Source of the DNA: a virus
Strand: one strand, 5' to 3'
Virus record (IMG/VR): IMGVR_UViG_3300040770_000151
DNA length: 64,000 bases
Shown here: positions 1 to 64,000 of the stretch, piece after piece
Position numbering within the stretch: the stretch's first letter is position 1
Layout: each line of letters opens with the position of its first letter
The notes under the pieces: generated by a model
What the model saw: the letters and a program-made list of their open reading frames with translations, nothing else
Told to the model about the DNA's origin: nothing
Database searches by the model: none
Program-made: the position numbers and the translations under genes

Positions 1-1197
1 ATCAATTGGTATAGGTTGATTAGATAAACTAGCCAAACCTTGAACTATTAAACTATTATCAATTGGATCTACTTGCGGAGTATTGCCTATAAAAACTTTA
101 TTTTCTTTTTTAGGCTTTACCACTTTAGGTAATGGACTAGCTTTTAATTTAATGCTATCTTTCGTTGATCTATCAAGTATATCTTGATATTGTTCTAATA
201 CCTTACTAGTTTTAATCCATTCTTCTCTAATTTCAACAACTCTTTCTTTTGACTTTTCATAAGCAATTAAAGCAGGTTCAACTCCTGCACCGTTAGTACT
301 TGCAGCAGCTTTTAAGTATTCTTTTTCAAGTTTTATCTGCTCTTTTTTTGCTTTAATTAATAAAGCATTTATTTCATAAATTCTATACTGAGCATCTCCA
401 GCTTTACCTGCTACTTTTTCTGCAACTGCTTTTGCTACTAATGCTTTTGACACATCATTAATAACATCTTTTAAGTTACCATATAATATCTGTTCTTGGT
501 TTAAATTACCAAAATAAGCAGGGTATTGCTTTTGTAATTCTTGAACTGCAATTAATCGTTCTTTTTTACTTATCGTTTCATCTTGTGCAACTGATACTAA
601 AGCCTTAATAGTTGATATTTCTTCTTGTGCTGATTTATTAGCTTCTTTTGCAATATTTTTTAACGCTTCTGCACTTTCATTAAATGAACCAGTCATTCTC
701 TTATAAACATCGGCAACAGTAACACCGTTTTGGCTCATATAAGTAAAAGCAGTAGTGACCAAAGAAACAGCGAGCAATATACCTCCTGTACCCATAATAG
801 AACTAGCCATTGCTTTTAAAGCTCCACTTGTTGATCCTGTTTGTTCTTTTAAATATCCAAAACTTTCAGCAGTAGCAGTAATATTATTACCTATACCAAT
901 TATTCCGTAAGGTGCATCTTGTGCTATTCTTGAAAACTGCATTAATGCGTTACCTCCGTTTGCAACTTTTGGAGTAATTTCTTTAAAGCTATTCCCTGTA
1001 TCTTTCAAAGTAGTTCTTAAATCAGTAAGACTAGCTTTAACCGATTTAATATTGCCTTGTATTTCTTTAGTATCTAAACCTAAACTAATTCTTTCTATCT
1101 TTATCCTTGATAGTTCTTTTAAGTTAAGTTCAGCTTCTTTTATCTTTTTCTGTAAGTCTGTTACGTCCCCACCAATCTTAATTTCTAATCCTGCCAT
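1..1197 (-). CDS. Tail tape measure protein (N-terminal part, runs off window)
   Basis: Manually read from ATG at 1197: MAGLEIKIGGDVTDLQKK...FSRIAQDAPYGIIGIGNNI; follows tail chaperones; absent from ORF track because its stop is outside the window. Confidence 0.85.
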   Translation of the reverse strand, partial: MAGLEIKIGGDVTDLQKKIKEAELNLKELSRIKIERISLGLDTKEIQGNIKSVKASLTDLRTTLKDTGNSFKEITPKVANGGNALMQFSRIAQDAPYGIIGIGNNITATAESFGYLKEQTGSTSGALKAMASSIMGTGGILLAVSLVTTAFTYMSQNGVTVADVYKRMTGSFNESAEALKNIAKEANKSAQEEISTIKALVSVAQDETISKKERLIAVQELQKQYPAYFGNLNQEQILYGNLKDVINDVSKALVAKAVAEKVAGKAGDAQYRIYEINALLIKAKKEQIKLEKEYLKAAASTNGAGVEPALIAYEKSKERVVEIREEWIKTSKVLEQYQDILDRSTKDSIKLKASPLPKVVKPKKENKVFIGNTPQVDPIDNSLIVQGLASLSNQPIPID

Positions 1198-1469
1198 TAT
1201 TGCTTAGTATTTAAATATTGTTTGTATATCTCTAAGAAATTTTGTTTTTGTTCTTCACTTACACCGTGTTTTTTAGCCTTTCCACCACTCAAATCCATAA
1301 ACTTATCCATAGACTTCGGTAACTTTTTATAGTCTTGGTATGGTGCTATTAATGCGTTATAAGCTACTAATCTAAACTTCTCCCATTCTCTCACTTGCAT
1401 ACGCTTATAAGCAAAAAGGCGAATTTGGAACTCTGCATAAGTCATGTCATAAACATCTACTAACCGCAT
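1197..1469 (-). CDS. Tail assembly chaperone, frameshift (GT) C-terminal portion
   Basis: Frame is open upstream back to the A9 run at 1535-1543, in the -1 frame of the 1517-1855 ORF; directly precedes TMP. Confidence 0.7.
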   Translation of the reverse strand: MRLVDVYDMTYAEFQIRLFAYKRMQVREWEKFRLVAYNALIAPYQDYKKLPKSMDKFMDLSGGKAKKHGVSEEQKQNFLEIYKQYLNTKQ

Positions 1470-1516
1470 AATTCCAAGTTCGCCACAAGCAAAAGAGATA
1501 ACATCCCTTTTAAAAT

Positions 1517-1855
1517 CTATTTCACTACTTTCGCTTTTTTTTTATCGTTTGGATCAGTAGGCACGTCTTTAAACATAGATTCGTTAAAAGCTACCTTAAA
1601 ATCAATCCAAAACTTACCGCCTACACCGCCATTATCATCAATAAAGTCGTGTAAGTTAGCCATAGTAAAGTCAATATCTTTACCGTTTCTTTTTAATGCG
1701 TACTTGTGAGAATACAACATTAATTTAGGTATCAAAATAATATCATCTTGCGTGCCTAATTCATCAAGTTTTAAACCAGTACCTTCGATTAATTCACTTA
1801 AAAAACCGATTCCAAAATGGAAATCCATTCCTAAAATTGTTTTTAATACACTCAT
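1517..1855 (-). CDS. Tail assembly chaperone (G)
   Basis: Lies between major tail and TMP; ends in KKK encoded by an A9 slippery run. Confidence 0.75.
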   Translation of the reverse strand: MSVLKTILGMDFHFGIGFLSELIEGTGLKLDELGTQDDIILIPKLMLYSHKYALKRNGKDIDFTMANLHDFIDDNGGVGGKFWIDFKVAFNESMFKDVPTDPNDKKKAKVVK

Positions 1856-2292
1856 TATAGTAAAGGGTCTACTTTTACAACTTCTCCGCTACCTTCCATT
1901 GTAATACTAAATGTACTCAATTCATCACCAGCACCTTGCTCTAGTGGTAAATTAGTTATAATAGCAGTACCGTAATAAATCACACCTGTTACTCCTGTGT
2001 CTAATTTCCAATTAACTGGTAATTTAGCAACTAATTTAGTAAATAAGTAATCGTGCGAAGCCTTTGTAGTGTCACCTCCTACACTTGTAGTATCAATGTA
2101 TTCTCCCTCAGCTTCAAGTGTATATGTAAACATTCCTGCTGTTTTCGTAACAACTCCGGGATTACATTTTGTCATTGATTCAATAATTGAAACGTTAGGA
2201 CTAAATGAACTTGAAGTTAAACAAGCTAAAGGTCTGTAAATTGTTCCGTCATTGATGTATAGTAATCCTAATTCTCCTTTAATTGGTCCCAT
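1855..2292 (-). CDS. Major tail (tube) protein
   Basis: 145 aa, CLTSSSF...TKCNPG...G.AIITNL...STFSITMEGSG pattern; synteny. Confidence 0.8.
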   Translation of the reverse strand: MGPIKGELGLLYINDGTIYRPLACLTSSSFSPNVSIIESMTKCNPGVVTKTAGMFTYTLEAEGEYIDTTSVGGDTTKASHDYLFTKLVAKLPVNWKLDTGVTGVIYYGTAIITNLPLEQGAGDELSTFSITMEGSGEVVKVDPLL

Positions 2293-2305
2293 ATTGTATT
2301 GTATT

Positions 2306-2737
2306 TTATATTAGTGTTAAGTTAAGTCTCATTAATGATCTAAAGATAATTTCAGTATCAGTTATCGTTTCTAAATTAGCTTCAAAAGTGATATTTTGCG
2401 TAAGGTTTTCAAATCCTTGTACTGTTATTTTAGGGTTTAATAAATCCAACATCGCTTGCTCAATATCATTTAAAAGCAACCTTGAACCGCTATTTCCTGC
2501 ACTTGATGTTTTAGTAAATATTTCAATTAATAGCGATGTTTCCCATCTATACGCGCATTTAGTAGCCTTATCAACTTCTTTTGTTTGCGATGATAAAAGT
2601 ACATATTCTTTTAAAGTACTATTTCCAGAAAGTCTACTATCATACGAAAATATCTGTTTCCCACTCACAACAATCCCATTAATAAGGTCGTGAACTGATT
2701 TTCTAATAAATTTATCTGGATTGATATTTATTCCCAT
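2306..2737 (-). CDS. Tail terminator/completion protein
   Basis: Position between gp10-like gene and tail tube; size. Confidence 0.6.
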   Translation of the reverse strand: MGININPDKFIRKSVHDLINGIVVSGKQIFSYDSRLSGNSTLKEYVLLSSQTKEVDKATKCAYRWETSLLIEIFTKTSSAGNSGSRLLLNDIEQAMLDLLNPKITVQGFENLTQNITFEANLETITDTEIIFRSLMRLNLTLI

Positions 2738-2750
2738 AAAACAAAGATAA

Positions 2751-3266
2751 TCAAATTTTCTTATTATATGATTTTAATAGTTTAGTCAAATTGTCTAAAT
2801 ATTTCTTTTTACCTTGTATGTAAGCAGGATATAAAAACGGTCTCGGTTCAATTCCAGCTCCTAATATTTTAGCAAATATTGGATAGGCTGCTTTTTCATC
2901 AATTCCTTTAGATCTACACCACACTTTTATTGCTTCCAAACCTTCTTTAAACGTTCCTATTTTTTGTCCTTGAAACTCTTTAGCCATGTTAGCAAACTCA
3001 GCAGGAACTTGTACTTTTGTTCCTGTTCCAAATTCCATATAAGCACCGTAATACTCATTAACTCGAACACTATATAAATCAGCTTTTTCTTTTTTAACGG
3101 ATATACTTTGAGCAAGTTTACTAAAGTTTTTAGGTGCTAACTTTTTAGCATTTCCAGCAATATCATTAGCAGCGTCTTCGGTTTCCGCATTAATCAATTC
3201 AATAGAATCTTTGCCAAACTTACGCAATTCTTTTATAGTTTCGTTTATACCTTTAACTGATGCCAT
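2751..3266 (-). CDS. HK97 gp10-like tail component
   Basis: YGAYMEFGTG and PRPFLYPA motifs. Confidence 0.8.
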   Translation of the reverse strand: MASVKGINETIKELRKFGKDSIELINAETEDAANDIAGNAKKLAPKNFSKLAQSISVKKEKADLYSVRVNEYYGAYMEFGTGTKVQVPAEFANMAKEFQGQKIGTFKEGLEAIKVWCRSKGIDEKAAYPIFAKILGAGIEPRPFLYPAYIQGKKKYLDNLTKLLKSYNKKI

Positions 3267-3579
3267 TTGCGCTTATTGTTACAAATCTAAATAGTTCATC
3301 ATCATAGCGTAAATCATTAACTACATACTTTGCATTTCGATACACAATACTTAAATTAGAAATATCCATATCTAAATTAATGTTTGCTCTAATTTTAAAA
3401 GTATAGTTGTTTTTAATTTGTGAGTTACCTATTGAATTATCTTTAAATGCGCTGTTTTGCTTTACATCAGCCCAATACGCACCAATCAAAACATCCTGAA
3501 CGGTATATCCACCAAAACCATCTGAAACATCAGTAGTTTTAAATATCTGTATTTTACGTGTGTATTGTCTGCTAATCAT
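3253..3579 (-). CDS. Head closure / head-tail adaptor
   Basis: 108 aa, DGFGG...WA...FKIR pattern; synteny. Confidence 0.7.
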   Translation of the reverse strand: MISRQYTRKIQIFKTTDVSDGFGGYTVQDVLIGAYWADVKQNSAFKDNSIGNSQIKNNYTFKIRANINLDMDISNLSIVYRNAKYVVNDLRYDDELFRFVTISANGIS

Positions 3580-4025
3580 TACATAAATCTTTTATAAATA
3601 TCCAAAACTTCGTGAACTGCCATAGGTATTAAAGTTGTATTTACTTGCTTTTCACTTTCGTAATACCAAACCTTCAACATTTGCAAAGCAGCTTGTATCA
3701 AATCATCAGGAACCGTATCAATCGCATAACCTACATTTAAAACTACTTCTTTATCGTTTGGAAATATCTTAAACAAAGAATAATCTAAATTAAAAGGAGT
3801 AGGAGTTGTTACAATTGAGTTAATAGGAAAATCATATACTTTTACCTGACACACACCTCTATACGTTTTATCTTGCTCAAACATTATATGATTAGTTCTC
3901 TTTTCAATAAAACGTAAAGATGCATTTATCATTGATATAATTTCATCGTCATCGTCAGAATTACCTAAGTCGATCCTTAGATAATTCTTTGCACGATCAA
4001 GTGTTATGACATCTAAATAACTCAT
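3579..4025 (-). CDS. Head-tail connector (gp6/gp15-like)
   Basis: ITLDRAKNYLRID...VPDDLIQAALQMLKVWY. Confidence 0.8.
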   Translation of the reverse strand: MSYLDVITLDRAKNYLRIDLGNSDDDDEIISMINASLRFIEKRTNHIMFEQDKTYRGVCQVKVYDFPINSIVTTPTPFNLDYSLFKIFPNDKEVVLNVGYAIDTVPDDLIQAALQMLKVWYYESEKQVNTTLIPMAVHEVLDIYKRFM

Positions 4026-4027
4026 AT

Positions 4028-4354
4028 TTAATAAGATATAACCGCAACACTTACGGATGTAACACCACTATAAGCTACGTTTACTAGTCCTGTAGTAGCA
4101 TTAAAACGACCTGTATCAAGTAATCCAATAACTCTTTCTGATCCTGCTGGTATACTTACGGTTATATCCACATCTGTGCCATAGTTAGATAATTGCTTAC
4201 TATCAATCGTTACTGTAATAGCAGCTACTCCACCGTTTTTTACGTGTAAGTATGTTCTACCATTATTTAAAAAAGTATCACCTCCTACGCTAGCAACGTT
4301 GAAAACTGGAGTAATTCCTGCTAAAGCAATTTTTTGTACTGTAAATTGTGCCAT
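4028..4354 (-). CDS. Putative small virion protein
   Basis: Beta-rich 108 aa between MCP and connector. Confidence 0.45.
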   Translation of the reverse strand: MAQFTVQKIALAGITPVFNVASVGGDTFLNNGRTYLHVKNGGVAAITVTIDSKQLSNYGTDVDITVSIPAGSERVIGLLDTGRFNATTGLVNVAYSGVTSVSVAVISY

Positions 4355-4356
4355 TA

Positions 4357-4515
4357 TTATTTATTTTTATTAGTTACTTTTTCTTTTACCTCAATAAGAT
4401 AATCAAACATTGCTTCAAATTCATCTTCTTTTGTAAGTTCGATTGTGTCCCCTACATTATAATGTTTTTGTTCTGACAACTTAAAAAACTCTTGTACTAC
4501 GCTATATTTTTTCAT
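4357..4515 (-). CDS. Small hypothetical head-associated protein (52 aa)
   Basis: Manual ORF MKKYSVVQEFFKL...YNVGDTIELT... Confidence 0.55.
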   Translation of the reverse strand: MKKYSVVQEFFKLSEQKHYNVGDTIELTKEDEFEAMFDYLIEVKEKVTNKNK

Positions 4516-4569
4516 AGTTAATTTATTTATTTATTCAAAGATACAAAAAAAACCATTCGTTAAAATGGT

Positions 4570-4836
4570 TTATTTAAATTCTGTTTTATGTATTGTAATA
4601 TTATTATAAACTATTGGAAACTTTAACCTTGCTAATGTATGATAGGGTAATTTCTCAAACTCACAACACTTTTTTAAATTTCCGTATGCTTCTACTCGTG
4701 ATCCTTGAATGAATACTATTATATTTTTTCGGTTCATTTTAGGTTTTTTATCAAATCTTTTATTACTTTCTTCAACCCATTTACTAGGCGTTTTACTAAT
4801 TAGTGCTTCTAATTTATCTTTCATATCTTGATTCAT
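4570..4836 (-). CDS. Hypothetical protein, possible small DNA-binding protein (moron)
   Basis: ORF track; lies in the insert between MCP and connector genes. Confidence 0.5.
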   Translation of the reverse strand: MNQDMKDKLEALISKTPSKWVEESNKRFDKKPKMNRKNIIVFIQGSRVEAYGNLKKCCEFEKLPYHTLARLKFPIVYNNITIHKTEFK

Positions 4837-5165
4837 ATGATTTCATTTTAAAAAAGGTAGTTTATGCCAGTCTACTATTTACTTCGAGTTTAATTCACGG
4901 TTTCCGCACCCGTAACACTGCTTTTACACTCTACCTTTGATTAATTAAAAAAAAGCCTTAAAACTTGCTATCAGTTCTATTTTAAGGCTATAACTACTTC
5001 TATTTTTAACGTGTTGAAATTATTAAATTACCTGACTTATTTACTTCTAAATTAATATCAAGTTCCTCTTTTACTTTTCTTATACAGTTTTCTAAGTTAT
5101 AAACTGTTGCAGAGCCTTTAGTCTTAATTTCTTCGACTATTAGCTCTGCTGCTCTTTTTCTTATA

Positions 5166-5372
5166 TTAAGCATTACAAAACGCTTTTGCTAGTTTGTTAG
5201 CGTCGTACTCTCTTGCAAACATTGTTCTAGTTATAAACTTTTTATCTTCATTTTGAACAGAGAAAAAAGTTCTTTTAGTTCCTTCTTTTACCACTTTTAC
5301 AACTGTTGCTTTTTTGTTTGTAGTTGGGTTGTTATAAGTTGTTTTTGAGTTTAATACTATGAAAGTTGACAT
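5166..5372 (-). CDS. Hypothetical protein (moron)
   Basis: Directly behind its own TATCTTTG promoter (5409-5416). Confidence 0.6.
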   Translation of the reverse strand: MSTFIVLNSKTTYNNPTTNKKATVVKVVKEGTKRTFFSVQNEDKKFITRTMFAREYDANKLAKAFCNA

Positions 5373-5478
5373 ATCTTTTAGTTTTAGTGTTTTGCCTTAT
5401 TAGCTCTACAAAGATACAACCAATATCCGTATAAACAATACATTTTATAAAACTTTAACATTTTATTTTTTAAGCATA

Positions 5479-5508
5479 AAAAAAACCGTTACAATACGTA
5501 ACGGTTTT
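5479..5508 (-). terminator. Intrinsic terminator after MCP
   Basis: aaaaaaaaccgttac-aatac-gtaacggtttt hairpin. Confidence 0.75.
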
Positions 5509-5532
5509 AATCCCCTTTCTATTAAGTTAGTA

Positions 5533-6660
5533 CTATACAGCTAAAAAGTTTCCGTAAACTAATGCCAACGGTTGTTCTACTGCTAAAGCTACTTGCGCTT
5601 CAATTCTAGCAGTAATATTATTTTTCACAAAGTTAGTACCCTCTTGCTCTGAAAATTCAAGAGAAAGACCCTCAGTGATAATTTTATTAACTCTTGACCA
5701 ATCACCAACATAATATCTGTTAGCAGCAACCCACGTAGCCACATAAATTGGAATACCGTTAATTCTCAATTGCCCACCTTCAAATGTGACAACCTGTGGC
5801 AATCCGTAACCAGCACCTGTTGATTTTTCGATAGTTAAGATTGACCAATAATCAGAAGGACGAATCACAATTCCATTAACTGAATAGTTGTTGTTTTGCA
5901 ATTTTGCAATCTCATTGATTAACATTTCGATCTTATTCTTACCTGTGATAATCTCAGTTGATGCAGTAGCAGCAGCAGCTAATGTGGTATTAAATGCAGC
6001 ATTCTCAGCAATCGCATAATCTCTACGTAGCGCCTTAGGAATGAATGATGTTAAGAATGGTAAATTGTTAGCCATTTTTTTAGAATAACGTGTAAGTCCT
6101 GCGATAAAATCAGTGTTCACATCTACCATTGTAAAGTCGTAATCTCTTTGTGATTTAGTAGCACCCTCAACCTGTGCACCGATTGAACCTTCGCCAACTC
6201 CCTCTACAGGAAATGTATAAGTACCTCCTGAAATAGTAACAGAACCAACCAAATCAGAAACGTTTACCGCTTGACCTGGAATCATTACAACATCAAAGTT
6301 ATAATCTTTTGGTTGAGCTCCTGTTAAATTTACTGGTAATGTCATATCACCAACTACTTTTACTTGTACTGCAGCACCTTTACGAACTTGTCCAATTTGA
6401 GCAAAGTTCTCCGAAATTCCTTTTACTAAAGTATCTTCTCCTTTTTTCAATTCTAATGATTTCTCTTGTAGTTTTAAATCTAATTTATCAGCGTGTTCTT
6501 GTGTAGCTTTTAAATCGTTTTTTAATCCTTCGATAGTTAAAGTTTGCTCGTTTTTTGCAGATTCCAATAATGCTTTAAAGTCAATCGCTTGCTCACTTGT
6601 TTTAGTTTCTACTTGTGTTTTAATCGCTTCTAAAGCGTTTTTAATTTCTAATGCTTCCAT
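5533..6660 (-). CDS. Major capsid protein, HK97 family
   Basis: Coiled-coil delta-domain N-terminus; VGEG...K; RIEAQVALAVEQPLALVYG C-terminus. Confidence 0.9.
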   Translation of the reverse strand: MEALEIKNALEAIKTQVETKTSEQAIDFKALLESAKNEQTLTIEGLKNDLKATQEHADKLDLKLQEKSLELKKGEDTLVKGISENFAQIGQVRKGAAVQVKVVGDMTLPVNLTGAQPKDYNFDVVMIPGQAVNVSDLVGSVTISGGTYTFPVEGVGEGSIGAQVEGATKSQRDYDFTMVDVNTDFIAGLTRYSKKMANNLPFLTSFIPKALRRDYAIAENAAFNTTLAAAATASTEIITGKNKIEMLINEIAKLQNNNYSVNGIVIRPSDYWSILTIEKSTGAGYGLPQVVTFEGGQLRINGIPIYVATWVAANRYYVGDWSRVNKIITEGLSLEFSEQEGTNFVKNNITARIEAQVALAVEQPLALVYGNFLAV

Positions 6661-6670
6661 TGTGTTTGTT

Positions 6671-7315
6671 TTAAAATTTAAATGATTTTAACGTGTCTAA
6701 AATAATCGGCTTATCATCTAAAGTGATAGTTTCTATCGGCTCATTTGTAAGTGATTTTAATAATGTTTCAATTTGTCTTAGTCTTTCGTCCGAGTAATCC
6801 AAATTATATGATTTTTCAATAAGTTCTAGTATTCCATAAGTAGATTTAATACTTTTTATTCCTTGTACCGTACTTAGTTCGTTAGCACCCCAACTAGACA
6901 AAAAAGAATATTCCATTAACTTATATTCGTTAATAATACTTTTGTTCTTAGAGTCTCTTTGTATTACTTGGTAACCTATGCTTAATTCAGCATTTAAGTT
7001 GTTTTCGTGCATCAATTTTACATCTTGAAACATATCCCTACCTAAATCCTTTTGCATATTGAATTGACTTGTTGTCAATAATCCGTATGTATCTTTAGTA
7101 TCAATCATTAAAGGCACTCCTATCATCATTGTAGGATTATGGTCTTTTAATACACGAATACGTTTGAAGTTTTCATTTACCGTTTTTTCAAACGAACCAA
7201 ATGCCGAAATATCTCCATCACTATCCTTAAAATTATAAGCATTTGCATAAGCAGTCACTACTCCTTTCTTTTCGTCTAATTCCTTTAAATCGTACGATAA
7301 TTGTTTAAAATCCAT
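6671..7315 (-). CDS. HK97 prohead protease
   Basis: YANAYNFKDSDGD, HN, LSIGY, EYSFL motifs. Confidence 0.9.
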   Translation of the reverse strand: MDFKQLSYDLKELDEKKGVVTAYANAYNFKDSDGDISAFGSFEKTVNENFKRIRVLKDHNPTMMIGVPLMIDTKDTYGLLTTSQFNMQKDLGRDMFQDVKLMHENNLNAELSIGYQVIQRDSKNKSIINEYKLMEYSFLSSWGANELSTVQGIKSIKSTYGILELIEKSYNLDYSDERLRQIETLLKSLTNEPIETITLDDKPIILDTLKSFKF

Positions 7316-7511
7316 ATTTCGTTTGTTTTAGATAATTATACAAAAGTTTAGTTTCGTTTTCTAAAGATTCTATTTTTAGTTCAAATTCTTTTTGTTTTAA
7401 TTCAATTTCTTTTTCTAGATATTCTAAATTTAACTCTAGTATTTCTATTGTATTTTTTTGCTCTGCAATCCAACTTTGCACACTTGTTTCGTATTGTTTT
7501 TGAATATCCAT
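7305..7511 (-). CDS. Hypothetical coiled-coil protein
   Basis: ORF track; E/K/L heptads. Confidence 0.55.
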   Translation of the reverse strand: MDIQKQYETSVQSWIAEQKNTIEILELNLEYLEKEIELKQKEFELKIESLENETKLLYNYLKQTKYGF

Positions 7512-7516
7512 ATATC

Positions 7517-8278
7517 TTAACTTTTTCTTATTAACATTCCGTTTTCGTCTCGTTTACCTTTAAAAGCAATAGTACACCTGCAATTTATAACTTGACTAGG
7601 TTTTCCTTTCGTGTCGCCTGGATATAATAAAGAACTTCCATCAGCCATAACAAAAGGCTCTTCTAAATCTATTATTTGCCCATTCTCGATAATATGATCT
7701 CTTCTAGTGCGGTTATCTGTTGCGCTAATCCATTCTTTAGTCATTACTAAATTGCTTTGTCTAGCAGTTTCAAAAGCAGCCAAACCGCTTGCGCTTGTTG
7801 TTTCAGTCCTTGCAATTCGTAACGCTTGCCATTTGTAAAATGATTGCGAACGCTTAACTACATTGTATATCGCATTTTGGATATCTATAACTGTAGCGTT
7901 TTCGCCTAATTGCTTTTTAACCGCTTCAATAACTGATTCAATCAAAGTTTCACGAACCGAAGTTATTTTTATACCGCCCTCGTTAGACAAAAATAACAAT
8001 AATTGTTCTAGTAAAACATCGTTGAACAATATATTTGCTTTAATATCCTTTTCTAAGCTATTTTTAACCTTATTACCGTAATTTAAACCAATTGCGGTGT
8101 ATATCTCTACAAACATATTTTTTACTTGCAAATCGGTTATATTTCCTATTATAAGTAATTCATAAGTTGAGCGTGTCACGTTATTGGTAGGTATCTTTGA
8201 CAATATCTCTTTAACGTGCTTTTGAATGATTCTATACGCTTTACGCTCGTAAATACTTTGTAATTTAGTCCAATTCAT
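7517..8278 (-). CDS. Head morphogenesis protein (Mu F / SPP1 gp7-like)
   Basis: RIARTET...KEW...DNRTRRDH...PGD...INCRC. Confidence 0.88.
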   Translation of the reverse strand: MNWTKLQSIYERKAYRIIQKHVKEILSKIPTNNVTRSTYELLIIGNITDLQVKNMFVEIYTAIGLNYGNKVKNSLEKDIKANILFNDVLLEQLLLFLSNEGGIKITSVRETLIESVIEAVKKQLGENATVIDIQNAIYNVVKRSQSFYKWQALRIARTETTSASGLAAFETARQSNLVMTKEWISATDNRTRRDHIIENGQIIDLEEPFVMADGSSLLYPGDTKGKPSQVINCRCTIAFKGKRDENGMLIRKS

Positions 8279-8350
8279 TTAACAAAAAATTTGAATTATA
8301 ATATGACCAATAACAAAACCAATACAAAATCCTAATAAATACTTTTTCAT
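8279..8350 (-). CDS. 23-aa hydrophobic peptide
   Basis: Manual ORF MKKYLLGFCIGFVIGHIIIQIFC abutting both neighbours. Confidence 0.4.
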   Translation of the reverse strand: MKKYLLGFCIGFVIGHIIIQIFC

Positions 8351-8353
8351 AAT

Positions 8354-8539
8354 TTATACTCTGAATTTTGTTTCTTTTTCTTCAATTACAATCATATAAT
8401 TTACAGGAACAAAAGATTGTATTTTACCGTTTTCGTCTTTTATAGTAAAGCATTGAAAGTCTGAACTAGGAAGCATTATTTCCTTGCAATTAACTGAGTA
8501 AATTAAATTACCTTCGAAATATATTTTTGCTGTTTTCAT
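8354..8539 (-). CDS. Hypothetical protein
   Basis: ORF track; tightly packed in operon. Confidence 0.55.
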   Translation of the reverse strand: MKTAKIYFEGNLIYSVNCKEIMLPSSDFQCFTIKDENGKIQSFVPVNYMIVIEEKETKFRV

Positions 8540-8542
8540 AAC

Positions 8543-9919
8543 TTATAAATTAGCTTCATTAATTACTCCCTCGCTTATATCGTCAATTCTCTTTTTACCG
8601 CTATTTAACCAAACAACATCCATACCATCCTCATTTAGTGTCTCGTATTTAAAAGCAGTACGCATTTCATTTGGTGTTAAAGGTAGTTTATCCAGCCACT
8701 CAACCATTGATACCATATCATCCTGCATTTCTGGCAATTCCGTAACATCCCATTCTATAACTGCATTTTCATAACCTTTGAAACGTTTAATAAAGTTTTT
8801 GTTTAAACTATCTTGCAATATTATTAAATCGGGTTGTATATCGTTCGTTATTAACTCTTTTCTTGCATCGTTTGAATCTGTTTTAGCTAATGATCCTCCA
8901 CTTTTTTCGCCTAACAATTCTTTTGGGTAATTAAGAACATTACAAATCGTATTTCTATCCCATTGTAAGTAATCAAATGGTTTAAGTTCGTCAGTTGTTA
9001 AGGCTATTCTTTGAAAACCGACCTCAACACTAGATGCGCCAATTTTACCAAGTCTTTCCGCATCGTTGTCTTGTTCGATTAACTTTTCTTTTAACGAATT
9101 AGCTTGATCTTGTGTTAATGGAGCACCCTTACCAAATAAGAAGCCATACGCACCACTATTCTGCATCATTTTGATATTGTTATCAATAGCACTATTTTGT
9201 ATATTGATATTACGCAAAGCGGCTTGTAATGGCGAATGACCGTATAAATGCGAACCTTGTGTGTCAAAGTTTGGGTTAGGGTATTTTATATGAATTACGT
9301 TATCAGCACTAAACTCTGTGTAAGTATTACCCTCTGTTAGAATATAGTGAGAAACAGGACTTTCAACGCTTAACATGTCAGCGTTAGGTTTTAATACTAT
9401 TTCAATTAAATGACTAGGTAAAACGTAAACTAATAAAGGAACGCCCGCATTCATTCCATCCTCTGGAGTAACAAAATAAATATAACAGTTTCCTGTTATT
9501 TTCATATAAGTCTTATACAATGCAAATATATCGCTCCAAGTTTGAGTTGGATTTGGTTGCTCTAATGGAAATGGTAAAGTTTCATCGCTATAAGCTTTTG
9601 TTTGTAGCTTTATTTGCTTAACAAATTGATTTAATGATAATGTACCGTTAGTAGCTTGATTAAGTTGTTTCAGGTCGTAATATGACTTTTTATCACTAAC
9701 TTTTTTTATTGAATAAGGAACGGAAACAGTTTTTAGTGATTGCTTATTGATAATCGAATAAACATCAGGATTAATATTATATCCTTTTTCTAAGTAAGTT
9801 TTATTATTCTGATCGTATTTAGTACTTGCGCCACCTAACAATTGATAAAAAGCACGGTTAAAAGCATTTACTTCCGATTGTTTATTTCTGTTAAAAAAGT
9901 TTTTAAAAATGTTTGCCAT
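8543..9919 (-). CDS. Portal protein (HK97-type)
   Basis: TGNCY, VIHIKYPNP...LYGHSPLQAA motifs; follows TerL. Confidence 0.9.
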   Translation of the reverse strand: MANIFKNFFNRNKQSEVNAFNRAFYQLLGGASTKYDQNNKTYLEKGYNINPDVYSIINKQSLKTVSVPYSIKKVSDKKSYYDLKQLNQATNGTLSLNQFVKQIKLQTKAYSDETLPFPLEQPNPTQTWSDIFALYKTYMKITGNCYIYFVTPEDGMNAGVPLLVYVLPSHLIEIVLKPNADMLSVESPVSHYILTEGNTYTEFSADNVIHIKYPNPNFDTQGSHLYGHSPLQAALRNINIQNSAIDNNIKMMQNSGAYGFLFGKGAPLTQDQANSLKEKLIEQDNDAERLGKIGASSVEVGFQRIALTTDELKPFDYLQWDRNTICNVLNYPKELLGEKSGGSLAKTDSNDARKELITNDIQPDLIILQDSLNKNFIKRFKGYENAVIEWDVTELPEMQDDMVSMVEWLDKLPLTPNEMRTAFKYETLNEDGMDVVWLNSGKKRIDDISEGVINEANL

Positions 9920-9934
9920 ATTTTACATAAAATA

Positions 9935-10411
9935 TTATTCTATTTGCTTTAATCTTTTTTGATACGCTAAATGTGCATCATATTCGTATGTAAAGATACC
10001 TAAATATTCTTTTTGTTTACCAATAATTATTTGAGCGCAAAATTTATTTGATTCTTTACTAAAATAAACACCCGTATATTTACTTTTACCTATTTGTTGT
10101 TTTGATATATTATATCTAGGAGTAACTATTTGTAAATTATCGACGTTATTATTTAATTTATTGTCATCAATATGGTCTATTACTTTTTCATATCCGTTAA
10201 TATTGTGACTTAAAAAAGACTGAGCAACTAATTGATGAACTTTTATAGTTTTTTTAATTTTATCTTTATATAAAACGACAACTAAATAACCCGTACTATT
10301 TTTTCCTGGTTTTAAAATATTTTCCTTTCCATATTTTAAACTTTTCACATTACCTAAATTACTTACCTTGTAAATTAATTCATAACCTTTAACATCTTTC
10401 CAATTTTCCAT
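9935..10411 (-). CDS. NUMOD4-HNH homing endonuclease (AP2-like C-terminus)
   Basis: WKDVKGYELIYKVSNLG, VHQLVA, DHIDDNKLNNNVDNLQ, SKYTGV. Confidence 0.9.
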   Translation of the reverse strand: MENWKDVKGYELIYKVSNLGNVKSLKYGKENILKPGKNSTGYLVVVLYKDKIKKTIKVHQLVAQSFLSHNINGYEKVIDHIDDNKLNNNVDNLQIVTPRYNISKQQIGKSKYTGVYFSKESNKFCAQIIIGKQKEYLGIFTYEYDAHLAYQKRLKQIE

Positions 10412-10521
10412 AACAAAAAAAGATACGTTTTCAAGGTTACGGCTCTACTAACGCATCTTTAAATTAATATTTTTAATATCGAACCGTAACTTTCGATAAA
10501 CAAATATACAAAAAAACAAAA

Positions 10522-11862
10522 TCAAACTATAAAAAAAGATTGTCGGAACTCGAAATACATACGCATCATCAAAGCATCTGAATAATCGGGTGATCTACCT
10601 ATTAACTCTTTTACCTTTTCTTTACTCATTATTTGTAACTTACCATCACTATCAATCTTATCTCTTTTTACTTGCTCTAATTCTTTAGTAATATCATCAA
10701 CTATTGAATTTTCTTTGCAATTTACGTAAATTAAATTTAACTGTATTAATTCAGCTAATTTGTAGTAGCATTGTGTTTTAAGGTTTTGATATTGTACTAT
10801 TACATTTTCAACTGGTAATGGTTTTGAATTATTTATAAATCCTTTACATCGTAACATATCAACTACACCGCCACCTACTCCATCTTCATCGGCTATTATA
10901 TTATTCAAAGGTACTGAATGTTTAATAGATAAATCTTTTATAGCTTTTACGGTTTCAATTATACTAGATTTGGCTAACGAAAATATCTCGACCACCCTAA
11001 AACCACTCCAAACCATTATAACCATTTTATCACTACCAAAACGGGCAATATCGGCACTAATATACTTTTCTCCGTGTTGTATAAAATCGTTTGTAAATAT
11101 GTTTTGTATATTTTCGTAATCAATAAGTTTTGCGGGGTCATTATCATATTCCCAATTGCCATAATACAAACGTTGTTTTGAATTGTCATCAAGTGACAAA
11201 AGAGAATCTAAGTATGATTGTGGTAAATGTGGATTATCAGTTGGTAATGCTTGAATAAACTTTTTGTCATTATCAATTTTACCGTTTTTATCTTTTAAAT
11301 AAAACTGAGCATAAACCCAATTTTTAGCAGGGTTACAAGTTCCTAACATTTTAGGCGTTATATCTAATTGCTTTATTTTATAACGAATCCTAGACTTAAC
11401 AATTTGCCACGCTTTATAAGTGATTTGGTTACACTCATCAATAAAAGCCCCTGTAATTTCTAACGAACCTAAACTATCAAAGTTAGGATCACTTGGATAA
11501 GCATATAAATCTTTTAATAAAATTTCGCTTCCATTAGTCCAATAGATAACTCCTGCTTGTGCATTATAATTAAATTGACTTGTTATTTTTAACAAAGTAG
11601 TTTGTTCAAAGAAAGTATTTAAAGTGGTTTCTTTTAATGCTTTTAGTTTTGATCTACCCATTAACCAACGAGTGCCAGGATATGTCTGACATTGTTCAAT
11701 TAACCAAAGCACACCTAAAGCACTTTTGCCACCACCAGCTGCTCCAAAAATTCACCCCTCAAACTTTCGTAAGAGGGGTTAATGTCCACCATATATCACC
11801 TCTTTAGTTTCTGTATCTTTGAGGTAATACACAGCGTTTTCTTGTTTATTTAATAGTTTCAA
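10522..11862 (-). CDS. terL: Terminase large subunit, interrupted by a 42-nt insert (11743-11784); 432 aa if bypassed
   Basis: TTG start 6 nt after the terS stop gives MKLLNKQ...VIYGG|AAGGGKS once the insert is skipped; downstream FIDE Walker B, CNP motif, DIARFGSD nuclease, DYSDALMM. Confidence 0.88.
11743..11784 (-). other. Intervening hairpin element in terL (candidate ribosomal bypass gap)
   Basis: GGA[CAT TAA CCC CTC TTA CGA AAG TTT GAG GGG TGA ATT TTT GGA]GCA; stem ACCCCTC/GAGGGGT with GAAA loop. Confidence 0.8.
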
Positions 11863-11868
11863 ATTATA

Positions 11869-12237
11869 TTAATTTGGTTTCACTCCATTACCTAGAGAAA
11901 TAACGTTTATTTGTTCGCCTTTTGTAGTGTGGTCGATGTGTTGCATAGACAAAGCACGTCTTTCATCGTCGGTTGCAATTAGTTTATACAAAGCAAGTAT
12001 TTCTGCTGCTTTTTCTCCTTCACCTAACTTTTTACGTAGTTTTAATTTAGTTCTAATCTTATTACCATCAAGTAATTCTTTTATATAGTTAAGTTCGTTA
12101 GAATCAATTTTAAAATAGTCGTAAAACGTTGGTTTGCTAATTGGTAAAAAAGAAATAACATCTTCAATAAAATACAAGTTTTCTGTTTCTATTGATGATA
12201 TTGCTAGGTTATATATTTCTTCTTTATTATATGCCAT
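11869..12237 (-). CDS. terS: Terminase small subunit
   Basis: HTH-like ISKPTFYDYF, C-terminal HIDHTTKGEQI; directly upstream of terL. Confidence 0.8.
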   Translation of the reverse strand: MAYNKEEIYNLAISSIETENLYFIEDVISFLPISKPTFYDYFKIDSNELNYIKELLDGNKIRTKLKLRKKLGEGEKAAEILALYKLIATDDERRALSMQHIDHTTKGEQINVISLGNGVKPN

Positions 12238-12639
12238 TTGTGTTTTTATTATTCACAAATTTACAAAAAAAACCCGCTTAAATTACTAAACGGGTTAAAA
12301 AAATATCCAAAACCAAAAAACTAAAAAATTATGAATTACAAATATAACTATTTATTTCTTTACTTTCCAAAAACCTACTGTGTTTTTGTCTCTATGTATT
12401 ATAAAAAAACTATTGAAACAAAAGTGTGCTACCTCATTTAATCCTTTATAGTTTAATACTTCAATTTGATTGGCATTTTTATTATCTAATCCGTAAGTTG
12501 TTATTTTATATCCTGGTTTCATTTCAATAAGTATTTAGTTGGTTTAATATCTTTAAATTCCTTTGCTAATTGTTTAGCTTCTTGTTTTAATCTATAACTT
12601 TCCTCAAAGAATGATTCTCTTTGCTCTACAGGTGTTTTT

Positions 12640-12879
12640 TTAGTTTGTCTCATTAAATCTTCTTTTTAAGTCTAATTGATTCTTTTTAAATCTTTTCTTA
12701 ATTAAATAACCGTTGAACTCGAAAAATCTTCCTAGAATTTCTGAAATATGTTCTATTACTTTATCAAATGATTCGTTTGCATAGAAATTACCTGTTTTCT
12801 TGTTCTTACAAATATAATAGTTTGCTATTATTTTTATTTCAAAACGTTTACGGATTTGTTTTAATAATTTTGCTTTCAT
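12640..12879 (-). CDS. Hypothetical protein
   Basis: ORF track. Confidence 0.55.
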   Translation of the reverse strand: MKAKLLKQIRKRFEIKIIANYYICKNKKTGNFYANESFDKVIEHISEILGRFFEFNGYLIKKRFKKNQLDLKRRFNETN

Positions 12880-13376
12880 AACTGTATACTTAAACCTATT
12901 TTAAAGCCGTTAAACGTATCAACTCCCGCAAAAGCTCCAATATCATCACTAATCGAATATTGAGCGTTAAATCCAGTTAAAGGCACAAAAATAAGCTTGT
13001 CGTTCTTATGATATGCTATTCCGTTATCTTCAAAGTTTCTCATTTGACCATATAATCCTGCGCCGCCTGTAAATGATATTCTAAATGAACCTAAGTAACC
13101 AAAACTAGCTACGCCATACAAACTACACCATTCCTCTTTTGCTACTCCTGTGGTGTGTTTTAATTCATCAGGTGTTATGTGTTTTCCTGCCCATTCACCA
13201 CGTGTTAATGAATTTTTTAATGTTCCACTAAATCCAGCTCCAAAATAATTATCATTTTCTGTTTTGATTATCATTTCCGCTCCTGCCAAGTTTTGACTTG
13301 CTACAAAATAATGCTGCATTACTTGTTGGCTATATCCCATTAAAGGGAATAATAGTAATAATATTAATTTTTTCAT
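12876..13376 (-). CDS. Secreted, outer-membrane beta-barrel-like protein
   Basis: Sec signal MKKLILLLLFPLMGYSQ, alternating beta strands; paralog at 47976. Confidence 0.6.
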   Translation of the reverse strand: MKKLILLLLFPLMGYSQQVMQHYFVASQNLAGAEMIIKTENDNYFGAGFSGTLKNSLTRGEWAGKHITPDELKHTTGVAKEEWCSLYGVASFGYLGSFRISFTGGAGLYGQMRNFEDNGIAYHKNDKLIFVPLTGFNAQYSISDDIGAFAGVDTFNGFKIGLSIQL

Positions 13377-13786
13377 AATTTCTCTATTTTATATCCTAAT
13401 TTATCAGCTAGTTCTTGTAATTGTTTTACTTCTGGATTAATTGTCTTTTTTACTTTTGCATCATGAATTCGTATCCAAGATGTGCCGTCAAAATATTTGA
13501 TTTCTATACTTTCCCATTCTTCATCCTCCACAATATCCAAAGCATCTAAAAATATTGTTCTTTCAAATGTTTCGTAGACTGTTCTATTTGAATTTGATAA
13601 ATCATCATTGTTAATATTTGAAACTAAACCTAATCTATCACAGTAATTAGTAGTTAAATAACAATAATTTTTAAAATTTAGTATATTAAAAACGCTTTCA
13701 ATCAAATCCTTTACGCTATCCCAATCCTCTTGAGTTGCTTTCATTGCTATTGCTCTCATAATTTTATATTTAATTTGTTTGCCCAA
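13373..13786 (-). CDS. Hypothetical protein (paralog 48637)
   Basis: AIAMKATQ..WDSVKDL...NPEVKQLQELADKLGYKI shared. Confidence 0.7.
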   Translation of the reverse strand: MGKQIKYKIMRAIAMKATQEDWDSVKDLIESVFNILNFKNYCYLTTNYCDRLGLVSNINNDDLSNSNRTVYETFERTIFLDALDIVEDEEWESIEIKYFDGTSWIRIHDAKVKKTINPEVKQLQELADKLGYKIEKL

Positions 13787-14044
13787 AAATTAATTAGTGA
13801 TTTTGGAGTATTTAATTCAGTAAATTCAATCGTATCTGATTCTTGATTTTCGTTAATCTTTTCTAGTATTTTTTTCATTATCTATGTGCTAAAGGAGTTA
13901 ATAAATAAACCGCTACTATTATTGAAACGGTTATAATTGCTAGTATTATTTCTGATTTTTTCATAATATTTGTTTTTATTTGTTGTAGCAAAGATATAAC
14001 CAATATTTAGATAAACAATACTTGTTTTTAATTTTAACACATTT

Positions 14045-14245
14045 TTAACACTTCCCATAGTTGAATTGATCAAGTTCCTCTTGCAGCTCCTTTACTTTTT
14101 TACTATCTTGATTGTTTATAGCTTCACGAATTAAAATAGGTAACTTGGATGGTCTATCAGCTATTGCTTCATATTTATTACATTCAGTCTTTCCGTGTTG
14201 CTTGCATTTTAGCTGACAATGTTTACAAAAAATATTTTTAGCCAT
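14045..14245 (-). CDS. Cys-rich hypothetical protein (paralog 49854)
   Basis: CKHC..C...GKTECNKY shared. Confidence 0.7.
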   Translation of the reverse strand: MAKNIFCKHCQLKCKQHGKTECNKYEAIADRPSKLPILIREAINNQDSKKVKELQEELDQFNYGKC

Positions 14246-14247
14246 AA

Positions 14248-14574
14248 TTAATATATTTTAAATTTAATAAATTCCTCTCCTTTTTTTACAATGTTTTTAA
14301 ACACGTGTAATTCATAAATATACCTATCATCTACTTTGTATTTTTTAACCAAACAATCAATAAAAGTTTTTAGGCAGTTATCAATATCACTTGCTGACGA
14401 ACTAAAACCAAATTCAATAGCTAGTTTAATATTTTGATTTTCATTAAAATCTATTGACTTTGGCAACTGTAATAAACAATCAGAAATAAACTTATCATAT
14501 TTAGCAGTCCTAAACTTTCTACCTTTAAACGCCTCGTTAACGCTTAAAGGTTTTATTTTTATAATGTGATTCAT
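14248..14574 (-). CDS. RusA-like Holliday junction resolvase
   Basis: PLSVN...SDIDNCLKTFIDCL...DD..I motif. Confidence 0.75.
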   Translation of the reverse strand: MNHIIKIKPLSVNEAFKGRKFRTAKYDKFISDCLLQLPKSIDFNENQNIKLAIEFGFSSSASDIDNCLKTFIDCLVKKYKVDDRYIYELHVFKNIVKKGEEFIKFKIY

Positions 14575-14576
14575 AA

Positions 14577-16397
14577 TTAAAATGGAACTTCATCATTGTC
14601 ATCTGATACATAAACATCAAATGCTTCTTCTGGTGTTGCTGTTATTTGTTTTGGTTCTTCCGGTTCATTTAATATATTTATAGTTTTGTTTTCTTCTTCC
14701 CATATTACAAATGTTGGTGCTTCGGTGTCTTTAATGAAATAACGTCCGGATGGTAAATGATAATCAAATTCAACCTGACCACCTATTTCGCCTTGAAACT
14801 TCATCTTAGTTTTCAGATTTTCAAAAACTGTTTTCGGATCGTTTTCTTCATCACCAAAAAATCTATAAATACTAAATCCATCATGCGTTTGATTTCTAAA
14901 ATCTGAACTTCCGGAAACATCGTATAATGTTGGAGAGTTATACAGTCCGGATGTATCTTTTTGCATTTTAGTCGGGTGTGCTACTAAAAATATAATTACA
15001 TTGTTTAATTGTGCAAACATTGTTAATTTAGTAAGTACTTCATTTATTTGCTGCAACCGGTTTTGATTACCGGTAAAAGCTAATTTATTAAAAGCATCAA
15101 TTACAAAAATATCAATTCCATAATTAAATAATTGTTCTTTAAACTTTTCAAATAACCAATCCCATGTAGGGAACTGACCGTTTTCTGTGCCGGTTAAATA
15201 AATCTTTTCCTCCGCCCATTCTTGATATTTAGCTATTTCGTACCGGTTTACTCTTTTACAGTCATCGTGATCTTTCCAAAAACTTCTACCTACTGACTTT
15301 TCTATAAAAGTAGTATGATGTAATGAAAATGGGTGATGCTCCGGACTAAAAAAAGAGGCTTTCATATTGTAGTCACGAACTAAATTTAAAACATACCATT
15401 CTGTAAAGTTAGATTTACCGTGTGATGGTATTCCGGTTCCAGTTATAAGATGACCACGCATTACAGAAAATACATTTTTTAACTCACCAAAACATTTATG
15501 TTTAGGGTAAATTGTTTCCGGTAATCCATTTTCATAAAGAGAAACTATATCTTCATAACAATCAGAAACTTTAAATGTTCCGGCAACAGGATACTTCACT
15601 TTGTTATTAATATTTTTTTCTAATGCCCCGGATATTAAGTCATCATTTGCATCTTTACCCTCAAAAATAATCCTTTCGCATCTGTAACGTCCCAATCTTT
15701 GCGCAATCTTTTCAGAAACTTCATTTCCTTTATCATCGTTATCAGTAGCAATATAAAACTTTTTAATGTCTTTGATGTACTTTTCAGAATTAATCCAATA
15801 GTTATCATTATCATTTGCACCGTTTGGAACTGATATAACATTTTTAATCCCTATTTCATAAAGTGATAAAACATCAATTTCACCCTCAACAATATAACAT
15901 TCATCTTGACCTATAATTGAATTAACATTATAAAAAATAGATTTTGCATTTTTTGACTGAGTAAACTTTTTGTTTCCGGACCTGTATTTTTTATTTACAA
16001 GTATATCACCCTCAAAATAATTAAAAACTATATTATTTACTTCTTTTGATAATGCCGGCTGATAAAACTTTTCTTCTGTAATTTCAAAATGCTTTAAAGT
16101 AAATTGATTTACTTTTCTATCTTCAAAATACTTTACTAATTTATCACTTAATGAAGTATAGTTTTTCCAATTTTGAACCGGTAAAGTAAAATTTTCTTTT
16201 ACTACTGATTTTTCAATACTATCCTTAAAAAACAAACCCTCACAATGGAAACACTTTGCTACTCCGGAATTAAAGTTTATATAAAGGCTTTTATCTGCTT
16301 TGTTTCTTCTATCCGGACTACAAACGGGGCATTTTATTTTTGCAGTTCCGGATGTTTTATTTGTTTCTATTAACGCCCAATTATGTATATTACTCAT
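14577..16397 (-). CDS. Primase-helicase (Zn finger + TOPRIM + DnaB/Twinkle-like helicase)
   Basis: CPVC..C..C, VEGEIDVLS, ATDNDDKG, TGIPSHGKS, VAHPTK. Confidence 0.9.
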   Translation of the reverse strand: MSNIHNWALIETNKTSGTAKIKCPVCSPDRRNKADKSLYINFNSGVAKCFHCEGLFFKDSIEKSVVKENFTLPVQNWKNYTSLSDKLVKYFEDRKVNQFTLKHFEITEEKFYQPALSKEVNNIVFNYFEGDILVNKKYRSGNKKFTQSKNAKSIFYNVNSIIGQDECYIVEGEIDVLSLYEIGIKNVISVPNGANDNDNYWINSEKYIKDIKKFYIATDNDDKGNEVSEKIAQRLGRYRCERIIFEGKDANDDLISGALEKNINNKVKYPVAGTFKVSDCYEDIVSLYENGLPETIYPKHKCFGELKNVFSVMRGHLITGTGIPSHGKSNFTEWYVLNLVRDYNMKASFFSPEHHPFSLHHTTFIEKSVGRSFWKDHDDCKRVNRYEIAKYQEWAEEKIYLTGTENGQFPTWDWLFEKFKEQLFNYGIDIFVIDAFNKLAFTGNQNRLQQINEVLTKLTMFAQLNNVIIFLVAHPTKMQKDTSGLYNSPTLYDVSGSSDFRNQTHDGFSIYRFFGDEENDPKTVFENLKTKMKFQGEIGGQVEFDYHLPSGRYFIKDTEAPTFVIWEEENKTINILNEPEEPKQITATPEEAFDVYVSDDNDEVPF

Positions 16398-17080
16398 GAT
16401 ATAACTCTTTTTTTAATTGATGCAACCTGAACGCTTTTATTTATCCATTCTGCTTTAAATCCACCCCATGAATTAACAACGCATTCTTTCAAAACTTCAT
16501 TTATGTTTTTACCGGATTTTACAACCTCTGATTCAAAATTATTAAAAGCCGTTAATGTGTTGGATAATTTTTTTAATTTTCTAACTGCAATCCAATCTGA
16601 TACTAATTGTTTTTCGGCTCCTAAATTAATTAATGAATCAAAAAATTTAAAAGGCAAAGCCTTATTTATATTTTCTTTTATATCTTCTTCTCTTATCTTA
16701 TCTTCTCTTATAGCATTGCTTTTGGATTGCAATTGTAATACACTTGCATTATCTTCTTTGTTTTCCCATCGTTTATTAGCTGCTGATGTTCTTTTTTCGC
16801 TAATTTCTTTAAACTCATTGAGCTGTTTATCTAAAAAACTAATGTTTATTTTGTCATTATTTAACGTTATAATTTTATTATCTATTAACTCTTGTAATAC
16901 ACTTGTATTTTTTTTGCAATACTTATGCAATGCAAATGCATAGTTTATGTTTCCAAGTTTTAACCAATATCCGCTACAAAGATTTATAAAACAAACTATT
17001 GATTCATCTGAGCAAACTTGAATTTCTCCTTCTAACCATTCTGAAGGCTCAAATTTAAAATACGGTAATTCCTTAGCCAT
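16394..17080 (-). CDS. Putative replication initiator
   Basis: MAKELPYFKFEPSEW N-terminus, IREDKIREE linker, WGGFKAEW C-terminus; upstream of helicase. Confidence 0.7.
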   Translation of the reverse strand: MAKELPYFKFEPSEWLEGEIQVCSDESIVCFINLCSGYWLKLGNINYAFALHKYCKKNTSVLQELIDNKIITLNNDKINISFLDKQLNEFKEISEKRTSAANKRWENKEDNASVLQLQSKSNAIREDKIREEDIKENINKALPFKFFDSLINLGAEKQLVSDWIAVRKLKKLSNTLTAFNNFESEVVKSGKNINEVLKECVVNSWGGFKAEWINKSVQVASIKKRVIS

Positions 17081-17315
17081 TTTGACCTCCTTCTTCTTCT
17101 ATAAATCTACCGCAAATTTGTAGATGTTTGTGATACGGATTTAAGTACAAAAACTTGCAAGTTTCTTCATCAAAGAAAATTGTTCTAGGTTTCTTAAACT
17201 TAATAAATGATTCTACTTGCTTTGAAGTCACAAGTATTTGATAAGCTACGTAATCAAATCTAGGTAGCGTTTTAACTCTTTCTAGAGTTTCTTTTGAAAT
17301 GGTTTTTTCTTCCAT
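17073..17315 (-). CDS. Hypothetical protein (paralog 53766); start revised to MEEKTISKE
   Basis: Near-identical to 53766-54017; upstream ORF extension runs through a non-coding hairpin. Confidence 0.7.
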   Translation of the reverse strand: MEEKTISKETLERVKTLPRFDYVAYQILVTSKQVESFIKFKKPRTIFFDEETCKFLYLNPYHKHLQICGRFIEEEGGQNG

Positions 17316-17548
17316 AATTTTAAATAAAAAAAATCCTTTTGGTTTCGTTGTGGTGGCAACTACTCCCAAAAGGATAATAAAAAATTTCTTTAATTGTAAT
17401 AAGTCCACCAAAATATTACACTACAAATATAAACAAAAAAAAACAACTAGGTACTATTTTTCGCTAATTGTTTTTAAATAACCGTTATGTAACGTATTTC
17501 ACTTTTCTAAAATAACACGGTTATTGTGATTGTTTTTTGTTTATTTCA

Positions 17549-19732
17549 TTAGAATAAGGTTAAGATACTATTTTTTTCTTCTACAAATGCTTTATGATTA
17601 TTTTCGTTAATTTTAAAGTAAGATTCTTTTAATTCAATACTAATAGACTTTCTGTTCATTTTAATCGCAGTACAACCCTCTGAACCAATTCCACCAAAGG
17701 GACTTAATACAGTGTCACCCTCATTAGAATATAAATGCAATATCCTTTCAATTGTATCTAGTTGTAAAGGACAAATATGCTTTTCATCATTTCCATCACG
17801 TCCAGAACGATATTGTAATGTTCTTGAATAGTCAATATCATACCAAACAGGCGAAGCATATTTTTGCCATAAATCAACTGGTAAATAATCTAATTTATTA
17901 TGATCTTTATCCTGGTGAGTTATTGGCGATTCATTTTCGCCCTCATTCCTAAAAAACAAAACGTAATCAGGAATACCTACTCTTGACATAATACTATCTT
18001 TTTTAATAGTTTTATGCAATAAACCTAAAGCCTTTGTTCTTTGCATTTCAGTAACAGGATTTTTCCATAAGGTAACTCTTGAATGATAAATAAAACCATG
18101 TTCTTGAAACCAATCAATTAACATTCCGCTAAAATCACGCAACCCAATATATCCCTCTTTACCCTTTTGTATCGGTAAATCCATGCAATGAATAGCGCAC
18201 ATACGACCACTTTTAAGAGTTCTTTTTAATTCTGGAATAAGATATTTAAAATGTTTTTCAAATTGCTTATAATCGCTTACATTACCCATGTCCTCCTCTT
18301 TATCTGAATAAACATATAATTCAGCAAATGGAGGACTAAAAACAACAATATCGGCGCAGTTATCAGGTAGTTTTGCAGTTTCTTGTACGCAATCTCCATT
18401 TATTAAATGGTATTGATCTGTTTTAATTTCTTTATTCATAATTTTAACTTTTGATTTTGCGGTTTTATAATTAGTTTCTGCTGAATAGTTAGACATTTCT
18501 TTTATTCTTTCAAAGTGTTGTTTTTCCTTTTCTAAAATAGTATTTCTAACATTTACTTGGCTTTCTGGAATTAGAATATGAACTGTTACTTTTTGTTTTT
18601 GACCGAATCTATAACAACGTCTTACCGCTTGATAAAATGCTTCAAATTTAAAATCATAAGACATAAAAACCATTTGATTACATTGTTGGTAATTCATACC
18701 AAATGACGCAATAGATGTTTTTGTAATTAAGGTTTTAAAATCATTATTTGAAAATCCATTTAAATACTTCGCTTTGTATTCTGGTTTGTCCGAGCCTTGA
18801 ACATTAATTGCATTATCTAATAACTTTGATAAAGTATCTGTTTCTTGGTTTTTTAAACCCCAAACAATCCATTGTTTATCATTTGAGTTTACGAGTTCTA
18901 AAGTTTTTGCAATACGCAAATCAAATGAACGATTTAAATCTTTGTGTAATTCCGTAGCAGAAACAGCCACATCACCGAATAGATTTTCGCTTAAATTATC
19001 CACTTTAATAATATGCTCAATGTATTCTATTTCAGGTAAATTATAACCATCAGAAACAAAACCTAAACTAGATGGATTATCAATTGCCATAGACCAACCT
19101 GATACGTATTTCCAAAAGTTATCCTGAGCGTGTTTTCTTAATCTCCATTTGCTAGTTTCTCCGCCATCGTGAACAAAGAACATTGCAAGCATTTCTAAAT
19201 AAGACATTCCACCTAAAAATTCAGAATGTTGTCCTAATTCCATATGATCGTTTGGTGAAGGCGTGGCAGTACACGATAATTTATAAGGCGTGTGTTTAAA
19301 AGTTTCAATAATCAAACTAGATATTTTACCATCTTTACCTTTTAGAATTGAACTTTCATCTAAAACTACTCCTGAGTATTGATGTGTTTCAATGTTTTTA
19401 AGTTGATCGTAGTTTGTAATATCAAAACAATCTAAGTCAATACCGAACTTTATAGCTTCATTTTTAGTTTGTTCTACAATTGCCAAAGGTGCTAATATCA
19501 AAACTTTTTTATTAGTGTGTTTTGATACTTGTTTTGCCCATTCTAATTGACAAAATGTTTTACCTAAACCACAATCAAAGAAAAAAGCAAAACGACCTTT
19601 AAAAAGAGCTGTTTTAACTCCAAACTTTTGAAAGTCTTTTAGTTTAGAATTTAATAAACTTTCATCTATTGTAAATCCACTTTCAATAAAACTCTTGGTT
19701 TTGGTTTCTAAGAATTTTTTGTAATCATTCAT
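17549..19732 (-). CDS. SF2 helicase fused to N4/N6 DNA methyltransferase
   Basis: DCGLGKT, DESS, TATPSPND, QAVRRCYRFGQ; then GDC, SPPF, SPFGGIGS. Confidence 0.85.
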   Translation of the reverse strand: MNDYKKFLETKTKSFIESGFTIDESLLNSKLKDFQKFGVKTALFKGRFAFFFDCGLGKTFCQLEWAKQVSKHTNKKVLILAPLAIVEQTKNEAIKFGIDLDCFDITNYDQLKNIETHQYSGVVLDESSILKGKDGKISSLIIETFKHTPYKLSCTATPSPNDHMELGQHSEFLGGMSYLEMLAMFFVHDGGETSKWRLRKHAQDNFWKYVSGWSMAIDNPSSLGFVSDGYNLPEIEYIEHIIKVDNLSENLFGDVAVSATELHKDLNRSFDLRIAKTLELVNSNDKQWIVWGLKNQETDTLSKLLDNAINVQGSDKPEYKAKYLNGFSNNDFKTLITKTSIASFGMNYQQCNQMVFMSYDFKFEAFYQAVRRCYRFGQKQKVTVHILIPESQVNVRNTILEKEKQHFERIKEMSNYSAETNYKTAKSKVKIMNKEIKTDQYHLINGDCVQETAKLPDNCADIVVFSPPFAELYVYSDKEEDMGNVSDYKQFEKHFKYLIPELKRTLKSGRMCAIHCMDLPIQKGKEGYIGLRDFSGMLIDWFQEHGFIYHSRVTLWKNPVTEMQRTKALGLLHKTIKKDSIMSRVGIPDYVLFFRNEGENESPITHQDKDHNKLDYLPVDLWQKYASPVWYDIDYSRTLQYRSGRDGNDEKHICPLQLDTIERILHLYSNEGDTVLSPFGGIGSEGCTAIKMNRKSISIELKESYFKINENNHKAFVEEKNSILTLF

Positions 19733-19979
19733 AATTTTTTAATTTTATATTTTTTTCAAAGGTAATTATTAAAATCACATTTCAACTTAAGTTTTTATAT
19801 TTTAACATTCTTTTAACTATTCCGTTTCATTAAAACATTCTATAATAGTTTCTCTAGCAAATCCAGAACAAATTAATAAGTTCTCAAAGTGTTCAACGTA
19901 ATCAGTAATAATTAAGTCATCGTTTTCGGTTTCAATGCTGTATTTTTTACCGTAGCATTCAAGTGTTAGTTTCATAGTT

Positions 19980-20180
19980 TTATTTATTATAAAGTATTAA
20001 ATATTTTCTTTCAATACACCATTTAGCATACATTAATGGAATACCCCAAAATCTATCTAACACTGGTTTAACAAACCTTTGTTTGTTGTAATCACCACTT
20101 AATAAGTAGCTACTATAACTGTAATCGTGGTCAATATCCCATTTTATAGATTCGATAATTTCTTTTTTATTGTTTTTCAT
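19980..20180 (-). CDS. Hypothetical protein
   Basis: ORF track. Confidence 0.5.
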   Translation of the reverse strand: MKNNKKEIIESIKWDIDHDYSYSSYLLSGDYNKQRFVKPVLDRFWGIPLMYAKWCIERKYLILYNK

Positions 20181-20183
20181 AGT

Positions 20184-21398
20184 TTAAAATATAAATGGAT
20201 TAATAGTTTTTTGTTTTTTGTAGTAATTTAAAGTTACAAAGCTAGATGATGTATTTTTAAAATTTGTTTTTACCCAATCGCTGGGAGGACTAAAAGCACC
20301 AAAGTTTTGATATTCAAAAGAACTTGATGAAGTCCAATCAAAAAGTAGTTGATGACTATCTCCTTTGCTAAATTCTATTTCGTATTGATGTAATTTGTAT
20401 TCGTCAATATAATTCTTAATTTTTTCAATTTGAATAGGGTCTAGTTTAGGTTTAAATCCAAACTTTAAAGATTTATCATCTTTTCCGTGAGTCAGGATAA
20501 AACATTTATTATCAATTATGTAGTGGTCAATAAACTTTCTTTGATTAATTACCGTAACATCACCAGGATAACGTAAAGTAATATAAGTTTTAAAAGCTGA
20601 ATTAACAATGTAGGTAAATGAGCCACCATGATTATCATTACAAATATTTACGCATTCAATGTCATCATAATATTTAATAAATTCGTCAATCATTGCTGTT
20701 TTAAACTTTAAAGCAACATCAAATGCTTTTTGGTTATCCATATTTTGTGGTAACTTATGACCTCCACGCGTTGTAAAACCATCATAACCATCCATTAAAT
20801 CTCCTAAATCGTGAATTAATAATTTATTAGATTTTTGATTTTTTATAGTTTCTTCAACTAAAATTGACAATCTTGCAAATATTTCTTCCTCATTCCAAGA
20901 ACCATCGTATAAGCTATATCCATTTTGATTTACTTCCATACCCACGTGAATATCAGTAATCACTAATCTATCAAATAGACAACCTTGTAATTTTGGTGAA
21001 CTTAATTTTTTTACCGTTATAGGAGTAATTAATTCTTTAAAAATATTTGTAAAATCAATTTCTTTTTGTATCTCAATCTCCTTTATAGGCTCGGTTATTA
21101 CCCATTGTTGTTGAGTAGAAACATTTGTACTAACTCTTTTAATTTGATGGTTGTTTGGAATGCTTATTAACTCATTTGGCGTTAGTTTTTCTACTTTAGA
21201 TATAACTTGACCATCTTTGTCAATTGTTCGCTTAATCTCTTTAAAATTAACTAAATGGTGATTTCGTATTTTTTGAACTTGCAATAGTTGTTCTTCGTTT
21301 ATCCAATATTTAGCAGTTCCGCTTTTATCTACTTTATTTAAATTTAAACCAAGTGCAATTGCTTCGTGCTGCTTTAGTCTTTTGCGTGTTTTTTTCAT
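20184..21398 (-). CDS. Calcineurin-like metallophosphoesterase
   Basis: DIHVG, GDLMDG, NDNH, THG, GDSH. Confidence 0.75.
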   Translation of the reverse strand: MKKTRKRLKQHEAIALGLNLNKVDKSGTAKYWINEEQLLQVQKIRNHHLVNFKEIKRTIDKDGQVISKVEKLTPNELISIPNNHQIKRVSTNVSTQQQWVITEPIKEIEIQKEIDFTNIFKELITPITVKKLSSPKLQGCLFDRLVITDIHVGMEVNQNGYSLYDGSWNEEEIFARLSILVEETIKNQKSNKLLIHDLGDLMDGYDGFTTRGGHKLPQNMDNQKAFDVALKFKTAMIDEFIKYYDDIECVNICNDNHGGSFTYIVNSAFKTYITLRYPGDVTVINQRKFIDHYIIDNKCFILTHGKDDKSLKFGFKPKLDPIQIEKIKNYIDEYKLHQYEIEFSKGDSHQLLFDWTSSSSFEYQNFGAFSPPSDWVKTNFKNTSSSFVTLNYYKKQKTINPFIF

Positions 21399-21682
21399 AG
21401 TCTTTTAAATTCTATTCCGTTATTTAGTTTTTCAATCATTTGATCGCTATAAAATCCATTTTCATCACGACATAACTTTACGCTATCGTATATTTTACCA
21501 TCTGAAATTCGCATCACTTTTAAACCGCTTTTAACTTTTCTTTTTTTTATTTTTAAATCATCTGATTCTAGTAGTTGTCTAAAGAAAAAGTTATCTTCTT
21601 CTGTCCAAATTGATTTATCCCAAAGATAACAATCGGGATGTTTAATCATTTTTTCACGTATTAAGTTAGGATTTGGTTTCAT
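21395..21682 (-). CDS. NUMOD1-like DNA-binding protein (paralog 54184)
   Basis: KVMRISDGKIYDSVK motif. Confidence 0.6.
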   Translation of the reverse strand: MKPNPNLIREKMIKHPDCYLWDKSIWTEEDNFFFRQLLESDDLKIKKRKVKSGLKVMRISDGKIYDSVKLCRDENGFYSDQMIEKLNNGIEFKRL

Positions 21683-22124
21683 CTTTTAAAAATATTCCGT
21701 TAATTGTATTACCAGTTCTATCTTTAATTTCGTTCCAAGCTAAATTTGCGCATTCTGTTAGGTCGTAATCTAGTTTTTTACAAGCATCATTTAATAATTC
21801 AATAGTGTAAAACAAATCTAAGTCATCAAATCCATATTCTAAAATTGCAAATAGAATATTATCAATGTCATTTTTATTTTCTCTTTTACTAAATACTAAT
21901 TCTACATTTGTTTCAACTTGCTCTGCTAGTATAACCAACACTACAAATATATCGCCTAATCCATCTTTAATTTCTTTTACATCGTTTTTTAGAATTGCTC
22001 TTGAAGTTTCTCCAACTTCTTCAAGTAGTTTTAAACGTTGTTTTGGTGCGTTGTCTTGGTTAATTAAATCTTTAGCTTTTGCCCAATCAATGATTTTTTT
22101 TTGTAACTCATTTAGTTTTTTCAT
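21666..22124 (-). CDS. MazG-like nucleotide pyrophosphohydrolase (start revised to MKKLNEL)
   Basis: KLLEEVGE...DGLGD motif; AWNEIKDR. Confidence 0.8.
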   Translation of the reverse strand: MKKLNELQKKIIDWAKAKDLINQDNAPKQRLKLLEEVGETSRAILKNDVKEIKDGLGDIFVVLVILAEQVETNVELVFSKRENKNDIDNILFAILEYGFDDLDLFYTIELLNDACKKLDYDLTECANLAWNEIKDRTGNTINGIFLKDETKS

Positions 22125-22480
22125 AATTCTTTTTTTAAACGTTGTATGTAAATTGTTGCATCCATTAACTCTTCTTGTAAGTGATTTAACCATCCTAACA
22201 AGTCAATATCTTTTCTTTCGGTATTAGTACCGTATTTATTAAAACCTATCTCTGAACGTTGTTTAAATGATTCTATCACTTCATTTACGTTTTGGTCTTG
22301 TGTTATATTTCCTTTATTATTGTGAAAATTATACCAAAATTGGTAACCTTCTTTTGTTTTTCCCCATTCAAAAGCTTGAGATAAATATTTAGTATCTTTA
22401 ATTGATGCTTTATTAGTACATTCTTTTTGTCTTAATAATGCTAATTCTCTTATTTCTGGTGGTAATTCGCTTATTTTCAT
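22121..22480 (-). CDS. MKISELP module fused to dNTP-pyrophosphatase-like domain
   Basis: G..KYGT...W..HLQEELMDA..Y C-terminal motif. Confidence 0.55.
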   Translation of the reverse strand: MKISELPPEIRELALLRQKECTNKASIKDTKYLSQAFEWGKTKEGYQFWYNFHNNKGNITQDQNVNEVIESFKQRSEIGFNKYGTNTERKDIDLLGWLNHLQEELMDATIYIQRLKKEL

Positions 22481-22815
22481 AAATAATTAATTTTAGATTC
22501 AACAATTATACAATTAGTTTCATTATATTCTCTTATGCAATCATAAGATAGTTTTGTACTTATTCTTAATATTTCAGATATTTTACGACCTATTAAACCA
22601 CTTTGATACAATTCAATTATTTGTATTTTTCTGGAATGGATTTTGTAGTTAATTGGTTTGTGGTCTAGTATTTTATAAACTTGATTTTGATCAAAAAAAG
22701 CTATTCCGTTTCTACCTCGATGATTTTTATTCATTCCAAGATAAGACACCCTTTTATAAAGTATTGTTTTTTTAATTCCGTACTTTTTTTCTATATCTTC
22801 ATAAGTGTATTTCAT
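22477..22815 (-). CDS. HTH-like hypothetical protein (partial paralog 55431)
   Basis: Shared IIVESKINYL / ITLQSKMNYL end. Confidence 0.5.
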   Translation of the reverse strand: MKYTYEDIEKKYGIKKTILYKRVSYLGMNKNHRGRNGIAFFDQNQVYKILDHKPINYKIHSRKIQIIELYQSGLIGRKISEILRISTKLSYDCIREYNETNCIIVESKINYL

Positions 22816-22862
22816 AATTTTTTATTTAAAACCGCCTAAATTAATAGGCGGTTAGTTTAGTT

Positions 22863-23231
22863 CTAAAATGGTAAATCGTCATCTGATTCAACTTCTATTT
22901 CAACTGCACCAGAATTATCATTACTATTTGCTTTTTGAAATACTTTTAAATTTCCAAAATAAGGCAGTTTAATTTCTTTTGCAGTATCAGCACCTAGTTT
23001 CTTATAAATTTCACTAGGTAATTTTTGAACTTGAAAACCCCAATTACCGTTAGTATCTTCGCTATCCATTGTCACAATATCAGTTTGCATATAAACAGCA
23101 TCATATTTATGTGTTAGATAGTTGTCATCTATTGGAATAACTAAGCATTTTTGACCGCTTTTAGCATTGATAATAGAATGTTTCAATTTTGTAAGTGATA
23201 CGCTAATTGCGTAAGATTGTAATTTTGCCAT
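22863..23231 (-). CDS. Probable single-stranded DNA-binding protein
   Basis: Acidic DDDLPF tail; recombination module context. Confidence 0.6.
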   Translation of the reverse strand: MAKLQSYAISVSLTKLKHSIINAKSGQKCLVIPIDDNYLTHKYDAVYMQTDIVTMDSEDTNGNWGFQVQKLPSEIYKKLGADTAKEIKLPYFGNLKVFQKANSNDNSGAVEIEVESDDDLPF

Positions 23232-23243
23232 TGTGTTTTTTAT

Positions 23244-23693
23244 TTAAAATTTAATTGTTATACTTGATTTTCTAGGTGTTGTTGATACTTTTGGTACTTC
23301 ATTGCCGTATGTATCCAAAACTTCTTGTTTTTGCGCTAATTTTAGCAACTCTACTCTATCATCCAAATCCTTTTTTAATTCGCAATAAATCGGATCATCT
23401 GAATAGTTAACCGTGTTACCACCGTTAACTGGATTGAACTCTACGCCTAAAACAGTTTGTTTAGGTTCGTCAATAATATGATTCCTAAAAGTTGTAACTG
23501 CTGAACTAACAACTTGCTCTAAACGAACTAAATTAGCTAGTAATTCCATCGGTTCAACTTCACCATCTTCTAATGCGTTTTTAACTAGGTTTTCACCTGT
23601 TTTAATAGCATCTTTTTTTGTGAATGTGCTATCATAAAGAGCGGTCATTTGATCGGATCTTAATTCTAAAAAATTTTCTCTATTTGATATCAT
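23244..23693 (-). CDS. Conserved phage hypothetical protein
   Basis: ORF track; recombination cluster. Confidence 0.55.
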   Translation of the reverse strand: MISNRENFLELRSDQMTALYDSTFTKKDAIKTGENLVKNALEDGEVEPMELLANLVRLEQVVSSAVTTFRNHIIDEPKQTVLGVEFNPVNGGNTVNYSDDPIYCELKKDLDDRVELLKLAQKQEVLDTYGNEVPKVSTTPRKSSITIKF

Positions 23694-24361
23694 AATATTC
23701 TTAATTGCTTTTCTATTAATTTATTGCTTTTACTTAAATTGTCTTTTACAAATAATGGTTGAAAATTAGTGTAGTGATTTAGTTCTAAAACTTCTTTTTC
23801 TGTAGTAGCTGTTGATATAGGTTTAATATGATCTAAATGAATATTGTCCCATTTCATTCCGTTTTTAAATTGGCTTTCTATATATTCTTTAAAAAACAAA
23901 AAGTCACAGCCTAAAATATGAAATGTTCGACTTCTTTTTGTATACCCATTTTTTTTTATAGATTTTCTTATTAAATCAGATATTCTTGCTTTTGATTTTC
24001 TTAAACTACATTCACTATCTTTTTTCTTTTTCAAAAGATTGTTTTTTCTATTTATATATTTTTTATTTTTTTCATAATATTTTTTATTATTAGCTAATAA
24101 TTTATCTTTATTTTTTTTATAATAAATTTTTCTTTTTTCTTTTAATAATTCTTTATTTTTTATTATGTATTCTTTTTTATAATTAGGATTGTCTGTTTTA
24201 TTAATTCTTTTCGGTTTAGTTGAATTTAAAAAAACAGATCTTTTTCTAACTAAATTTTTGAAGCAAGTCTTACAAGAATAATTTAATAAATATTTCGACC
24301 TTGGGTTCTTGTAAAACTCACTTTCTAATTTTTCTAATTTACATTTTGAACAAGTTTTCAT
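23690..24361 (-). CDS. HNH-type homing endonuclease with N-terminal Zn finger
   Basis: CSKC..CKTC; LGC...; HLDHIKP...NHYTNFQPL...NLSK. Confidence 0.8.
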   Translation of the reverse strand: MKTCSKCKLEKLESEFYKNPRSKYLLNYSCKTCFKNLVRKRSVFLNSTKPKRINKTDNPNYKKEYIIKNKELLKEKRKIYYKKNKDKLLANNKKYYEKNKKYINRKNNLLKKKKDSECSLRKSKARISDLIRKSIKKNGYTKRSRTFHILGCDFLFFKEYIESQFKNGMKWDNIHLDHIKPISTATTEKEVLELNHYTNFQPLFVKDNLSKSNKLIEKQLRIL

Positions 24362-24423
24362 TTGTTTTTTTTGTAAATATAGTGATTAATTTTTAATTAC
24401 AAAAATAAAATCTTTACTCATAA

Positions 24424-25101
24424 TTATATATTTCTTAACTCGACGAGTTTATCTTCTAAATCTAATAATTGTACTTGTGTAGCATCTAGTTTTCCTTCTT
24501 CTATAAGATTTAAATACTTTTCAATATTCTCACCGCCTGAATCTAAAAGTTTAGCCATTTGCTTATCGTTTAAAGTTGGAATTGGCTTAGCTTCTATAAT
24601 TTCAACGTGTGTAACTTCAATTGTTTGTTCTGGCATTTCCTCAGGAACGTAAACAGGACCAGCAAAGACATCAGGACAAAACCATTTCACACCATTAGAA
24701 ATAGCACGTGCAAAAAGCATATTTTTAGGGAATTTATCAATATTCTTTGTACCTGCTTTTTTAGCTTCTTCAATAGTAAAAGTACTATTTCCAATATTCT
24801 CACTACCTTGAAAGAAATCAATAGAACATATTTTTTCGCTCATTTCTTTAACCTTGTAATCATATTTACCACTACCTTTTACAGCACTTGCAATAACTCC
24901 AGCACCTAGAGTTGGTTTGCCTTGTATAATATGTATACCGCTCATACTTGCAAATGGTGGTAATCCAATTTCTTGACCTGCTTGTATTTTAACAAACGCT
25001 TGTACTGCTTGTTTTGCATCTGTAAACATTCCACTTTCCGCAAAGTTTTTAGCCATAATCATAATGTCGTTTACTGGCATTGTTGTAATTTCGTTTTTCA
25101 T
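24424..25101 (-). CDS. RecT-like ssDNA-annealing protein
   Basis: IQAGQEIGL.P..SM..IH.IQGKP; MLFARA...FCPDV. Confidence 0.7.
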   Translation of the reverse strand: MKNEITTMPVNDIMIMAKNFAESGMFTDAKQAVQAFVKIQAGQEIGLPPFASMSGIHIIQGKPTLGAGVIASAVKGSGKYDYKVKEMSEKICSIDFFQGSENIGNSTFTIEEAKKAGTKNIDKFPKNMLFARAISNGVKWFCPDVFAGPVYVPEEMPEQTIEVTHVEIIEAKPIPTLNDKQMAKLLDSGGENIEKYLNLIEEGKLDATQVQLLDLEDKLVELRNI

Positions 25102-25106
25102 AATTT

Positions 25107-25361
25107 CTATAAGTATTGGTTTAAAATTTCAATTCTTAACAAGTTTTGGTCGTGTTCTATTTTGCCAAATGTTTGAACATATTGTTCAATAGATGATAAT
25201 TGTTTTAATTGCCAAATCTTGTAATTAAGTCTTTCAGTTTGTGATTTAACTTGATCTTTTAGTATTTCAAGTTCATCAATTACTATTGGTTCGTTTACTT
25301 CAATTTCGTTTGCTGGGTGCATACTGTTGTTTAATCCTAAATAATATTCGTCGTAATTCAT
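25107..25361 (-). CDS. First leftward early gene (paralog 57275)
   Basis: MNYD.YYLG.NNSMHPANEIEV shared. Confidence 0.7.
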   Translation of the reverse strand: MNYDEYYLGLNNSMHPANEIEVNEPIVIDELEILKDQVKSQTERLNYKIWQLKQLSSIEQYVQTFGKIEHDQNLLRIEILNQYL

Positions 25362-25389
25362 AATTTTGTGTTTTAAATGATTAATATTT

Positions 25390-25480
25390 TTGACAAAGAT
25401 AAAGCTAACTTCGACAAAAACAAGTTAAAAAAATGTTAAAATTTAAAAGTAATGTATAAATATATTATCTTTGACAAAAA
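25390..25480. promoter_or_regulatory. Divergent promoter pair, unit A
   Basis: Bacteroidota -7 boxes TATCTTTG at 25395-25402 (minus) and 25466-25473 (plus); TT(T/C)GACAAA repeats. Confidence 0.75.
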
Positions 25481-25495
25481 ATAAAACATAACATT

Positions 25496-25789
25496 ATGAA
25501 CAAAGCATTTACAAAGTCAAAAGAATTAATACTTGACGAACATTACAAAATAATTTCAGATAGTGATAATGGTGTTGTTCTAGTTTTTCAAACAACTAGA
25601 GTTAATAAAAAAGATGAAACAGTACCACACGAGGAACTAATGTATTATCCAAGAATAGCACAAGCATTAAGACATTATTCTAATATGGTAATTAATAACT
25701 CTGAAAGTTTAGATGATTGTATTTATAAATCAGAATCGGTTTATAACTTAATAAAAAGACTAGACAAAGAATTTAAACAGTTTAATTAG
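25496..25789 (+). CDS. First rightward early gene (paralog 57659)
   Basis: Highly similar duplicate in unit B. Confidence 0.75.
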   Translation: MNKAFTKSKELILDEHYKIISDSDNGVVLVFQTTRVNKKDETVPHEELMYYPRIAQALRHYSNMVINNSESLDDCIYKSESVYNLIKRLDKEFKQFN

Positions 25790-25897
25790 TAATTATGATA
25801 AGACCAATATTTTTATTACTAACAATATTTTTAGTAATATATCAAGATAAAATAACGCTATGTATGTGGCTTATTGGATTAGTAGGGTATTTAAGTT

Positions 25898-26098
25898 ATG
25901 AATTTAAGAAGTAAGATTATGAAAACTAAACAACACAAATTAATTAACGGTAGATGGGTAATTAAAAACATTTACGATGCATTACAAGCTAGTTCATTTG
26001 ATATTTATATAAATACTCATAGAAAACTAGAAACGCCCGTATTAAGGTATAAAATAACAAAAGAACATAACTATAAATTTAAATTTGAAAAAAGATGA
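25898..26098 (+). CDS. Hypothetical protein (paralog 57958)
   Basis: KTK.HK..NG.W.IKNIYDALQAS shared. Confidence 0.65.
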   Translation: MNLRSKIMKTKQHKLINGRWVIKNIYDALQASSFDIYINTHRKLETPVLRYKITKEHNYKFKFEKR

Positions 26099-26484
26099 TA
26101 AAATCAAATGAACTTCGAATAAGCAACTACATTCTAAGAAATGGATTGCCTTGTACAGTTGAAATAATTAATGGAGAAACTTCAGAAATTCACTTCTTAG
26201 GAAAAGACTTTTATTTCAGTGATTTTGACGAAAACTTAGAAGCAATCCCACTTACAGAAGAATGGTTGCTAAAGTTTGGGTTTACATCGGACAATTTTTA
26301 CGATGATTATAAATTAGATAATTTTACTATTTCTTCATCTGTACGAATAATATCAACTAATGTAAGAAGTTGTTTTCATACATCTTTTTTAGGCGAATAT
26401 TTTGATGTTAAAATAGACTTTGTGCATCAACTACAAAATCTATATTTTTCTTTAACCAACAACGAATTAAATATACAATTATGA
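26095..26484 (+). CDS. Hypothetical phage protein (related to 52123)
   Basis: ELRI.NY...IPL.EE.L.K.GF...HQLQNLYF shared. Confidence 0.7.
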   Translation: MIKSNELRISNYILRNGLPCTVEIINGETSEIHFLGKDFYFSDFDENLEAIPLTEEWLLKFGFTSDNFYDDYKLDNFTISSSVRIISTNVRSCFHTSFLGEYFDVKIDFVHQLQNLYFSLTNNELNIQL

Positions 26485-26729
26485 TTACAGAACAATTAAT
26501 ACCACTTTTAAAGAACAAAAGAGAAAATTTAAAAGGAACTACACTACCAACGGTTAAACTATGGGAATCTGGTACACGATCACCATTATTAAAAAACGTA
26601 GACCAAATATGTAAATTAAACGATATTAAAGTTTTAGTTTATGATGGTAATTTAGATACTTTGATAAATTTTGCTCATAAAGTAGCTAAAGAACAAGGAT
26701 TAAAAATGGTACTTAATTTTGAGGTTTAA
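26481..26729 (+). CDS. XRE-like HTH regulator (paralog 58436)
   Basis: TLPTVKLWESGTRSPLLKNVDQIC. Confidence 0.7.
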   Translation: MITEQLIPLLKNKRENLKGTTLPTVKLWESGTRSPLLKNVDQICKLNDIKVLVYDGNLDTLINFAHKVAKEQGLKMVLNFEV

Positions 26730-26782
26730 TAACACAAAATAATAACAACAAATAAGAACTAATCTTTAAATTAAAAAAAAAG

Positions 26783-26998
26783 ATGAAAAAAGAAACACAA
26801 ATACCGCAATTGCTTGAAGATTCTGTTAGTGGAATTGCTTATTTAGCTTTTATGAGGATTGATTATGAAGGAATTTACGAATCATCTATGAATTTATTTA
26901 ATAATAAAAAAGATGCTGAAAAACATTTAGACGAATTAAAAGAGTTACACGGCACTTGGTCTAATACTTATGAGGTCGTTGAGATGCATTGCCAATAA
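26783..26998 (+). CDS. Cassette ORF A1 (starts inside a half element)
   Basis: GTT crossover at 26825 is codon 15 (Val); stop overlaps TAAC. Confidence 0.7.
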   Translation: MKKETQIPQLLEDSVSGIAYLAFMRIDYEGIYESSMNLFNNKKDAEKHLDELKELHGTWSNTYEVVEMHCQ

Positions 26999-27087
26999 CG
27001 TTTTGCAGATAGGCGATGTAAAAGCCTTGTAGGATGTTGAATATTAGTAGTAAATTTGATGGCTTTTATATTGCCTATGTGCTTTTA
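26996..27087 (+). repeat. attC-like hairpin site A1 (core G mutated to T at 27084)
   Basis: gcagataggcgatgtaaaagcc / ggcttttatattgcctatgtgc arms. Confidence 0.7.
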
Positions 27088-27102
27088 TAAGCCGTTAATT
27101 TT

Positions 27103-27175
27103 GGAAACGTAGCAAAGATGGTCTATGCGGAGGACTGAAAATCCTTAGATGTTGGTTCGATACCAACCGTTTCCA
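27103..27175 (+). tRNA. trnF: tRNA-Phe (GAA)
   Basis: Acceptor GGAAACG/CGTTTCC-A, anticodon arm GAGGA-CTGAAAA-TCCTT, T arm GTTGG-TTCGATA-CCAAC; no encoded CCA. Confidence 0.9.
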
Positions 27176-27289
27176 CGAATGCAGTTCGATTCTGCTCGTT
27201 GACCGAGATTATGGTAAAGTCCGATGCGTGGTTCAATTCCACCGTTACGAAAGTAAACTGGGTAAACGGAGGTCTTTTTTAATAGCTTA

Positions 27290-27415
27290 TAACGTCCTGC
27301 CGCTTGGCGATGTTAGCGATAAGTAAGCCAAATATTCGAGTACTCACGAATAAAAACAGGTACAAAACCATTTATTAATTGAGCCTGATGCGCTAATCTT
27401 GCCAAACGGCTGTTA
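27290..27415 (+). repeat. attC-like hairpin site A2 (126 nt)
   Basis: TAAC-gtcct-gccgcttggcgatgttagcg...cgctaatcttgccaaacggc-t-GTTA. Confidence 0.8.
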
Positions 27416-27430
27416 TAACTCGTTTTTCTT

Positions 27431-27652
27431 ATGGAAACATTTACAAGTCTTGAAAACAGATTGCAAGTATTATCTAAATCTTTAAAAAGTTTAAAAAAAA
27501 TTGAAGCAGATAATAAAAAAGCATATGATATTATTTATGAAAAATTAATAAATTCACAAACAGATGTGAGACAAAAAGAGATTGAAATAGAGCCTTTAAA
27601 AAACTCACTTAAAGACTTATATTCTAAAAAATTAGATATTTTAACTCGGTAG
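27431..27652 (+). CDS. Cassette ORF A3 (coiled coil)
   Basis: Bracketed by GTTATAACTC ... GAGTTATAAC. Confidence 0.7.
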   Translation: METFTSLENRLQVLSKSLKSLKKIEADNKKAYDIIYEKLINSQTDVRQKEIEIEPLKNSLKDLYSKKLDILTR

Positions 27653-27665
27653 CCAAAATGAGTTA

Positions 27666-27792
27666 TAACGTTTTGTAGCTTGTTTCAGTGGCGTGCAAGT
27701 AAGCGAGTATTTTCGGTTTAAAAACTATAATAACAGAGAAGCCAAATCATTAAATTAAACACGATACCAGCCATTGCTACAAACTACTGTTA
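27666..27792 (+). repeat. attC-like hairpin site A3 (127 nt)
   Basis: TAAC-gtttt-gtagcttgtttcagtggc...gccattgctacaaactac-t-GTTA. Confidence 0.8.
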
Positions 27793-27825
27793 TGTTTAGT
27801 GTCGGGTTATTAAAACTAAATTATT

Positions 27826-28017
27826 ATGTGTAGTAGATACTGCGAAGATTGTGGATGTGGCAAATCAAATGGAATTTGCACAAATTGTAACGAAGAACTT
27901 TACATTATGGATTATCAATATCCTGAAATGGACGAAGAAATTGATTTTAGCGATGAGTTTGTTGAAAAGGTAAATGAGCAAAGAGAACGTCTGCATAAAA
28001 ATAAATGTAGCCATTAA
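27826..28017 (+). CDS. Cassette ORF A4 (CxxC Zn-ribbon-like)
   Basis: CEDC..C.NC; bracketed by GTTATGTTTAGTG ... CATTAAACATAAC. Confidence 0.7.
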   Translation: MCSRYCEDCGCGKSNGICTNCNEELYIMDYQYPEMDEEIDFSDEFVEKVNEQRERLHKNKCSH

Positions 28018-28020
28018 ACA

Positions 28021-28093
28021 TAACGTTCCGCAGCTACACGATGCCAGCCTATGCGGTTGCGTTGATTCGGCTGGTATTGTGTAACTGCTGTTA
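28021..28093 (+). repeat. attC-like hairpin site A4 (73 nt)
   Basis: TAAC-gttcc-gcagctacacgatgccagcc...ggctggtattgtgtaactgc-t-GTTA. Confidence 0.8.
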
Positions 28094-28289
28094 TGGCTTC
28101 GTTCTTTTTTAAACTAACAAAAAATAACAACTTGTAAAAAAATAATTAATTGTAATACGGGTAAAATTATAAAATGCACAAAAAACGGAGGTAGTTTAGG
28201 TTACTACATTAACTCCGTTTTCTTTAAAAAATATGATATTAATAATTTCATTGAAGTGATACCGAAATCAAAATATCCTTTTTAAAACT

Positions 28290-28318
28290 AAAAACGCTCC
28301 AATTAAGAGCGTTTTTTT
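28290..28318. terminator. Bidirectional terminator between early operon A and lysis genes
   Basis: aaaaacgctc-caattaa-gagcgttttttt. Confidence 0.8.
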
Positions 28319-28464
28319 ATTTTAATACCTAATTCATTCTTTACTTTATTTAATCTCTTAATCCACCTTAAAACACGCCCTACAAGTGTAGTTGGTGGTT
28401 TATCGCTTATTAACTCTGTTGCAACATCTATTATAATGTTTGGGTCAATTTGTTCTTGTTTCAT
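28303..28464 (-). CDS. Small basic amphipathic lysis-associated protein (53 aa; paralog 63065)
   Basis: Manual ORF MKQEQIDPNIIIDVATELISDKPPTTLVGRVLRWIKRLNK...; conserved in both lysis modules. Confidence 0.6.
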   Translation of the reverse strand: MKQEQIDPNIIIDVATELISDKPPTTLVGRVLRWIKRLNKVKNELGIKIKKRS

Positions 28465-28470
28465 ATCTAT

Positions 28471-28935
28471 TTAATTTTTAATTTCAAAATGCATTGCATC
28501 GTATCCCTTTTCTTTACCTAACGAAATAAATCCGTGTTTGTAAAAAATATCTATCATAGCCTTATACTCAGGTTTTGAGAATTGAGCATTTTTCCAAGTT
28601 GTTTTTAATGCATTTTTTTCAGGCGAAAGATCAATTGCAATTCCCCAACTATGTTTACTCGGTTGCGTTCCTCCACGCATAGCACGAAAATTAAAACAAC
28701 CTCCAAATAAGTCAATTCCTAATTCAAATATTTTTTGGTAACCGTAATGTGCTAAAATATCAGTAAAAACACTTGACAATTGATTGTGTATTAATTTGTG
28801 ACATTGCATTTTATTTACTTTTACGTTTTTATCCCAAGACAAACGCATTGGATAAGGTAAGTTTAAAGTAGTCAAGTAATTTGGGTTCTTACTAGGAATG
28901 CCATATTTCGCTATTGCTTGATCGGTTGTTATCAT
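28471..28935 (-). CDS. Endolysin, peptidase M15 family
   Basis: FGGCFNFR...SKHSWGIAID...DAMHFE. Confidence 0.88.
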   Translation of the reverse strand: MITTDQAIAKYGIPSKNPNYLTTLNLPYPMRLSWDKNVKVNKMQCHKLIHNQLSSVFTDILAHYGYQKIFELGIDLFGGCFNFRAMRGGTQPSKHSWGIAIDLSPEKNALKTTWKNAQFSKPEYKAMIDIFYKHGFISLGKEKGYDAMHFEIKN

Positions 28936-28938
28936 AAT

Positions 28939-29256
28939 TTATATTTTTGTTGATTCACTTATTACCATAAACATTAAACTAATTAAAGCGGTTATTAATA
29001 AGCCTGCAATAAATTTACCTGCTCTCATATGTTCTTTTAATAAAATATTTTCATCTTCTATTATTTCAACTTTTGTGTTTAGCTTGTCAAGTAGTTGAAT
29101 AAGTCCTTTATTACCGTTTATATTACTGCCAGCTAATGCTATTTTAACCTCTTGCATAAAATCTTTAACTTCGGTCATATCTTTCTTATATATCCTAAAA
29201 TGATGCTCTAAACGCTCAACATTTAGCTTGATTTCTGTAATGTCTTTTTGTTCCAT
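28939..29256 (-). CDS. Lysis-module protein with C-terminal TM helix (paralog 63680)
   Basis: Coiled coil plus TM; near-identical duplicate. Confidence 0.7.
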   Translation of the reverse strand: MEQKDITEIKLNVERLEHHFRIYKKDMTEVKDFMQEVKIALAGSNINGNKGLIQLLDKLNTKVEIIEDENILLKEHMRAGKFIAGLLITALISLMFMVISESTKI

Positions 29257-29569
29257 CAGTTATAAAAATTTGAGCATATATTGTTAAAAGTATCAATGTT
29301 GAATAAATAAAATAATACGTATCGTTTGTTATATGTTTGTATAATAATTGCAATGACAAAACGCTAATAATACATATAACAAAAATAACTTTTTTTATTG
29401 AATACTTTTGAATATTAAAAGTAAAATGAATAATTGAAAATACAATAAAAGGAATGTCTATTAAATTTATAATTTCAAAGTTGCTTAAATAAAAATCAGT
29501 GTCAACTAAAAAAAATATAAAAACCCACCATAAAAAAATAAAATATGGTAGGTTTAAAATTAATCTCAT
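29216..29569 (-). CDS. Multi-pass membrane protein
   Basis: Several hydrophobic segments. Confidence 0.55.
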   Translation of the reverse strand: MRLILNLPYFIFLWWVFIFFLVDTDFYLSNFEIINLIDIPFIVFSIIHFTFNIQKYSIKKVIFVICIISVLSLQLLYKHITNDTYYFIYSTLILLTIYAQIFITDGTKRHYRNQAKC

Positions 29570-29829
29570 TTCTTTGGTTTTGTTGGGAATGGTTGCCCTA
29601 TTAACTCATTATCTTCTGAACTTGCAAAAGATTGCGCTTTATTTGACGTGAAAAAATTCTTTGTCAAATAAGCAATTGCAGTCACTAATAACACTTTAAT
29701 TTCTGGACTAACATTTAATGAGGGAACGAACGTTTCTTGCAACCAATTAAAAACTGTTGCTAAAATTGCTATTAACAACCCTTTACCCAAATCTAGCCAA
29801 TTAAGGCTTAAAAAACTACTCTGTTTCAT
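29566..29829 (-). CDS. Holin
   Basis: FLSLNWLDLGKGLLIAI...AYLTKNFFT; two TM segments near endolysin. Confidence 0.75.
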   Translation of the reverse strand: MKQSSFLSLNWLDLGKGLLIAILATVFNWLQETFVPSLNVSPEIKVLLVTAIAYLTKNFFTSNKAQSFASSEDNELIGQPFPTKPKK

Positions 29830-29844
29830 ATTATATTTATTTAA

Positions 29845-30381
29845 TTAATTACGTGAAATCCCTTGAATGCTTAATGATGAATATTCTATTGATGTAACCC
29901 CTACTGTTGCAGTGTTTAGTCTAACAAATATTTTAAAACCATTTACTTTTAAAGCGTCACCGATATATAGAGGTAATGTAAAAGGTTTGTTTTTAAAGTT
30001 TGTATTAAATAAAGTTACATCGTAAACATCAGTAAATCCACCTTGATTTTCAAAAGGGAAATTTAACGGTACGCCTGCGCTAATTCCGTTCGGTATTTGT
30101 ATTCTCAATTGCAAAGACGCTCTTGTACTTATAATTGTGCTTAACGTTTCAAACTCAAATAACAAATTGAAGTTATGAGGGTATACATCGTTATAAGTAA
30201 ATAAATTTGTGCCTACATTATAATCAAACATAAATTTACCGCTTATAGGGTCTTTTCCGTAAGTATTCATAGTTTTACCCGATTCCGTGCCATTGTAGAC
30301 CAATTCTTGAAAAGTAGTTGTAAGCACTAAGGGCGTTGTTCTACTTACTATTAAACGAGGGTCTGCGCTAGATTGTGCCAT
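29845..30381 (-). CDS. Putative tail-fibre-associated protein
   Basis: Beta-rich; immediately after tail spike. Confidence 0.45.
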   Translation of the reverse strand: MAQSSADPRLIVSRTTPLVLTTTFQELVYNGTESGKTMNTYGKDPISGKFMFDYNVGTNLFTYNDVYPHNFNLLFEFETLSTIISTRASLQLRIQIPNGISAGVPLNFPFENQGGFTDVYDVTLFNTNFKNKPFTLPLYIGDALKVNGFKIFVRLNTATVGVTSIEYSSLSIQGISRN

Positions 30382-30384
30382 ATT

Positions 30385-32871
30385 TTATAAAATTATATAT
30401 TGTGATAAATTTGCCCCTATTGTTGTTTTTGAGTATTGACCGCTAACAACTAGTGTACTTGCTCCGTCAATATTAACCCCTCCTACGCTTTGAATTAATA
30501 CGCTATTTGCTGAGCTATCCATTTTTTTAACGGTTAATTTATAGCCTTGTAAAGCCGTAAAAGTAGGTAGAGTAACAGTAATATTCCCACTTGTTGTGTT
30601 TACACTTAAAATTAACTCGTTATTGTTTACAAAGTCACCTATTACAACTGTTTTGTTAGCTGTGATTGTTTGATTTGCGTATAAAGTTTGACCTTTAGTA
30701 ACGAAGTGGTTAAAAGCGGTAGCATTTGCCCCTTGCATTGTACCATCAAGATTAACTCTCGCTTTTTCATTGTTATTTACGTCTCTAAATGTAGCGATTA
30801 TACTTCCTGTTCCGTTATTTCTTATGTTTGCTCCAACAACCCCTACAGTAACTATACCGTAATCATTATTTGACTCAAAACTAGCACCAGCCGCAGCACC
30901 TGTCCCAGTGTTAATAGCAGTAAAAGCAGGATTTCCATTATTGGCTAAATTTATTGTTTTTACACCTGTTATAGTTTGAACTCCTGTCAACTTAACATTC
31001 CCACTATCAGCATTTGTTACAAAAGAAGTAGTAGCAATTGTACTACTTAAAACTTTCTCAAAAATTCCTGTACTTGAGTTCCGTGTTAAAAAGTCATAAG
31101 ACCCTGCACTTGTGGTTGGCGTATCTGATAAGGTGATCCCCGCAATTTGCATTTTCTCCCCTCCTAAGAAATCTCCGTACATATTAGATAGATTAGCAAG
31201 CTGAACGGTATACTCACTTATATCCGATCCCTCAACTCTGTTCCCTAATATAGTAGAATAACCTGCCCCGTTACCTCCAACTCCAAAAAATGCAATACCA
31301 TAGTCTCCGCAATTTATAATGATGTTGTTTGAAATCACGTTATACTTACCGTTAGTCGATCTAATTCCAGATCTATTCAATGCCGTATCTCTTACGCTAT
31401 TCCCTATTACATAAACATTGCTGGCGTTTTCTAAATTAATCGCTTCTAAACCACTATTTGACACGGTATTTCCTGATACTAAGCAGGGAGAAGATATAGG
31501 AGTGAATGGTATGCCGTCAACCGTAGGATCTACAGTTATACCTATTAATGTAGAATTATGCACCGTATTGCCTAACACTTTAGTGTTTTGATTTTGAGTT
31601 TTAGAAGGGTCTCCACCGCCTATCTGTATACCGTTAGTTCCGTTGTTTTTAAAAGTACTGTTTTCAATAGAGCAATTCAAGGAATATGTTACGCTGTAAC
31701 CACTGCTTAACGTGTTATTAGCTTGGCTGTTTATAACTGATATTTCGCCCGCATCGGTAAAATAGAAGCCCAAATCTGAACCCTCAGAAACACAACCGTC
31801 TAAAGTAATGTTTCTAACGTGTTTAATGTGAAAATTGTTTACGTCGCAATTATAGACTTTACAATTAGTAAGCTTACTATTGACATCTGGCGCATTATTG
31901 TTAAAAGGACTCCCCCCTTGACCACTTAGAAAAAATCCAAACTGCCACCCGTTAATAATAGTAACGTCCTCAGCAATAAAATTAGTCCAAGAAGGAGGAT
32001 TCATATATATACCATTGCCTAATATCTGACTTGCTGGATTAGTGGTATTGGCTTTATTCAAATCAATTGTAACCCCTTTAATAACACACCCATTTGTAGC
32101 TACTAATACACCGTTGAAATTTACGGTAGCGGAATTTTTTATTTTAATTGTAGCACCATAGCCTAACAGTGTTAAACCTGTTGTATTAATAGCCCCAGAA
32201 ACAAGATATATTTTTTTAGGCGTTAATTGAACTATTTCCCCAATAGAGGCGCTCATTGTTAATATCAATGCAGCCGTATCATCTGTTGCGTTATCCCCTT
32301 TAGCACCGAACCATTCTGGGCGTATGTGTAAGAAGTCTCTCTTAAAAAACTCACCGCCTAATTGAAAAAAAATAATTCCGTCAACCGTTGGTGTTCCCGT
32401 TACTTTTGATAAAGTAATTTCTTCACCCGTGTATTGGTCTAAGATGCCGTACAAAACATCCCCTTTTCTTTGAGCTAAAGAAAGGGATTCGTTTGATTTA
32501 ATCCATGCAAAATTTATTGTAGTCCACGTACCAGCACTACGACCAAACACCCCCGCTGTAGTTACATCTTCAACAAAATCTAAATTGTTATCAAATTGAG
32601 ATAATAAAGTAGGTTTGTTTTTTATAAAAGCAGGGTTTAAAGGATCGTTTATTGCGAAATCACTTTGACTTGACACGCTAGGGTCGATACTGTCTAACTT
32701 AGCTTTGTCTACAGCTGAAAAATTAACGTCCGTTAAACTTTTACCTGTTACTTTATCAACCTTATTTGCGTATAATTCGTCAAAATTATCGTCTGATTTA
32801 ACAAAAGCTTGTCTTAATGGGTCTCCCAATCCATCATTTGCAAAGCTATAATTTATTTTCTTTTGTGCCAT
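30385..32871 (-). CDS. Tail spike/fibre with parallel beta-helix (pectate-lyase-like depolymerase)
   Basis: DGLGDPLRQAF anchor, PEWFGAKGD..TDDTAA, Asn/Gly-rich PbH1-type repeats. Confidence 0.8.
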   Translation of the reverse strand: MAQKKINYSFANDGLGDPLRQAFVKSDDNFDELYANKVDKVTGKSLTDVNFSAVDKAKLDSIDPSVSSQSDFAINDPLNPAFIKNKPTLLSQFDNNLDFVEDVTTAGVFGRSAGTWTTINFAWIKSNESLSLAQRKGDVLYGILDQYTGEEITLSKVTGTPTVDGIIFFQLGGEFFKRDFLHIRPEWFGAKGDNATDDTAALILTMSASIGEIVQLTPKKIYLVSGAINTTGLTLLGYGATIKIKNSATVNFNGVLVATNGCVIKGVTIDLNKANTTNPASQILGNGIYMNPPSWTNFIAEDVTIINGWQFGFFLSGQGGSPFNNNAPDVNSKLTNCKVYNCDVNNFHIKHVRNITLDGCVSEGSDLGFYFTDAGEISVINSQANNTLSSGYSVTYSLNCSIENSTFKNNGTNGIQIGGGDPSKTQNQNTKVLGNTVHNSTLIGITVDPTVDGIPFTPISSPCLVSGNTVSNSGLEAINLENASNVYVIGNSVRDTALNRSGIRSTNGKYNVISNNIIINCGDYGIAFFGVGGNGAGYSTILGNRVEGSDISEYTVQLANLSNMYGDFLGGEKMQIAGITLSDTPTTSAGSYDFLTRNSSTGIFEKVLSSTIATTSFVTNADSGNVKLTGVQTITGVKTINLANNGNPAFTAINTGTGAAAGASFESNNDYGIVTVGVVGANIRNNGTGSIIATFRDVNNNEKARVNLDGTMQGANATAFNHFVTKGQTLYANQTITANKTVVIGDFVNNNELILSVNTTSGNITVTLPTFTALQGYKLTVKKMDSSANSVLIQSVGGVNIDGASTLVVSGQYSKTTIGANLSQYIIL

Positions 32872-33336
32872 CTAGTAGAAATCATTAAAATTAGTGGTTT
32901 CTTCGTCTTTCTTTTCGTAATCCCATTCTGGAATGGTTGTATTTCCCATAAATTTACGAAAATTATCTTCAATAGTTACGGCTAAATTCTTGTATTGATC
33001 TGCTAATTGATAAGTTTTTTGAGTAGGCTGACCGTTTGCCACTGATAAAATAGTATTCCCAATGTTAGACTGCTTTACCTCATTGAATAAAGTAAAATAA
33101 TAAGCAGTATAAAATACGTGCATATCAATAATGTACTTATCATAAATTGTCTTGTAAATACCTTGTAAATTAGCAAAATCATTAGTTATTTTATCAACTA
33201 AAGACTGACCTAAAACCCTAGTAACATCTGAAATTTGAGCGTAGTATATTTTCTGTAAAATAAGTTCGTTATCCGTTGCGCTACTTATTGAAGTTGTTGC
33301 TTTAAATTGTTCCGCTGTTATAAATAATTTTGTCAT
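32872..33336 (-). CDS. Head-tail adaptor-like protein
   Basis: Follows portal; AQISDV..VLG..L pattern. Confidence 0.55.
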   Translation of the reverse strand: MTKLFITAEQFKATTSISSATDNELILQKIYYAQISDVTRVLGQSLVDKITNDFANLQGIYKTIYDKYIIDMHVFYTAYYFTLFNEVKQSNIGNTILSVANGQPTQKTYQLADQYKNLAVTIEDNFRKFMGNTTIPEWDYEKKDEETTNFNDFY

Positions 33337-34487
33337 ATAGTTTCGTTATTTGTACTTTGTGGAACTTCTTCTGCTTTCTTAAACTCTTCAAAATCTTCAA
33401 ACTCTAAAACAATATTAACATCAATCAATTTGAATAACTTTGTCAATCCATCAATTACAACTTTTCGCAAAGGGTTTATATTCCTTCTATACATTTCCTT
33501 TGTAGCTACTAAAATTTCGTCAGCGTTTGAACTAAAACCACTCGCATTATTTGAACCACTAAAAAGTATTTTAGGAGCACTATGAGCTACAATAATTTTT
33601 CTTTCGCATTCCTCTGCAAAAAATACATTTTGCTGGTTTAAATTAGGCGTTTCTACTTGGTCAATTGTAGTTGCATCCAGTTCGTTTGTATTATAAGAAA
33701 CAACTACGTGATGCTTAGGACTTCCACCCGTGTAATCATCTTTTATTTTTTTAGCTTTTTCTTCTTTTACTGTTTCGCTCATCCCTTTTGATCCATTGAA
33801 ATTAATAACCGTAGTTATTTTATTTTCAAATTGAAAGTGCGTTTTAGTATTTTGACCTAAATAACCCTCAGCAATGCAATAATTAATTCCGCTAAAATAG
33901 TCTGGCAAAGGGTAGTATTTGTTTTTAGTTACTCTTTGAACTATAACTAATTCACAACCAGCTTGAAACGTACCGTCGAATTTTTTACATGCTGTAGGTC
34001 TATATGTTCCGCTTCTTTTCCAATCCTCAGAATGCCAATAAGCAACTACTCTAGGCTTTACCATTCTATCATCTATTTCCACTGCTATCTCTTCAATAGG
34101 CACATATTCAAATCTCAATATTTGTCTGTCTTTTTCTGAATCATTCCAAATAACTTGTAAACAAAAACCTCCAAACAGTTTAACATCTAAGCATATTAAT
34201 TCAACCGTATCTTCGTCTAAATATCTTGAAATATCCAAACTCGATCCTGTGTTTTTTAACCCATTTGCATACATGAAATTTACAAATGAATTAATTATAC
34301 TTTGATTAGTAGGGCTGTCGTCGTAAGCGTCACGCAAAGTTTTGTAATTTGAATTGTTAGCGCCATTACAAACTATATTAAATCCATTCTGAGTAACTAA
34401 AGGATTTATTTCAATAGGTTGCCAAGCTGACATTTTAACGACATCATTACTCATTGAATACACATTATTTTCTTTTTTTACTGCCAT
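33333..34487 (-). CDS. Portal protein, unit B
   Basis: YDDSPTNQSIIN, KLFGGF...W, YYPLPDY, AHS.P..LF. Confidence 0.8.
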   Translation of the reverse strand: MAVKKENNVYSMSNDVVKMSAWQPIEINPLVTQNGFNIVCNGANNSNYKTLRDAYDDSPTNQSIINSFVNFMYANGLKNTGSSLDISRYLDEDTVELICLDVKLFGGFCLQVIWNDSEKDRQILRFEYVPIEEIAVEIDDRMVKPRVVAYWHSEDWKRSGTYRPTACKKFDGTFQAGCELVIVQRVTKNKYYPLPDYFSGINYCIAEGYLGQNTKTHFQFENKITTVINFNGSKGMSETVKEEKAKKIKDDYTGGSPKHHVVVSYNTNELDATTIDQVETPNLNQQNVFFAEECERKIIVAHSAPKILFSGSNNASGFSSNADEILVATKEMYRRNINPLRKVVIDGLTKLFKLIDVNIVLEFEDFEEFKKAEEVPQSTNNETI

Positions 34488-34762
34488 CTTTTTGTATCTT
34501 GAGTTTGTGCGCTATAATTTTGAATATCAGTTCCGTTTTTTAAAAATATAATTTTGCCTTTATAAACTATTTCGTTATTTGAAGTAATTGTAAAAGCATA
34601 ATTTTGTCCCTCTGTAAATAATGAAGTGTTCAATATTGTAACTTGATTATTACTAACAACATTTTGAACTTCTAATCCTTCATCAAAAGTTAAAACAGCT
34701 GAATTAAAAGTAAATCGAGGAACAAATTTAAAAATAGTAGTATTAGGCGTGATTACTTTCAT
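34478..34762 (-). CDS. Hypothetical structural protein
   Basis: In virion operon. Confidence 0.5.
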   Translation of the reverse strand: MKVITPNTTIFKFVPRFTFNSAVLTFDEGLEVQNVVSNNQVTILNTSLFTEGQNYAFTITSNNEIVYKGKIIFLKNGTDIQNYSAQTQDTKRWQ

Positions 34763-34802
34763 ATTTTAAGGTAAAAAAGGCGGGATTAACCGCCTTTTAT
34801 TG

Positions 34803-35681
34803 TTAATACGCTAATCTTGAATCAGTAAATTCTGCAACCGCTGTAGGTGTCAATAGATACTTTCTAAAAGAATCTGACTCTTCGGTATTAATTGTAATAG
34901 TAACACCGTCAAGTTCGCCATCTGTAGCACCTGTTGAATCAACTACGCTAGAAATCATACACCCAAATTGACTACCTACTGCGAAAATTTCGCCTGTTTT
35001 GTACTCAATAAATCCTACGAAATCAGTTTTAGTTATTTCATCAACTAATTCAGATAAAGCAATGTTATCCATTCCACCACCTGAGAATAATGTTAGACTA
35101 AATTCGCCTTTACGTCCTCCTGATCTGGTGTCAGGGTTTTGAGTTAAGGTATCGTTAAAACCTGTAGTTGTGCTTTTAACGTCAAATCTTGCTATTTTTC
35201 CACCCGATGGAGCTGTAGCAAACTGCATATAACTAGGTAAAGTTAAAACTCCACCACTACCAACGTTCTGACCTATTGTAGATACCGCAATTGATCCTGT
35301 AGCTCCTGTAGTTCCAGCTGAATAAATAGGGTCTAATCTATCGCCTATTGTGTTAGCTGTGAATATTACGTTTGTTCCTGTTCCGCTTGTCGTATATCCC
35401 GTAAATGATGTAGCTCTTATTTTAGTAGCTACTATGCTAGCTGCATCGCCTGTCAATACTGCTACTGTTGTAGCTGCACCGTTTAAAGTAACCGTTACAT
35501 TTGATGAAGTAGTAGCTGCTGCCGTAATGTTTAAACTCACAACTTGCGCAACTCCTAAAGATGAACTATTTGCAACAATTCTACTTAATGAATCAAATCG
35601 AGCAATAGAAAAGGATCTTATACCTATTTTCTTTTTTACGCAATTAAGATTGCGTGATTTTGGTAGTGCTAATGTACACAT
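34803..35681 (-). CDS. Probable major tail protein with internal Thr/Gly-rich insertion
   Basis: N-terminal C..R...C..K.GI and C-terminal G.TGA..GELDG.TITI..EE pattern; follows MCP. Confidence 0.6.
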   Translation of the reverse strand: MCTLALPKSRNLNCVKKKIGIRSFSIARFDSLSRIVANSSSLGVAQVVSLNITAAATTSSNVTVTLNGAATTVAVLTGDAASIVATKIRATSFTGYTTSGTGTNVIFTANTIGDRLDPIYSAGTTGATGSIAVSTIGQNVGSGGVLTLPSYMQFATAPSGGKIARFDVKSTTTGFNDTLTQNPDTRSGGRKGEFSLTLFSGGGMDNIALSELVDEITKTDFVGFIEYKTGEIFAVGSQFGCMISSVVDSTGATDGELDGVTITINTEESDSFRKYLLTPTAVAEFTDSRLAY

Positions 35682-35729
35682 ATAATTTAAGGTATTAAAA
35701 GGGAGTTTTCACGCTCCCTTTGATTAATG

Positions 35730-36752
35730 TTATCCTACGTATAAAACGTTAAATTTTTGATTAGCTACGTGTGCACCAATTGATAATACAGATTTAATAA
35801 ACATATCTTCTCTGTTTTCTGCAATTTTATCAATTTTCATTGTGTTGTTATCGCTTGCTAAATCAGTAACCCAGAATAAGTGAGATTTTAAAGCTACAAT
35901 AATCACATTGTTAGGAATTGGAACGAACTCAATTAACACACCGTTAAAATAAAATTCAGTTGCTGCAGTATTTACATCAAAAGGTTTTTTAAAATCAGTA
36001 ACAACATTGTTAGCTGCTACAATTATTTGCTTGATGTTTTTAGGCGCATATATGATAGGCTGTTCTGTACCATCTAAAACCTCTGCAGGAATTGCTGCGT
36101 AAATTTTATCAAATTCTGCTTTTACGTTAGAAGCTGTAATTGTAGTTCCTGCAACCTTAATACGTGTCCCTAAAGCTGCTGTTTGCGTAGCATTAGAATC
36201 ATTGTAAATCATTTTAACTAAAATACCATCAATTTGCGAGGCTGTCAAAGCGGCTACCGCTGTTTTTTCTGCAGCACCTACTGCGTTATTTGTTGTCCCT
36301 GCTGTTAGAGCTGCTACCGCTGTCTTAGTAACTGCTGTCGCACCATTCCAGAATTCATTTTCCAAAGCTAAAGACATTTTTTTAGCGTAAATTCCACCGA
36401 TTACAATTCTTTCAAATTCTGAACTCATATTGTTCCACGCTCCTGCTGCCATATCTCTTTTGAAACGAGAGAAACGTAAATTGTCAGGGCAAAACTCTTG
36501 GTAAAACATCGCTTTTTTAGGAGTCACTACTGAATCAAAAGCGCTTAAAGCTCCTGAGCTTGTAGGTAATCCACAAACAAATTCTTGTAGCGTAGCTGTT
36601 GCACTAGCTTCGGTAAATATTGTTTCTGCTTTTACGTCAGTTTCAAATGTAACTAACCCTTTTGAAATCGTAAGGTTTTCAAATAAAACCTCTTCTATAA
36701 TAGGCTCCGCTGCTACGCCTCTAATATCTACTTTATTATAAGTAATTGCCAT
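35730..36752 (-). CDS. Major capsid protein, unit B
   Basis: 340 aa directly after protease/scaffold; followed by terminator hairpin. Confidence 0.7.
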   Translation of the reverse strand: MAITYNKVDIRGVAAEPIIEEVLFENLTISKGLVTFETDVKAETIFTEASATATLQEFVCGLPTSSGALSAFDSVVTPKKAMFYQEFCPDNLRFSRFKRDMAAGAWNNMSSEFERIVIGGIYAKKMSLALENEFWNGATAVTKTAVAALTAGTTNNAVGAAEKTAVAALTASQIDGILVKMIYNDSNATQTAALGTRIKVAGTTITASNVKAEFDKIYAAIPAEVLDGTEQPIIYAPKNIKQIIVAANNVVTDFKKPFDVNTAATEFYFNGVLIEFVPIPNNVIIVALKSHLFWVTDLASDNNTMKIDKIAENREDMFIKSVLSIGAHVANQKFNVLYVG

Positions 36753-36779
36753 ACTTTTATTGTTTTTTAATTATTAAAT

Positions 36780-37712
36780 TTACTTTGTTGCTCTAAATTT
36801 CTCTAAAGGTGTCATTTTACTATAATCTTTTTTCTCTACAGGAACATCAGCCAATCTTTGACTTGACATTTTAACTGCTTTGTAACTGTCAAAAGCCTTA
36901 GTAACTTCTTCAAGTTGTGCGCTCATTAAAGTAGCATCGTTTTCATTTTTAGCTTTTTCAGCTTCTAAATCATCGATTTTCTTTTGCAACTCTACAATAG
37001 TAGCCTGTGCAATTTCTAATTCGCTTGGTTCTGCTGGCATTTCTTCCGCCATTTCTTCAGGTTCTTCTTTAACCTCTTCTACAGCTTCGGAAGTTTCGTA
37101 TACAGGCTTTTCATCATCGCTAATGGCACTCATCAGGATAGCCTTGAAATCTTCCAATTTTTCTAAGATTGTTTTTTTCATATTAATATTACTAAATTTA
37201 GAGATAGGACTATCCGTATCTTCTTCCGTATCTAAGTGACCTTCAATTGAAAGTCCTTGCAATAATTGATTTTGTATTTTGTTTAAAACATCTTCGCTTT
37301 CACACTTGTACCCCATTATCCAAGTGCCTTGTTTTTGCAATGGCATTCCTAAAGCCTTGCTTTTATCATTTCCAGGGTCTGTGACTATCCAACTTTCAAC
37401 AGGATAAACTCCCTCGGTATCTGTGTCTTGGTGTTCTATATTTGTATTAGCGTTACCATTTTGTTTAAAATAGTTGTTTGCTAGTTGCTCTACTGTTTCT
37501 GAATCATAATAAACTAAATATTTTTCGCCTGTGTTGGGGTCTATCCTTTGTATCTTAACATCTGGAATCATTACAGGCGAATAAAACACGCCTTTAATTT
37601 CTTGCGCTGCCATAAGCACCAAGTCGCCCTCTCCTACTGCTGGATTTTTAACTATAGAAACTTTAAAGACTCCTTTTTTATCAGGATTGTATTTATATTT
37701 TAGTATTTTCAT
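36780..37712 (-). CDS. Prohead protease (XkdF-like) fused to scaffold
   Basis: VMIPD, NIEH, VESWIV, GTW, GLSIEG; acidic coiled-coil C-terminus. Confidence 0.8.
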   Translation of the reverse strand: MKILKYKYNPDKKGVFKVSIVKNPAVGEGDLVLMAAQEIKGVFYSPVMIPDVKIQRIDPNTGEKYLVYYDSETVEQLANNYFKQNGNANTNIEHQDTDTEGVYPVESWIVTDPGNDKSKALGMPLQKQGTWIMGYKCESEDVLNKIQNQLLQGLSIEGHLDTEEDTDSPISKFSNINMKKTILEKLEDFKAILMSAISDDEKPVYETSEAVEEVKEEPEEMAEEMPAEPSELEIAQATIVELQKKIDDLEAEKAKNENDATLMSAQLEEVTKAFDSYKAVKMSSQRLADVPVEKKDYSKMTPLEKFRATK

Positions 37713-37851
37713 TTGCGTATAACGATAAAAAGCCTACTCGCAATTAAGCAAGTAGGCTTTTATTTTTGAATTACTAACTAATACCATATATTTTGGTTGA
37801 TACGTGCCACTTCACACGCTGAGTTAAGCAAACTTACAAAAAATATTTTAA

Positions 37852-38190
37852 TTAATCGCTGTAATTAAATAAAATATTTTTATCAAACAAAGCTTTAAAT
37901 ATGTCTTCGTTACTTTCTTTTTTCAAACAAACATTCATAGCATCGTCATACCTTTCATTCATTCCGTTAAAAAGTATTTTAGGTCTTGGATAAATCAAAG
38001 TAGGTGGCTTTTTAAATTCATGCAACCCCCATACTATAACTATATAACCCTTAACGTATCTAATGTCTAAACCGCCATCTTGTAAAGTAGAAAAGTCATT
38101 TATATTATTTTCTACATACGTACTGTTTATTCTGCGAAAAGGCTTAAATCCTAAATCTTCTAATAAGTATTTTGTAAAATGTTTTTTCAT
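37852..38190 (-). CDS. Hypothetical protein (moron)
   Basis: Flanked by hairpins and TAnnTTTG boxes. Confidence 0.55.
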   Translation of the reverse strand: MKKHFTKYLLEDLGFKPFRRINSTYVENNINDFSTLQDGGLDIRYVKGYIVIVWGLHEFKKPPTLIYPRPKILFNGMNERYDDAMNVCLKKESNEDIFKALFDKNILFNYSD

Positions 38191-38341
38191 TAATTTTATA
38201 AATTAAAAAAGCACCCGATTAAAGGTGCTTTAGATTATTGAATAGTTGCGTAAAACTTCATACGCTTGGAAACTTAAAAAAAATAACAGCCGGGAAGACT
38301 TATAAATTTATGATGTAGCAAATATAGATACTTTATTCCAA

Positions 38342-40270
38342 TTAAAAGCTATTTACCAATTCTTTTTTTCTTGCTAGTTCTTCTGCATCACGAACTGATT
38401 GACTAACTACAAACGCCTGTAATGGTGGTTGGTTCCTTTGTTGATTAGCTACTGCATTCCCTATTTGGTTTTCGCTACTTGCTTGAAATCCTACCTGAGC
38501 CACGTTTCTACTAGGTTGTGGTGTTTGGCTGCCTCCATTTGCTCCAGCACTTGCGCCACCTGAGCCACCGCCAGAAAGCAATTGTTTTGCACGTGCTATA
38601 TTACTGACTACGGATAAAGTCGTGCCTGTATAGCTTAAAACTCTTGCAACTGTTCCAATGCCTGGCACGAATGGTAGTGCTGTTTGTGCTGCAACCCCTT
38701 CCGCATTTGCTAAAGTACTAGCTTTTGACAATGCTACTGCTGAGTCAATCCCTATCTGAGTTAACGCAATGCCTTTTGAAACTACTTGACCTGCTTTTGT
38801 TTTAGCTATTCCAGAATCTTGTAAACCGTTTGAAACCCTGTTTAAGTTTTCTTTTGATGTTGCAATTGCTTCATTTTTTAATTTTTCCGCTTCAACTTCT
38901 TGCTCTTTTAATCTTTTCGATTTTTCGACTCTTTCTGTTTCAATTGCGTCAACCTGATCTGTTATAGTTTTTAAATTCTCTGCTTGTAATTCCGCATCAA
39001 CTAAATCTTGATTTAATTTTGCTTTAAAAGTATTTATTTGAAATTCATTTAAAGCCTTTTGATCTTCTTGTTTCTTTTTTAATTGATCCTCAAATTCTTT
39101 TTTTTGTCTTTCTTTTCTATCTTCAATTTCTTTTTTTTCCGCTTCTTCACGTTTTAACCTTGCATCTGTTTCCGCTTGAACTTTTGCTACCTCTGCATTA
39201 TTTCTAATATCTTCTAAATCGTTAAAAGAATTATCAACAAAATCTTGCATTCTTTTGTAATTTTCTTTTGCACTTTGCAAAGACTTTTCAGTGAAGTCAG
39301 TAGGATTATCGCTGTTTAACTGTTGTGCTTTTAATAGCAATCTATAGGCTTCCGCACTTGCGTTTATACCCATTTGTATTTCCTGTTCTTTTAAAGCTTT
39401 TGTCTCTCTTAATATCTGAGCTTCACTAGCTCCACTTGCTTTTAATAATGCAATTTTAAAATCATTATTTCTACTATTGCTATCACTATTCTTTTCAAAA
39501 GTTTTACTTTGATGTTCAATAGCTTGATCTAATTGCATACTAGCAACCTTTGCTTTTTCCTCCGCTTTTACTGCATCGCCTGTTATTTTAATGTAAGCGT
39601 AAATAGCAGCACCAGCCGCAACAATACCAGCCGTAATTAATACAATTGGATTAGCCAATAATGCAGCGTTCCAACTCCAAGTAGTTACAGTTGCTTCGGT
39701 ATTTGCCACTGCTAACGCTTCTGTTGTTCCTATTTCAACTACATCAGCAGCACTTTTAGCACGCTTTGAAGCCGTTAAAACTGCATAAGCATCTGACATA
39801 CCAGCAACAGCACTTGTAACGCCTAGTATAGCCTGTGCGCTTCCTATTACTTTGTCTAATACTTCACTTTCAATTCCTAGTGCCGTGAATCCATCCTTAA
39901 CCCCCCCAAGTGCTAACGCTGCGACTCCTGCTGTTTGCGTTAATGCTCTGAATTTATCATCAGGATTAAACGAGTCTACTAAATCCTTTTGCAAACCTAT
40001 TTCATCTTTTATTCCTGCTACTGCCTTAGCTGCTTTAATAGCTTGCTGGCTTGTTGCCCCGAACTTATCAGCTAGTTTTTGTTGCTCAACAATAGCTTCA
40101 CGTAATTGAACTTTTAAAGACTTAAAAGAATCTTCGCTTTTTTTGTTTTCTATTACGGTATTATTAATTGACTTATTTAAACCTTGTACTTTTTCAGTAG
40201 CTTCGGATGTTCCTGTTTCGTTTACGTCAATTTGTATGACTTGTTTTATCGGATCTAAATTTTCAGACAT
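38342..40270 (-). CDS. Tail tape measure protein, unit B
   Basis: Ala-rich helical, WNAALLANPI motif, long coiled coil. Confidence 0.85.
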   Translation of the reverse strand: MSENLDPIKQVIQIDVNETGTSEATEKVQGLNKSINNTVIENKKSEDSFKSLKVQLREAIVEQQKLADKFGATSQQAIKAAKAVAGIKDEIGLQKDLVDSFNPDDKFRALTQTAGVAALALGGVKDGFTALGIESEVLDKVIGSAQAILGVTSAVAGMSDAYAVLTASKRAKSAADVVEIGTTEALAVANTEATVTTWSWNAALLANPIVLITAGIVAAGAAIYAYIKITGDAVKAEEKAKVASMQLDQAIEHQSKTFEKNSDSNSRNNDFKIALLKASGASEAQILRETKALKEQEIQMGINASAEAYRLLLKAQQLNSDNPTDFTEKSLQSAKENYKRMQDFVDNSFNDLEDIRNNAEVAKVQAETDARLKREEAEKKEIEDRKERQKKEFEDQLKKKQEDQKALNEFQINTFKAKLNQDLVDAELQAENLKTITDQVDAIETERVEKSKRLKEQEVEAEKLKNEAIATSKENLNRVSNGLQDSGIAKTKAGQVVSKGIALTQIGIDSAVALSKASTLANAEGVAAQTALPFVPGIGTVARVLSYTGTTLSVVSNIARAKQLLSGGGSGGASAGANGGSQTPQPSRNVAQVGFQASSENQIGNAVANQQRNQPPLQAFVVSQSVRDAEELARKKELVNSF

Positions 40271-40272
40271 CT

Positions 40273-42423
40273 TTATTTATTTAAAAGAGTTAATTTTGTT
40301 TTGCCATCAGTTAAAGATATATTACTTTCAAGGATGCTATATTTATTTTCTTTAATAATTATTTCTTGATTATCATCAAAATTTTGCAATTCAGTTGTTG
40401 GTAAATCCAAATCAATTGTGTGAATCAATTTTTTACCGCTTAATGTATCTTCAATATAAATCTTATAACCTTGTTGATACAATGTATTTTGATCTATGTA
40501 ATCCCCTGTAACAATATTGAACAAGCTACTAATATAATTATCTACCCCCGTAAATGTACGCCTGCTTTTATGTCCTATTTCGTTGTATTTATTAATTGCT
40601 ACAACTTGTTTTAACTCAGTATCTACAAACGCATAAGCTGTTGAAATTGATTTGCTACCTTGATAATAAAATATAGGGAACTCTTTTGTGATTGTATCAT
40701 AAATAAATCTAGTTTCACTTTCATTTAATTTAGCTTCACTTCCAAAAGGATAAAATGTATAAACATTTGCATCTGCATCCGTAGCAATAGGACTGAAAAC
40801 AGGCGCTGTAAATTTAGTCTCAATCTTAAATTCACTTTTTGGTTTTATTCCCAATGGATATTTTAATTGACCCCACTCTTGACCATTAGCAATCGCAAAC
40901 GATTTATTTTGTTGGTAATCACTTGTAAAATGCTTTAAATCATAAGCATCATATTTAGTATTTGTTTTTTTAGTTACTTTAGATAAATCTGCAAAAGGTG
41001 TTAAATCATTTTCTGTTCTTTCGCCTTGATGTTCTATAAAATCAACTGTTTTTTTTGTATAATAAAAATCGTTTAAAACCCCCTCATTAAATTTTTTGTA
41101 TGCAAACATTGTATAAATTGACTTTACAAAGTCAATCAACTTCATTTCTGGTAAACTCTTAAATAAATTAACAACTGTTGCTTTTGCATTAGGTTGCACA
41201 TTTGCCACGCTTGTTTTAACCCAATTTTCTTGCGCCCATACAAATAAATAATCAGTTGTTTTCCATCCGCTTAATCCATCAGAACTGACGAAAACGGCTA
41301 TTAAAGGCTTTATTAATGTACTAGGTTCGCTTCCTCCATTTGGAGTGAATACATCTAATCCTATCCCTATCCTTAAAAAACTACTTCTATTTTCTGACCC
41401 TTGAATTATTGAATAATTTAATTTTTTAAGTTTTAATCCCGCTGCATTTACTTCCCAAACTTCAATATAATTTATAGAGCTGTCAATAGCTAATGTAGAA
41501 TTATTAATTCTGAGCCTTATAAGCATTTCAAAAGTTGCGTCATGTCTACTTCCGCCTCCATAACCTAAATACCTTAATTCAAAAGCATTTATTAATGGCT
41601 TAGGTATAATGTCAAATCGCTCCTCTCTAAACGCATCGAAAAACCAAACAGGACTTTGTACCGTCGTTTGGACTTCATTAGTAGCAACATTAGCACTTAC
41701 ACACATAACCGCTAAATCTGTCAATTGCGTTGAAGTACCAATAAAAGGTAAAGGATCAATCTTAATATCGTATTTTGAATTCATTGACTGTAATATTTCG
41801 CTTAAAAAAATAGCCGGGCGTAATTCATGAGGCAATAAAACATCTTCGCTAGTTATAGGTTTGTCATTTCTATAAACTATATTGTCGGTCGGTAACGCTA
41901 CTAGCGAATTATAAAGCGTAAATATACGCTCAGTTGATACAAAAGGAATAAACCATCTTGTACCATCGCTTGCGCTTTGTATTGTTTGTAATCCTGCTTT
42001 TATTGTCCTGCTATTCCAAGTAATATCGCCGCCAATTAAATTTTTAAAAGTGTCTTCCGCTAATATTTCGGTTAAATTTTGTTTACCATCAGAAAATGAC
42101 AACTCAAATAGGCTAGGTTCTTCATTTATCCAACTTGAACCCTCAATAGTTACAATCCCTTCTTTATATAATTGATTGTCTATAAATAATTTAGCTCTTT
42201 TTTTTACATTAGTAGGCTGTAATCTATTAGTATAACCAAAATAATCCAATAGTTTAACATTATTCGGAGAAGCTTGCACGCTAAAATTGTTCGTGAAGCC
42301 TTTAAATACTGCTGTTATATCTTGAGTATAAAGCGTTTTAGTATTTAAAACAATAGTTTCATTTAGGAACGTATCTATAATTCCGTAAACTCCTGCCTCG
42401 TCTGTTTCGATATACAACTCCAT
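40273..42423 (-). CDS. Tail tip/hub protein
   Basis: DITAVFKGFTNNFSVQAS..N; adjacent to TMP. Confidence 0.65.
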   Translation of the reverse strand: MELYIETDEAGVYGIIDTFLNETIVLNTKTLYTQDITAVFKGFTNNFSVQASPNNVKLLDYFGYTNRLQPTNVKKRAKLFIDNQLYKEGIVTIEGSSWINEEPSLFELSFSDGKQNLTEILAEDTFKNLIGGDITWNSRTIKAGLQTIQSASDGTRWFIPFVSTERIFTLYNSLVALPTDNIVYRNDKPITSEDVLLPHELRPAIFLSEILQSMNSKYDIKIDPLPFIGTSTQLTDLAVMCVSANVATNEVQTTVQSPVWFFDAFREERFDIIPKPLINAFELRYLGYGGGSRHDATFEMLIRLRINNSTLAIDSSINYIEVWEVNAAGLKLKKLNYSIIQGSENRSSFLRIGIGLDVFTPNGGSEPSTLIKPLIAVFVSSDGLSGWKTTDYLFVWAQENWVKTSVANVQPNAKATVVNLFKSLPEMKLIDFVKSIYTMFAYKKFNEGVLNDFYYTKKTVDFIEHQGERTENDLTPFADLSKVTKKTNTKYDAYDLKHFTSDYQQNKSFAIANGQEWGQLKYPLGIKPKSEFKIETKFTAPVFSPIATDADANVYTFYPFGSEAKLNESETRFIYDTITKEFPIFYYQGSKSISTAYAFVDTELKQVVAINKYNEIGHKSRRTFTGVDNYISSLFNIVTGDYIDQNTLYQQGYKIYIEDTLSGKKLIHTIDLDLPTTELQNFDDNQEIIIKENKYSILESNISLTDGKTKLTLLNK

Positions 42424-42424
42424 A

Positions 42425-42751
42425 CTATTGTTTTAATGTTTTTTCAATTTTATCATAAAGCCACCCTGTCAAGTACGCCTGTGACTCATCGTTTTCTAAA
42501 TCTAGTTCCACACCCCTATCTTTAAATATATGATTTACTAAGTGAACAACTTCATGCGCTATTATACCTTCTTTACTATGCGTGAAAGCAACTATATAAT
42601 GAAAAGGTCTCCAAGGGTCTCGTAAAACTACAGCGCCATAATTTGTTAATGGTCTTGTCCTATATTTTTCACATATATAACTTAAATCATTATCGTATAT
42701 AATAGTTAAATCACAGTTGTATATTGGTATTTGTATTTTTTTTTTAATCAT
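42425..42751 (-). CDS. Small HExxH metallopeptidase-like protein
   Basis: IIAHEVVHLV...DESQAYLTG. Confidence 0.55.
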   Translation of the reverse strand: MIKKKIQIPIYNCDLTIIYDNDLSYICEKYRTRPLTNYGAVVLRDPWRPFHYIVAFTHSKEGIIAHEVVHLVNHIFKDRGVELDLENDESQAYLTGWLYDKIEKTLKQ

Positions 42752-42753
42752 CG

Positions 42754-43917
42754 TTATTGTTTTTTAATTTTTGAAGCCGTTTCTTTGAATTTTAACGTAT
42801 ATGAAATATCTCTTTTATCATTAATCAAGTTCTTTTGCGTAAAGTCAGTATCAACACAAGTAACAGGAACTTGTAAATAGGTAGAATAGTAGCCTATATC
42901 GGCATTTGTTACCGTATCACTATCAATTGATATAGTGGTGTTATCAACTGTAATAATAGTATTATCAACTGTAATGCCTTGTTGTGATGCAGTCCAACGA
43001 TCCCCGAAGAAACGGACTAAATAAACTTTTGGACTATACAAAAGTTCTTCAATTAATCCATTCATACTATTATCAAGAATACCTGTGTTAACTGTATACG
43101 TTCTAAATGCCTCATCAATCGAAGTGTTTTTATAATGCGTTGAATATGGGTTAACCATTCCATTATCTCTAAACACTTTGTTACTTTCATTTCTTTTTAT
43201 TTCATTACTTATTGAGACTTTACCAGAGGTTGTAATGTATTCAAACAAACCTTGTCTATTTATAAATATTATCAACAAAGGTTCTTTGATACATTCTACT
43301 TTTGTCGGGTTTACTTTTTCAGTAGTAATAAAATTAAAACTGTTTCTATCGTTACCAAAATTAAACGATTGCTTTGCGTAATAAGGTATAAACTCAGCAA
43401 ACCTTTTATTAGGAGTAGTAGCCACGTTGAAGCCATTTGTATTTCCAATATAATTGCCGTAAAATGATGGTGCTTCACTATCGATTCTAAAACCTAATGT
43501 AGCAACTCTATCTGTTACATTAATAGCTGTTGCACTTGATAATTCATCATAAGCATAATATGAATATCGATAAAATAAACACATCCCTTGCGTATAAGGT
43601 AAAGATGTGTTATTATAAAGTAATACAGGAAAATCTACATTGTTAAAGTTTTCACGCCTTACTAAGTCGTTTTTCAATTCGTTATCAATACGTATTGTTA
43701 CCTGCTTGTCATTCTTTGAGACTCTCGGTACATCTATCAAATGTACATTTACATTTTCTTCAACTCCTAATGCGCTAATATCAAAAGTAGTTAATTGCAA
43801 ACGTACGCGTGTATTTTTTACAGGCGGAAAATAAGTAGGGAATTCATTTTGCAAATCAACACGAATATAAACAGGAGAGTTTACATAAGATAGTTGCGAG
43901 GAGTTATTTATATTCAT
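42754..43917 (-). CDS. Minor tail protein
   Basis: FINRQGLFEY, VNTG...LLYSPKVYL; TVDNT repeats. Confidence 0.6.
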   Translation of the reverse strand: MNINNSSQLSYVNSPVYIRVDLQNEFPTYFPPVKNTRVRLQLTTFDISALGVEENVNVHLIDVPRVSKNDKQVTIRIDNELKNDLVRRENFNNVDFPVLLYNNTSLPYTQGMCLFYRYSYYAYDELSSATAINVTDRVATLGFRIDSEAPSFYGNYIGNTNGFNVATTPNKRFAEFIPYYAKQSFNFGNDRNSFNFITTEKVNPTKVECIKEPLLIIFINRQGLFEYITTSGKVSISNEIKRNESNKVFRDNGMVNPYSTHYKNTSIDEAFRTYTVNTGILDNSMNGLIEELLYSPKVYLVRFFGDRWTASQQGITVDNTIITVDNTTISIDSDTVTNADIGYYSTYLQVPVTCVDTDFTQKNLINDKRDISYTLKFKETASKIKKQ

Positions 43918-44098
43918 CTATTTTATTTTTAATAATAGCACAATCTTCATACATTTCTGCATCTTCAAACGCCTGCAAGGTACAAATTAAATCTTGTTTT
44001 GTTCCTGTTTCTAACCAACTTTCAAACTCGTTATCTGAAACAAAAAAAGCCTTGATATTCTCAGGCTTTATAATTTGTTCGTATACATTATTTATCAT
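43904..44098 (-). CDS. Hypothetical protein
   Basis: ORF track. Confidence 0.5.
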   Translation of the reverse strand: MINNVYEQIIKPENIKAFFVSDNEFESWLETGTKQDLICTLQAFEDAEMYEDCAIIKNKIDEYK

Positions 44099-44468
44099 TG
44101 CTAACTATTGATTTAATTAAACTCTTTGATATTACATTTATTGTATTAGGTATATTTTGCGCTATACTTGTAGCCATTGGGTTATCCCATAATTCAGATG
44201 TAGCGCTTGCTGGTGGGTTCCAAGGAATTGAGCCAAGTTCTTTTGGTTTTTGCCATTTACCGTAAAACAACTGCGACATAGTTAATCTTTTCCCTTTTGC
44301 GAACGGTAAAACAGAATCCCGAAGTGATCCACCTCTATTTATCGGCTCTCCGTTTTTCGCAAACGTATCTTTTGAAACTCTTACGTTTTGTCTAGTATCT
44401 TCATAAACGATTTCACCAAGTCTAGTCAGCTCCTCTTCTATTATCTTTGTTGGTGTTTTCTTCTTCAT
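44088..44468 (-). CDS. Putative neck/tail completion protein
   Basis: GSLRDS motif; virion operon. Confidence 0.45.
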   Translation of the reverse strand: MKKKTPTKIIEEELTRLGEIVYEDTRQNVRVSKDTFAKNGEPINRGGSLRDSVLPFAKGKRLTMSQLFYGKWQKPKELGSIPWNPPASATSELWDNPMATSIAQNIPNTINVISKSLIKSIVSNDK

Positions 44469-44823
44469 CCCTTTTCTTACGACCTTTAATAGCTAATAAT
44501 CTAGCTTGATTTTCTCTATTGACTTTACGCTCATATCTTTGAACTCTTCCGCTTTGTGCTTTATTTACCGATTGAACAATATCGCCCTCTTCATCAAATC
44601 TTTCAATCTTATACGGTACACTTCCCATCATTTCACGTGCATTCTGTTCTAGTGTGCTGTTGTCGTTATACTCACCATAATAATACTCTCTAAACACTAT
44701 AACGCCTCTTTGTACCTTTTGATTAATAGAACGCCTTAAACGCCCTGTATCAACGTGAGCTTCACGTTTAGACTTAACAACTACTTGCTCTGCTAGTTGC
44801 TCATCTTCTAATCTTACGGACAC
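44422..44823 (-). CDS. Putative tail completion protein
   Basis: VDTGRLRRSI motif typical of gp10-like proteins. Confidence 0.5.
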   Translation of the reverse strand: MSVRLEDEQLAEQVVVKSKREAHVDTGRLRRSINQKVQRGVIVFREYYYGEYNDNSTLEQNAREMMGSVPYKIERFDEEGDIVQSVNKAQSGRVQRYERKVNRENQARLLAIKGRKKRDEEENTNKDNRRGAD

Positions 44824-45266
44824 GCTACACCAATATTAGGAATAGACAAAACAATATCAAAACTGTGACCGCTTAGACCGTTTAGCTTTTCAAACTTTAT
44901 AGGCGTTAATACTGTTTTGCTTTGAATTTCTATATTATCATTATTGTATTGTCTAAATGAATTAATAAACGATTGGCATACGTTAAAAGTCTCGTTCATT
45001 ATATCTTGATGGTTAGTATTAATTAATAGTTTCGAATCAGTAGGCGTGGTATATACATCTTCTTGATCCATACACTTAATGCGATACGAGACTAAAATAA
45101 TATCTTCTAATACATCGGTATTAATGTATTCGAGATTAACCAATGGGTATATAGTTTCTTTGTTAGTATCAATCAAATCATCTGTTAACGTGGTAACAGT
45201 ATTAACTAAGTCATTAGCTTGAAACCAATTAATAAGATACGTATTTATTTTGTTTAATTCGTTCAT
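44814..45266 (-). CDS. Putative tail terminator
   Basis: YPLVNL...DQ...; synteny. Confidence 0.5.
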   Translation of the reverse strand: MNELNKINTYLINWFQANDLVNTVTTLTDDLIDTNKETIYPLVNLEYINTDVLEDIILVSYRIKCMDQEDVYTTPTDSKLLINTNHQDIMNETFNVCQSFINSFRQYNNDNIEIQSKTVLTPIKFEKLNGLSGHSFDIVLSIPNIGVACP

Positions 45267-45268
45267 AA

Positions 45269-45865
45269 CTACTCAACGCCTTCAACGGCTCTTTTTCTAA
45301 TTAAATACTCCCCTGTTGCTAGATAATCTGATAACTTCATTTTGTTAACTTCATCAAACTTTAAAGGATTACCGTTTGAAATCAAATAAGTAATCTCTGC
45401 ATATGCTCCGTAATGTTCTTGGAACTCCTGCCTTAATTGTTTGCCTAAAGTAAACTTTGCTGAACTAGGTAAACTTGGCGGGTCAAATATCCATTCGTAT
45501 TTTTCTTTGAAATAGTCCACACTTTCAAGGTACAACCGTTTAACCTCAGTTGCTAATTGCAAAGATATTGATTTTAAATTACTATTACTCAAATGATTAT
45601 ATAAACTTACTAAATCTAATCTGCTTAAATAAGCATCTGCTGTAATGTAATATTCTGCCGCTTTATTCTCAAAGTCTAAATCTAGTTTTAATTTACCTTT
45701 AAATGGATTAGATAATTCTTTGTTAAACTCTTCAATACATAATACCCAAGGTCGTGTGTCATTAGGATAGAAATCTTTTAAAATAGCCATACATGAATCT
45801 TCATAACTAGGATTTTCGCCTAGCTCATTCGTCATTAAAACAAATTTTTCGTAATCTATAGTCAT
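45269..45865 (-). CDS. Conserved virion-morphogenesis protein
   Basis: YGAY...L..G......V..M pattern; follows TerL. Confidence 0.45.
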   Translation of the reverse strand: MTIDYEKFVLMTNELGENPSYEDSCMAILKDFYPNDTRPWVLCIEEFNKELSNPFKGKLKLDLDFENKAAEYYITADAYLSRLDLVSLYNHLSNSNLKSISLQLATEVKRLYLESVDYFKEKYEWIFDPPSLPSSAKFTLGKQLRQEFQEHYGAYAEITYLISNGNPLKFDEVNKMKLSDYLATGEYLIRKRAVEGVE

Positions 45866-45866
45866 A

Positions 45867-47069
45867 TTAATCTAATCCACTTGTATATATTTGCTCTACA
45901 ACCGCATAAGTTCCAGCATCATTAATGTGATCCAAACCACTCGTCTTGTCAGGTAGTCCATTGTTGTATGTTTGTTGACTCAAAGCTTCCGAGTAGTTGG
46001 GGCACATTTCCAAATTTACAAAATATTTTCCATCTTCCAACGCTTTATTTACAGAGCGAACACGATTTAATATTTCAGGGTTTTTTCTTCTAATTGTTAC
46101 AATAAAATTATACTTTTCATCTATAATAATATCATAATCAGAAAGTCCTGCTGTATTTCTGTTTCTACAACTTGCATCAGGGTTAATCTCTATTTGATTA
46201 CGTGGGTATTTTAATCTTATAGAATCACATAAATCAAACGTATCATACATCTTAACAAATTCATCAACTGCGATTAATTGACCATTACGGATAACGTGTA
46301 TAATTGCGTGCATATTGCTAACGTTAAAATCCATCCCAATATAAAGATTTTCGTTTAGGTCAACAATAGCGTTACTATTATGTAATTCTCTGTTATAAGA
46401 CTTGTAAACTGATCCGCTTGTAAGGTTGCAAAACTCCCCATTAATATACGCGGTTAACTCTTCAATAGTGTATTGAGCCGTTAAAGTAGCAATATAATCT
46501 TCTGGAAGATACGGGTTGTCTAAAGTTTTGGCGCGTATTAAATGTTTTTCGTCCGTCTTCTCTTTAACTGAAAAATTATAAAGGAAATTAAAACCCTCTG
46601 GAGTGCTAACTAAATCTATTGCGTTCTTTTTACCTGCTGGGTCTATTTGCCTATTACGCGCGATAATTTTATTGAATACTGCCTTTGCCTTACCTTTAGG
46701 CAAAATATCAATCTCATCAATTATAGCGTAAAAAGTTTCGTAACCTACTATAGTCTCAGGCTTAGTCATATTTCTAAGTAAAATACTCCCGTATTTAGTC
46801 CTAAACACCTTTTCGCTTGAATTGTATTTGTATGCTATACTATGGTCTTCAAAGAATTGTTGAAACCTTGGCACTGCAATATCGTTTATAAGTGGGTAGT
46901 TTGGTAGATAGTACCCTACGTTTAAGTTAGGTGGTGTAGTAATTAGTTTAACAACTGCCTTACTTACCGCTGCTTCTGTCTTACCAGATCCAAAACCAGC
47001 TACTAATACAGTGTGCTTAGCATCTGAAAAAATAAATTCCTCTTGATGCACTAATAGCTTAAGTTCCAT
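45867..47069 (-). CDS. terL: Terminase large subunit, unit B (uninterrupted)
   Basis: VAGFGSGKT Walker A, IIDE Walker B, GMDFN, DHINDA. Confidence 0.9.
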   Translation of the reverse strand: MELKLLVHQEEFIFSDAKHTVLVAGFGSGKTEAAVSKAVVKLITTPPNLNVGYYLPNYPLINDIAVPRFQQFFEDHSIAYKYNSSEKVFRTKYGSILLRNMTKPETIVGYETFYAIIDEIDILPKGKAKAVFNKIIARNRQIDPAGKKNAIDLVSTPEGFNFLYNFSVKEKTDEKHLIRAKTLDNPYLPEDYIATLTAQYTIEELTAYINGEFCNLTSGSVYKSYNRELHNSNAIVDLNENLYIGMDFNVSNMHAIIHVIRNGQLIAVDEFVKMYDTFDLCDSIRLKYPRNQIEINPDASCRNRNTAGLSDYDIIIDEKYNFIVTIRRKNPEILNRVRSVNKALEDGKYFVNLEMCPNYSEALSQQTYNNGLPDKTSGLDHINDAGTYAVVEQIYTSGLD

Positions 47070-47328
47070 CGGCTCGGCTTATTTTAATTTCAAATATCTG
47101 ATTATCTTGAACTTGCTCTACTATTTGTTTCGGCATTCCATAACGATAATTAAGCCATGTTTTTTGAGCTGTAACGTCCCCGCTTTCAACTTTCAATGCT
47201 AGAGCTTGCCAAACCTCAACAGGTGCTAAGACGGCATCCATTTGTTCTATAAGCTTTATTTCATCTATCTTTGGTTTTCTTCCTGCATTCTTATTACCAC
47301 CATTATTTTTTCTACCATCTTCTTTCAT
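47059..47328 (-). CDS. terS: Terminase small subunit, unit B
   Basis: GRKNNGG..NAGRKPK...GMPKQ; upstream of terL. Confidence 0.7.
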   Translation of the reverse strand: MKEDGRKNNGGNKNAGRKPKIDEIKLIEQMDAVLAPVEVWQALALKVESGDVTAQKTWLNYRYGMPKQIVEQVQDNQIFEIKISRADGT

Positions 47329-47575
47329 AAAAAATCATTAATGAATCCAAAATTAATAAAAAAAACCCACTTATTTGATAAGTGGGTCAAAAAAAATATC
47401 AAAAACCAAAAACTAAAAAATTATGAAGTAACAAATATAGTTAATTATTTTAATAAATACCTATCTACTTTTTTATTTTTATTCAGTTCTGCTAATTGTT
47501 TTGCTTTTTCTCTATTATCATAAGGTAAATCAAAGATATAGACTTTTTTTGTTTCTGGATTTCTTTTTTTTGTTC

Positions 47576-47971
47576 TCATAATAATTCTGGATTTTCGTAA
47601 ATATTTCCGATTACTTGATAATCATTTACTTTAAAATATAAATCATGACTAACTCCATTAGCTCCTAACCATTCATTTTTTTTAGCAGTATACCATTGCG
47701 TATAAATAAATTTTCCATAAGAAAAACTAACTTTAGCTAATATTTCTCCATAAACATTTTGCATTTTAATTATATCCCCTTCATAAATATCTACTCCGTT
47801 TTTGTCTTTTAGTCCTGTGAACTGCATTATAGCCTCAAATTCATTTATATCTAATTTCAAAGCAGTTCCAATTCCTACTATTACTTTTATGTATTTGTTA
47901 CAAAATGAAAAAACTTCACGCATTTCTTTTTCTTTCTTTAAATATGCTCTAAACTTAATTTCTCTACTCAT
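47576..47971 (-). CDS. YopX family protein
   Basis: REIKFRA, MQFTGLKDKNG.DIYEGDI, VIGNIYENPEL. Confidence 0.9.
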   Translation of the reverse strand: MSREIKFRAYLKKEKEMREVFSFCNKYIKVIVGIGTALKLDINEFEAIMQFTGLKDKNGVDIYEGDIIKMQNVYGEILAKVSFSYGKFIYTQWYTAKKNEWLGANGVSHDLYFKVNDYQVIGNIYENPELL

Positions 47972-47975
47972 AATT

Positions 47976-48476
47976 TTATAATTGAATTGTTAAACCGAAT
48001 TTTAATTTATTAAACGTATCAACTCCAGCGAATACACCAATATCTTTTGTAATTGAGCACTGAGCATTAAGTCCAACTAATGGCACAAGTATCAATTTAT
48101 CGTTCTTGTGATACTCATAATCATTAATTTTAAAGTTACGCATCTGACCGTATAACCCTGCGCCACCTGTAAATGATATTCTAAAAGCACCTAAGTAACC
48201 AAAACTTGCTACACCATACAATGAGCACCATTCTTCTTTTGCCACTCCTGTTGTGTATTTCATTTCGTCGGATGTTATATGCTTACCTGCCCATTCACCT
48301 TTAGTCAATGAATTTTTTAATGTTCCGCTAAATCCTGCGCCAAAATAATTATCATTTTTAGTTTTTAAAATCATTTCCGCCCCTGCTAAATTTTGACTTG
48401 CTATAAAGTAATGTTGAATTACTTCTTGACTAAATCCAATCATCGGGAATAATAGTATTAATATTAATTTTTTCAT
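47976..48476 (-). CDS. Secreted beta-barrel-like protein (paralog 12876)
   Basis: Signal peptide; high similarity to 12876. Confidence 0.6.
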   Translation of the reverse strand: MKKLILILLFPMIGFSQEVIQHYFIASQNLAGAEMILKTKNDNYFGAGFSGTLKNSLTKGEWAGKHITSDEMKYTTGVAKEEWCSLYGVASFGYLGAFRISFTGGAGLYGQMRNFKINDYEYHKNDKLILVPLVGLNAQCSITKDIGVFAGVDTFNKLKFGLTIQL

Positions 48477-48636
48477 AACTTCTCTATATTTTTTAAATCA
48501 ATCAAAAAACCATCAACAAATTTTTTTACAGTAATAAATCTTTCTAAATCTGCTTTCGTTTGTTTAATGTTAATTAGATCTTTTAATACATTTGATTGTG
48601 TTTCTGTTTTCTTTATAAGTAATCTTAATTCTTCTT

Positions 48637-49035
48637 TCATAACTTATCTATTTTATACCCTAATTTATCGGCTAGTTCTTGTAATTGTTTTACTTCTGGA
48701 TTGATTGGTTTTAGTCGGTATTCTGAAAAAACAGCATCACGCCATTCGTTATCAGTACTTGGATTTCTATACTGTAATTCGCCTCTATAAAAAATCTTTT
48801 CCTCAACAATATCCAAAGCATCTAAAAATATTGATCTGTCAAATTTTTCGTGTACTGTTCTTTCGAAATTAGATTTAATAATTTCCTCTACATTAGTAAC
48901 ACGACCTAAAATGCTGTCAGAATTAGTTACTAAATACGGATAAGAATCAAAATCATCTATTGGTATTATATTTTCAACCAAATCCTTTACGCTATCCCAA
49001 CCTTGTTGAGTTGCTTTCATTGCTATTGCTTTCAT
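48637..49035 (-). CDS. Hypothetical protein (paralog 13373)
   Basis: Sequence similarity. Confidence 0.7.
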   Translation of the reverse strand: MKAIAMKATQQGWDSVKDLVENIIPIDDFDSYPYLVTNSDSILGRVTNVEEIIKSNFERTVHEKFDRSIFLDALDIVEEKIFYRGELQYRNPSTDNEWRDAVFSEYRLKPINPEVKQLQELADKLGYKIDKL

Positions 49036-49400
49036 AATTTTTCTTTTTTAAATTGTTCTACCCAAAACTCAATCAAATTGTACGGTACTGTTTCAATTGT
49101 AAACTGTTCAACATCACTTTCTTGTCCTTCATTTACTTTTTTTACAATATACTCCTCAATATCCAAGCCTTTTTTAAACGTTCTAACCATTTTGACGTGT
49201 TTTTCTTGTACGTATAACTGCAATCTCTCTCGGTTTGATGTTCTAGGTCGTCCTCGTTCTTTTTCTTCGATTACAGAGCCTATTTTAAATGGAATGTTTT
49301 TTTTTATAAACATTGCAAAATAAGCATAGTACCCTAATTGGTTTTCGTTATACACAACCCCATTCACATCGATTGCATTATTTTCAATTACTTTTATCAT
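49032..49400 (-). CDS. Putative DNA-binding protein
   Basis: RGRPR AT-hook-like motif. Confidence 0.5.
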   Translation of the reverse strand: MIKVIENNAIDVNGVVYNENQLGYYAYFAMFIKKNIPFKIGSVIEEKERGRPRTSNRERLQLYVQEKHVKMVRTFKKGLDIEEYIVKKVNEGQESDVEQFTIETVPYNLIEFWVEQFKKEKL

Positions 49401-49687
49401 TTTGCTAGTATTAAATCTGAATCATTCCAAACGTACATTTTTATTTGTGATTGAGTGCCGTCTTTTTTTTCTTTAAAACAAACAGGCTTTACTTCATTAC
49501 TGTAATTAATTTCAAATGAAACTACATATCCAAATGTTTTTTTTGATTGACACATTACTCTATCGCCAATTTCAAAAGGCTTATTTGCTTCTATGTAATT
49601 TTCTTTTGCAATTTTAAGAGACTCCCTAAGATTATATATTTTAGAGTTAATTTCTTTTTCTAATTCGATGTATTCTTGTTTTCCCAT
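49397..49687 (-). CDS. Hypothetical protein
   Basis: ORF track. Confidence 0.55.
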   Translation of the reverse strand: MGKQEYIELEKEINSKIYNLRESLKIAKENYIEANKPFEIGDRVMCQSKKTFGYVVSFEINYSNEVKPVCFKEKKDGTQSQIKMYVWNDSDLILAK

Positions 49688-49853
49688 TATCTATGTTGTT
49701 GAGGTGTTAATAAAATAAATGCTATTATTATAGCTATTGTTAAGACTGCGATTATTTTTTCTGATGTTTTCATAATATTTGTTTTTATTTATTAAGTCAA
49801 AGATACAACAACTATTTACATTTACAACTCTTAATATTAATTTTAATATAAGT

Positions 49854-50054
49854 TTAACATTTGCCGTAATAAAACTGATCCAATTCTTCTTTCAAATCTT
49901 TTACTTTTTTATTGTCGCCTTTGTTTATAGCTTCACGAATAAGCACAGGTAACTGATTTGGTCTGTCTGCGATTGCGTTGTATTTATTGCATTCTGTTTT
50001 TCCTTGAATGCGACAAGAGTTTTGACAATGTTTGCAATAAATATTCTTAGCCAT
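49854..50054 (-). CDS. Cys-rich hypothetical protein (paralog 14045)
   Basis: Sequence similarity. Confidence 0.7.
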   Translation of the reverse strand: MAKNIYCKHCQNSCRIQGKTECNKYNAIADRPNQLPVLIREAINKGDNKKVKDLKEELDQFYYGKC

Positions 50055-50055
50055 A

Positions 50056-50721
50056 TTAAAATAATTTAGTTTGTGACATATGATTGTTTATTCTTTGAAT
50101 AGAAGTATTAAAAAATTGTTTATTTAATTCACAACCAATAAAACTTCTATCTGTATTATAACATGCAATAGCTGTTGAACCAGAACCACTAAAACAATCC
50201 ATTACTAAATCATATTTATTTGTTGATTTTTCTATTAAGTATTCCATTAAATTAACTGGCTTTTGAGTTGGATGAAATTCGTTTCCTGTTTTTTTAGCTT
50301 TAATAATATTACTATCTCTGCCGCCCTTTAATTTTTTAGTTCCATTACTACAAAAAATAATCATTTCATATTTTGGCGCATAATCACCCTCTAAATCACC
50401 CATTCCCGTATTGTTTTTTTCCCATATTAATATATTTTTTACATTAAAATAATTTTCTATTTGACTTTTAAAAACTTCTACTTTGTGCCAACTGCAGAAA
50501 ATATATAAATGTGCGTCTTCTTTCATAACTCTTTTAATTTCCTTGATCCATTCTGATAACCAATTTAAATTATTATCATTTTCTATTTTTTCATGCTTAA
50601 ATTTTCTATGATTACTTTGAAAGTTCATTCCAAAAGGTGGGTCTGTTAATAATAAATCAATAGAATTATTATCTAAACGTTTCATTAGCTCCATATTACA
50701 TTCGTTTGTGATTTTTATCAT
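50056..50721 (-). CDS. N4/N6 DNA methyltransferase (beta class)
   Basis: TDPPF, HPTQKP, DCFSGSGST. Confidence 0.9.
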   Translation of the reverse strand: MIKITNECNMELMKRLDNNSIDLLLTDPPFGMNFQSNHRKFKHEKIENDNNLNWLSEWIKEIKRVMKEDAHLYIFCSWHKVEVFKSQIENYFNVKNILIWEKNNTGMGDLEGDYAPKYEMIIFCSNGTKKLKGGRDSNIIKAKKTGNEFHPTQKPVNLMEYLIEKSTNKYDLVMDCFSGSGSTAIACYNTDRSFIGCELNKQFFNTSIQRINNHMSQTKLF

Positions 50722-50857
50722 AATTTTTTATTTAAGGTTATTTTTTTTATTTATAATATTTCTATAGATATTATTTACATTCTCTTTATTTACCCCCATC
50801 GCTCTATAATATTCTAAAATAGCTATTATTCTTTCTAGTTTGCTTTTCATATTTTTA

Positions 50858-51241
50858 TTATTTATCTTTCATATAAGCGTGAATAAGTTTTTTTATATCT
50901 TCAAAATCCCATTTAAAAAAAGCGAAATACCCTTTTTTAATTAAATCATTTATTGATTTTTCTTGAGCCTGTAAATGTTCGTTTTTGTATAATTGACCAT
51001 TTTTTTTATACGGACTTTTTATCTTTAGTTCTATAAACAAACCATTCCATAATCTATTAGGCTCTAAAATCAACAAATCAGGGCATTTAAAACCGTTCTT
51101 TTGTATTTGCTTATTTCTGTATGCTTGTGATTCAGTTAGTTTAATGTTCCCAATTGTATCGCTTAAAAATAATACGTTTGGATATTCTTTCTCTAAAAAT
51201 CTGCAAACTGCTTTTTGTAAAATGTATTCTTGATGCTTCAT
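50858..51241 (-). CDS. VRR-NUC-like nuclease
   Basis: G.PDL..L...GLFIELK...Q. Confidence 0.75.
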   Translation of the reverse strand: MKHQEYILQKAVCRFLEKEYPNVLFLSDTIGNIKLTESQAYRNKQIQKNGFKCPDLLILEPNRLWNGLFIELKIKSPYKKNGQLYKNEHLQAQEKSINDLIKKGYFAFFKWDFEDIKKLIHAYMKDK

Positions 51242-51244
51242 AAT

Positions 51245-52129
51245 TTAAAATTTAGCTGGTGTTTTATTTTTTGGTAGTTTGTCAAAATTACCTTGTTCTA
51301 TTTCAAAAGGTAGCCAATCAGAATTAACATCGAAATGAATATCATTAAAAGGCATATTACGGCTGTATTCACATTTTGCGATGCTTAAATTATCTTCTTT
51401 TTCAATAAACACAACTGTCTCGGCTTTTTTTAATACTGATGATCCTAAGTGACCTACAGGCTTTGAAGTTCCAAAATTCTTATGAAGTATACCAGTTATG
51501 TGCATGTCACCACGTGCAGTCCATTGCAATAGCTTTTCGGTTAGTCCTGATGACTGCTCTAAGCTATTAAAGTCTGTTACTAAATCTACAAAACCATCAA
51601 TTGAAAGCAAACCAATTTTGTTTTTATATTCACTTTCATTTATGATATAATCAATAAATTGTAAACGTTCTTTTGGTTCGTACGCTCTGAGTGCAAACGT
51701 CTTGTAATTGTGGTAAATATCGCTTTCAACCATTTCCATAACTCGACGTTGTACTCTTTGAGTATGAAATTTTGACTGTTCCGTATCAAATGATATAACA
51801 TACTTTTCTTGCGTGTCGTGTCCTTTAAAACTAGGGCAAAATTTATTTGCATTACCTCCTAAATAACTCGCTTCAATCATTGATTTAAAGAAAGTCTTTC
51901 TACTTTTTGATGCTCCTACTATACAAGAAAAGTCGCCATAAGAACCAAAAGCAATTGGATAATTTTTCCCTTTGTATTCGCTTGTTCCGATGCTAATTGC
52001 TACTGGTTGCGGTTTCATTTCCTCAGATGGATCTATATAACTATCAATCAACATCTTTGAAAAATCAACCGTAACTATCTCATGCGTTCCTGTTGTTTTT
52101 AATTGGTCTAATTCGTTTAAGTCTAGCAT
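51245..52129 (-). CDS. AAA/RecA-like helicase
   Basis: GASKSRKT, FDTEQS, IDG, ILH...GHLGS. Confidence 0.75.
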   Translation of the reverse strand: MLDLNELDQLKTTGTHEIVTVDFSKMLIDSYIDPSEEMKPQPVAISIGTSEYKGKNYPIAFGSYGDFSCIVGASKSRKTFFKSMIEASYLGGNANKFCPSFKGHDTQEKYVISFDTEQSKFHTQRVQRRVMEMVESDIYHNYKTFALRAYEPKERLQFIDYIINESEYKNKIGLLSIDGFVDLVTDFNSLEQSSGLTEKLLQWTARGDMHITGILHKNFGTSKPVGHLGSSVLKKAETVVFIEKEDNLSIAKCEYSRNMPFNDIHFDVNSDWLPFEIEQGNFDKLPKNKTPAKF

Positions 52130-52509
52130 AACAATAACTCCTCTCCTGTTAATGCAAAGTATAGGTTTTGCAGTTGATGCATTGACTTTAATTCTAAATC
52201 TCCTTTAAAAAATTTACCTGATTGATCTGTAGTTTTCCAAAAAGTAAAAGTTAAATCAGAATTAAAGATTCCATTGACAACATATCCATATCTTTTACCA
52301 GCTGAATTTTCATTGATTACATAAAATCCTATTTTTTTTAACAATTCTTCACTTAGCGGTATTGGTTCACATTCTTTTAATTCAGTTGTACCACAATGCC
52401 AATTTTCTATAAAAAATTCCTCTCCGTAAAATTTATCAATACAACCTAAAGTGCTATCTTCTGAATGTTGAATATAATTACCAATTCTTAATTCTTTAAT
52501 ATTTATCAT
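52123..52509 (-). CDS. Hypothetical phage protein (related to 26095)
   Basis: ELRIGNY...HQLQNLYFALTGEEL. Confidence 0.7.
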   Translation of the reverse strand: MINIKELRIGNYIQHSEDSTLGCIDKFYGEEFFIENWHCGTTELKECEPIPLSEELLKKIGFYVINENSAGKRYGYVVNGIFNSDLTFTFWKTTDQSGKFFKGDLELKSMHQLQNLYFALTGEELLLC

Positions 52510-52520
52510 AATTTTATTTT

Positions 52521-53036
52521 TTAAATATAGTTATCAGTTTGTTGTAAAAATTCGTTTGCGGTATTATAAAATGATTTACTTACATTCTCATAAGTCCAAT
52601 TCGTTTGCATCTTTTCGATTATTTCCTTTTGGTTTTCTTTTAGGATTTTATCGTTTGTTTCTTGCTTTTCTTTGCTGTGGTCTAAGTGGTCTAAATTCAA
52701 CCCTAAACTTTTTAAATAATTGTCTATTCCTTTTTGGTTTAGATTATTTTTAAACATTTGTAAATGATAATTTAAAGGCTCTTTGAGTATATCAGCAACT
52801 ATTTTAATTGATGCTTTAATGTCTCCATTATGATGTACATTTCGGTCTAAAACATAAACTAATAATTTCGCAAAGAGTAAATTATCATTAACATTCGATT
52901 TTGACGCATTTTCAATAGCTAGGTTTAAAGTTTTTATAGCTTCTATATCATTATCCCACAACTTACCGTTTTGTTCTTTAAATCTCTTATAAACGCTAAA
53001 CACTCTTTTTAATGCGTTTTGGTTAGTCCATGACAT
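52521..53036 (-). CDS. Hypothetical protein
   Basis: ORF track. Confidence 0.6.
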   Translation of the reverse strand: MSWTNQNALKRVFSVYKRFKEQNGKLWDNDIEAIKTLNLAIENASKSNVNDNLLFAKLLVYVLDRNVHHNGDIKASIKIVADILKEPLNYHLQMFKNNLNQKGIDNYLKSLGLNLDHLDHSKEKQETNDKILKENQKEIIEKMQTNWTYENVSKSFYNTANEFLQQTDNYI

Positions 53037-53053
53037 AATTTTAATTTTTAAGT

Positions 53054-53779
53054 TTATAATCTATCGTTTTTAATTTGTGGTTTAACTATTGTTTCTTTAA
53101 AATCGAAATACATTGCAAACTTATCGGGTCTGCTTATAAATTCTAAAGTTAAATTTTTATGACCGTTGCTTTTGTGAAATTCTGAATTATAACAATTGGT
53201 TATTGCGTTTACAATGTCGTTCTTGGTATATCCATCTTTTAGCCTTGCAAGAAATTGTTTTTTAGTCTTATCGTCTACAACCTTTGCTTTTTTTCCTGTT
53301 ATTTCGTTGAATTGATTTAAAAGTCCCTCCCAATTCACCGTAGGTATTTTTTCTTGTTCTTCTTCTTGTTCTTCTTCTTCTTCTTCTTCTTCTTCTTCTT
53401 GCGATACAGTATCAATACTGCTTATATACTCTATCAGTACTTTATTTTTAATCTCTTTAAGCTCTGATTCTATGCACTTTACTACTTTTGGAGACGTTGA
53501 GTAATTAAATTTTTTCCAATTCTTAATTGCGACCTCATTTGTAGTATCTGAATACTGAATTTTGCCTATTTTTATAAAGTATTGTAAGTGTTTAGATACT
53601 GTATCTATACTGCATCCTAAATCAAAAGATATTTGCCTTTTAGATATTTCATAAATACCGCATTGCTTTGTTCTTTCATTGGTCAATAAGTACAAATAAA
53701 AAAGTTTTCTATCGTTTGATAGTTCAGAAGTAAAAGTATCGCTCCAGAAAGTAACGTGTATTTTTCTAAATATCGCCAC
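53054..53779 (-). CDS. Replication initiator (DnaD-like N-terminus, poly-Glu linker)
   Basis: FWSD...LFYLYLLTN...CGIY; C-terminal LEFISRPDKF. Confidence 0.75.
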   Translation of the reverse strand: MAIFRKIHVTFWSDTFTSELSNDRKLFYLYLLTNERTKQCGIYEISKRQISFDLGCSIDTVSKHLQYFIKIGKIQYSDTTNEVAIKNWKKFNYSTSPKVVKCIESELKEIKNKVLIEYISSIDTVSQEEEEEEEEEEQEEEQEKIPTVNWEGLLNQFNEITGKKAKVVDDKTKKQFLARLKDGYTKNDIVNAITNCYNSEFHKSNGHKNLTLEFISRPDKFAMYFDFKETIVKPQIKNDRL

Positions 53780-54017
53780 AACTACCTCCTTCCTCGTCTT
53801 CTATAAATCTACCGCAAATTTGTAGGTGTTTGTGATATGGATTTAAGTATAAAAACTTGCAAGTTTCTTCATCAAAGAAAATTGTTCTAGGCTTTTTAAA
53901 CTTAATAAATGATTCTACTTGCTTTGAAGTTACAAGTATCTGATAAGCTACATAATCAAATCTAGGTAACTTTTTAACTCTTTCGAGAGTTTCTTTTGAA
54001 ATGGTTTTTTCTTCCAT
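53766..54017 (-). CDS. Hypothetical protein (paralog 17073)
   Basis: Near-identical. Confidence 0.7.
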   Translation of the reverse strand: MEEKTISKETLERVKKLPRFDYVAYQILVTSKQVESFIKFKKPRTIFFDEETCKFLYLNPYHKHLQICGRFIEDEEGGSCGDI

Positions 54018-54183
54018 AATTTTAAAATAAAAAATCCTATCGGTTTGAAGGTTGCAGCTTCTCCCCGATAGGATAATGAAAAATTTCTTTATTTGTAAAA
54101 AGCCTGCAACGAATTTTACTTTAGCAAATATAAAACAAAAAAAAACAATTAGCTACTATTTTTCACTAATTGTTTTTAAAAAT

Positions 54184-54450
54184 TTATAGTCTTTTAAATT
54201 CTATTTCATTGTTTAATTTTTTATACATTGTTTTTTTACAGAAATTATTTTGATTCAAACATTCTTTAACACTTTCATAAATAAACCCATCTGATAGCCT
54301 AATTACTTTTATTTTAAATCTATTCTCTGGAATGTTTAGCCTTTGATTGAAATATAAGTTATCTTCCTTAGTCCATACTGATTTATCCCATAAATAACAG
54401 TCTGGGTATTTAATCATTTTTTCACGTATTATGTTAGGTTTTGGCTTCAT
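54184..54450 (-). CDS. NUMOD1-like protein (paralog 21395)
   Basis: Similarity. Confidence 0.6.
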   Translation of the reverse strand: MKPKPNIIREKMIKYPDCYLWDKSVWTKEDNLYFNQRLNIPENRFKIKVIRLSDGFIYESVKECLNQNNFCKKTMYKKLNNEIEFKRL

Positions 54451-54650
54451 CTTTTAGTAAAATATCTTCTTATAAAATAACCTCTTAAAATACTAGATAC
54501 AAAAAACACAAATGTTATAATTAAATTCTGTTTAAAGGTAACAGGAATATCCATTAAAGGGTACAGAATTAATTGAATTAATATCGATGTCACTAAGCCT
54601 ATTAACGTTTGTGTTATCGATTCGAGTAACGAGAGTTTTTTTGATTGCAT
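54447..54650 (-). CDS. Small two-TM phage membrane protein
   Basis: QSKK.SLLES...QNL.IT..F...S..RGY..RR. Confidence 0.65.
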   Translation of the reverse strand: MQSKKLSLLESITQTLIGLVTSILIQLILYPLMDIPVTFKQNLIITFVFFVSSILRGYFIRRYFTKR

Positions 54651-54668
54651 AATTATTTTTTTTATGAA

Positions 54669-55085
54669 TTATTTTCCGCTTGATCCATAACCGCCTAAAG
54701 CTCTTTCGCTATCTGATAATTCATCAGTTAGTTCAAACTCGATTTGTGGGTAAGGTAAAATTAATATTTGCGCAGCACGGTTACCAACTTTATATTTTTG
54801 AGAAGAAGTCCCAATCATTACCGCTGATAATTCGCCACGATAACCGCTGTCAATAACTCCAACGCAATTAGACAAAATTTGTCTTTGTTTGTAACAACTT
54901 GAACGAGGAAATATTAAGCCAACATAACCGAAAGGAATTTCAATTGCTATTCCGAAATTATACTTTATGTGTTCATTATCTAGTATTCCAGTACTTACTA
55001 CTGTCAAATCCATTCCAGCGTCTCCATTTTTAGCATAAATTGGTATTACTGCGTTTTCGTGTAACTTCTTAATTTTTATTTTCAT
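54669..55085 (-). CDS. dut: dUTPase (trimeric)
   Basis: AGMDL, PRSS, GVIDSGYRGE, RAAQ, R..GGYGSSG. Confidence 0.92.
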   Translation of the reverse strand: MKIKIKKLHENAVIPIYAKNGDAGMDLTVVSTGILDNEHIKYNFGIAIEIPFGYVGLIFPRSSCYKQRQILSNCVGVIDSGYRGELSAVMIGTSSQKYKVGNRAAQILILPYPQIEFELTDELSDSERALGGYGSSGK

Positions 55086-55434
55086 ATTCTTTTTTATAAA
55101 GTTCTAATAAGTAAATTGTTTTGTCAATATCTTCAATAAAATTAGCTTTTTTTCTGCAACGCATAACACGTTTAATAATATCAAATTCGTACGTATTAAG
55201 CTGTTTATCTTCGCAAAACTGGTAAAGCGATCCTTTGCTATTGTCGTAGTTTTTTTGAGTCGTTAAATCGGGTTCTTTATCATTCCATTCTGCCCAAAAA
55301 TCAATACCTTCTTTTGTGTCTCCCCAAACAAAAGCCTTTTCTAAAGAATTTGTATCTTTGTCGCTTGTAACTGATTTTCTCTGATACTCTAACGCCTTTT
55401 CTTTTATTTCCTGTGGTAATTCGCTTATTTTCAT
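55069..55434 (-). CDS. MKISELP module fused to DUF3310-like domain
   Basis: IIKR..R.RKK....EDIDK..Y C-terminal pattern. Confidence 0.5.
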   Translation of the reverse strand: MKISELPQEIKEKALEYQRKSVTSDKDTNSLEKAFVWGDTKEGIDFWAEWNDKEPDLTTQKNYDNSKGSLYQFCEDKQLNTYEFDIIKRVMRCRKKANFIEDIDKTIYLLELYKKEYENKN

Positions 55435-55649
55435 AAATAATTCATTTTAGATTGTAAAGTTATTTCTTGAATTTTTCCAATAAAGTATAAATGTTGGTGT
55501 AATAAATCTTCCTGGTACTTGTCTAAATATAAAGCGTAATTGTTAATTCGCTTTACTTTTGTAGGTATGATTTTAATGCTTTTTATACATCTAGAAATTT
55601 CGTTATACATCATATCGCATTCTATAGCAATTTGCATTAAAGACTTCAT
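55431..55649 (-). CDS. Hypothetical protein
   Basis: ORF track. Confidence 0.55.
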   Translation of the reverse strand: MKSLMQIAIECDMMYNEISRCIKSIKIIPTKVKRINNYALYLDKYQEDLLHQHLYFIGKIQEITLQSKMNYL

Positions 55650-55752
55650 AACGCTAACATTTTAGCTATTTTAATAATAAATTGTTCTATTTTGTTTCTC
55701 ATAATTTTTTATTTAAACCGTCCTAAATTTTAGGACGGTTGGTTTTTTGTTT

Positions 55753-56085
55753 TTAAAAAGGAATATCAGATTCTTCTTCTTCTGAAACAGGTGTGGCATT
55801 AAATACCGTTTCTTTTTGATCCCATATAGTAGTAACTCCTTCGCCTATAAAAATAGTCTCTGCTTTCGCTTCTCTTTCTTCTTTAGTTTGTATTACGCTT
55901 GCAAAATGTGATTTCTGTAATTTATAACCGCTACCCTCGTGTATTATTTTAGGCTCTTTTACTTCTACAAGTTCAAATCTGACTTCTTGGACTTTCATTT
56001 TAATCCCTTCTTTTGAATCGAACTCTCTTTTTGTTACTAGATTACGTAATTTAGTAGCGTCTAATGTGATTGTTATTTTTGACAT
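55753..56085 (-). CDS. Probable SSB
   Basis: Acidic EESDIPF tail. Confidence 0.6.
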   Translation of the reverse strand: MSKITITLDATKLRNLVTKREFDSKEGIKMKVQEVRFELVEVKEPKIIHEGSGYKLQKSHFASVIQTKEEREAKAETIFIGEGVTTIWDQKETVFNATPVSEEEESDIPF

Positions 56086-56087
56086 AT

Positions 56088-56738
56088 TTAAAATTTTAAT
56101 TTGTTTAATTCAATTGTTATTTGTTCTTTTAATAATTCCCCTTCTTTTTTAGCTATTTCAACCCACTCATTGACAGTTTTTATAATTGGTTTGGCTTTTG
56201 TTCCTAAATTAATTAAGCTTTCTCTAGTAAGCTCTTTTACAAAAATAGGTTTATAAATGTTTTCGGGTCTGTAGCTACAAAAATAATGTTTTTGTAATTT
56301 AGGGTTTATCGTAAAATAGTGTAAACATTGGTGTATATTGTCGTTTGGAATATCATTTGCTCGAATAGTAGATAAATGTTTTTTTTTTGCAAAACATTTT
56401 ATTTCTGCTGATATTGTTTCATCTTCACTTATTCCATCTGGAGAAATGCCTAAGTATTCGTTTTCTTCGCATTGCAACCAACCAACCTCTAAAAGTTCAA
56501 TGCCTAAATATGCGCTTAATGCTTTTCTTGCTTCTGGCTCTAATTCTGAACCTCTTACCATATCATAAGATTGATAATTTTCTTGTAAGTCAAATTCTTC
56601 GCATAGTTCGCTTAAAACATCTTCTAATAAAGTATCTGATTTTACAAATAAACCTTTTGATAAAGTACCACCTATTTTCCCATATCTTACTTCGTGCCAT
56701 TCCTCAGAATGTTGTTCAATATCATTTCTAATTATCAT
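56088..56738 (-). CDS. YqaJ/lambda-exonuclease family nuclease
   Basis: QHSEEW..VR.GKIG, RG.ELEP.AR, GISPDG, EIKC. Confidence 0.88.
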   Translation of the reverse strand: MIIRNDIEQHSEEWHEVRYGKIGGTLSKGLFVKSDTLLEDVLSELCEEFDLQENYQSYDMVRGSELEPEARKALSAYLGIELLEVGWLQCEENEYLGISPDGISEDETISAEIKCFAKKKHLSTIRANDIPNDNIHQCLHYFTINPKLQKHYFCSYRPENIYKPIFVKELTRESLINLGTKAKPIIKTVNEWVEIAKKEGELLKEQITIELNKLKF

Positions 56739-57268
56739 TTTAAAGTAGTTTTAAGTTTTTCTTTTAAAGCAATTACAGTTGGTAAATGCTGTTCGGAAGG
56801 AGTTAATATTTTCCAAGCTATTTGTAAAGCTTCTAAAGAAGTACACATGTTTAAAGCAGAAATTGCAGTAACATCTGAAATAACTTTTTTAACAACAGGC
56901 TTAACTTTTATACCTCCTGTTACTTTACCCATCATTTTAACGCTAGGATCAAAAAACAAATCTATTTTAATACCTTTCCATTTAGGTAATTTTCTACTTT
57001 CTGCTGAACTGCAATTTAATTCTTGCTTTACAATTTCATTTATTATTTTTCTATTTCCACTATTAGCAACCATATCTTTAACAGGCTCTATAAATGAAAT
57101 AAAATAACCATCTGTTTTATTTCCAGAAACATCTACGCCTCTATCATAATAGGCTTCCTTAATTGTTAAAATACAATTTCCTTTTTCCTCCACAATTGCA
57201 TCTACATCAATCCCCGCTAAATGCGTTGACTTTCTGTATTTCATACTATCAATATCTAACTCTCTCAT
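56735..57268 (-). CDS. Hypothetical protein, possible ssDNA-annealing partner
   Basis: Adjacent to exonuclease; same slot as the RecT-like gene in unit A. Confidence 0.4.
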   Translation of the reverse strand: MRELDIDSMKYRKSTHLAGIDVDAIVEEKGNCILTIKEAYYDRGVDVSGNKTDGYFISFIEPVKDMVANSGNRKIINEIVKQELNCSSAESRKLPKWKGIKIDLFFDPSVKMMGKVTGGIKVKPVVKKVISDVTAISALNMCTSLEALQIAWKILTPSEQHLPTVIALKEKLKTTLK

Positions 57269-57274
57269 AATTTT

Positions 57275-57523
57275 CTATTTTAATTTTTCTATTAATCTTC
57301 TAACTTTTCCAGCTAAACCACTATCAACTGATTCTAAACAATAAAGTATATGGTTTGCTTCTTCTATAATATTTCTTTGCATTTCGTTAAATACTTCAAC
57401 ATAACCGTTGTCGTATGCTTCTGTTAAATTTATAATAGTTTCTACTATTTCAGCATCTACTTCAATCTCGTTTGCAGGATGCATACTGTTGTTCGTTCCT
57501 AAATAATTGTCGTCGTAATTCAT
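57275..57523 (-). CDS. First leftward early gene (paralog 25107)
   Basis: N-terminal similarity. Confidence 0.7.
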   Translation of the reverse strand: MNYDDNYLGTNNSMHPANEIEVDAEIVETIINLTEAYDNGYVEVFNEMQRNIIEEANHILYCLESVDSGLAGKVRRLIEKLK

Positions 57524-57549
57524 AATAATTTTTATTTAAATGATTAATA

Positions 57550-57645
57550 TTTTTTACAAAGATACATTTGTTTTTGACAAATCAATGTTAAAATTATGTT
57601 AAAAAGGAAAAGTAATGTATAAAAGCGCTATCTTTGACAAAAAAT
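57550..57645. promoter_or_regulatory. Divergent promoter pair, unit B
   Basis: TATCTTTG at 57557-57564 (minus) and 57629-57636 (plus). Confidence 0.75.
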
Positions 57646-57658
57646 AAATCACAACAAT

Positions 57659-57952
57659 ATGAACAAAGCATTTACAAAATCAAAAGAAATAGTATTAGAT
57701 GAAAATTACAAAATTATTCCTGATACTGACAATGGTGTTGTTTTAGTTTTTAAAACAAGTAGAGTTAATAAAAAAGATGAAACAGTACCGCACGAGGAAT
57801 TGTTTTATTACCCTAGAATTTCACAAGCACTAAAGCATTATGCAGATAAAACAATTAATAATTCTGAGAGTTTAGATGATTGTATTTATAAATCAGAATC
57901 AGTTTATAATTTGATAAAAAGATTAGACCAACAATTTAAACAATTTAATTAG
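57659..57952 (+). CDS. First rightward early gene (paralog 25496)
   Basis: Similarity. Confidence 0.75.
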   Translation: MNKAFTKSKEIVLDENYKIIPDTDNGVVLVFKTSRVNKKDETVPHEELFYYPRISQALKHYADKTINNSESLDDCIYKSESVYNLIKRLDQQFKQFN

Positions 57953-57957
57953 TAAAT

Positions 57958-58137
57958 ATGAAAACCAAGAAACACAAAATAGTAAATGGTAAATGGCAAA
58001 TTAAAAACATTTACGACGCTTTACAAGCTAGTTTATTTGATATTTATATAAATACCCATCGTGAATTAGAAACGCCTGCATTAAGGTCTAAAATAACGAA
58101 AGAATACAACTATAAATTTAATTTTACAAACAGATGA
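57958..58137 (+). CDS. Hypothetical protein (59 aa; paralog 25898)
   Basis: Manual ORF MKTKKHKIVNGKWQIKNIYDALQAS. Confidence 0.65.
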   Translation: MKTKKHKIVNGKWQIKNIYDALQASLFDIYINTHRELETPALRSKITKEYNYKFNFTNR

Positions 58138-58421
58138 AAAATTTAAAAATAAAAGAAATTAATTTTTTAAAAGGAGAAGAAAGAGGTTTGACAAAAAATT
58201 ACCCTTCAAACGGTTTTTTTATTTCAAGGTTCGAAAACGGAACTAGCGACTTTATTCTTGTTGACAAGAATGCTGAGCGTGTTATTTTTCTTTGTCCAGA
58301 AGAAATATTTAATTCAATTTCTGAATACGAAGAAGAAACAATAATTTCAGAACCTAATACCGATACCTATAAAGGTGATTTTATTCTTGAATTTGCTAGA
58401 ATTTTATTAAACAGAAAATAA
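58134..58421 (+). CDS. Hypothetical protein
   Basis: Occupies the slot of 26095 in unit A but is unrelated. Confidence 0.6.
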   Translation: MKNLKIKEINFLKGEERGLTKNYPSNGFFISRFENGTSDFILVDKNAERVIFLCPEEIFNSISEYEEETIISEPNTDTYKGDFILEFARILLNRK

Positions 58422-58435
58422 CTAAAAATAAAACA

Positions 58436-58684
58436 ATGATAACAGAACAACTAATACCACTTTTGAAGAATAAAAGAGAAAATTTAAAAGGAACAACACT
58501 ACCAACGGTTAAACTTTGGGAATCTGGTACACGTTCGCCATTATTAAAAAACGTTGACCAAATATGTAAAGCAAACGATTTAAAAGTTTTGGTTTATGAT
58601 GGTAACTTAGATACTTTGATAAATTTTGCGCATAAAGTCGCTAAAGAACAAGGTATGAAAATGATTCTTAATTTTGAGGCTTAA
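58436..58684 (+). CDS. XRE-like HTH regulator (paralog 26481)
   Basis: Near-identical; stop codon lies in TAAC of site B1. Confidence 0.7.
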   Translation: MITEQLIPLLKNKRENLKGTTLPTVKLWESGTRSPLLKNVDQICKANDLKVLVYDGNLDTLINFAHKVAKEQGMKMILNFEA

Positions 58685-58786
58685 CGTCCTGCAGCTACAC
58701 GATGCTAGTCTAAGTGCTTAGTAGATTCGGCTGCTGAATTATGTTATGTGTTATAAGTAGTACGGGTAATTAAAAAAAATGTAATT

Positions 58787-58963
58787 ATGAAAGAAAAATT
58801 TAAAAGTTATTTAGAAAGATTAAAGTCTTTTAATAAAGCGGAAAATTATAATTATACAGATGACGATTTTGATAAGTATAAAGATTATATTAGAGATTGT
58901 TGGCTAAGTAATTTAAGCGTACATAAATGCCTTGAATTTATGTATTTTGAAACGGAATCGTAG
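58787..58963 (+). CDS. Cassette ORF B1 (58 aa)
   Basis: Manual ORF MKEKFKSYLERLK...FMYFETES. Confidence 0.65.
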   Translation: MKEKFKSYLERLKSFNKAENYNYTDDDFDKYKDYIRDCWLSNLSVHKCLEFMYFETES

Positions 58964-59137
58964 TATTACTTATAATGGATCAGTGATATGAGAGGATTTT
59001 CGGAACGGAAATCACGAATATTTACTGCCAAAACTAATATTACCCAGTACAAAACAATAAATCAATAATCACAAATGCCGAAAATCGCTCATATCACTTG
59101 TTACTGGCTGTGCTTTTTCGGCTCAAAAAATTAAAAA

Positions 59138-59560
59138 ATGGATATTAAAACTATCAAAATTAAAAAAGTGGATACTGAAAAATTAATTGAATTTTTAGCA
59201 ATCCCATTGAATGAGAATGAAAAATTATCAATAGATGTTTTTGGAGTTTTTGAAAACAAATTCGGAATCGATACTGATTGTTGTTTCTGGGAAATAAATC
59301 AAGCGTTCTTTAATGAAAAAATACAAGATGTAATTGATATTGAATGTAGAATTAAGAAGTATAACGATAAAGGAGGTTATTCAATTAGAATGGATAAAGC
59401 TGATTTTGTAAAAACAATTTCTTTAGAAGATTATTTGAAATTATCTGAAGAAGTTATGCTTGTAGATTTTATAAGATTGGATTATAATCCGAGAATTACA
59501 GGCAATCAAAAATTATTGATGAAACATATTAGACAAAGTTATGCCGTTCCAACCGCATAG
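59138..59560 (+). CDS. Cassette ORF B2
   Basis: ORF track; between sites B2 and B3. Confidence 0.7.
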   Translation: MDIKTIKIKKVDTEKLIEFLAIPLNENEKLSIDVFGVFENKFGIDTDCCFWEINQAFFNEKIQDVIDIECRIKKYNDKGGYSIRMDKADFVKTISLEDYLKLSEEVMLVDFIRLDYNPRITGNQKLLMKHIRQSYAVPTA

Positions 59561-59686
59561 CCAGTAACGCCTACCGCTACAGCACGCCGCCTAAGTGGTT
59601 GCGTAGGTTCGGCGGTGGTTTGTAACGGTTGTTATGCCTTCGCCTTTTTATTTACAACATATTATTAACTAATAAATTATAAAAAA

Positions 59687-60163
59687 ATGAACAATTATTT
59701 ATTTAAAAAAATAGAACAAGCTCACGGAGCTTATTTTGAAAACTTAACTTTTATTGCAAATGAAGTTTGTCGTGAAAGACAATCAGAATCGTTTGAAGAA
59801 TTTACTGAATTAGAACCTGCTGAAATAGCAAAAGTTTTAGGATGGAATGACAAAAAAGAAACCCTATCTCTAATTGAAAGCGAAATAAAAGACAAAAGTT
59901 TATCTGGATTATTATTGAGATACGATATGACTGGATTTTTAGCACAATGTATGATGCCTGAATGTTCAAATTTTAGATTTGAAGAAGGAAAAGAAAGACC
60001 TTGCTCGTGGAGTGTTCACGGTGGAATTTGCAGAATATTTTGGATTTATGCTGAATCAATAGGCGAGCTAGTTGAAAAGTTAGAGCAAAAAGCAGAGAAT
60101 TTATTTTTAGAAGCCGTAAATAAATCAAGGTCAGTTGTAGATTCCAACCAAGCTGACGCATAA
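59687..60163 (+). CDS. Cassette ORF B3
   Basis: Stop overlaps TAAC of B4. Confidence 0.7.
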   Translation: MNNYLFKKIEQAHGAYFENLTFIANEVCRERQSESFEEFTELEPAEIAKVLGWNDKKETLSLIESEIKDKSLSGLLLRYDMTGFLAQCMMPECSNFRFEEGKERPCSWSVHGGICRIFWIYAESIGELVEKLEQKAENLFLEAVNKSRSVVDSNQADA

Positions 60164-60315
60164 CGGTCGAGTGCTTGGCGAAGAAGCGGAAAAGTACATG
60201 CTATTTTTCGATTAAGCCTAAATTTTAAAGACACAAAATATATTATAAATTAATAACCGAACCCGCTTTTTTGCCAAACACTTGTTATGGTTAGTGCGGT
60301 TCATAAAAACAAAAA

Positions 60316-60795
60316 GTGATGAAACAATTAAATCAAATTATCAAAACATTAAGAGAAGAAACGGCTTTTTCATTTACCGAAAAGAAATTAGAAATACTTA
60401 GAAGTCAAAAAGATTATTCAGAAATGATGAAACAATGTTATAGCGGGAAAGATAATACTACTATTGAAGAATGTGAAGAAAACGCTATTAGAACGTTTGT
60501 TTCTGAATATCAAAAAATGTGTGAGATTTATTCAGGATGGTTGAAAAATGGAAAGGTTTTTATTTTAGATAAAAGAGACCATTTTATTCTTGCACTATAC
60601 AAAGTTGATGATATTGCACATAAGGCAATTGCACAATACAATCCATTGAATGTAGATTGCATTGAGCAATCAATTTCAAATAAACATTTTTTCGAGCAAT
60701 TAAATATCCGTTTTGATATTTCTACAAATGAAGAATTATTAATTAAAGAATGTGATTTGTTAATCAAAAATTCAATTGTTTACCCAGCACCGTAG
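60316..60795 (+). CDS. Cassette ORF B4
   Basis: Between sites B4 and B5. Confidence 0.7.
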   Translation: MMKQLNQIIKTLREETAFSFTEKKLEILRSQKDYSEMMKQCYSGKDNTTIEECEENAIRTFVSEYQKMCEIYSGWLKNGKVFILDKRDHFILALYKVDDIAHKAIAQYNPLNVDCIEQSISNKHFFEQLNIRFDISTNEELLIKECDLLIKNSIVYPAP

Positions 60796-61066
60796 CATTA
60801 ACCATAACGGAATGTGGCTTTATTTCAGTTGCAAAATTCGTAACCGATAATTTTCGGCTAATAAAAAACGACTTTCGAAAGATAATTTTGATTTTATCAG
60901 ATATTTTGCAATTGAATAAAACCACTGTTATCGCTAGTTGCAAGTAGTTCAGAAAAATACTTTAGAAAATAATTTAAATATTTTATAAAAACACTTGTTT
61001 ATTATAAAATAAGTTATATATTTGCTAAAGAAATAACAACGAAGTTATTTTGTAATTTTTATTATT

Positions 61067-61312
61067 ATGAATAATGTTTATACAAATAGTCGTCCAACTG
61101 AAAGTTTTTGCAAACTAAAAGCTACTTGTGGATTACACGGTAATTTAGACATTCACGGAATGGAATGGAGCGAAAGAGTTATTTTAAAAGTAGTTGCTTT
61201 TGATAGAACTAACGGAGTTTTAATCGTTGAAAATGATAACGGATTAAAATGGAATACAGATTTGAAGAAAATGCAATTCTGTTTAGAGAATGGCAATTCA
61301 GTTCCAAACTAA
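61067..61312 (+). CDS. Cassette B5 ORF 1
   Basis: Behind internal TATATTTG promoter 61017-61024. Confidence 0.65.
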   Translation: MNNVYTNSRPTESFCKLKATCGLHGNLDIHGMEWSERVILKVVAFDRTNGVLIVENDNGLKWNTDLKKMQFCLENGNSVPN

Positions 61313-61514
61313 AATGCCATTCATCCTAAAAAATAAAGAAACCGAGCAATATAGATTGTTCGGTTCTTTACCTATCCTTTGCCGAAGCATTGGATTTGAC
61401 GAAAAAAAAGAGAAAAATTTGCTTTACACTTTCTCTCAAAAAAAAGAAATAAAGTTTGAAAATAACGAGTTTCTAATTGTAAAAGTCTTTTTAGAACGTG
61501 GTGGCAGCAATTAG
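61290..61514 (+). CDS. Cassette B5 ORF 2, possible small DNA-binding protein
   Basis: Overlaps ORF 1; FGSLPILC motif resembles the C-terminus of 4570-4836. Confidence 0.55.
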   Translation: MAIQFQTKMPFILKNKETEQYRLFGSLPILCRSIGFDEKKEKNLLYTFSQKKEIKFENNEFLIVKVFLERGGSN

Positions 61515-61590
61515 CGATAACGTTTTGCGGCTTTGTCGTCGTTGTGGCGTTTGAACACAAATATTAACAAAGAAAACAAATCATTAAATT

Positions 61591-61788
61591 ATGCCAAATA
61601 CTTCCAAAAATGCCCAAGTGCCACAATGCGACAAAACCGCTGTTAGCAGTAGTTATTCGTTAGATGAAGTTAGAAATATTGTTCTTGAAATGCGTAATGA
61701 AGCGATATCTGGTTTAAGAGGTGAGAGGCGTTGGGACATGCAAAAACGACTTGGTAAAATAAGAGATAAATGGAAGTTGGGGTATTAA
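61591..61788 (+). CDS. Cassette ORF B6 (starts inside site B6)
   Basis: GTT crossover at 61642 is codon 18 (Val). Confidence 0.6.
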   Translation: MPNTSKNAQVPQCDKTAVSSSYSLDEVRNIVLEMRNEAISGLRGERRWDMQKRLGKIRDKWKLGY

Positions 61789-61902
61789 TTACTGCTAACG
61801 TTCCCGCGATAGGGGCTGTTTGCCTATGCGGAAACCTACTTTCGGCAAATAGACCTTATCGTGTGTTATCAATATTATGAATTATTAAAACAAAAATAAA
61901 TT

Positions 61903-62163
61903 ATGGAAACTAAAAAACCAAACAATCCAAGTGCATTTCCTGTAATAGCTACAGAACAATCGTTTTTTAATCAAAGCCCATTAATGCCTGAATCAGGAAT
62001 GACTTTAAGAGACCATTTTGCTGGATTAGCAATGCAGGGATTAATGTCAATGGAAGAAAAAGGAGAGTATCAAACAATTGATGATGCTTGGAGGAAAATA
62101 GCTGAATACTCGTATCAAATGGCTAACGCTATGCTAAAAGTTCGTGAAGAAACGGAATCGTAA
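61903..62163 (+). CDS. Cassette ORF B7, widespread phage AFP...GMTLRD family
   Basis: SAFP...GMTLRDHFAGLAMQG...YQMANAMLK.RE. Confidence 0.75.
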   Translation: METKKPNNPSAFPVIATEQSFFNQSPLMPESGMTLRDHFAGLAMQGLMSMEEKGEYQTIDDAWRKIAEYSYQMANAMLKVREETES

Positions 62164-62333
62164 TATTATTGATAACGGTTCGCTAGTAGGCGATGGTTAG
62201 GGTCAGGATTCTAATTGTGGCGAATTCTCCTTAATTAAACCAAGTACAAAAAACTAATTAAATTAATCACGATGCCCAACTATTGCTTACTAGCTGTTAG
62301 CATTTGTGCGGGTAACTAAAACTAAATATTATT

Positions 62334-62546
62334 ATGAAAGCAATAGGAAATTATTTGCCGTGGGAATCTGGATATTATGAAAGTTCAGGTTCATATAAAA
62401 AAAGCAATGGAGAATTAATATTTTGTTATACTTATTATTTCTCTGGAAAAGCGGAACAAATTGAAACAAGACACCCTATAGATTGTGGTAAATTAAATAA
62501 AGAGATTGAAGAAAAATGTAATTCAAAAACGAAAATACAGCATTGA
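62334..62546 (+). CDS. Cassette ORF B8
   Basis: Between B8 and truncated B9. Confidence 0.65.
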   Translation: MKAIGNYLPWESGYYESSGSYKKSNGELIFCYTYYFSGKAEQIETRHPIDCGKLNKEIEEKCNSKTKIQH

Positions 62547-62595
62547 TGCTAACTCATCCATACAACTAACTAACCTATTCAATACCCTGTAAACA

Positions 62596-62880
62596 ATGAC
62601 TTCAAACCTTGACAAAAATTATTTTATCACTTATTCAAACTATTTTAAAATAGATAATAAGACGTTTGCATTTAGAAAAAAAGTTTTGTTTGACATCACT
62701 AATTTACCTATCAAACTAGAGTTAAAAGACAATAATAATTGTTTAGGTTATTGGATAAATCGAAAATGGTATAGTTTAAGTAAATTAGAGCCATTAGTTA
62801 AAAAAGAGAATATTAAAAAAGATGTTAGTATATTGCAATGGAATGAACAAATACATTTAGATTATGTGTTTAATATCTAA
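62596..62880 (+). CDS. Hypothetical protein
   Basis: ORF track. Confidence 0.6.
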   Translation: MTSNLDKNYFITYSNYFKIDNKTFAFRKKVLFDITNLPIKLELKDNNNCLGYWINRKWYSLSKLEPLVKKENIKKDVSILQWNEQIHLDYVFNI

Positions 62881-63052
62881 TTAAGGCGAATTCGCCACAA
62901 TTAAAAAAATAAAATTATGGGAAATATAATAAGATTCATATTTAGAACCAACTATAGATATAACAAAATAGATCAGTTTTTTATATTTTTGGGATTTTTT
63001 GGAATTATACAATGGTTGTTGATATTAATATTTTTAATTTTTAAATAAAAAT

Positions 63053-63083
63053 AAAAAAACGCTCTTAATTGGAGCGTTTTTTT
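63053..63083. terminator. Bidirectional terminator
   Basis: aaaaaaacgctc-ttaattg-gagcgttttttt. Confidence 0.8.
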
Positions 63084-63235
63084 ATTTTTATACCTAAGTC
63101 ATTCTTTACTTTATTTATTCCTTTAATCCATCTTAAAATACGTCCTACAATTGTTTTTGGTGGTTTATCGCTTATTAGTCCTGTGGCTACATCTATTATT
63201 ATGTTTGGGTCTATTTGTTCTTGATCTTGTTTCAT
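63065..63235 (-). CDS. Small basic amphipathic lysis-associated protein (56 aa; paralog 28303)
   Basis: Manual ORF MKQDQEQIDPNIIIDVATGLISDKPPKTIVGRILRWIK. Confidence 0.6.
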   Translation of the reverse strand: MKQDQEQIDPNIIIDVATGLISDKPPKTIVGRILRWIKGINKVKNDLGIKIKKRSN

Positions 63236-63672
63236 AGTTGTTTTCTAAAATATTGTTCTACTTCTGATTTTCTGCGACCTATTAACTCTTTGTTTTTAGT
63301 CCACATCATAAACGCACTTTTAATAGTAGGGTCGTTTGGATTTGCATTTACGCGTCTTAAAACAGTACTTTTAGCAAATCCATTTATTCCGATGTTATAA
63401 GCTAACGATACAAGGGCATTGAATTGGTTTTGCGTAACTTCTTTAGTTAACAGTGCATTTACTTGCTTTGCGAAATTATCGCTTGTTACACTTCCTAACT
63501 TGTAAGCTTCACGCATTGTAAGTACTTTATCTTTCATTGTTACTTTTTTACCGTCAAGATAATAAGTATTTCCCATTGCAATAGTTGGTATTCCTTGCGT
63601 GTCTAAATAAGGCTTTAATTTCAATCCTTCTCTTTCGTGTAGAGCGTTATATCCGTTATCGTCTAGTCTCAT
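63232..63672 (-). CDS. Endolysin, GH24 lysozyme
   Basis: EGLKLKPYLDTQGIPTIAMG (E-x8-D-x5-T), QNQFNALVS, GRRKSE. Confidence 0.9.
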   Translation of the reverse strand: MRLDDNGYNALHEREGLKLKPYLDTQGIPTIAMGNTYYLDGKKVTMKDKVLTMREAYKLGSVTSDNFAKQVNALLTKEVTQNQFNALVSLAYNIGINGFAKSTVLRRVNANPNDPTIKSAFMMWTKNKELIGRRKSEVEQYFRKQL

Positions 63673-63679
63673 AATTTAT

Positions 63680-63997
63680 TTATAATTTTGTTGATTCACT
63701 TATTACCATAAACATTAAACTGATTAAAGCGGTTATTAATACGCCTGCAATAAATTTACCTGCTCTCATATGTTCTTTTAATAGTATATTTTCATCTTCA
63801 ATAGTTTCAACTTTTGAATTTAGTTTATCAAGTAATTGAATTAATCCTTTATTGCCATTTATATTACTACCTGCTAGGGCAATTTTAACTTCCTGCATAA
63901 AGTCTTTTACTTCGGTCATATCTTGCTTGTATATTCTAAAATGATGCTCTAAACGCTCAACGTTTAACTTGATTTCTGAAATATCCCTTTGATCCAT
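63680..63997 (-). CDS. Lysis-module protein (paralog 28939)
   Basis: Near-identical to 28939. Confidence 0.7.
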   Translation of the reverse strand: MDQRDISEIKLNVERLEHHFRIYKQDMTEVKDFMQEVKIALAGSNINGNKGLIQLLDKLNSKVETIEDENILLKEHMRAGKFIAGVLITALISLMFMVISESTKL

Positions 63998-64000
63998 TTG

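Follow-up and report, generated by a model that had tools for sequence, protein, structure and literature searches.

Gene content of the two units

The window, the whole 64,000-nt stretch of viral DNA analysed here (IMG/VR record IMGVR_UViG_3300040770_000151), holds two complete Flavobacterium phage genomes, related and differently built, which follow each other head to tail and are referred to below as units A and B. Unit B, of about 34.7 kb, extends from 29.3 to 63.7 kb. On the assumption that the 70,198-nt record described below is circular, unit A would measure about 35.5 kb, running from 63.7 kb through 6.2 kb outside the window and on to 29.3 kb. Judging from gene content, each unit has its own predicted replication and recombination genes, terminase, portal, protease, capsid, tail and endolysin.

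The packaging and virion functions of unit A are encoded on the minus strand (1..12237), in a module of siphovirus type that was delineated by PHROGs, by Pfam (Phage_capsid, Phage_portal, Terminase_3) and by comparison with phage 11b (see below). It includes the N-terminal part of the tape measure, which runs off the window (1-1197), the major tail protein (1855-2292), connectors (2306-4025), an HK97-type capsid (5533-6660), a protease (6671-7315), a MuF-like protein (7517-8278), the portal (8543-9919), an HNH endonuclease (9935-10411) and a large terminase of the Pfam family Terminase_3 (10522-11712). The early, replication and recombination module lies on the same strand (12352..25361; PHROGs, blastp pairs), and PHROGs assign to it a RusA-like resolvase (14248), a primase/helicase (14577-16397), a helicase-methyltransferase (17549-19732), an exonuclease (20184-21398), MazG (21666), an endonuclease (23690) and a RecT-like protein (24424). 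Genes common to both units, at 12876, 13373, 14045, 17073, 21395, 22121 and 25107, are scattered through this module.

Plus-strand module 1 (25496..28098) begins with three conserved genes (25496, 25898 and 26481), followed by small ORFs and a tRNA-Phe gene (27103-27176). Hairpin elements of the form ATAAC...GTTAT separate the small ORFs (26990-27102, 27284-27420, 27660-27800 and 28015-28098), and the element at 28021-28095 has exact copies in three otherwise unrelated IMG/VR contigs. The tRNA-Phe gene, located between the units, had not been recorded in the first-pass annotation. In lysis cassette 1, on the minus strand (28303..29569; Pfam, PHROGs), the endolysin is an M15 peptidase (28471-28935; Pfam Peptidase_M15_4, PHROG endolysin). 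It is accompanied by a small gene (28303-28464) and a 105-aa protein (28939-29256), both conserved, the latter with a membrane helix at its C-terminus, and by a 117-aa ORF (29216-29569).

In unit B, the virion and packaging module occupies the minus strand at 29566..47328 (PHROGs, Pfam) and encodes a beta-helix tailspike (30385-32871), a portal (33333-34487), a capsid (35730-36752), an XkdF-type protease (36780-37712), large virion proteins (38342-42423) and a T4-type large terminase of the Pfam families Terminase_6N/6C (45867-47069); neither a tail tube nor a tape measure was recognised in it by PHROGs or Pfam. The early module, likewise on the minus strand (47576..57523; PHROGs, blastp, Pfam), carries YopX (47576), a methyltransferase (50056), a DnaD-like replisome organiser (53054), a dUTPase (54669) and a YqaJ exonuclease (56088), with the second copies of the common genes scattered among them. 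Plus-strand module 2 (57659..62880) again starts with conserved genes (57659, 57958 and 58436), followed by about 11 small unannotated ORFs, and its intergenic elements are related to those of module 1. Lysis cassette 2, on the minus strand (63065..64000; Pfam, blastp), contains a lysozyme-family endolysin (63232-63672; Pfam Phage_lysozyme) that is unrelated to the M15 endolysin. The flanks of the cassettes are conserved (63065, 86%; 63680, 92%), with the endolysins swapped between them.

Shared genes, repeats and mosaic relatives

The extent of the relationship between the units was determined by self-blastn of the window and by blastp of 129 window ORF translations, all against each other. 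The first-pass annotation had claimed at least 13 gene pairs recurring in the same order and strand, and all 12 pairs that it listed were recovered by blastp with order and strand kept, at 36-95% amino acid identity and about 35.1 kb apart, while self-blastn returned 13 direct collinear segments of 72-89% nucleotide identity. With E-values of 1e-11 to 1e-104 for the gene pairs, this recurrence is not due to chance. The pairs are 12876/47976 (82% amino acid identity), 13373/48637 (55%), 14045/49854 (76%), 17073/53766 (95%), 21395/54184 (58%), 22121/55069 (36%), 25107/57275 (78%, restricted to the first 27 aa), 25496/57659 (84%), 25898/57958 (78%), 26481/58436 (94%), 28303/63065 (86%) and 28939/63680 (92%). 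An extra pair, 13756/49032, matches over 33 aa, and a single pair, 26095/52123 (33%), is non-collinear and on opposite strands. Segment offsets fall from 35,100 (12874 to 47974) to 34,741 (28937 to 63678), and one short inverted match corresponds to a terminator hairpin common to both units. The divergent control regions (25296-25801 and 57458-57964) are 84% identical at the nucleotide level (self-blastn). The dS values of the common gene pairs range from 0.29 to 1.37, with one pair saturated, and dN/dS is 0.05-0.23 in eight of the ten computable pairs and 0.6 in the other two. We read the common genes as old, selected orthologues rather than as a recent duplication.

The virion modules are of unrelated types, as had been claimed. 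The large terminases belong to different Pfam families (Terminase_3 in A, Terminase_6N/6C in B) and align at 26% over 144 aa only (E 1.6e-4), and beyond them blastp of the 129 ORF translations gave no virion protein pair between the units.

Exact repeats are few and short: just 34 runs of at least 20 nt occur in the window, and the longest ones common to the units measure 41, 41, 41, 36, 35, 32 and 32 nt. Two of the 41-mers lie in the pair 17073/53766, in agreement with the runs of about 40 nt previously noticed there, and the third in 28939/63680. The 105-aa gene of cassette 1 shares exact 36- and 41-nt runs with 63686 and 63743. Both joints between the units are at homologous positions, where a lysis cassette meets a plus-strand module (self-blastn, blastp), and the window sequence contains no Ns. 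The PHROGs (122 ORFs) and Pfam (103 ORFs) scans detected no integrase, recombinase or host gene, and exact repeats at the unit borders are limited to the coding-gene runs of 36 and 41 nt, which upholds the earlier statement that no integrase, att site or host gene lies between the units.

Several independent IMG/VR contigs carry the same genes in differing combinations (L006, L078, L079 and L103), as expected of a mosaic family. The unit B virion module is 82-86% identical at the nucleotide level to L006 (24.3 kb), where a B virion stands behind an early region mixing A-like and B-like genes; L078 likewise mixes A and B early genes. In L003, also independent, a B-like 87-aa gene (78%) is linked to an M15 endolysin (88%). 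The helicase-methyltransferase recurs at 70-94% amino acid identity in 79 IMG/VR contigs, none of which exceeds 55,768 nt, and is linked to an A-type virion in L079 and to a distant B-type virion in L103. Furthermore, members at 90% identity or more of the unit B terminase, portal, 117-aa and 105-aa proteins are found on Logan contigs of other runs, the longest of 29,604 nt. Their 105-aa protein is two residues off copy 2 and six off copy 1, which fits cassette 2 being unit B's own, and B-like genomes seem to stand alone elsewhere, on the 29.6-kb contig. We propose that the roughly 13 early, regulatory and lysis-accessory genes common to the units derive from one recombining gene pool: cold-environment Flavobacterium phages form such a pool, in which one framework is combined with either an 11b-type siphovirus virion or an unrelated virion. 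The underlying biology is real and familiar in kind, modular mosaicism of this sort being classical.

Sequencing depth and the origin of the join

Only one public run containing the stretch was found. This run, X1, is labelled as an ice metagenome, holds 0.96 of the sampled words and is probably the source data set, with four letters at 30331-30377 differing from the window. Depths were taken from Logan contigs (k=31; broken at every shared 31-mer), each of which has one figure. Seven listed contigs identical to 12078-25737 in unit A have depths of 58.9-74.6. In unit B, the contig identical to 30484-31999 has a depth of 24.1 and a variant contig at 30331-30377 one of 19.9, and a contig with the unit B letter T at 17136 and 17148 accounts for 16.6 of a total of 91.2, with 74.6 for the unit A copy. 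The units are therefore not equimolar in X1, unit A exceeding unit B three- to four-fold. The first-pass annotation had named unequal coverage, along with a lack of reads spanning the units, as the mark of a chimera, and the coverage half of this test came out as stated. Binned depths across 28675-31342 fall from 90 (28675-29341) to 41, 31 and 24. The step, at about 29.3-29.9 kb at the upper end of cassette 1, adjoins the 105-aa gene with its exact runs; given one figure per contig and bin sums inflated at short contigs, it is placeable only within about 28.7-30.0 kb.

Nineteen window proteins have exact matches in the protein collection, and for all 19 the longest contig is 70,198 nt. At the 12876/47976 anchor this length divides into 35,100 and 35,098, i.e., two units of about 35 kb, and it fits a circular record of A plus B. 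If the record is circular, cassette 2 adjoins the tail genes of unit A, and the 6.2 kb outside the window are about the size needed for the distal tail genes of unit A, judging from 11b. The earlier guess that the lysis module at 63-64 kb closes on unit A sits well with such a record.

With a probability of roughly 0.6, we favour two separate mosaic phages of about 35 kb from a Flavobacterium-type host that were concatenated during assembly, since the three- to four-fold difference in abundance favours an assembly path over a single real molecule as the source of the join. Further support comes from the size and completeness of each unit, the record length of two units, the position of the depth step next to the 105-aa gene, the B-like genomes that seem to stand alone elsewhere and the limited length of the 79 related IMG/VR contigs. 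Under this assembly reading, the sample would contain two populations, unit A at a depth of about 65 and unit B at about 20, and the 70,198-nt record would most likely be the assembler's double lap around two circles. Contact between these circles may lie at the 105-aa gene or its 117-aa neighbour, within the conserved part of the lysis cassette, and the A-plus-B record would probably not be one replicon.

Several observations run against the assembly reading. The exact repeats within the window, of at most 41 nt, fall short of both an ordinary read length and the last k that common assemblers use, and most assemblers break rather than join at such branches. Next to the depth step these repeats are just 36 and 41 nt, and a longer twin could lie just past base 64000; a crossing in silico thus needs a longer twin in the 6.2 kb outside the window, or an assembler error. 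The unequal depth fits equally well a real tandem at about 20-24x beside free unit A at about 40x. In addition, 17 of the 19 exactly matching proteins, from both units and both joints, occur on two contigs; should the second contig come from an independent assembly and span both units, the tandem would be reproducible, but this second hit could also stem from a duplicated record or from two contigs that are separate. The linkage seen in L003 also fits a natural join of the B virion to cassette 1 as found in the window.

A real cointegrate or hybrid concatemer, i.e., an A-B heterodimer of co-infecting phages sampled as cellular DNA beside free unit A, is possible, if rather unlikely. It might form by homologous recombination in the lysis-cassette region or by site-specific recombination at the adjacent attC-like hairpins, and structured ATAAC...GTTAT hairpins do flank both joints, in a population that is recombinogenic (mosaics L006, L078 and L003). 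The contiguity of the record without Ns, the absence of truncated-looking ORFs near either joint on the ORF map, the lack of visible exact common runs above 41 nt that might confuse an assembler and the presence of most exact proteins of both units on two contigs point the same way. However, no integron-type or other recombinase was detected in the window by PHROGs or Pfam, and the depth gap would require every B copy to reside in a dimer and no more than a third of the A copies to be linked, whereas B-like genomes seem to stand alone in other runs. Moreover, a dimer of about 70 kb would probably be too long for either capsid, as compared with 36.0 kb in 11b and 34.8 kb in phi46:1. That the cointegrate is maintained intracellularly as a single replicon, with free unit A alongside, as a captured intermediate of module exchange, is a shade more doubtful still. 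If real, a cointegrate would let the exchange of modules between phage types be seen directly, which is rarely possible.

Very improbable is a single functional phage genome of about 70 kb encoding two complete particle types. It would account for one contig of two units without host DNA, but the depth is unequal over its halves, all essential functions are duplicated, the common genes are long-separated orthologues (dS 0.3-1.4), relatives of the units are complete at 36.0 and 34.8 kb and none of the 79 related contigs exceeds 56 kb. Similarly remote is a pasting of two contigs of one viral bin by binning or scaffolding, which would explain a record two units long; there are no Ns, no ORF at either joint looks cut on the ORF map, and the joints lie at homologous positions, unlike those of arbitrary pasting. 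Two prophages in tandem in a Flavobacterium chromosome are the least credible, even with a tRNA gene between the units and A-type terminases (45-61% identity) within large, presumably prophage-bearing Bacteroidota genome contigs: the PHROGs, Pfam and repeat scans of the 64 kb turned up neither an integrase or excisionase nor a long direct repeat resembling att, nor any host gene, the record is just 70,198 nt with its remaining 6.2 kb probably needed for unit A tail genes, the tRNA gene sits between cassette-type hairpin elements, and a search of 185,579 species genomes gave no relative of the common 166-aa gene. In 35 genome loci, 13 window proteins match, of which 11 come from the packaging and virion module of unit A (1-12237) and two are single-locus matches to unit B early proteins 51245 and 53054, with none of the roughly 13 common genes matching.

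Of what the first-pass annotation had concluded, the two units with a common gene set and unrelated virions stand. The 70-kb genome with two particle types that it had offered is contradicted as the only form by the depth difference, and the assembly chimera, also among its suggestions, emerges as the best supported. The heterodimer that it had proposed as well may exist in part of the population.

Comparison with known systems

The closest named relative of unit A is Flavobacterium phage 11b (NC_006356.2; complete, 36,012 bp), which matches one unit in size. Sixteen packaging and virion proteins of unit A are collinear with those of 11b and 50-82% identical, including the large terminase (82%), protease (79%), capsid (70%), portal (57%) and N-terminal part of the tape measure (53%), which, with a length of about 35.5 kb if the record is circular, makes unit A an 11b-like siphovirus. 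Both come from icy sources, the 11b record naming an "Arctic Flavobacterium" and X1 being labelled an ice metagenome. By contrast, most early genes differ. Matches from the unit A early region are limited to the RusA-like protein (78%) plus a pair of small proteins, and four unit B early proteins match at 32-51%. The lysis genes of 11b are unrelated to those of the window, and 11b is annotated on one strand only, without a divergent plus-strand module.

The unit B capsid aligns along its entire length, at 61% identity, with gp03 of Cellulophaga phage phi46:1 (NC_021800.1; 34,844 bp, circular), a proteomically confirmed structural protein. The size of phi46:1 equals one unit, and the order after the terminase is alike by inspection, with small genes followed by proteins of about 370, 610 and 850 aa. 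However, only one window protein matches phi46:1 at E<=1e-4, and phi46:1 carries integrase-family genes whereas unit B does not.

In its treatment of over-length contigs, the CheckV study describes IMG/VR contigs of more than twice the expected length with a repeated genome as "probably artifacts of metagenomic assembly" (PMC8116208). The 70,198-nt record resembles these cases in being about twice as long as its closest complete relative and in originating from comparable public metagenome assemblies (PMC8116208). It differs in that the cases described there repeat the same genome, giving a k-mer frequency above 1, while here two different phages are present (PMC8116208). The window is no same-genome concatemer in this sense, with 41 nt as its longest exact repeat; since similarity between the laps is confined to 13 segments of 72-89% identity, the record would pass a k-mer check. 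If the join is an artefact, it calls for caution in viral databases, where a circular-looking, double-length contig of two divergent relatives would escape k-mer-based concatemer checks and inflate estimates of genome size and gene content.

The arrangement as a whole is best compared with the modular mosaicism of lambdoid phages. As in lambda and P22, phages of one host have a collinear early-regulatory and lysis framework in common and carry unrelated virion modules. The likeness does not extend to the genes themselves: no repressor, integrase or other lambdoid gene family is recognisable in the window, the host here belongs to the Bacteroidota, and the common genes have no annotated function. 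In organisation, units A and B resemble lambda and P22 in combining a common framework, including the divergent control region, with unrelated virions.

Shared chassis and differing virion modules

When the window is compared with itself, 13 nucleotide segments recur in direct orientation and collinear order, 72-89% identical and at an offset of 34.7-35.1 kb. They link unit A, which runs from 63.7 kb through 6.2 kb of the record that the window does not include to 29.3 kb, with unit B (29.3-63.7 kb). All 12 gene pairs listed in the first-pass annotation recur, with protein identities of 36-95% (E 1e-11 to 1e-104), and the exact shared runs of about 40 nt that it claimed are present as three runs of 41 nt, the longest common to the units, followed by runs of 36, 35, 32 and 32 nt. 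In the shared genes dS ranges from 0.29 to 1.37, with one pair saturated, and dN/dS is 0.05-0.23 in eight of the ten computable pairs and about 0.6 in the remaining two. The shared genes have diverged over a long time under purifying selection, and the unevenness of dS from segment to segment is expected of mosaics whose parts were exchanged at different times. On the evidence of homology, relatives and selection, the proposal of one chassis carrying two virion modules describes real biology.

The window is AT-rich (26-36% G+C), and its minus strand carries nearly all genes. Read on this strand from high to low coordinates, both units have the same layout: a divergent control region (25361-25496 in unit A, 57523-57659 in unit B, the surrounding 0.5 kb being 84% identical), early, replication and recombination genes, a short conserved block, the packaging and virion genes and finally a lysis cassette, on which a plus-strand module of small ORFs converges. 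The replication gene sets differ. Unit A encodes a primase/helicase, a helicase-methyltransferase, an SbcD-like exonuclease and a RecT-like protein, and unit B a DnaD-like organiser, a YqaJ exonuclease, a dUTPase and a methyltransferase. The gene for the DnaD-like replisome organiser contains a (TTC)n microsatellite of about 30 nt (53369-53400). The reported absence of an integrase or host gene was upheld, since neither these nor a recombinase was recognised when 122 ORFs of the 64-kb window were compared with PHROGs and 103 with Pfam.

According to PHROGs and Pfam, the packaging and head genes of unit A comprise a Terminase_3 large terminase with an adjacent HNH endonuclease, an SPP1-type portal, a MuF-like protein, a protease and an HK97 capsid, and its tail genes comprise connectors, a major tail protein and a tape measure that crosses the left edge of the window; the module is of siphovirus type. 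Unit B has a different capsid and portal, a Terminase_6 large terminase, an XkdF-type protease, a beta-helix tailspike and two large unannotated virion proteins, and neither a tail tube nor a tape measure was recognised in it by PHROGs or Pfam. PDB sequence searches and two Atlas look-ups with the large virion proteins returned viral hypotheticals only, and no particle type is assigned to unit B. Just upstream of both packaging modules lies a conserved gene for a 166-aa protein (12876-13376 and 47976-48476), whose N-terminus resembles a signal peptide (MKKLILLLLFP...). Pfam and PHROGs assign it to no family, 185,579 species genomes yielded no relatives, and it matched one viral locus and none among phage isolates; judged by its sequence, it may be a moron protein that is secreted or sits in the outer membrane.

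One molecule or an assembly join

Of 20 correctly delimited window proteins, 19 were matched exactly in the protein collection, and for all 19 the longest contig is 70,198 nt. On that length, the distance from the B copy to the A copy of the 166-aa gene is 35,098 nt, and 35,100 nt the other way; by this equal spacing the record consists of exactly two units. Anchored on the 105-aa gene (28939 and 63680), unit A measures 35,457 nt and unit B 34,741 nt, both near the genomes of Flavobacterium phage 11b and Cellulophaga phage phi46:1. The record length and the tape-measure gene cut by the window edge fit a circular or circularly permuted contig, in which cassette 2 (63065-64000) adjoins the tail genes of unit A. 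This agrees with the earlier suggestion that the lysis module at 63-64 kb could belong to unit A on a circular molecule; the circle itself was never observed.

The two units differ in depth. Only one public run, an ice metagenome by its label, was found to contain the stretch (0.96 of sampled words in its Logan contigs); a second run from this sample gave no contigs that could be placed on it. It may be the source sample, and its depths are contig-level figures from one run, possibly not the assembled data set. Its contigs were placed on 12000-31999, which includes the A-side copy of every inter-unit exact run of at least 32 nt. Among the contigs listed, seven match the window exactly within 12078-25737, at depths of 58.9-74.6, and in unit B a contig identical to 30484-31999 has a depth of 24.1 and a four-letter variant at 30331-30377 one of 19.9. 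A contig with T at 17136 and 17148, exactly the letters of unit B at the homologous positions, accounts for a depth of 16.6 out of 91.2, which implies that the early region of unit B is also of low depth. Bins up to 28.0 kb have depths of 59-98, and the bin with a multi-copy 74-nt element reaches 158, after which depth falls from 90 (28675-29341) to 41, 31, 25 and 24. This places the step at about 29.3-29.9 kb, where cassette 1 (28303-29569) has its upstream end, adjoining the 105-aa gene with its 36- and 41-nt exact runs. Taken together, contig and bin depths indicate that the units differ 3-4 fold in abundance. The first-pass annotation had named differing coverage and a lack of spanning reads as marks of a chimera; the former was found in this run, and the result covers that half only. 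Logan contigs end at every shared 31-mer, for example at 17178, 22488 and 25737. Reading the depth of 90 over 28675-29341 as the sum of both units, which would imply an identical repeat of 1.4 kb, was rejected as unsafe, because bins within unit A also reach 96-98 (18003-19336) and the second copy is merely 89% identical. The high bins in unit A probably reflect summed contig depths that are inflated where contigs are short.

We favour, at a probability of roughly 0.6, an assembly artefact in which two phages were joined in silico. The unequal depth, the position of the step at a conserved gene and the presence of two complete unit-length genomes speak for this, as does the finding that none of 79 related contigs exceeds 56 kb. 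A passage of PMC8116208 describes double-length viral contigs in IMG/VR as 'probably artifacts of metagenomic assembly'. The starting point would be two circles, one made of the unseen part and 1-29.3 kb with cassette 1, the other of 29.3-63.7 kb with cassette 2, which would touch around the 105-aa gene and the 117-aa ORF (29216-29569). Cluster members of at least 90% identity to the terminase, portal and 117-aa protein of unit B and to the 105-aa protein are reported on three to four Logan contigs each, the longest being 29,604 nt in all four cases. The equal length suggests one B-like contig, and a B-like genome appears to stand alone elsewhere, which counts for the in-silico join. The 105-aa protein in these clusters differs at two positions from window copy 2 and at six from copy 1, which fits two circles with cassette 2 owned by unit B. 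Against this model, an M15 endolysin (88%) is linked on the independent IMG/VR contig L003 to a B-like 87-aa gene (78%) and a tailspike end, although lysis cassettes are themselves reshuffled in nature, as described below. The longest visible exact run between the units, 41 nt, also counts against a join in silico; with nothing longer in view, a chimera needs either a longer twin in the unseen 6.2 kb or an assembler error. One candidate for such a twin would be a second copy of 29257-29570 immediately upstream of 63997.

That the two phages form a real cointegrate or a hybrid concatemer is considerably less probable, at a chance of about one in five by our estimate of the whole, although the observed depths would fit an A-B dimer at about 20-24x plus free unit A at about 40x, and 17 of the 19 exactly matched proteins lie on two contigs by exact protein look-up, which we count against the in-silico join. 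The second contig may be a duplicate of the record, a tandem assembled independently or a pair of contigs with one unit each. The remaining readings, one genome of 70 kb, prophages in tandem and bin contigs pasted together, are each very improbable, at a few per cent or less. Of the three explanations first offered, the chimera therefore ranks highest, the heterodimer well below it and the 70-kb genome last, and the tandem probably does not reflect biology. Its practical interest is that concatemer checks based on k-mers would miss a circular-looking contig made up of two divergent relatives.

Exchange of cassettes and strain variation

The lysis cassettes at 28303-29256 and 63065-63997 share their flanks, a small gene (86% aa identity) and the 105-aa membrane-anchored protein (92%), but enclose unrelated endolysins, an M15 peptidase in cassette 1 and a lysozyme-family enzyme in cassette 2. 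The endolysin has been swapped inside a conserved frame. Protein clusters suggest that other contigs carry further recombinant combinations, and a 105-aa protein like copy 2 apparently occurs with a small protein of the copy 1 cluster on one 5.9-kb contig; the lysis cassette is reshuffled in nature. In a close-relative search, the 105-aa protein had relatives at about 40% identity only and an 82-aa protein had none.

Small plus-strand ORFs are separated by imperfect hairpins of 80-140 nt at 26990-27102, 27284-27420, 27660-27800 and 28015-28098, with related elements near 58747, 58949, 59565-59682, 61862 and 62149-62300. The elements start with ...ATAACGTT..GCAG and end with ..CTGTTAT, and three of four fold into ATAAC...GTTAT hairpins far more stably than shuffled sequences (z -3.4 to -5.0), which the fourth does not (z -0.05). 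The elements resemble integron attC sites in shape, but an integron integrase is absent from the window, and Rfam assigns them no family, recovering a tRNA alone. This tRNA-Phe (GAA; 27103-27176), in the plus-strand module of unit A, is flanked by two of the elements, as if it were itself a cassette. Exact copies of the 74-nt element at 28021-28095 occur in three otherwise unrelated IMG/VR contigs, and L003 bears an array of four related copies. A variant contig of the ice metagenome (depth 25.7) joins 27003 to 28055 via 24 other letters and thus lacks the tRNA and two ORF cassettes.

Other contigs of this run, at unit-A depth (65.3), part from the window at a terminator hairpin (22830-22854), which suggests a strain variant of unit A that has another gene where the window has 22863-23231; an unrelated IMG/VR contig, L001, carries a homologue of that gene at 69%. 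A joint from 22854 to 29825 was considered as a link between the units and rejected, since one of its sides spans just 23 letters and it lies in AT-rich sequence by a terminator hairpin, and it is read as a strain variant of unit A.

Relatives and the shared gene pool

The host is Flavobacterium or close kin. With the helicase gene, 93 Flavobacterium phage records share 78% nucleotide identity. Several contigs combine the same modules differently. The independent L006 (24.3 kb) carries the virion module of unit B at 82-86% nucleotide identity (terminase 95% aa) together with an early region that mixes A-like and B-like genes, and the early genes of both units are likewise mixed on L078. Among IMG/VR contigs, 79 carry the helicase-methyltransferase (17549-19732) with 70-94% aa identity, the longest of them 55,768 nt, and it is linked to an A-type virion on L079 and to a distant B-type virion on L103. 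This fusion is far commoner than its neighbours, the other genes of the 79 contigs mostly differ, and it looks like a promiscuous module. On L004 (5,760 nt), a 63% homologue of the 166-aa protein accompanies an 88% homologue of the unit A portal, and the 2.7 kb between them, the expected terminase site, matches neither window terminase; the contig represents another module swap. The unit A tape-measure protein found distant or tiny metagenome matches only.

Unit A is a new siphovirus of the 11b-like kind, and unit B is a further new Flavobacterium phage whose virion module is largely undescribed; the kinds themselves are known. The complete Flavobacterium phage 11b (36,012 bp) is collinear with the packaging and virion module of unit A, with 16 proteins 50-82% identical. 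With Cellulophaga phage phi46:1 (34,844 bp, circular), the only match is the capsid of unit B, which shares 61% identity with a structural protein confirmed in that phage. A shared chassis with differing virion modules is, in kind, the classical modular mosaicism of phages of the same host. Lambdoid phages are related to one another by such mosaicism, and units A and B are related to each other in the same way.

Follow-up and report, generated by a model that had tools for sequence, protein, structure and literature searches.

A family of 40–45-nt inserts in the Walker A codons of terL from Flavobacterium-type phages, a candidate coding gap for ribosomal bypassing

In a Flavobacterium-type prophage, the gene of the DNA-packaging motor, terL, is split within the codons of the ATP-binding loop (Walker A) by 42 nt, and inserts of the same design are present in the terL genes of its relatives. 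Our preferred reading, to which we give a probability of roughly 0.6, is that this insert is a coding-gap cassette comparable to that of T4 gene 60, which would have entered by endonuclease-driven conversion, would be skipped by the ribosome, and would shield terL from a homing endonuclease. With odds that we place slightly above even, these elements may also constitute a second, independently evolved family of long-range hops (37–42 nt), borne on HNH homing-endonuclease cassettes whose target in Bacteroidota phages would be the P-loop codons of terL. No published description of these terL inserts was found. The DNA analysed, referred to here as the window, is a stretch of 64,000 nt from the virus record IMGVR_UViG_3300040770_000151.

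In the window, terL begins with a TTG codon located 6 nt past the terS stop and aligned to the ATG of its relatives (Table 1). The opening stretch of 26 codons (MKLLNKQENAVYYLKDTETKEVIYGG) ends in GGA, and it is followed by the codons CAT and TAA, a hairpin, an in-frame TGA, ATT TTT, and a second GGA; past this codon, the frame goes on with GCA GCT GGT GGT GGC AAA AGT (AAGGGKS). When the 42 nt are taken out, the motif YGGAAGGGKS is restored and TerL has 432 residues, the modal length among its best homologs (115/120). This layout, including the two in-frame stops and the effect of removing 42 nt, had been described in an earlier interpretation of the DNA (hereafter the sequence-only reading), and it was found exactly as described there. 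The same is true for the annotated protein, which was said to lack Walker A: the annotated terL ORF (396 aa, with a GTG start at 11712) begins downstream of GKS and therefore does not include this motif. The 26 residues encoded upstream of the insert are native TerL sequence, conserved with or without the insert, and contain an invariant KQE..A stretch that, judged by its position, we take to be the adenine-binding Q-motif region. As for the neighbouring terS, a Pfam search of the ORF gave no match, so its name rests on its position and on phage 11b, which matches this region by tblastn and is annotated there as 'terminase small subunit'.

Table 1. Features of the terL region in the window
Feature	Position	Strand	Evidence or remark
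Portal gene (context)	8543..9919	-	PF04860, phrog_12
Free-standing HNH endonuclease gene, NUMOD4 + HNH_3, 158 aa	9935..10411	-	Pfam and PHROG matches; between terL and portal
terL 3' segment: remainder of Walker A plus the ATPase and nuclease domains, to stop	10522..11742	-	Terminase_3 PF04466, phrog_2
Proposed landing codon GGA	11743..11745	-	Same as the take-off codon; AAGGGKS restarts at the following GCA
A/U-rich tail TGAATTTTT	11746..11754	-	Separates the G-rich stem arm from the landing codon; in-frame TGA at 11752-11754
Hairpin A+CCCCTC / UU / AC / GAAA / GU / UU / GAGGGG+T	11754..11779	-	Folding, covariation, covariance model
One sense codon (CAT, 11784-11782), then stop (TAA, 11781-11779)	11779..11784	-	Layout also found in the family
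Proposed take-off codon GGA (Gly26)	11785..11787	-	Last codon in common with the uninterrupted YGG|AAGGGKS of homologs; same as 11743-11745
terL 5' segment, TTG + 25 codons, ends in the take-off codon	11785..11862	-	TTG at 11862-11860; contains conserved KQE..A..YYLKD..TKE..YGG
terS, small terminase, 122 aa	11869..12237	-	ORF; ends 6 nt ahead of the terL start

The core hairpin of the window is formed by 7 bp and, past an internal UU/UU loop, a further 2 bp capped by GAAA. Its predicted stability is -15.8 kcal/mol (z = -3.5), and 0.01 occurrences of this motif are expected by chance in the window; a covariance model of the insert family gives the terL insert 41.6 bits, and 11.7 bits to the runner-up in the window. 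The presence of the 42 nt was confirmed in independent sequencing data: a contig obtained from a public run, with a word depth of 83, covers positions 11651-12100 with zero differences from the window, and no contig without the insert was found in that run.

Twenty-four distinct inserts were found in the terL genes of 11b-like phages of the Flavobacterium type. They measure 40 nt in 12 cases, 41 in two, 42 in four, 43 in four, 44 in one and 45 in one, and occupy three positions, all within the same seven codons of Walker A. The position used in the window is a singleton, shared with no other member, and a scan for further inserts after Y-G-G gave 25 chance matches and no relatives. Among 80 relatives collected without bias, eight have the insert. 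A search for the split Walker A pattern in genome and metagenome contigs returned, among the matches listed, almost only chance hits, from which tblastn retained one terL locus, a duplicate of the L054 element. Hairpin shape was discarded as a diagnostic feature, given that a pattern scan of viral contigs gave mostly ordinary intergenic terminators and L054 was the only new member that it contributed.

The members of this family share a layout that opens with a codon for Ala or Gly, in most cases followed by a single sense codon and then a stop; after these come a stable, covarying hairpin with a G-rich 3' arm, an A/U-rich spacer, and a second codon that the same tRNA could pair with. The codons at both ends, which for the window the sequence-only reading had reported as matched GGA codons, are synonymous in 21 of the 24 elements; the pairs are GCT/GCA (9), GCT/GCT (5), GCC/GCA (3), and GGA/GGA, GCC/GCT, GGT/GGA and GCG/GCA (one each). 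The remaining three (GCT/GTA) land on GUA, the sole non-synonymous landing codon, which arose in three unrelated elements and to which a UGC anticodon can still pair by means of a G.U in the middle position. The match is thus found at the level of codons and not of nucleotides. Pairing between the take-off and landing codons in minimum-energy folds was also considered and dismissed as trivial, GC being self-complementary. The stop is the second codon after the take-off codon in 16/24 elements, the first in 3/24, and late or absent in 5/24; the single sense codon ahead of the stop, which had been pointed out as a difference from T4, is therefore the usual arrangement.

The length of the inserts bears on a reading in which they are translated by reassignment of the stop codon, adding 14 residues to TerL, or in which the hairpin merely acts as an internal terminator or attenuator. 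For two relatives the gene caller did produce 446-aa proteins by reading TAG as Q, and the window hairpin, with its run of five T, scores as terminator-like. Nevertheless, 19 of the 24 inserts are not multiples of three and break the frame, so that the downstream part of TerL lies in another frame and neither read-through nor an altered genetic code explains the family; the window insert contains both TAA and TGA, and 14 residues added within GxxxxGKS would destroy the P-loop. Regarding termination, most tails in the family are A-rich rather than U-rich, hence it is unlikely to be a family feature, and in any case it would not restore TerL. Stop-codon reassignment was refuted by the frame-breaking lengths, and the reading as a whole, terminator included, is hardly tenable.

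It is also very unlikely that TerL is made in two pieces, i.e., a 27-aa N-terminal peptide and a C-terminal protein initiated in or after the insert, acting jointly or with the C-terminal protein alone. A few members (the L083 group and L105/L116) have a TTG in the loop that is in frame with the downstream segment, and in the window an ATT codon follows the TGA. Most members, however, have a stop in the downstream frame within four codons of the landing codon with no start after it; given that no start codon in this frame precedes GKS in most of them, re-initiation could not supply the P-loop, which would be cut in two, and the upstream piece would carry the invariant KQE..A stretch.

In the hairpin, the helix opens with the last base of the stop, 5 nt beyond the take-off codon, which lies outside the stem-loop; this first hairpin base and the one opposite covary (GC in nine elements, AU in eight, UA in three). 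Helix 1 is 97.6% paired across the family, with four pairs changed on both sides, and the covariation score is 0.398, versus 0.188 for shuffled controls (0/500) and at most 0.168 when slid. From the hairpin drawn in the sequence-only reading, the core helix covaries in the relatives, whereas the outer AUU/AAU pairing is not conserved. Stabilities in the family range from -15.8 to -25.9 kcal/mol (median -20.9), the window having the weakest, and the GAAA loop is present in the window, L001 and L054. The G-rich arm of the stem (GAGGGG, GGAGG or AGGGGG) sits 5–10 nt ahead of the landing codon, serving at the same time as a stem arm, and the tails, of 5–10 nt, are on average 86% A/U.

Stable hairpins with short repeats on either side are typical sites of deletion, and precise excision would likewise restore the frame; it is therefore conceivable that the 40–45 nt are removed before translation, as an RNA micro-intron or by DNA excision or hairpin-promoted deletion during lytic growth. 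A minor spliced or excised population is compatible with the present data. We consider this explanation unlikely in view of several results. The boundaries of the insert have no conserved sequence, and the sense codon and the tail vary freely. The flanking repeat is just 2 nt in most members, since the third positions differ in 15/24, which is too short for slippage, and yet both codons remain Ala or Gly. A size of 40 nt is far under that of any known self-splicing intron, and an Rfam search with E values up to 1 gave nothing relevant; self-splicing introns and known RNA families were discarded on these grounds, the inserts measuring only 40–45 nt. As mentioned above, no insert-free contig accompanies the one of depth 83, and an RNA-seq library contains words that span the insert. 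This library is a metatranscriptomic run (X22) in which all insert-spanning words of a family allele were detected, as k-mers only and with DNA carry-over possible; none of the RNA runs searched for the window copy contains the window sequence.

Likewise, the tiny excisable or transposable element that had been offered as an alternative is disfavoured. A search with the covariance model, run without filters on the window and extended to related contigs totalling 754 kb, detected the terL site only, a result that led us to reject a dispersed transposon (byp-, MITE- or REP-like), and the element arrives within conversion tracts. Indeed, in pairs of phages that are otherwise 95–100% identical, identity falls to 75–83% around the insert, revealing that the inserted alleles lie in local gene-conversion tracts. 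On a TerL tree (a quick IQ-TREE run with SH-aLRT support), inserted and uninserted states are scattered, and the well-supported branches force at least eight changes of state.

The mobility of the insert could also be that of a selfish, disabling cassette: insert and HNH gene would spread by homing even though terL is inactivated, and would persist in defective prophages or in genomes packaged by the terminase of co-infecting relatives. This is the strongest of the alternatives, and still an improbable one. It agrees with the co-circulation of inserted and uninserted alleles of almost identical TerL, with the phages deposited in GenBank, where only uninterrupted relatives (11b and Cellulophaga phi10:1) and no cultured carrier were found, and with the window copy itself, which starts with TTG, is alone at its position, forms the weakest hairpin of the family and lies in a tandem prophage array. 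These traits allow that the window copy is a recent non-functional variant. For the family, the evidence points in the opposite direction. Both segments of terL are under purifying selection in the inserted genes: the upstream segment has a pN/pS of 0.25, with synonymous sites near saturation (pS 0.73), and the 3' segment of the window has a pN/pS of 0.07 against the uninserted relative L357 (94% identity). Moreover, the compensatory changes in the hairpin and the pairable landing codon are maintained across terL genes that are 51–86% identical at the protein level to that of the window, which requires long-term selection on the insert; one allele was found in 20 runs from 16 studies spanning nine years (2016–2025), the metatranscriptomic run X22 among them; and the window phage reaches a depth of 83 with no insert-free form. 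The suggestion that terL is a dead gene complemented by the second unit of the array (unit B) finds little support in view of this selection and persistence, and the TerL of unit B belongs to another family, being 26% identical over 144 aa to that of unit A.

An aspect that was absent from the sequence-only reading is the link with a homing endonuclease. In the window, the HNH gene lies in the space between terL and portal, which in uninserted relatives is only 17–85 nt long. An HNH_3 gene, with or without NUMOD4 and with its identity confirmed by Pfam, adjoins terL in 10 of the 18 inserted loci and in 3 of the 49 uninserted ones (Fisher p = 3e-5, not corrected for phylogeny). The gene is found either between terS and terL or between terL and portal, and at 8/18 inserted loci no adjacent HNH is present. 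A packaging-type HNH protein, similar to HK97 gp74, was ruled out by this sporadic distribution, such a gene being absent beside terL in 46/49 uninserted relatives, including phage 11b.

Returning to the bypass model, the peptidyl-tRNA(Gly) would leave the GGA at codon 26 once the ribosome runs into the hairpin and the stop; the ribosome would slide 39 nt, the same tRNA would pair again with the second GGA, and decoding would restart at GCA to give the normal 432-aa TerL with the predicted junction peptide EVIYGGAAGGGK. At the level of DNA, the insert would disrupt a conserved Walker A sequence recognised by the neighbouring HNH enzyme; with this sequence broken, it is proposed that the phage carrying the cassette is immune while the enzyme converts insert-free relatives. 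If bypassing is only modestly efficient, the cassette may also limit the amount of TerL. Programmed bypassing, as put forward in the sequence-only reading, is thus favoured by the family, the codon pairs and the covariation, bypassing itself being deduced from them. Some features do not fit easily with this model: the pairs GCC/GCA and GGT/GGA would call for a mismatch at the wobble position or for a tRNA that decodes broadly, the 3' foot of the stem in 11/24 elements has a GCA or GCG triplet that is cognate and could be a decoy, and there are GGG triplets in the G-rich arm of the window. Shine-Dalgarno pairing is of minor importance for translation in Bacteroidota, and a role of this kind for the G-rich arm is accordingly doubtful.

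The closest known system is the gene 60 cassette family, whose members have codons matched through wobble, a hungry codon or a stop, a stem-loop of high stability with a UUCG or GNRA loop, a mini-SD followed by an A/U spacer, and an HNH endonuclease whose self-nicking is blocked by the insert (Manning & Atkins, bioRxiv 10.1101/2022.08.31.505936). In the case of MobA and gene 60 of T4, the phage bearing the insert is immune while the enzyme acts on insert-free relatives, and as late as 2022 the discoverers of gene 60 termed that cassette unique (10.1101/2022.08.31.505936). The terL elements resemble it in being a non-coding block, tens of nucleotides long, placed in an essential phage gene where it encodes a highly conserved motif of the enzyme, in having take-off and landing codons that match, wobble variants included (GGA/GGA in the window, the same as in T4), in the stop near the take-off codon, the stable stem-loop with GNRA-type loops, and the purine-rich stretch followed by an A/U-rich spacer. 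Their sporadic distribution, with recent gains and losses, the link to a free-standing HNH gene, and the gap sometimes retained after loss of the endonuclease are also common to both. In contrast, the terL elements interrupt a P-loop and not a topoisomerase II gene, occur in 11b-like siphovirus-type phages of Bacteroidota instead of T4-like myoviruses, and have a gap of 37–42 nt versus 50; terL is not split into two expressed ORFs and has no N- or C-terminal extensions, as occurs with the MobA/gene 60 cassette. Furthermore, a single sense codon is usually found between take-off and stop, the hairpin, which in gene 60 contains the take-off codon, here begins 5 nt beyond that codon, no nascent peptide is derived from the insert, and the landing match is looser (GUA, GCC/GCA, GGU/GGA). 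For terL, unlike gene 60, bypassing is a deduction.

Other systems share part of these features. The byp elements of Magnusiomyces capitatus mitochondria are reportedly mobile, structured blocks of 27–55 nt with matched codons that are skipped by the ribosome; they exist as many copies over many genes, whereas the terL element occupies one site and moves with its flanking DNA by conversion. In terL of the Streptomyces phage Hau3, bypassing was proposed and the junction peptide was detected by mass spectrometry in E. coli (PMC10732093). That case also involves frame-disrupting blocks in terL whose flanks are contiguous in relatives; nevertheless, the Hau3 blocks are 10 nt long, begin with the rare codon UUA, were proposed to sense tRNA availability, and are located outside Walker A without a linked homing endonuclease (PMC10732093). 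On the other hand, the TerL P-loop of mycobacteriophages hosts inteins, so that in both cases the Walker A codons are the landing site of homing-type selfish elements that have to be undone to obtain the ATPase (PMC5050341). An intein is part of the translated product and leaves it by protein splicing; in contrast, 40–45 nt are too few to code for a splicing domain, and in most cases the insert breaks the frame.

Among natural cases of efficient long-distance hopping, to our knowledge only T4 gene 60, together with the homologs found in topoisomerase genes, has been studied in depth. The presence of these inserts has a practical consequence: gene callers truncate the inserted terL or mis-assign an alternative genetic code, and as a result about 10% of the 11b-like phage group will be misjudged in annotation pipelines and completeness estimates. 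If our reading is correct, bypassing would also work with a different geometry, with the take-off codon ahead of the hairpin, a sense codon before the stop and a landing that tolerates a G.U pair, and on ribosomes that rarely use Shine-Dalgarno pairing. The two dozen variants, which differ in gap length, loop type, stop placement, landing pairing and position of insertion, represent a natural mutational series for the requirements of hopping. The connection between homing endonucleases and recoding would be extended to the terminase P-loop, a known intein target, and bypassing in the style of gene 60 would be a recurrent answer to the problem of endonuclease self-immunity rather than an oddity of T4.

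The terL gene of unit A, one of the two tandem prophage-like units of the window, encodes a large terminase (Terminase_3 in Pfam, phrog_2 in PHROGs) and carries 42 nt within the codons of its Walker A motif (P-loop). The sequence confirms the split motif described by the sequence-only reading, with its TTG start, two stops, hairpin and matched GGA codons (see the table). Once 14 codons are subtracted from the read-through length, TerL has 432 residues; exactly this length, together with an unbroken YGGAAGGGKS, is seen in 115 of the 120 best database homologs, in agreement with the claim that removing the 42 nt restores a canonical TerL. The annotated ORF (396 residues) starts at a GTG at 11712, 3' of the P-loop lysine codon; therefore its product, as had been pointed out, lacks the Walker A motif and would be unable to bind ATP normally. 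The 42 nt are real, since a contig that was assembled independently from the data of a public ice-metagenome run (word depth 83) spans 11651-12100 without differences; no insert-free contig was found in the same run. Upstream, another terminator-like hairpin probably ends the operon that precedes terS.

Features of the interrupted terL locus and of other regions of the window
Feature	Position	Strand	Basis or remarks
NUMOD4+HNH_3 endonuclease gene	9935-10411		Pfam; between terL and portal
AAGGGKS and complete TerL body	from second GGA to 10522	minus	translation
Second GGA (proposed landing codon)	11745-11743	minus	sequence reading
In-frame TGA, then ATT, TTT	between hairpin and second GGA	minus	sequence reading
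Insert hairpin	11779-11754	minus	sequence reading
CAT, then TAA	after GGA 11787-11785	minus	same reading frame
terL 5' segment, 26 codons, MKLLNKQENAVYYLKDTETKEVIYGG	last codon GGA at 11787-11785	minus	sequence reading
terL TTG start	11862	minus	6 nt beyond terS-like ORF; aligned with ATG start of relatives' terL
terS-like ORF, 122 aa	11869-12237	minus	ORF
Strong terminator-like hairpin	12271-12296	minus	11 pairs, then T-run; immediately upstream of terS
tRNA-Phe(GAA)	27103-27176	plus	only tRNA in window; near unit A end, by strand-switch region
Unit B TerL, intact	45867-47069	minus	Terminase_6N/6C type; different family from unit A TerL
YopX-domain gene, unit B	47576-47971		

Two homologs stood out at 446 residues. 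The DNA of both carries an insert of 42 nt in this motif, displaced by two codons, with GCT on either side, CGA, TAG and a hairpin shaped like that of the window, and the variable pairs of their hairpins all covary with those of the window. Public gene calls at the related terL loci L001 (51-1391) and L002 (84-1424) read the TAG as glutamine, yielding spurious 446-aa proteins; such coding gaps can pass for stop-codon reassignment. A scan of IMG/VR for Walker A coding regions split by extra bases, with the content of the insert left free, and two follow-up scans recovered 24 distinct inserts in terL genes of 11b-like phages, whose TerL is 51–86% identical to that of the window. Their lengths are 40 nt (12 elements), 41 (2), 42 (4), 43 (4), 44 (1) and 45 (1). 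Given that TerL continues in another frame 3' of the insert in 19 of the 24, neither stop-codon read-through nor an alternative genetic code can account for the family. The inserts occupy three positions, all inside seven codons: most follow Y-G-G-A-A, one group Y-G-G-G-A-G-G, and that of the window Y-G-G. The inserts that the sequence-only reading suggested looking for in related TerL genes thus recur in the motif and not at the exact position, at which no second element was found in IMG/VR. Full-text literature searches retrieved no publication describing the family, and the GenBank phages included no cultured carrier.

Aligned from take-off to landing codon (the last codon before the insert and the matched codon ending it), the elements share a fixed order. 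It opens with an Ala or Gly codon, which a single variable sense codon usually follows; then come a stop, a hairpin, an A/U-rich tail of 5–10 nt (86% A/U) and another Ala or Gly codon, leading into the canonical G-G-G-K-S. The stop is the second codon past take-off in 16/24, the first in 3/24, and late or absent in 5/24. The hairpin starts at the third base of the stop, which covaries with its partner (TAG-C, TAA-T, TAT-A). In this alignment 97.6% of the cells of the main helix are paired, with both sides changed in four pairs, and its covariation score of 0.398, which none of 500 shuffles reached, compares with 0.188 for shuffled columns and no more than 0.168 for slid partners; a covarying hairpin, as anticipated, is thus present in the related inserts. 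Predicted stabilities have a median of -20.9 kcal/mol; the weakest, -15.8, is that of the window, and the strongest is -25.9. The 3' stem arm is G-rich; an SD-like role for such an arm is doubtful in Bacteroidota. A cognate Ala triplet lies at the stem foot in about half of the elements, and GGG triplets occur in the G-rich arm of the window copy. In one sub-type (L077 4918-4965, L093 2118-2163, L080 794-840, L106 and L111) TAT replaces the stop, leaving no early stop, and the 3' arm contains a perfect AGGAGG; L077 and L111 also have two TAA codons immediately 5' of the landing codon. If bypassed by a ribosomal hop, this sub-type must have a trigger other than the stop.

The take-off/landing pairs are GCT/GCA (9), GCT/GCT (5), GCC/GCA (3), GCT/GTA (3), and one each of GGA/GGA (the window), GCC/GCT, GGT/GGA and GCG/GCA. 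The two codons are synonymous in most elements and match more loosely in three of the 24, where the sole non-synonymous landing codon, GUA, occurs (L097 1884-1926, L115 778-820 and L460 ~1127-1170). The hairpin sequences of these three are unrelated, and the C-to-T change is recurrent; from base-pairing rules, GUA would be the only single-base variant of GCA that pairs with the UGC anticodon of tRNA-Ala at three positions, with a central G.U. Between the two codons, positions 1 and 2 are held while third positions drift, which is not the pattern expected of a slippage repeat or of a target-site duplication left behind; judging from these sequences, the match appears to be at the level of the tRNA. 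Simple excision or splicing would leave one codon in the removed piece, free to drift, yet both are conserved. For some pairs a wobble mismatch is needed.

Comparison of coding sequences indicates that both terL segments are functional. Over the 23 codons that precede the insert, inserted genes show a pS of 0.73 and a pN of 0.18 (ratio 0.25) and retain the invariant residues K6, Q7, E8, A10, L14, K15 and D16; the TerL body of the window gives a pN/pS of 0.07 against the closest uninserted relative. In most members the downstream frame meets a stop a few codons from the landing codon with no start codon after it, so these members cannot make a C-terminal protein that starts separately and has its P-loop intact. 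Complementation by the intact TerL of unit B is unlikely, since that protein belongs to a different family (26% identical over 144 residues). The two units (1-29000 and 29000-64000, ~30% GC) share colinear blocks 72–89% identical in their early and lysogeny modules (e.g., 12874-13390 with 47974-48490 and 25296-25801 with 57458-57964), and their structural modules are unrelated. The tRNA-Phe(GAA) may serve as an attachment site or be a tRNA that the phage carries.

Eight members of an unbiased set, the 80 terL loci closest in IMG/VR, carry an insert. Inserted genes are scattered over the TerL tree (15 state changes by parsimony, at least eight forced by well-supported branches); several hardly differ in TerL from uninserted genes, and the sister of one is cultured phage 11b. 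In pairs with flanks 95–100% identical, identity drops to 75–83% within ~100–300 nt of the insert; these are conversion tracts, in which the insert arrived together with flanking donor DNA. A covariance model scored the terL site of the window at 41.6 bits and the next best at 11.7, and in 754 kb of related contigs all significant matches were terL inserts, including one element left out of training; the insert is therefore not a dispersed miniature transposon, which disfavours the tiny excisable element considered earlier. The commonest allele, detected by insert-spanning 31-mers in 20 public runs from 16 studies (2016 to 2025), argues for a viable lineage. One of these runs, a wetland metatranscriptomic RNA-seq library (X22), contains all sampled 31-mers across the L083-type insert, pointing weakly to retention of the insert in RNA, with DNA carry-over possible.

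The HNH gene of the window lies where uninserted relatives have 17–85 nt between terL and portal. L054 carries a homolog (44% identical) in the same place, and eight further inserted loci have an HNH_3 gene of ~170 aa between terS and terL. In L054, HNH genes appear to flank terL on both sides, with a truncated match to the ~170-aa class at the contig start (3-125) and a NUMOD4+HNH_3+AP2 gene downstream (1555-2124). HNH genes adjoin terL in 10/18 evaluable inserted versus 3/49 uninserted loci (Fisher p = 3e-5, phylogeny ignored). Packaging-type HNH proteins are constant neighbours of terminase genes; those beside inserted terL are sporadic and variably placed, and were rejected as packaging factors.

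The insert pattern closely matches the logic of the T4 gene 60/MobA family, and for this reason we favour, by analogy and with a probability of roughly 0.6, a bypass cassette that is a non-homologous analog of it. That family combines codons that match with wobble, either a stop or a hungry codon, a stem-loop that is stable and closed by a UUCG or GNRA loop, and a purine stretch and A/U spacer ahead of landing; its insertions are recent and sporadic, the gap is kept after endonuclease loss, and the insert prevents the endonuclease from nicking its own genome (10.1101/2022.08.31.505936). The programmed bypass proposed from the sequence alone stands as a candidate on the family layout. Its geometry departs from gene 60: terL inserts usually place a sense codon before the stop, and their hairpin does not contain the take-off codon but lies downstream of it. 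Five elements have no early stop. The window copy itself could be a recent variant that functions poorly or not at all, given that no other element shares its position, its gene starts with TTG, its hairpin is the weakest, and the hairpin and T-run score as terminator-like. Another kind of bypass, with 10-nt UUA blocks, was proposed for the terminase of the Streptomyces phage Hau3 (PMC10732093), and homing-type elements, namely inteins, are already known to land in the P-loop of TerL (PMC5050341). With a bypass cassette, a homing endonuclease would be able to disrupt the conserved Walker A DNA that it targets, and owing to bypass this disruption would not destroy TerL.

Follow-up and report, generated by a model that had tools for sequence, protein, structure and literature searches.

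Integrons are defined by an integrase that carries a special (IntI) domain. The CTX phage integrates by XerCD via a folded single-stranded hairpin, pdif modules on Acinetobacter plasmids also depend on Xer, and in T4-type phages promoter-stem-loop (PeSL) cassettes allow gene shuffling by homologous recombination between near-identical sequences. Series of attC sites without an integrase (CALINs) have been reported in virulent phages, with 2–4 sites per phage example (Qi et al, 2023; PMC9892861), and phage attC clusters lacking an integrase are already known. In a Polaribacter phage, one site of the build described below was called by HattCI and listed as an attC within a phage cluster of such sites; IntI1 recombined a further site of this phage (PMC9892861). 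‘Inverted integrase’ sedentary chromosomal integrons are recognized in the Spirochaetota/Chlorobi group (PMC9024848), and standard surveys have found almost no integrons in Bacteroidetes.

The window analysed here, the 64,000 nt of IMGVR_UViG_3300040770_000151, contains two Flavobacterium-type phage genomes (units A and B), each with a rightward cassette operon. As in integrons and CALINs, small genes stand in tandem, split by imperfect hairpins of 73–135 nt with AAC/GTT cores; the crossover appears to lie in the AAC of one strand, and a hairpin-less, putatively attI-like insertion point stands at one end of the array, on the side that holds the recombinase gene in complete versions. As in phage CALINs, the cargo in phages includes methyltransferases and the window holds no integrase. 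Unlike integrons and CALINs, however, the recombinase associated with these sites is Xer/XerA-like (267 aa in phages, ~400 aa on chromosomes) and has no IntI-specific domain; the phage cassette genes lie on the presumed recombined strand and are transcribed toward the attI-like end, the promoter standing at the opposite end of the array; the hairpin has a one-sided 4-nt bulge; and arrays reach 16 sites, against the 2–4 of published phage examples. The pairing of a simple Xer-type recombinase with a mobile module is shared with CTX phage and pdif, but those use host dimer-resolution enzymes and dif-like 28-bp sites, and are without long arrays of covarying hairpins, a dedicated recombinase or an attI-like end. 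Likewise, PeSL cassettes also place short conserved intergenic stem-loops around small accessory genes, in a phage region that is hyperplastic, whereas here the arms differ, the junctions fall in a 5–7-nt core and a recombinase is linked. A literature search found no paper on this Xer-like recombinase, the inverted orientation or the array scale.

The 12 TAAC…GTTA hairpins of the original prediction are all present, on one strand and confined to the two rightward operons. Unit A comprises five cassette units with four sites and unit B eight with eight. As had been noticed, ORF stops lie inside TAAC or 0–14 nt 5′ of it, and the two units carry different cassette sets, similarity within the arrays being site-to-site only; the leader genes before the array are conserved between the units. 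Cargo consists of ORFs and, in one cassette of the window, a tRNA. Sites were scored with two covariance models, R1 and R2, the latter built from the four short sites; z compares the fold with shuffled sequences. The parts of unit A are as follows.

25496–26729, + strand: leader genes of 97, 66 and 129 aa, then the 82-aa ‘HTH’ gene (26481–26729); not cassettes.
26730–26999, + strand: first unit, with TAAC (26730–26733) directly 3′ of the HTH stop and an ORF at 26783–26998 (71 aa).
26995–27098, + strand: site A1, ~100 nt, right core GTTAA (DNA fold z = −5.5; R1 29 bits, R2 24 bits).
27103–27176, + strand: tRNA-Phe(GAA), the cargo of cassette A1, then tRNA-like debris to ~27260.
27289–27416, + strand: site A2, long class (R1 110 bits; z = −3.5); cargo ORF 27431–27652 (73 aa).
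27665–27793, + strand: site A3, long class (R1 120 bits); cargo ORF 27826–28017 (63 aa).
28020–28094, + strand: site A4, short class (R1 50 bits, R2 94 bits; z = −4.8); no ORF behind.
28114–28118, + strand: CTAAC, probable terminal hairpin-less half-site, then an A-rich stretch with two TTGTAA motifs.

None of the leader proteins of unit A matched a Pfam family. The first unit has a TAAC without a hairpin and the TAA stop of its ORF sits within the following TAAC; it is a decayed site, and 26745–26802 is similar to the right-hand portion of a hairpin cassette from relative L166. Site A3 shares 83% identity with one in Flavobacterium phage snusmum9-1. The CTAAC at 28114–28118 is tentatively assigned as the probable terminal half-site by analogy with the conserved spacer of relatives. 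Unit B is organized in the same direction.

57659–58684, + strand: leader genes of 97, 59 and 95 aa, then the 82-aa ‘HTH’ gene (58436–58684).
58681–58754, + strand: site B1, short class, right arm degenerate (z = −0.2); cargo ORF 58787–58963 (58 aa).
58972–59104, + strand: site B2, long class, variant cores ATAAT/GTTAC (R1 48 bits; z = −3.4); cargo ORF 59138–59560 (140 aa).
59564–59635, + strand: site B3, short class; cargo ORF 59687–60163 (158 aa).
60160–60288, + strand: site B4, long class (R1 122 bits); cargo ORF 60316–60795 (159 aa).
60804–60931, + strand: site B5, long class (R1 105 bits); cargo ORFs 61067–61312 and 61290–61514.
61517–61646, + strand: site B6, long class (R1 107 bits); cargo ORF 61591–61788.
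61795–61869, + strand: site B7, short class (R1 29 bits, R2 91 bits; z = −3.9); cargo ORF 61903–62163 (86 aa).
62172–62300, + strand: site B8, long class (R1 101 bits); cargo ORF 62334–62546 (70 aa).
62549–62595, + strand: terminal hairpin-less half-site CTAAC (62549–62553) and apparent spacer remnant, …CCCTGTAAACA before the ATG at 62596.
62596–63048, + strand: post-array genes (94 aa and 43 aa), in the position taken by the recombinase gene in related phages.

Here the HTH stop TAA sits within the first TAAC. The left arm of B1 is 81% identical to A4, and B3 matches a site of relative L165 at 86% identity, its 158-aa cargo having 50 homologues. The cargo of B5 appears to have its own promoter, read from the sequence as TTG-N19-TATATTTG (60995–61024), which we take to be of Bacteroidota type from the general consensus. 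The B6 cargo ORF starts within the hairpin loop, so that the right arm is translated; the site is 81% identical to one that, in 23 Flavobacterium phage records, stands before a methyltransferase gene, with similarity stopping at CTGTT. Compared with the conserved spacer of relatives, the stretch ending in CCCTGTAAACA looks like a diverged remnant of an attI-like spacer, and the two post-array genes show no similarity to recombinases by tblastn or HMM. Four features of the window suggest decay: the degenerate B1, the missing hairpin in the first unit of A, the lack of an ORF behind A4 and this attI-like remnant.

The sites share one build: a closing stem ATAAC-G/T-GTTAT, a bulge of 4 nt confined to the 5′ arm, four base pairs, a 1×1 mismatch and a long imperfect stem. 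They measure 73–135 nt and fall into two classes, of ~127 nt and ~73 nt. Compared with shuffles, eight of the 12 fold with z ≤ −2.9, the signal being weaker in A3, B1, B3 and B8. RNAalifold on six long window sites gave 23 pairs with compensatory changes in 15. R1 recovered 10 of 12 sites in the window, all on the + strand (E ≤ 7e-4), its sole match outside the arrays having E = 4; B1 and B3 were recovered by R2 only, the model made from them, and R2 run on the whole window found no further site. The same pattern extends beyond the window: 65 phage sites are 92.7% paired against 64.9% in shuffles, with compensatory changes at all 16 stem pairs and AAC/GTT invariant in 64–65 of them, and 40 chromosomal sites are 92.2% paired against 67.4%. 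Two conserved G·T positions, the side of the bulge and the 1×1 mismatch make the site asymmetric and strand-specific in phages and chromosomes alike. All 12 window sites correspond to the general description of attC (imperfect hairpins of ~57–141 nt closed by AAC…GTT, conserved in structure and not in sequence), and the reading of the operons as attC-like cassette arrays is borne out by their size, cores and covarying stems. In fine structure they have a one-sided 4-nt bulge beside the cleaved core, where classical attC has a two-sided unpaired spacer and extrahelical bases. These results support the view that the window hairpins are attC-like, structure-specific sites bounding cassettes; taken as such, at least two stand in series without an integrase in both A and B, as in a CALIN.

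The proposal that the arrays form a shufflable platform was confirmed directly in cultured relatives, where hairpin-plus-gene units are gained, lost, swapped and relocated. Cultured Lillamyvirus phages that are ~99% identical differ by an indel, a replacement and a relocated unit (455 nt, hairpin plus ORF, 99% identical at both places), with all junctions inside TTATAAC, and one insertion lies at the terminal half-site. Junctions in cultured phages share 5–25 nt. Cassette gain and loss thus occurs within the AAC/GTT core, but not at the right G/TT as originally supposed: the core in use is the left one (TTATAA|C), which on the coding strand lies at the 5′ end, so each hairpin belongs with the gene downstream. 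Neither content nor order is fixed among relatives. The borders of the array also coincide with cores: similarity between unit B and L165 ends at 58684, in the HTH stop/TAAC, and is found again from 62547, at the terminal TAAC, with 90% identity, and in unit B relatives the whole array differs between flanks that are 77–90% identical. Left-core crossover alone does not explain B6 and A3, which are conserved as isolated modules with both flanks differing and similarity ending at the right GTT. One cultured-phage junction is inside the stem (position 7097 of L007).

Insertion 3′ of TAAC recalls IS200/IS605-type (HUH) elements. Assignment to these elements was rejected, given one hairpin per unit and a tyrosine recombinase as the linked enzyme; Pfam scans covering about 37 proteins from the window and from relatives gave no HUH match.

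Covariance searches, as suggested with the original prediction, detected the same sites in cultured phages, uncultured phages, a prophage and Flavobacteriaceae chromosomes. Cultured Flavobacterium phages have arrays of 13–16 sites, and 49 of the 151 Flavobacteriaceae genomes contain hairpin sites, in chromosomal arrays of up to 13 or more. The linked tyrosine recombinase that was sought is present in related phages and in host chromosomes, and is short and Xer-like. In many uncultured phages the arrays end at a 267-aa Xer/XerA-like tyrosine recombinase, with a conserved ~57-nt spacer separating the terminal TAAC from the ATG of the recombinase gene; in relatives this spacer and the terminal half-site, where one insertion was seen, may represent an attI-type insertion site, of which the window apparently has a diverged remnant without the gene. 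In the 80 best IMG/VR loci for relatives of recombinase P0051, 141 of 143 model matches are on the recombinase strand, nearly all upstream of the gene; of the 56 loci whose upstream sequence spans 1 kb or more, 40 have sites (up to 10 per locus). The L011 prophage carries at its end a distinct integrase of 403 aa, indicating that P0051 is not the lysogeny enzyme. Chromosomal arrays adjoin a recombinase of ~400 aa that is 35% identical to P0051, and in named genomes 20 of 23 model matches lie downstream of it on the opposite strand. As in ‘inverted integrase’ integrons, the Flavobacteriaceae chromosomal recombinase is co-directional with the cassettes and followed by ORF-site-ORF-site; unlike them, it scores 205 bits against the integron-integrase cut-off of 265, with model positions 181–237 missing. 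The linked recombinases as a group score 137–205 bits on TIGR02249, leaving positions ~181–237 unmatched, and P0051 can be aligned with XerA over its full length, whereas with IntI4 it matches in two blocks and is ~48 residues short. Identification as classical integron integrases was consequently rejected: the enzymes are Xer/XerA-like and the IntI-specific domain, by which classical integron integrases read folded attC sites, is missing, so that hairpin recombination by them is putative.

The window itself encodes no tyrosine recombinase detectable by HMM or tblastn, as first reported; an HMM of 29 related recombinases run against every frame reached at most 4.8 bits, versus 46.9 bits for a distant control integrase. 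The suggestion of a host-encoded integrase-like enzyme holds in that a related enzyme is present in host chromosomes, but the nearest one is phage-borne and Xer-like without the IntI domain. It could be argued that the arrays were made in a recombinase-bearing ancestor and are now immobile relics, kept as harmless or for expression. The missing recombinase, the diverged attI-like spacer, the degenerate arm of B1, the first unit of A without a hairpin and A4 without cargo would all fit such fossils. However, 10 of the 12 window hairpins keep full pairing despite differing arms, which implies continuing selection on structure; the very recent relocation occurred in ~99%-identical cultured phages that also lack the recombinase; and in unit B relatives the whole array differs between similar flanks. 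We therefore regard fossil arrays as unlikely.

The orientation of the sites differs between phages and chromosomes. The folding (model) strand is sense to the genes in 8/8 phage arrays and antisense in 10/11 chromosomal arrays. In all eight phage arrays the hairpin precedes its gene and transcription runs toward the attI-like end; the classical integron order (gene then its own attC, read away from the attI/intI end) is found in 10/11 chromosomal arrays and 0/8 phage arrays. A simple draw on a host cassette pool, as had been envisaged, is opposed by this inversion, because borrowed host cassettes would sit antisense. The orientation also bears on whether the hairpins act in RNA, by mRNA processing, stabilization, attenuation or translation control, with gene shuffling a by-product. 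In all phages they lie on the sense strand, stop codons abut the 5′ foot, several genes begin within the loop (the B6 ORF and methyltransferase genes in L001) and T-runs follow A2, A4 and B3. Yet the chromosomal arrays, whose genes lie on the other strand, keep the same G·T positions and bulge side, indicating selection at the DNA and not the RNA level; moreover, junctions fall within a 5–7-nt core, a recombinase gene abuts the arrays in 40/56 phage loci, and no Rfam family matches the hairpins. A primarily RNA-level function is thus improbable, with room left for a secondary RNA role beside the DNA-level one. Finally, it is very improbable that the turnover reflects copy-choice, in which replication would stall at the hairpin foot and the nascent …TTATAAC re-anneal elsewhere via a phage exonuclease/annealing pair with no site-specific enzyme: hairpins are known replication stall sites, unit B encodes a YqaJ-type exonuclease adjoining a 177-aa protein and the shared junction sequences are short, but the conserved bulge, mismatches and invariant AAC/GTT across at least 100 sites, the dedicated recombinase and conserved spacer at the array end, and the chromosomal arrays beside a related recombinase would be left unexplained.

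We consider it likely, then, that the hairpins are structure-specific recombination sites, equivalent to attC, of a cassette system that is native to the Bacteroidota, chiefly Flavobacteriaceae, and to phages infecting them; the window sites are homologous to those linked to recombinases. According to the model, a phage cassette would begin after …TAA|C with the hairpin, continue through a short leader and the cargo, and end with the next …TAAC, while a hairpin-less TAAC half-site at the array end would play the role of attI, followed in complete versions by the ~57-nt spacer and the gene for the 267-aa recombinase. The coding strand would fold as the counterpart of the attC ‘bottom’ strand, since it has 5′-AAC at its 5′ end and the conserved G·T pairs would be A·C mismatches on the other strand. 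The recombinase would then cut within the AAC of the closing stem; exchange of that single strand with a second hairpin would give excision or shuffling, and exchange with the terminal half-site would give insertion. As the window lacks a recombinase, present-day shuffling in its phages would need an enzyme in trans, which might be supplied by the host chromosome, by a prophage resident in the same cell or by a co-infecting phage.

A broader reading is plausible, and we put it forward tentatively: Flavobacteriaceae phages may run their own inverted integron, with cassettes on the recombined strand and a minimal Xer-like recombinase reading folded DNA without an IntI domain. Recombinase-less, probably virulent phages, the two of the window among them, would borrow the enzyme in trans from prophages or from the related system on the host chromosome, and phage and host would share one site grammar but keep separate cassette pools. 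The cargo would often be DNA methyltransferases and other probable counter-defence genes, and could also be non-coding (tRNA-Phe).

Surveys built on the IntI-domain definition would miss this Flavobacteriaceae and phage system. If a plain Xer-like enzyme does recombine folded hairpins, the IntI domain would not be essential and a Xer origin of integrons would become testable; cultured Flavobacterium phages and their hosts make the system directly amenable to experiment. It would also explain the swapping of methyltransferases and other small early genes among close phages, whose methyltransferase content has been tied to host range by the authors describing the cultured phages (PMC7077304). 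The arrays also hint at a platform for recombination that may be open to virulent phages with no recombinase gene of their own.

At least two phage genomes are represented, in part and placed end to end, in the window (G+C ~30%), which divides as follows:

to ~28.3 kb: unit A
28.3-63.06 kb: unit B
from 63.06 kb: a third unit

Units A and B have only a few early-region segments in common (72-88% identity). The window is a head-to-tail string of at least 2.5 distinct phage genomes; it may represent prophages in tandem, an assembly chimera or a bin whose members were concatenated. On the minus strand of unit B (56088-57268), a YqaJ-type exonuclease gene (56088-56738) directly follows the gene of a 177-aa protein (56735-57268), and the two products may form a Red-like recombination pair; the corresponding part of the unit A early operon carries different genes. 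Unit A encodes a 727-aa fusion protein (17549-19732, minus strand) in which an SNF2/ResIII-type helicase is joined to an N6/N4 DNA methylase domain.

Units A and B each have one short rightward operon that diverges from a long leftward early operon. Here, 3' of an 82-aa gene conserved between A and B (the 'HTH' gene), small ORFs are parted by imperfect inverted repeats that start with (A)TAAC-G and end with T-GTTA(T), four in unit A (A1-A4) and eight in unit B (B1-B8), and the ORF stop codons fall within TAAC or 0-14 nt 5' of it. In unit A, the gene immediately 3' of the HTH gene is preceded by a TAAC that has lost its hairpin. The original prediction had placed TAAC...GTTA repeats in both rightward operons, and all 12 sites were found at the expected positions; its claim that the two units carry different cassette sets also held, the arrays being alike only from site to site. 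Likewise, no tyrosine recombinase was detected in any frame of the window, as had been stated (top score 4.8 bits, compared with 46.9 bits for a distant control). An Rfam search of the window matched only the tRNA (below), and Pfam assigned no family to the 10 cassette ORFs scanned or to the leader genes. Exact-sequence look-up of both HTH proteins gave no record, and an IMG/VR search with the HTH protein yielded four distant loci, all lacking arrays. Two features were located within cassettes:

27103-27260: tRNA-Phe(GAA) plus tRNA-like fragments, the cargo of cassette A1 in place of an ORF
60995-61024: predicted Bacteroidota-type promoter, exact match (TTG, 19 nt, TATATTTG), in the cassette behind B5, before ORF 61067

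At least one cassette therefore carries a promoter of its own, and so does the HTH-regulator cassette of phage hemulen6-1 (L001, ~5017-5046). The notion that tRNAs are common cassette cargo was rejected, because none was present in any other array among the 56 phage and chromosomal loci scanned.

As single-stranded DNA the sites adopt a common predicted fold, in which a closing stem of 6-7 pairs is followed by a bulge of 4 nt confined to the 5' arm, then by four pairs, a 1x1 mismatch and a long stem with imperfect pairing. Two length classes are represented (~127 nt and ~73 nt). Eight of the 12 fold far better than shuffled sequences, A3, B1, B3 and B8 doing so less clearly, and compensatory changes were observed in 15 of the 23 pairs predicted for six long sites. 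R1, a covariance model derived from these six, recovered 10 of the 12 window sites, all on the plus strand, with nothing better than E = 4 elsewhere in the 64 kb; a second model, from the four short sites (R2), added no further site in the window. The right arm of B1 is degenerate and the cores of B2 are variant. Scans of phages and Flavobacteriaceae genomes with R1, a check of the kind the original prediction had proposed, revealed arrays, some of them beside a tyrosine recombinase gene. The bulge side and two conserved G.T positions are the same in phage and chromosomal sites, and on the opposite strand these positions would become A.C mismatches. The G.T 'pairs' are near-invariant at model positions 9 and ~27 (phage, 64/65 and 55/65; chromosomal, 38/40 and 35/40) and may be strand-selection marks of the site family; the shared strand-specific features point to function at the DNA level.

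Cultured Flavobacterium siphoviruses (genera Lillamyvirus and Muminvirus) contain sequences that match sites B6 and A3 at 81-83%. R1 located 13-16 sites in these genomes, all on the coding strand of the rightward operon and between small genes, with several DNA methyltransferase genes flanked by sites; the phages were described as variable in methyltransferase content, hairpins being unmentioned (PMC7077304). Because cultured genomes that are ~99% identical were compared, the differences between them must be recent. Pairwise these comprised a 470-nt indel, one replacement and one relocated unit of 455 nt (hairpin plus 288-nt ORF; 99% identical), which occupies a mid-array position in lillamy9-1 and closes the array in lillamy9-7. 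The junctions of all three changes fall inside a shared TTATAAC at the left foot of the hairpin, and the insertion point of the relocated unit was a terminal TTATAAC with no hairpin behind it. Thus, the mobile unit is a hairpin with its downstream gene and the next TAAC, and every array ends in a hairpin-less half-site. Comparison of cassette content and order among relatives therefore revealed gain, swap and relocation at the core TTATAAC; the crossover had been expected at the right-hand G/TT, and this was not borne out, the cultured-phage junctions lying at the left core.

Three metagenomic relatives of the window phages (L165-L167) carry site arrays 3' of the same HTH gene, and at least those of L165 and L166 have only site-level similarity in common with the window arrays. 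Homology to unit B ends at the HTH stop/TAAC (58684) and restarts at the terminal CTAAC (62547-62553) with 90% identity; the borders of the window arrays coincide with cores. Within the L165 array, a 91-aa ORF (6264-6539) lies on the opposite strand to all other ORFs and may be a cassette of chromosomal orientation captured by the phage array. A fixed pairing of gene and hairpin was rejected, since homologues of ORF 59687-60163 have a long hairpin upstream in one case (L170), none upstream in another (L173) and none on either side in a third (L011).

The last of these homologues lies in a prophage of a Flavobacterium genome. The L011 prophage contains four sites with small sense ORFs, then a hairpin-less TAAC and, 55 nt after it, the gene for P0051, a 267-aa Xer/XerA-like tyrosine recombinase with intact catalytic residues. 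P0051 does not serve as the lysogeny integrase, because a separate 403-aa integrase is encoded at the far end of the prophage. An HUH/IS200-like mechanism of insertion 3' of TAAC was dropped on the linkage to a tyrosine recombinase. Relatives of P0051 numbered 247 in IMG/VR; at the 80 best of the loci encoding them R1 gave 143 matches, 141 of them on the recombinase strand and nearly all directly 5' of the recombinase gene, and 40 of the 56 loci that extend 1 kb or more upstream of the gene contained sites, up to ten each. Cassettes common to phage contigs with ~90%-identical recombinase proteins were sought and the idea rejected, as the arrays share almost nothing. Between the terminal TAAC and the recombinase start codon lies a conserved ~57-nt spacer that begins TAAC/TACTATATGTA and contains a second TGTAAAC. 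Cultured phages and unit B retain recognisable remnants of the spacer start or of the TGTAAAC motif, and other small genes occupy the recombinase position. P0051 aligned with archaeal XerA from end to end, and with the integron integrase IntI4 in two blocks only, being ~48 residues short across the IntI-specific region. A ~600-nt non-coding stretch 3' of the small recombinase gene in L011 (15000-15600) holds repeats of GTGGAAC(T)GTGGAAC together with a ~30-nt motif in three copies (..CCATCGG.CAGTAATTAAAT..). Two phage contigs carry tRNA genes (Trp, Leu) ~1 kb 3' of the small recombinase gene (L087, 9903-10163; L119, 4812-4883).

On the host side, R1 detected sites in 49 of 151 sampled Flavobacteriaceae genomes, some chromosomal arrays filling entire short contigs (at least 13 sites in 11.8 kb). 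The top integron-integrase-like gene of five array-rich genomes was a 353-405-aa frame near a contig end, and one such locus (L080) shows the recombinase frame followed by ORF-site-ORF-site on the same strand. Of 23 site matches in named genomes (Flavobacterium, Maribacter, Seonamhaeicola, Xanthomarina, Pseudotamlana and others), 20 lay 3' of such a gene and on the strand opposite to it. The chromosomal recombinase is 35% identical to P0051 and, like it, lacks the IntI-specific segment; it scored above the cut-off of the 'XerA / integron integrase' model (226 against 220 bits) but below that of the integron-integrase model (205 against 265 bits). The same sites are thus tightly linked to two related recombinase types. 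As to the predicted host-encoded integrase-like recombinase, a recombinase related to P0051 does accompany the chromosomal sites, but the linked enzymes are Xer-like and without the IntI-specific segment.

In chromosomes, genes run antisense to the model strand (10/11 arrays), which gives the classical integron order of a gene followed by its own attC, the model strand being the attC bottom strand with 5'-AA/C at its 5' end. In phages, genes are sense to the model strand (8/8 arrays). As the bulge side and G.T positions are the same in both orientations, the site, not transcription, sets the folding strand, and phage breakpoints fall at the left core because this is the AA/C of the recombined strand. 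Given the opposite orientation, transfer of a host cassette to a phage array by this chemistry would leave the cassette antisense; the proposed draw on a host cassette pool therefore found no support, and the two pools are probably largely separate.

According to the model, recombination would be integron-like, single-stranded and structure-specific, would occur at the AAC of the closing stem and would be performed by an Xer-like recombinase, with the hairpin-less half-site beside the recombinase gene as preferred insertion point. The P0051-type and chromosomal enzymes would then act on hairpin sites without an IntI domain. The window arrays are best read as a recombinase-less form resembling CALINs (attC clusters lacking an integrase), their phages presumably being serviced by a recombinase in trans. 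Some observations fit poorly. The B6 and A3 hairpins are conserved as stand-alone modules whose homology stops at the right GTT, and one cultured-phage junction lies inside a stem. Exchange that occasionally involves the other strand could explain these cases, as could ordinary recombination between arms that are similar. ORF 61591-61788 starts in the B6 hairpin loop, so its first ~18 residues are hairpin-encoded (61591-61648), and this peptide forms the N-terminus of a 65-aa protein in the window and of a 325-aa DNA methyltransferase in cultured phages (L001, 6085-6150). The integron-like shufflable platform that had been proposed is therefore right in kind, but not in its core, enzyme family or host-pool source.

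Phage attC arrays without an integrase were already known, since such clusters have been published for 17 phage genomes, including a virulent Polaribacter phage with two methyltransferase genes (PMC9892861). One site of this phage has the same build as the window sites, and another of its sites was recombined by IntI1 in E. coli (PMC9892861). Almost no complete integrons are reported in Bacteroidetes by IntegronFinder 2.0. Our search of accessible papers returned no report of an Xer-like recombinase without an IntI domain partnering such arrays, of the conserved attI-like spacer, of inverted gene orientation in phages, of arrays of up to 16 sites in cultured Flavobacterium phages, or of direct evidence for cassette relocation between near-identical phages. 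Integron and phage biologists should find the system of high interest, since there are cultured phage-host pairs in which it can be tested.
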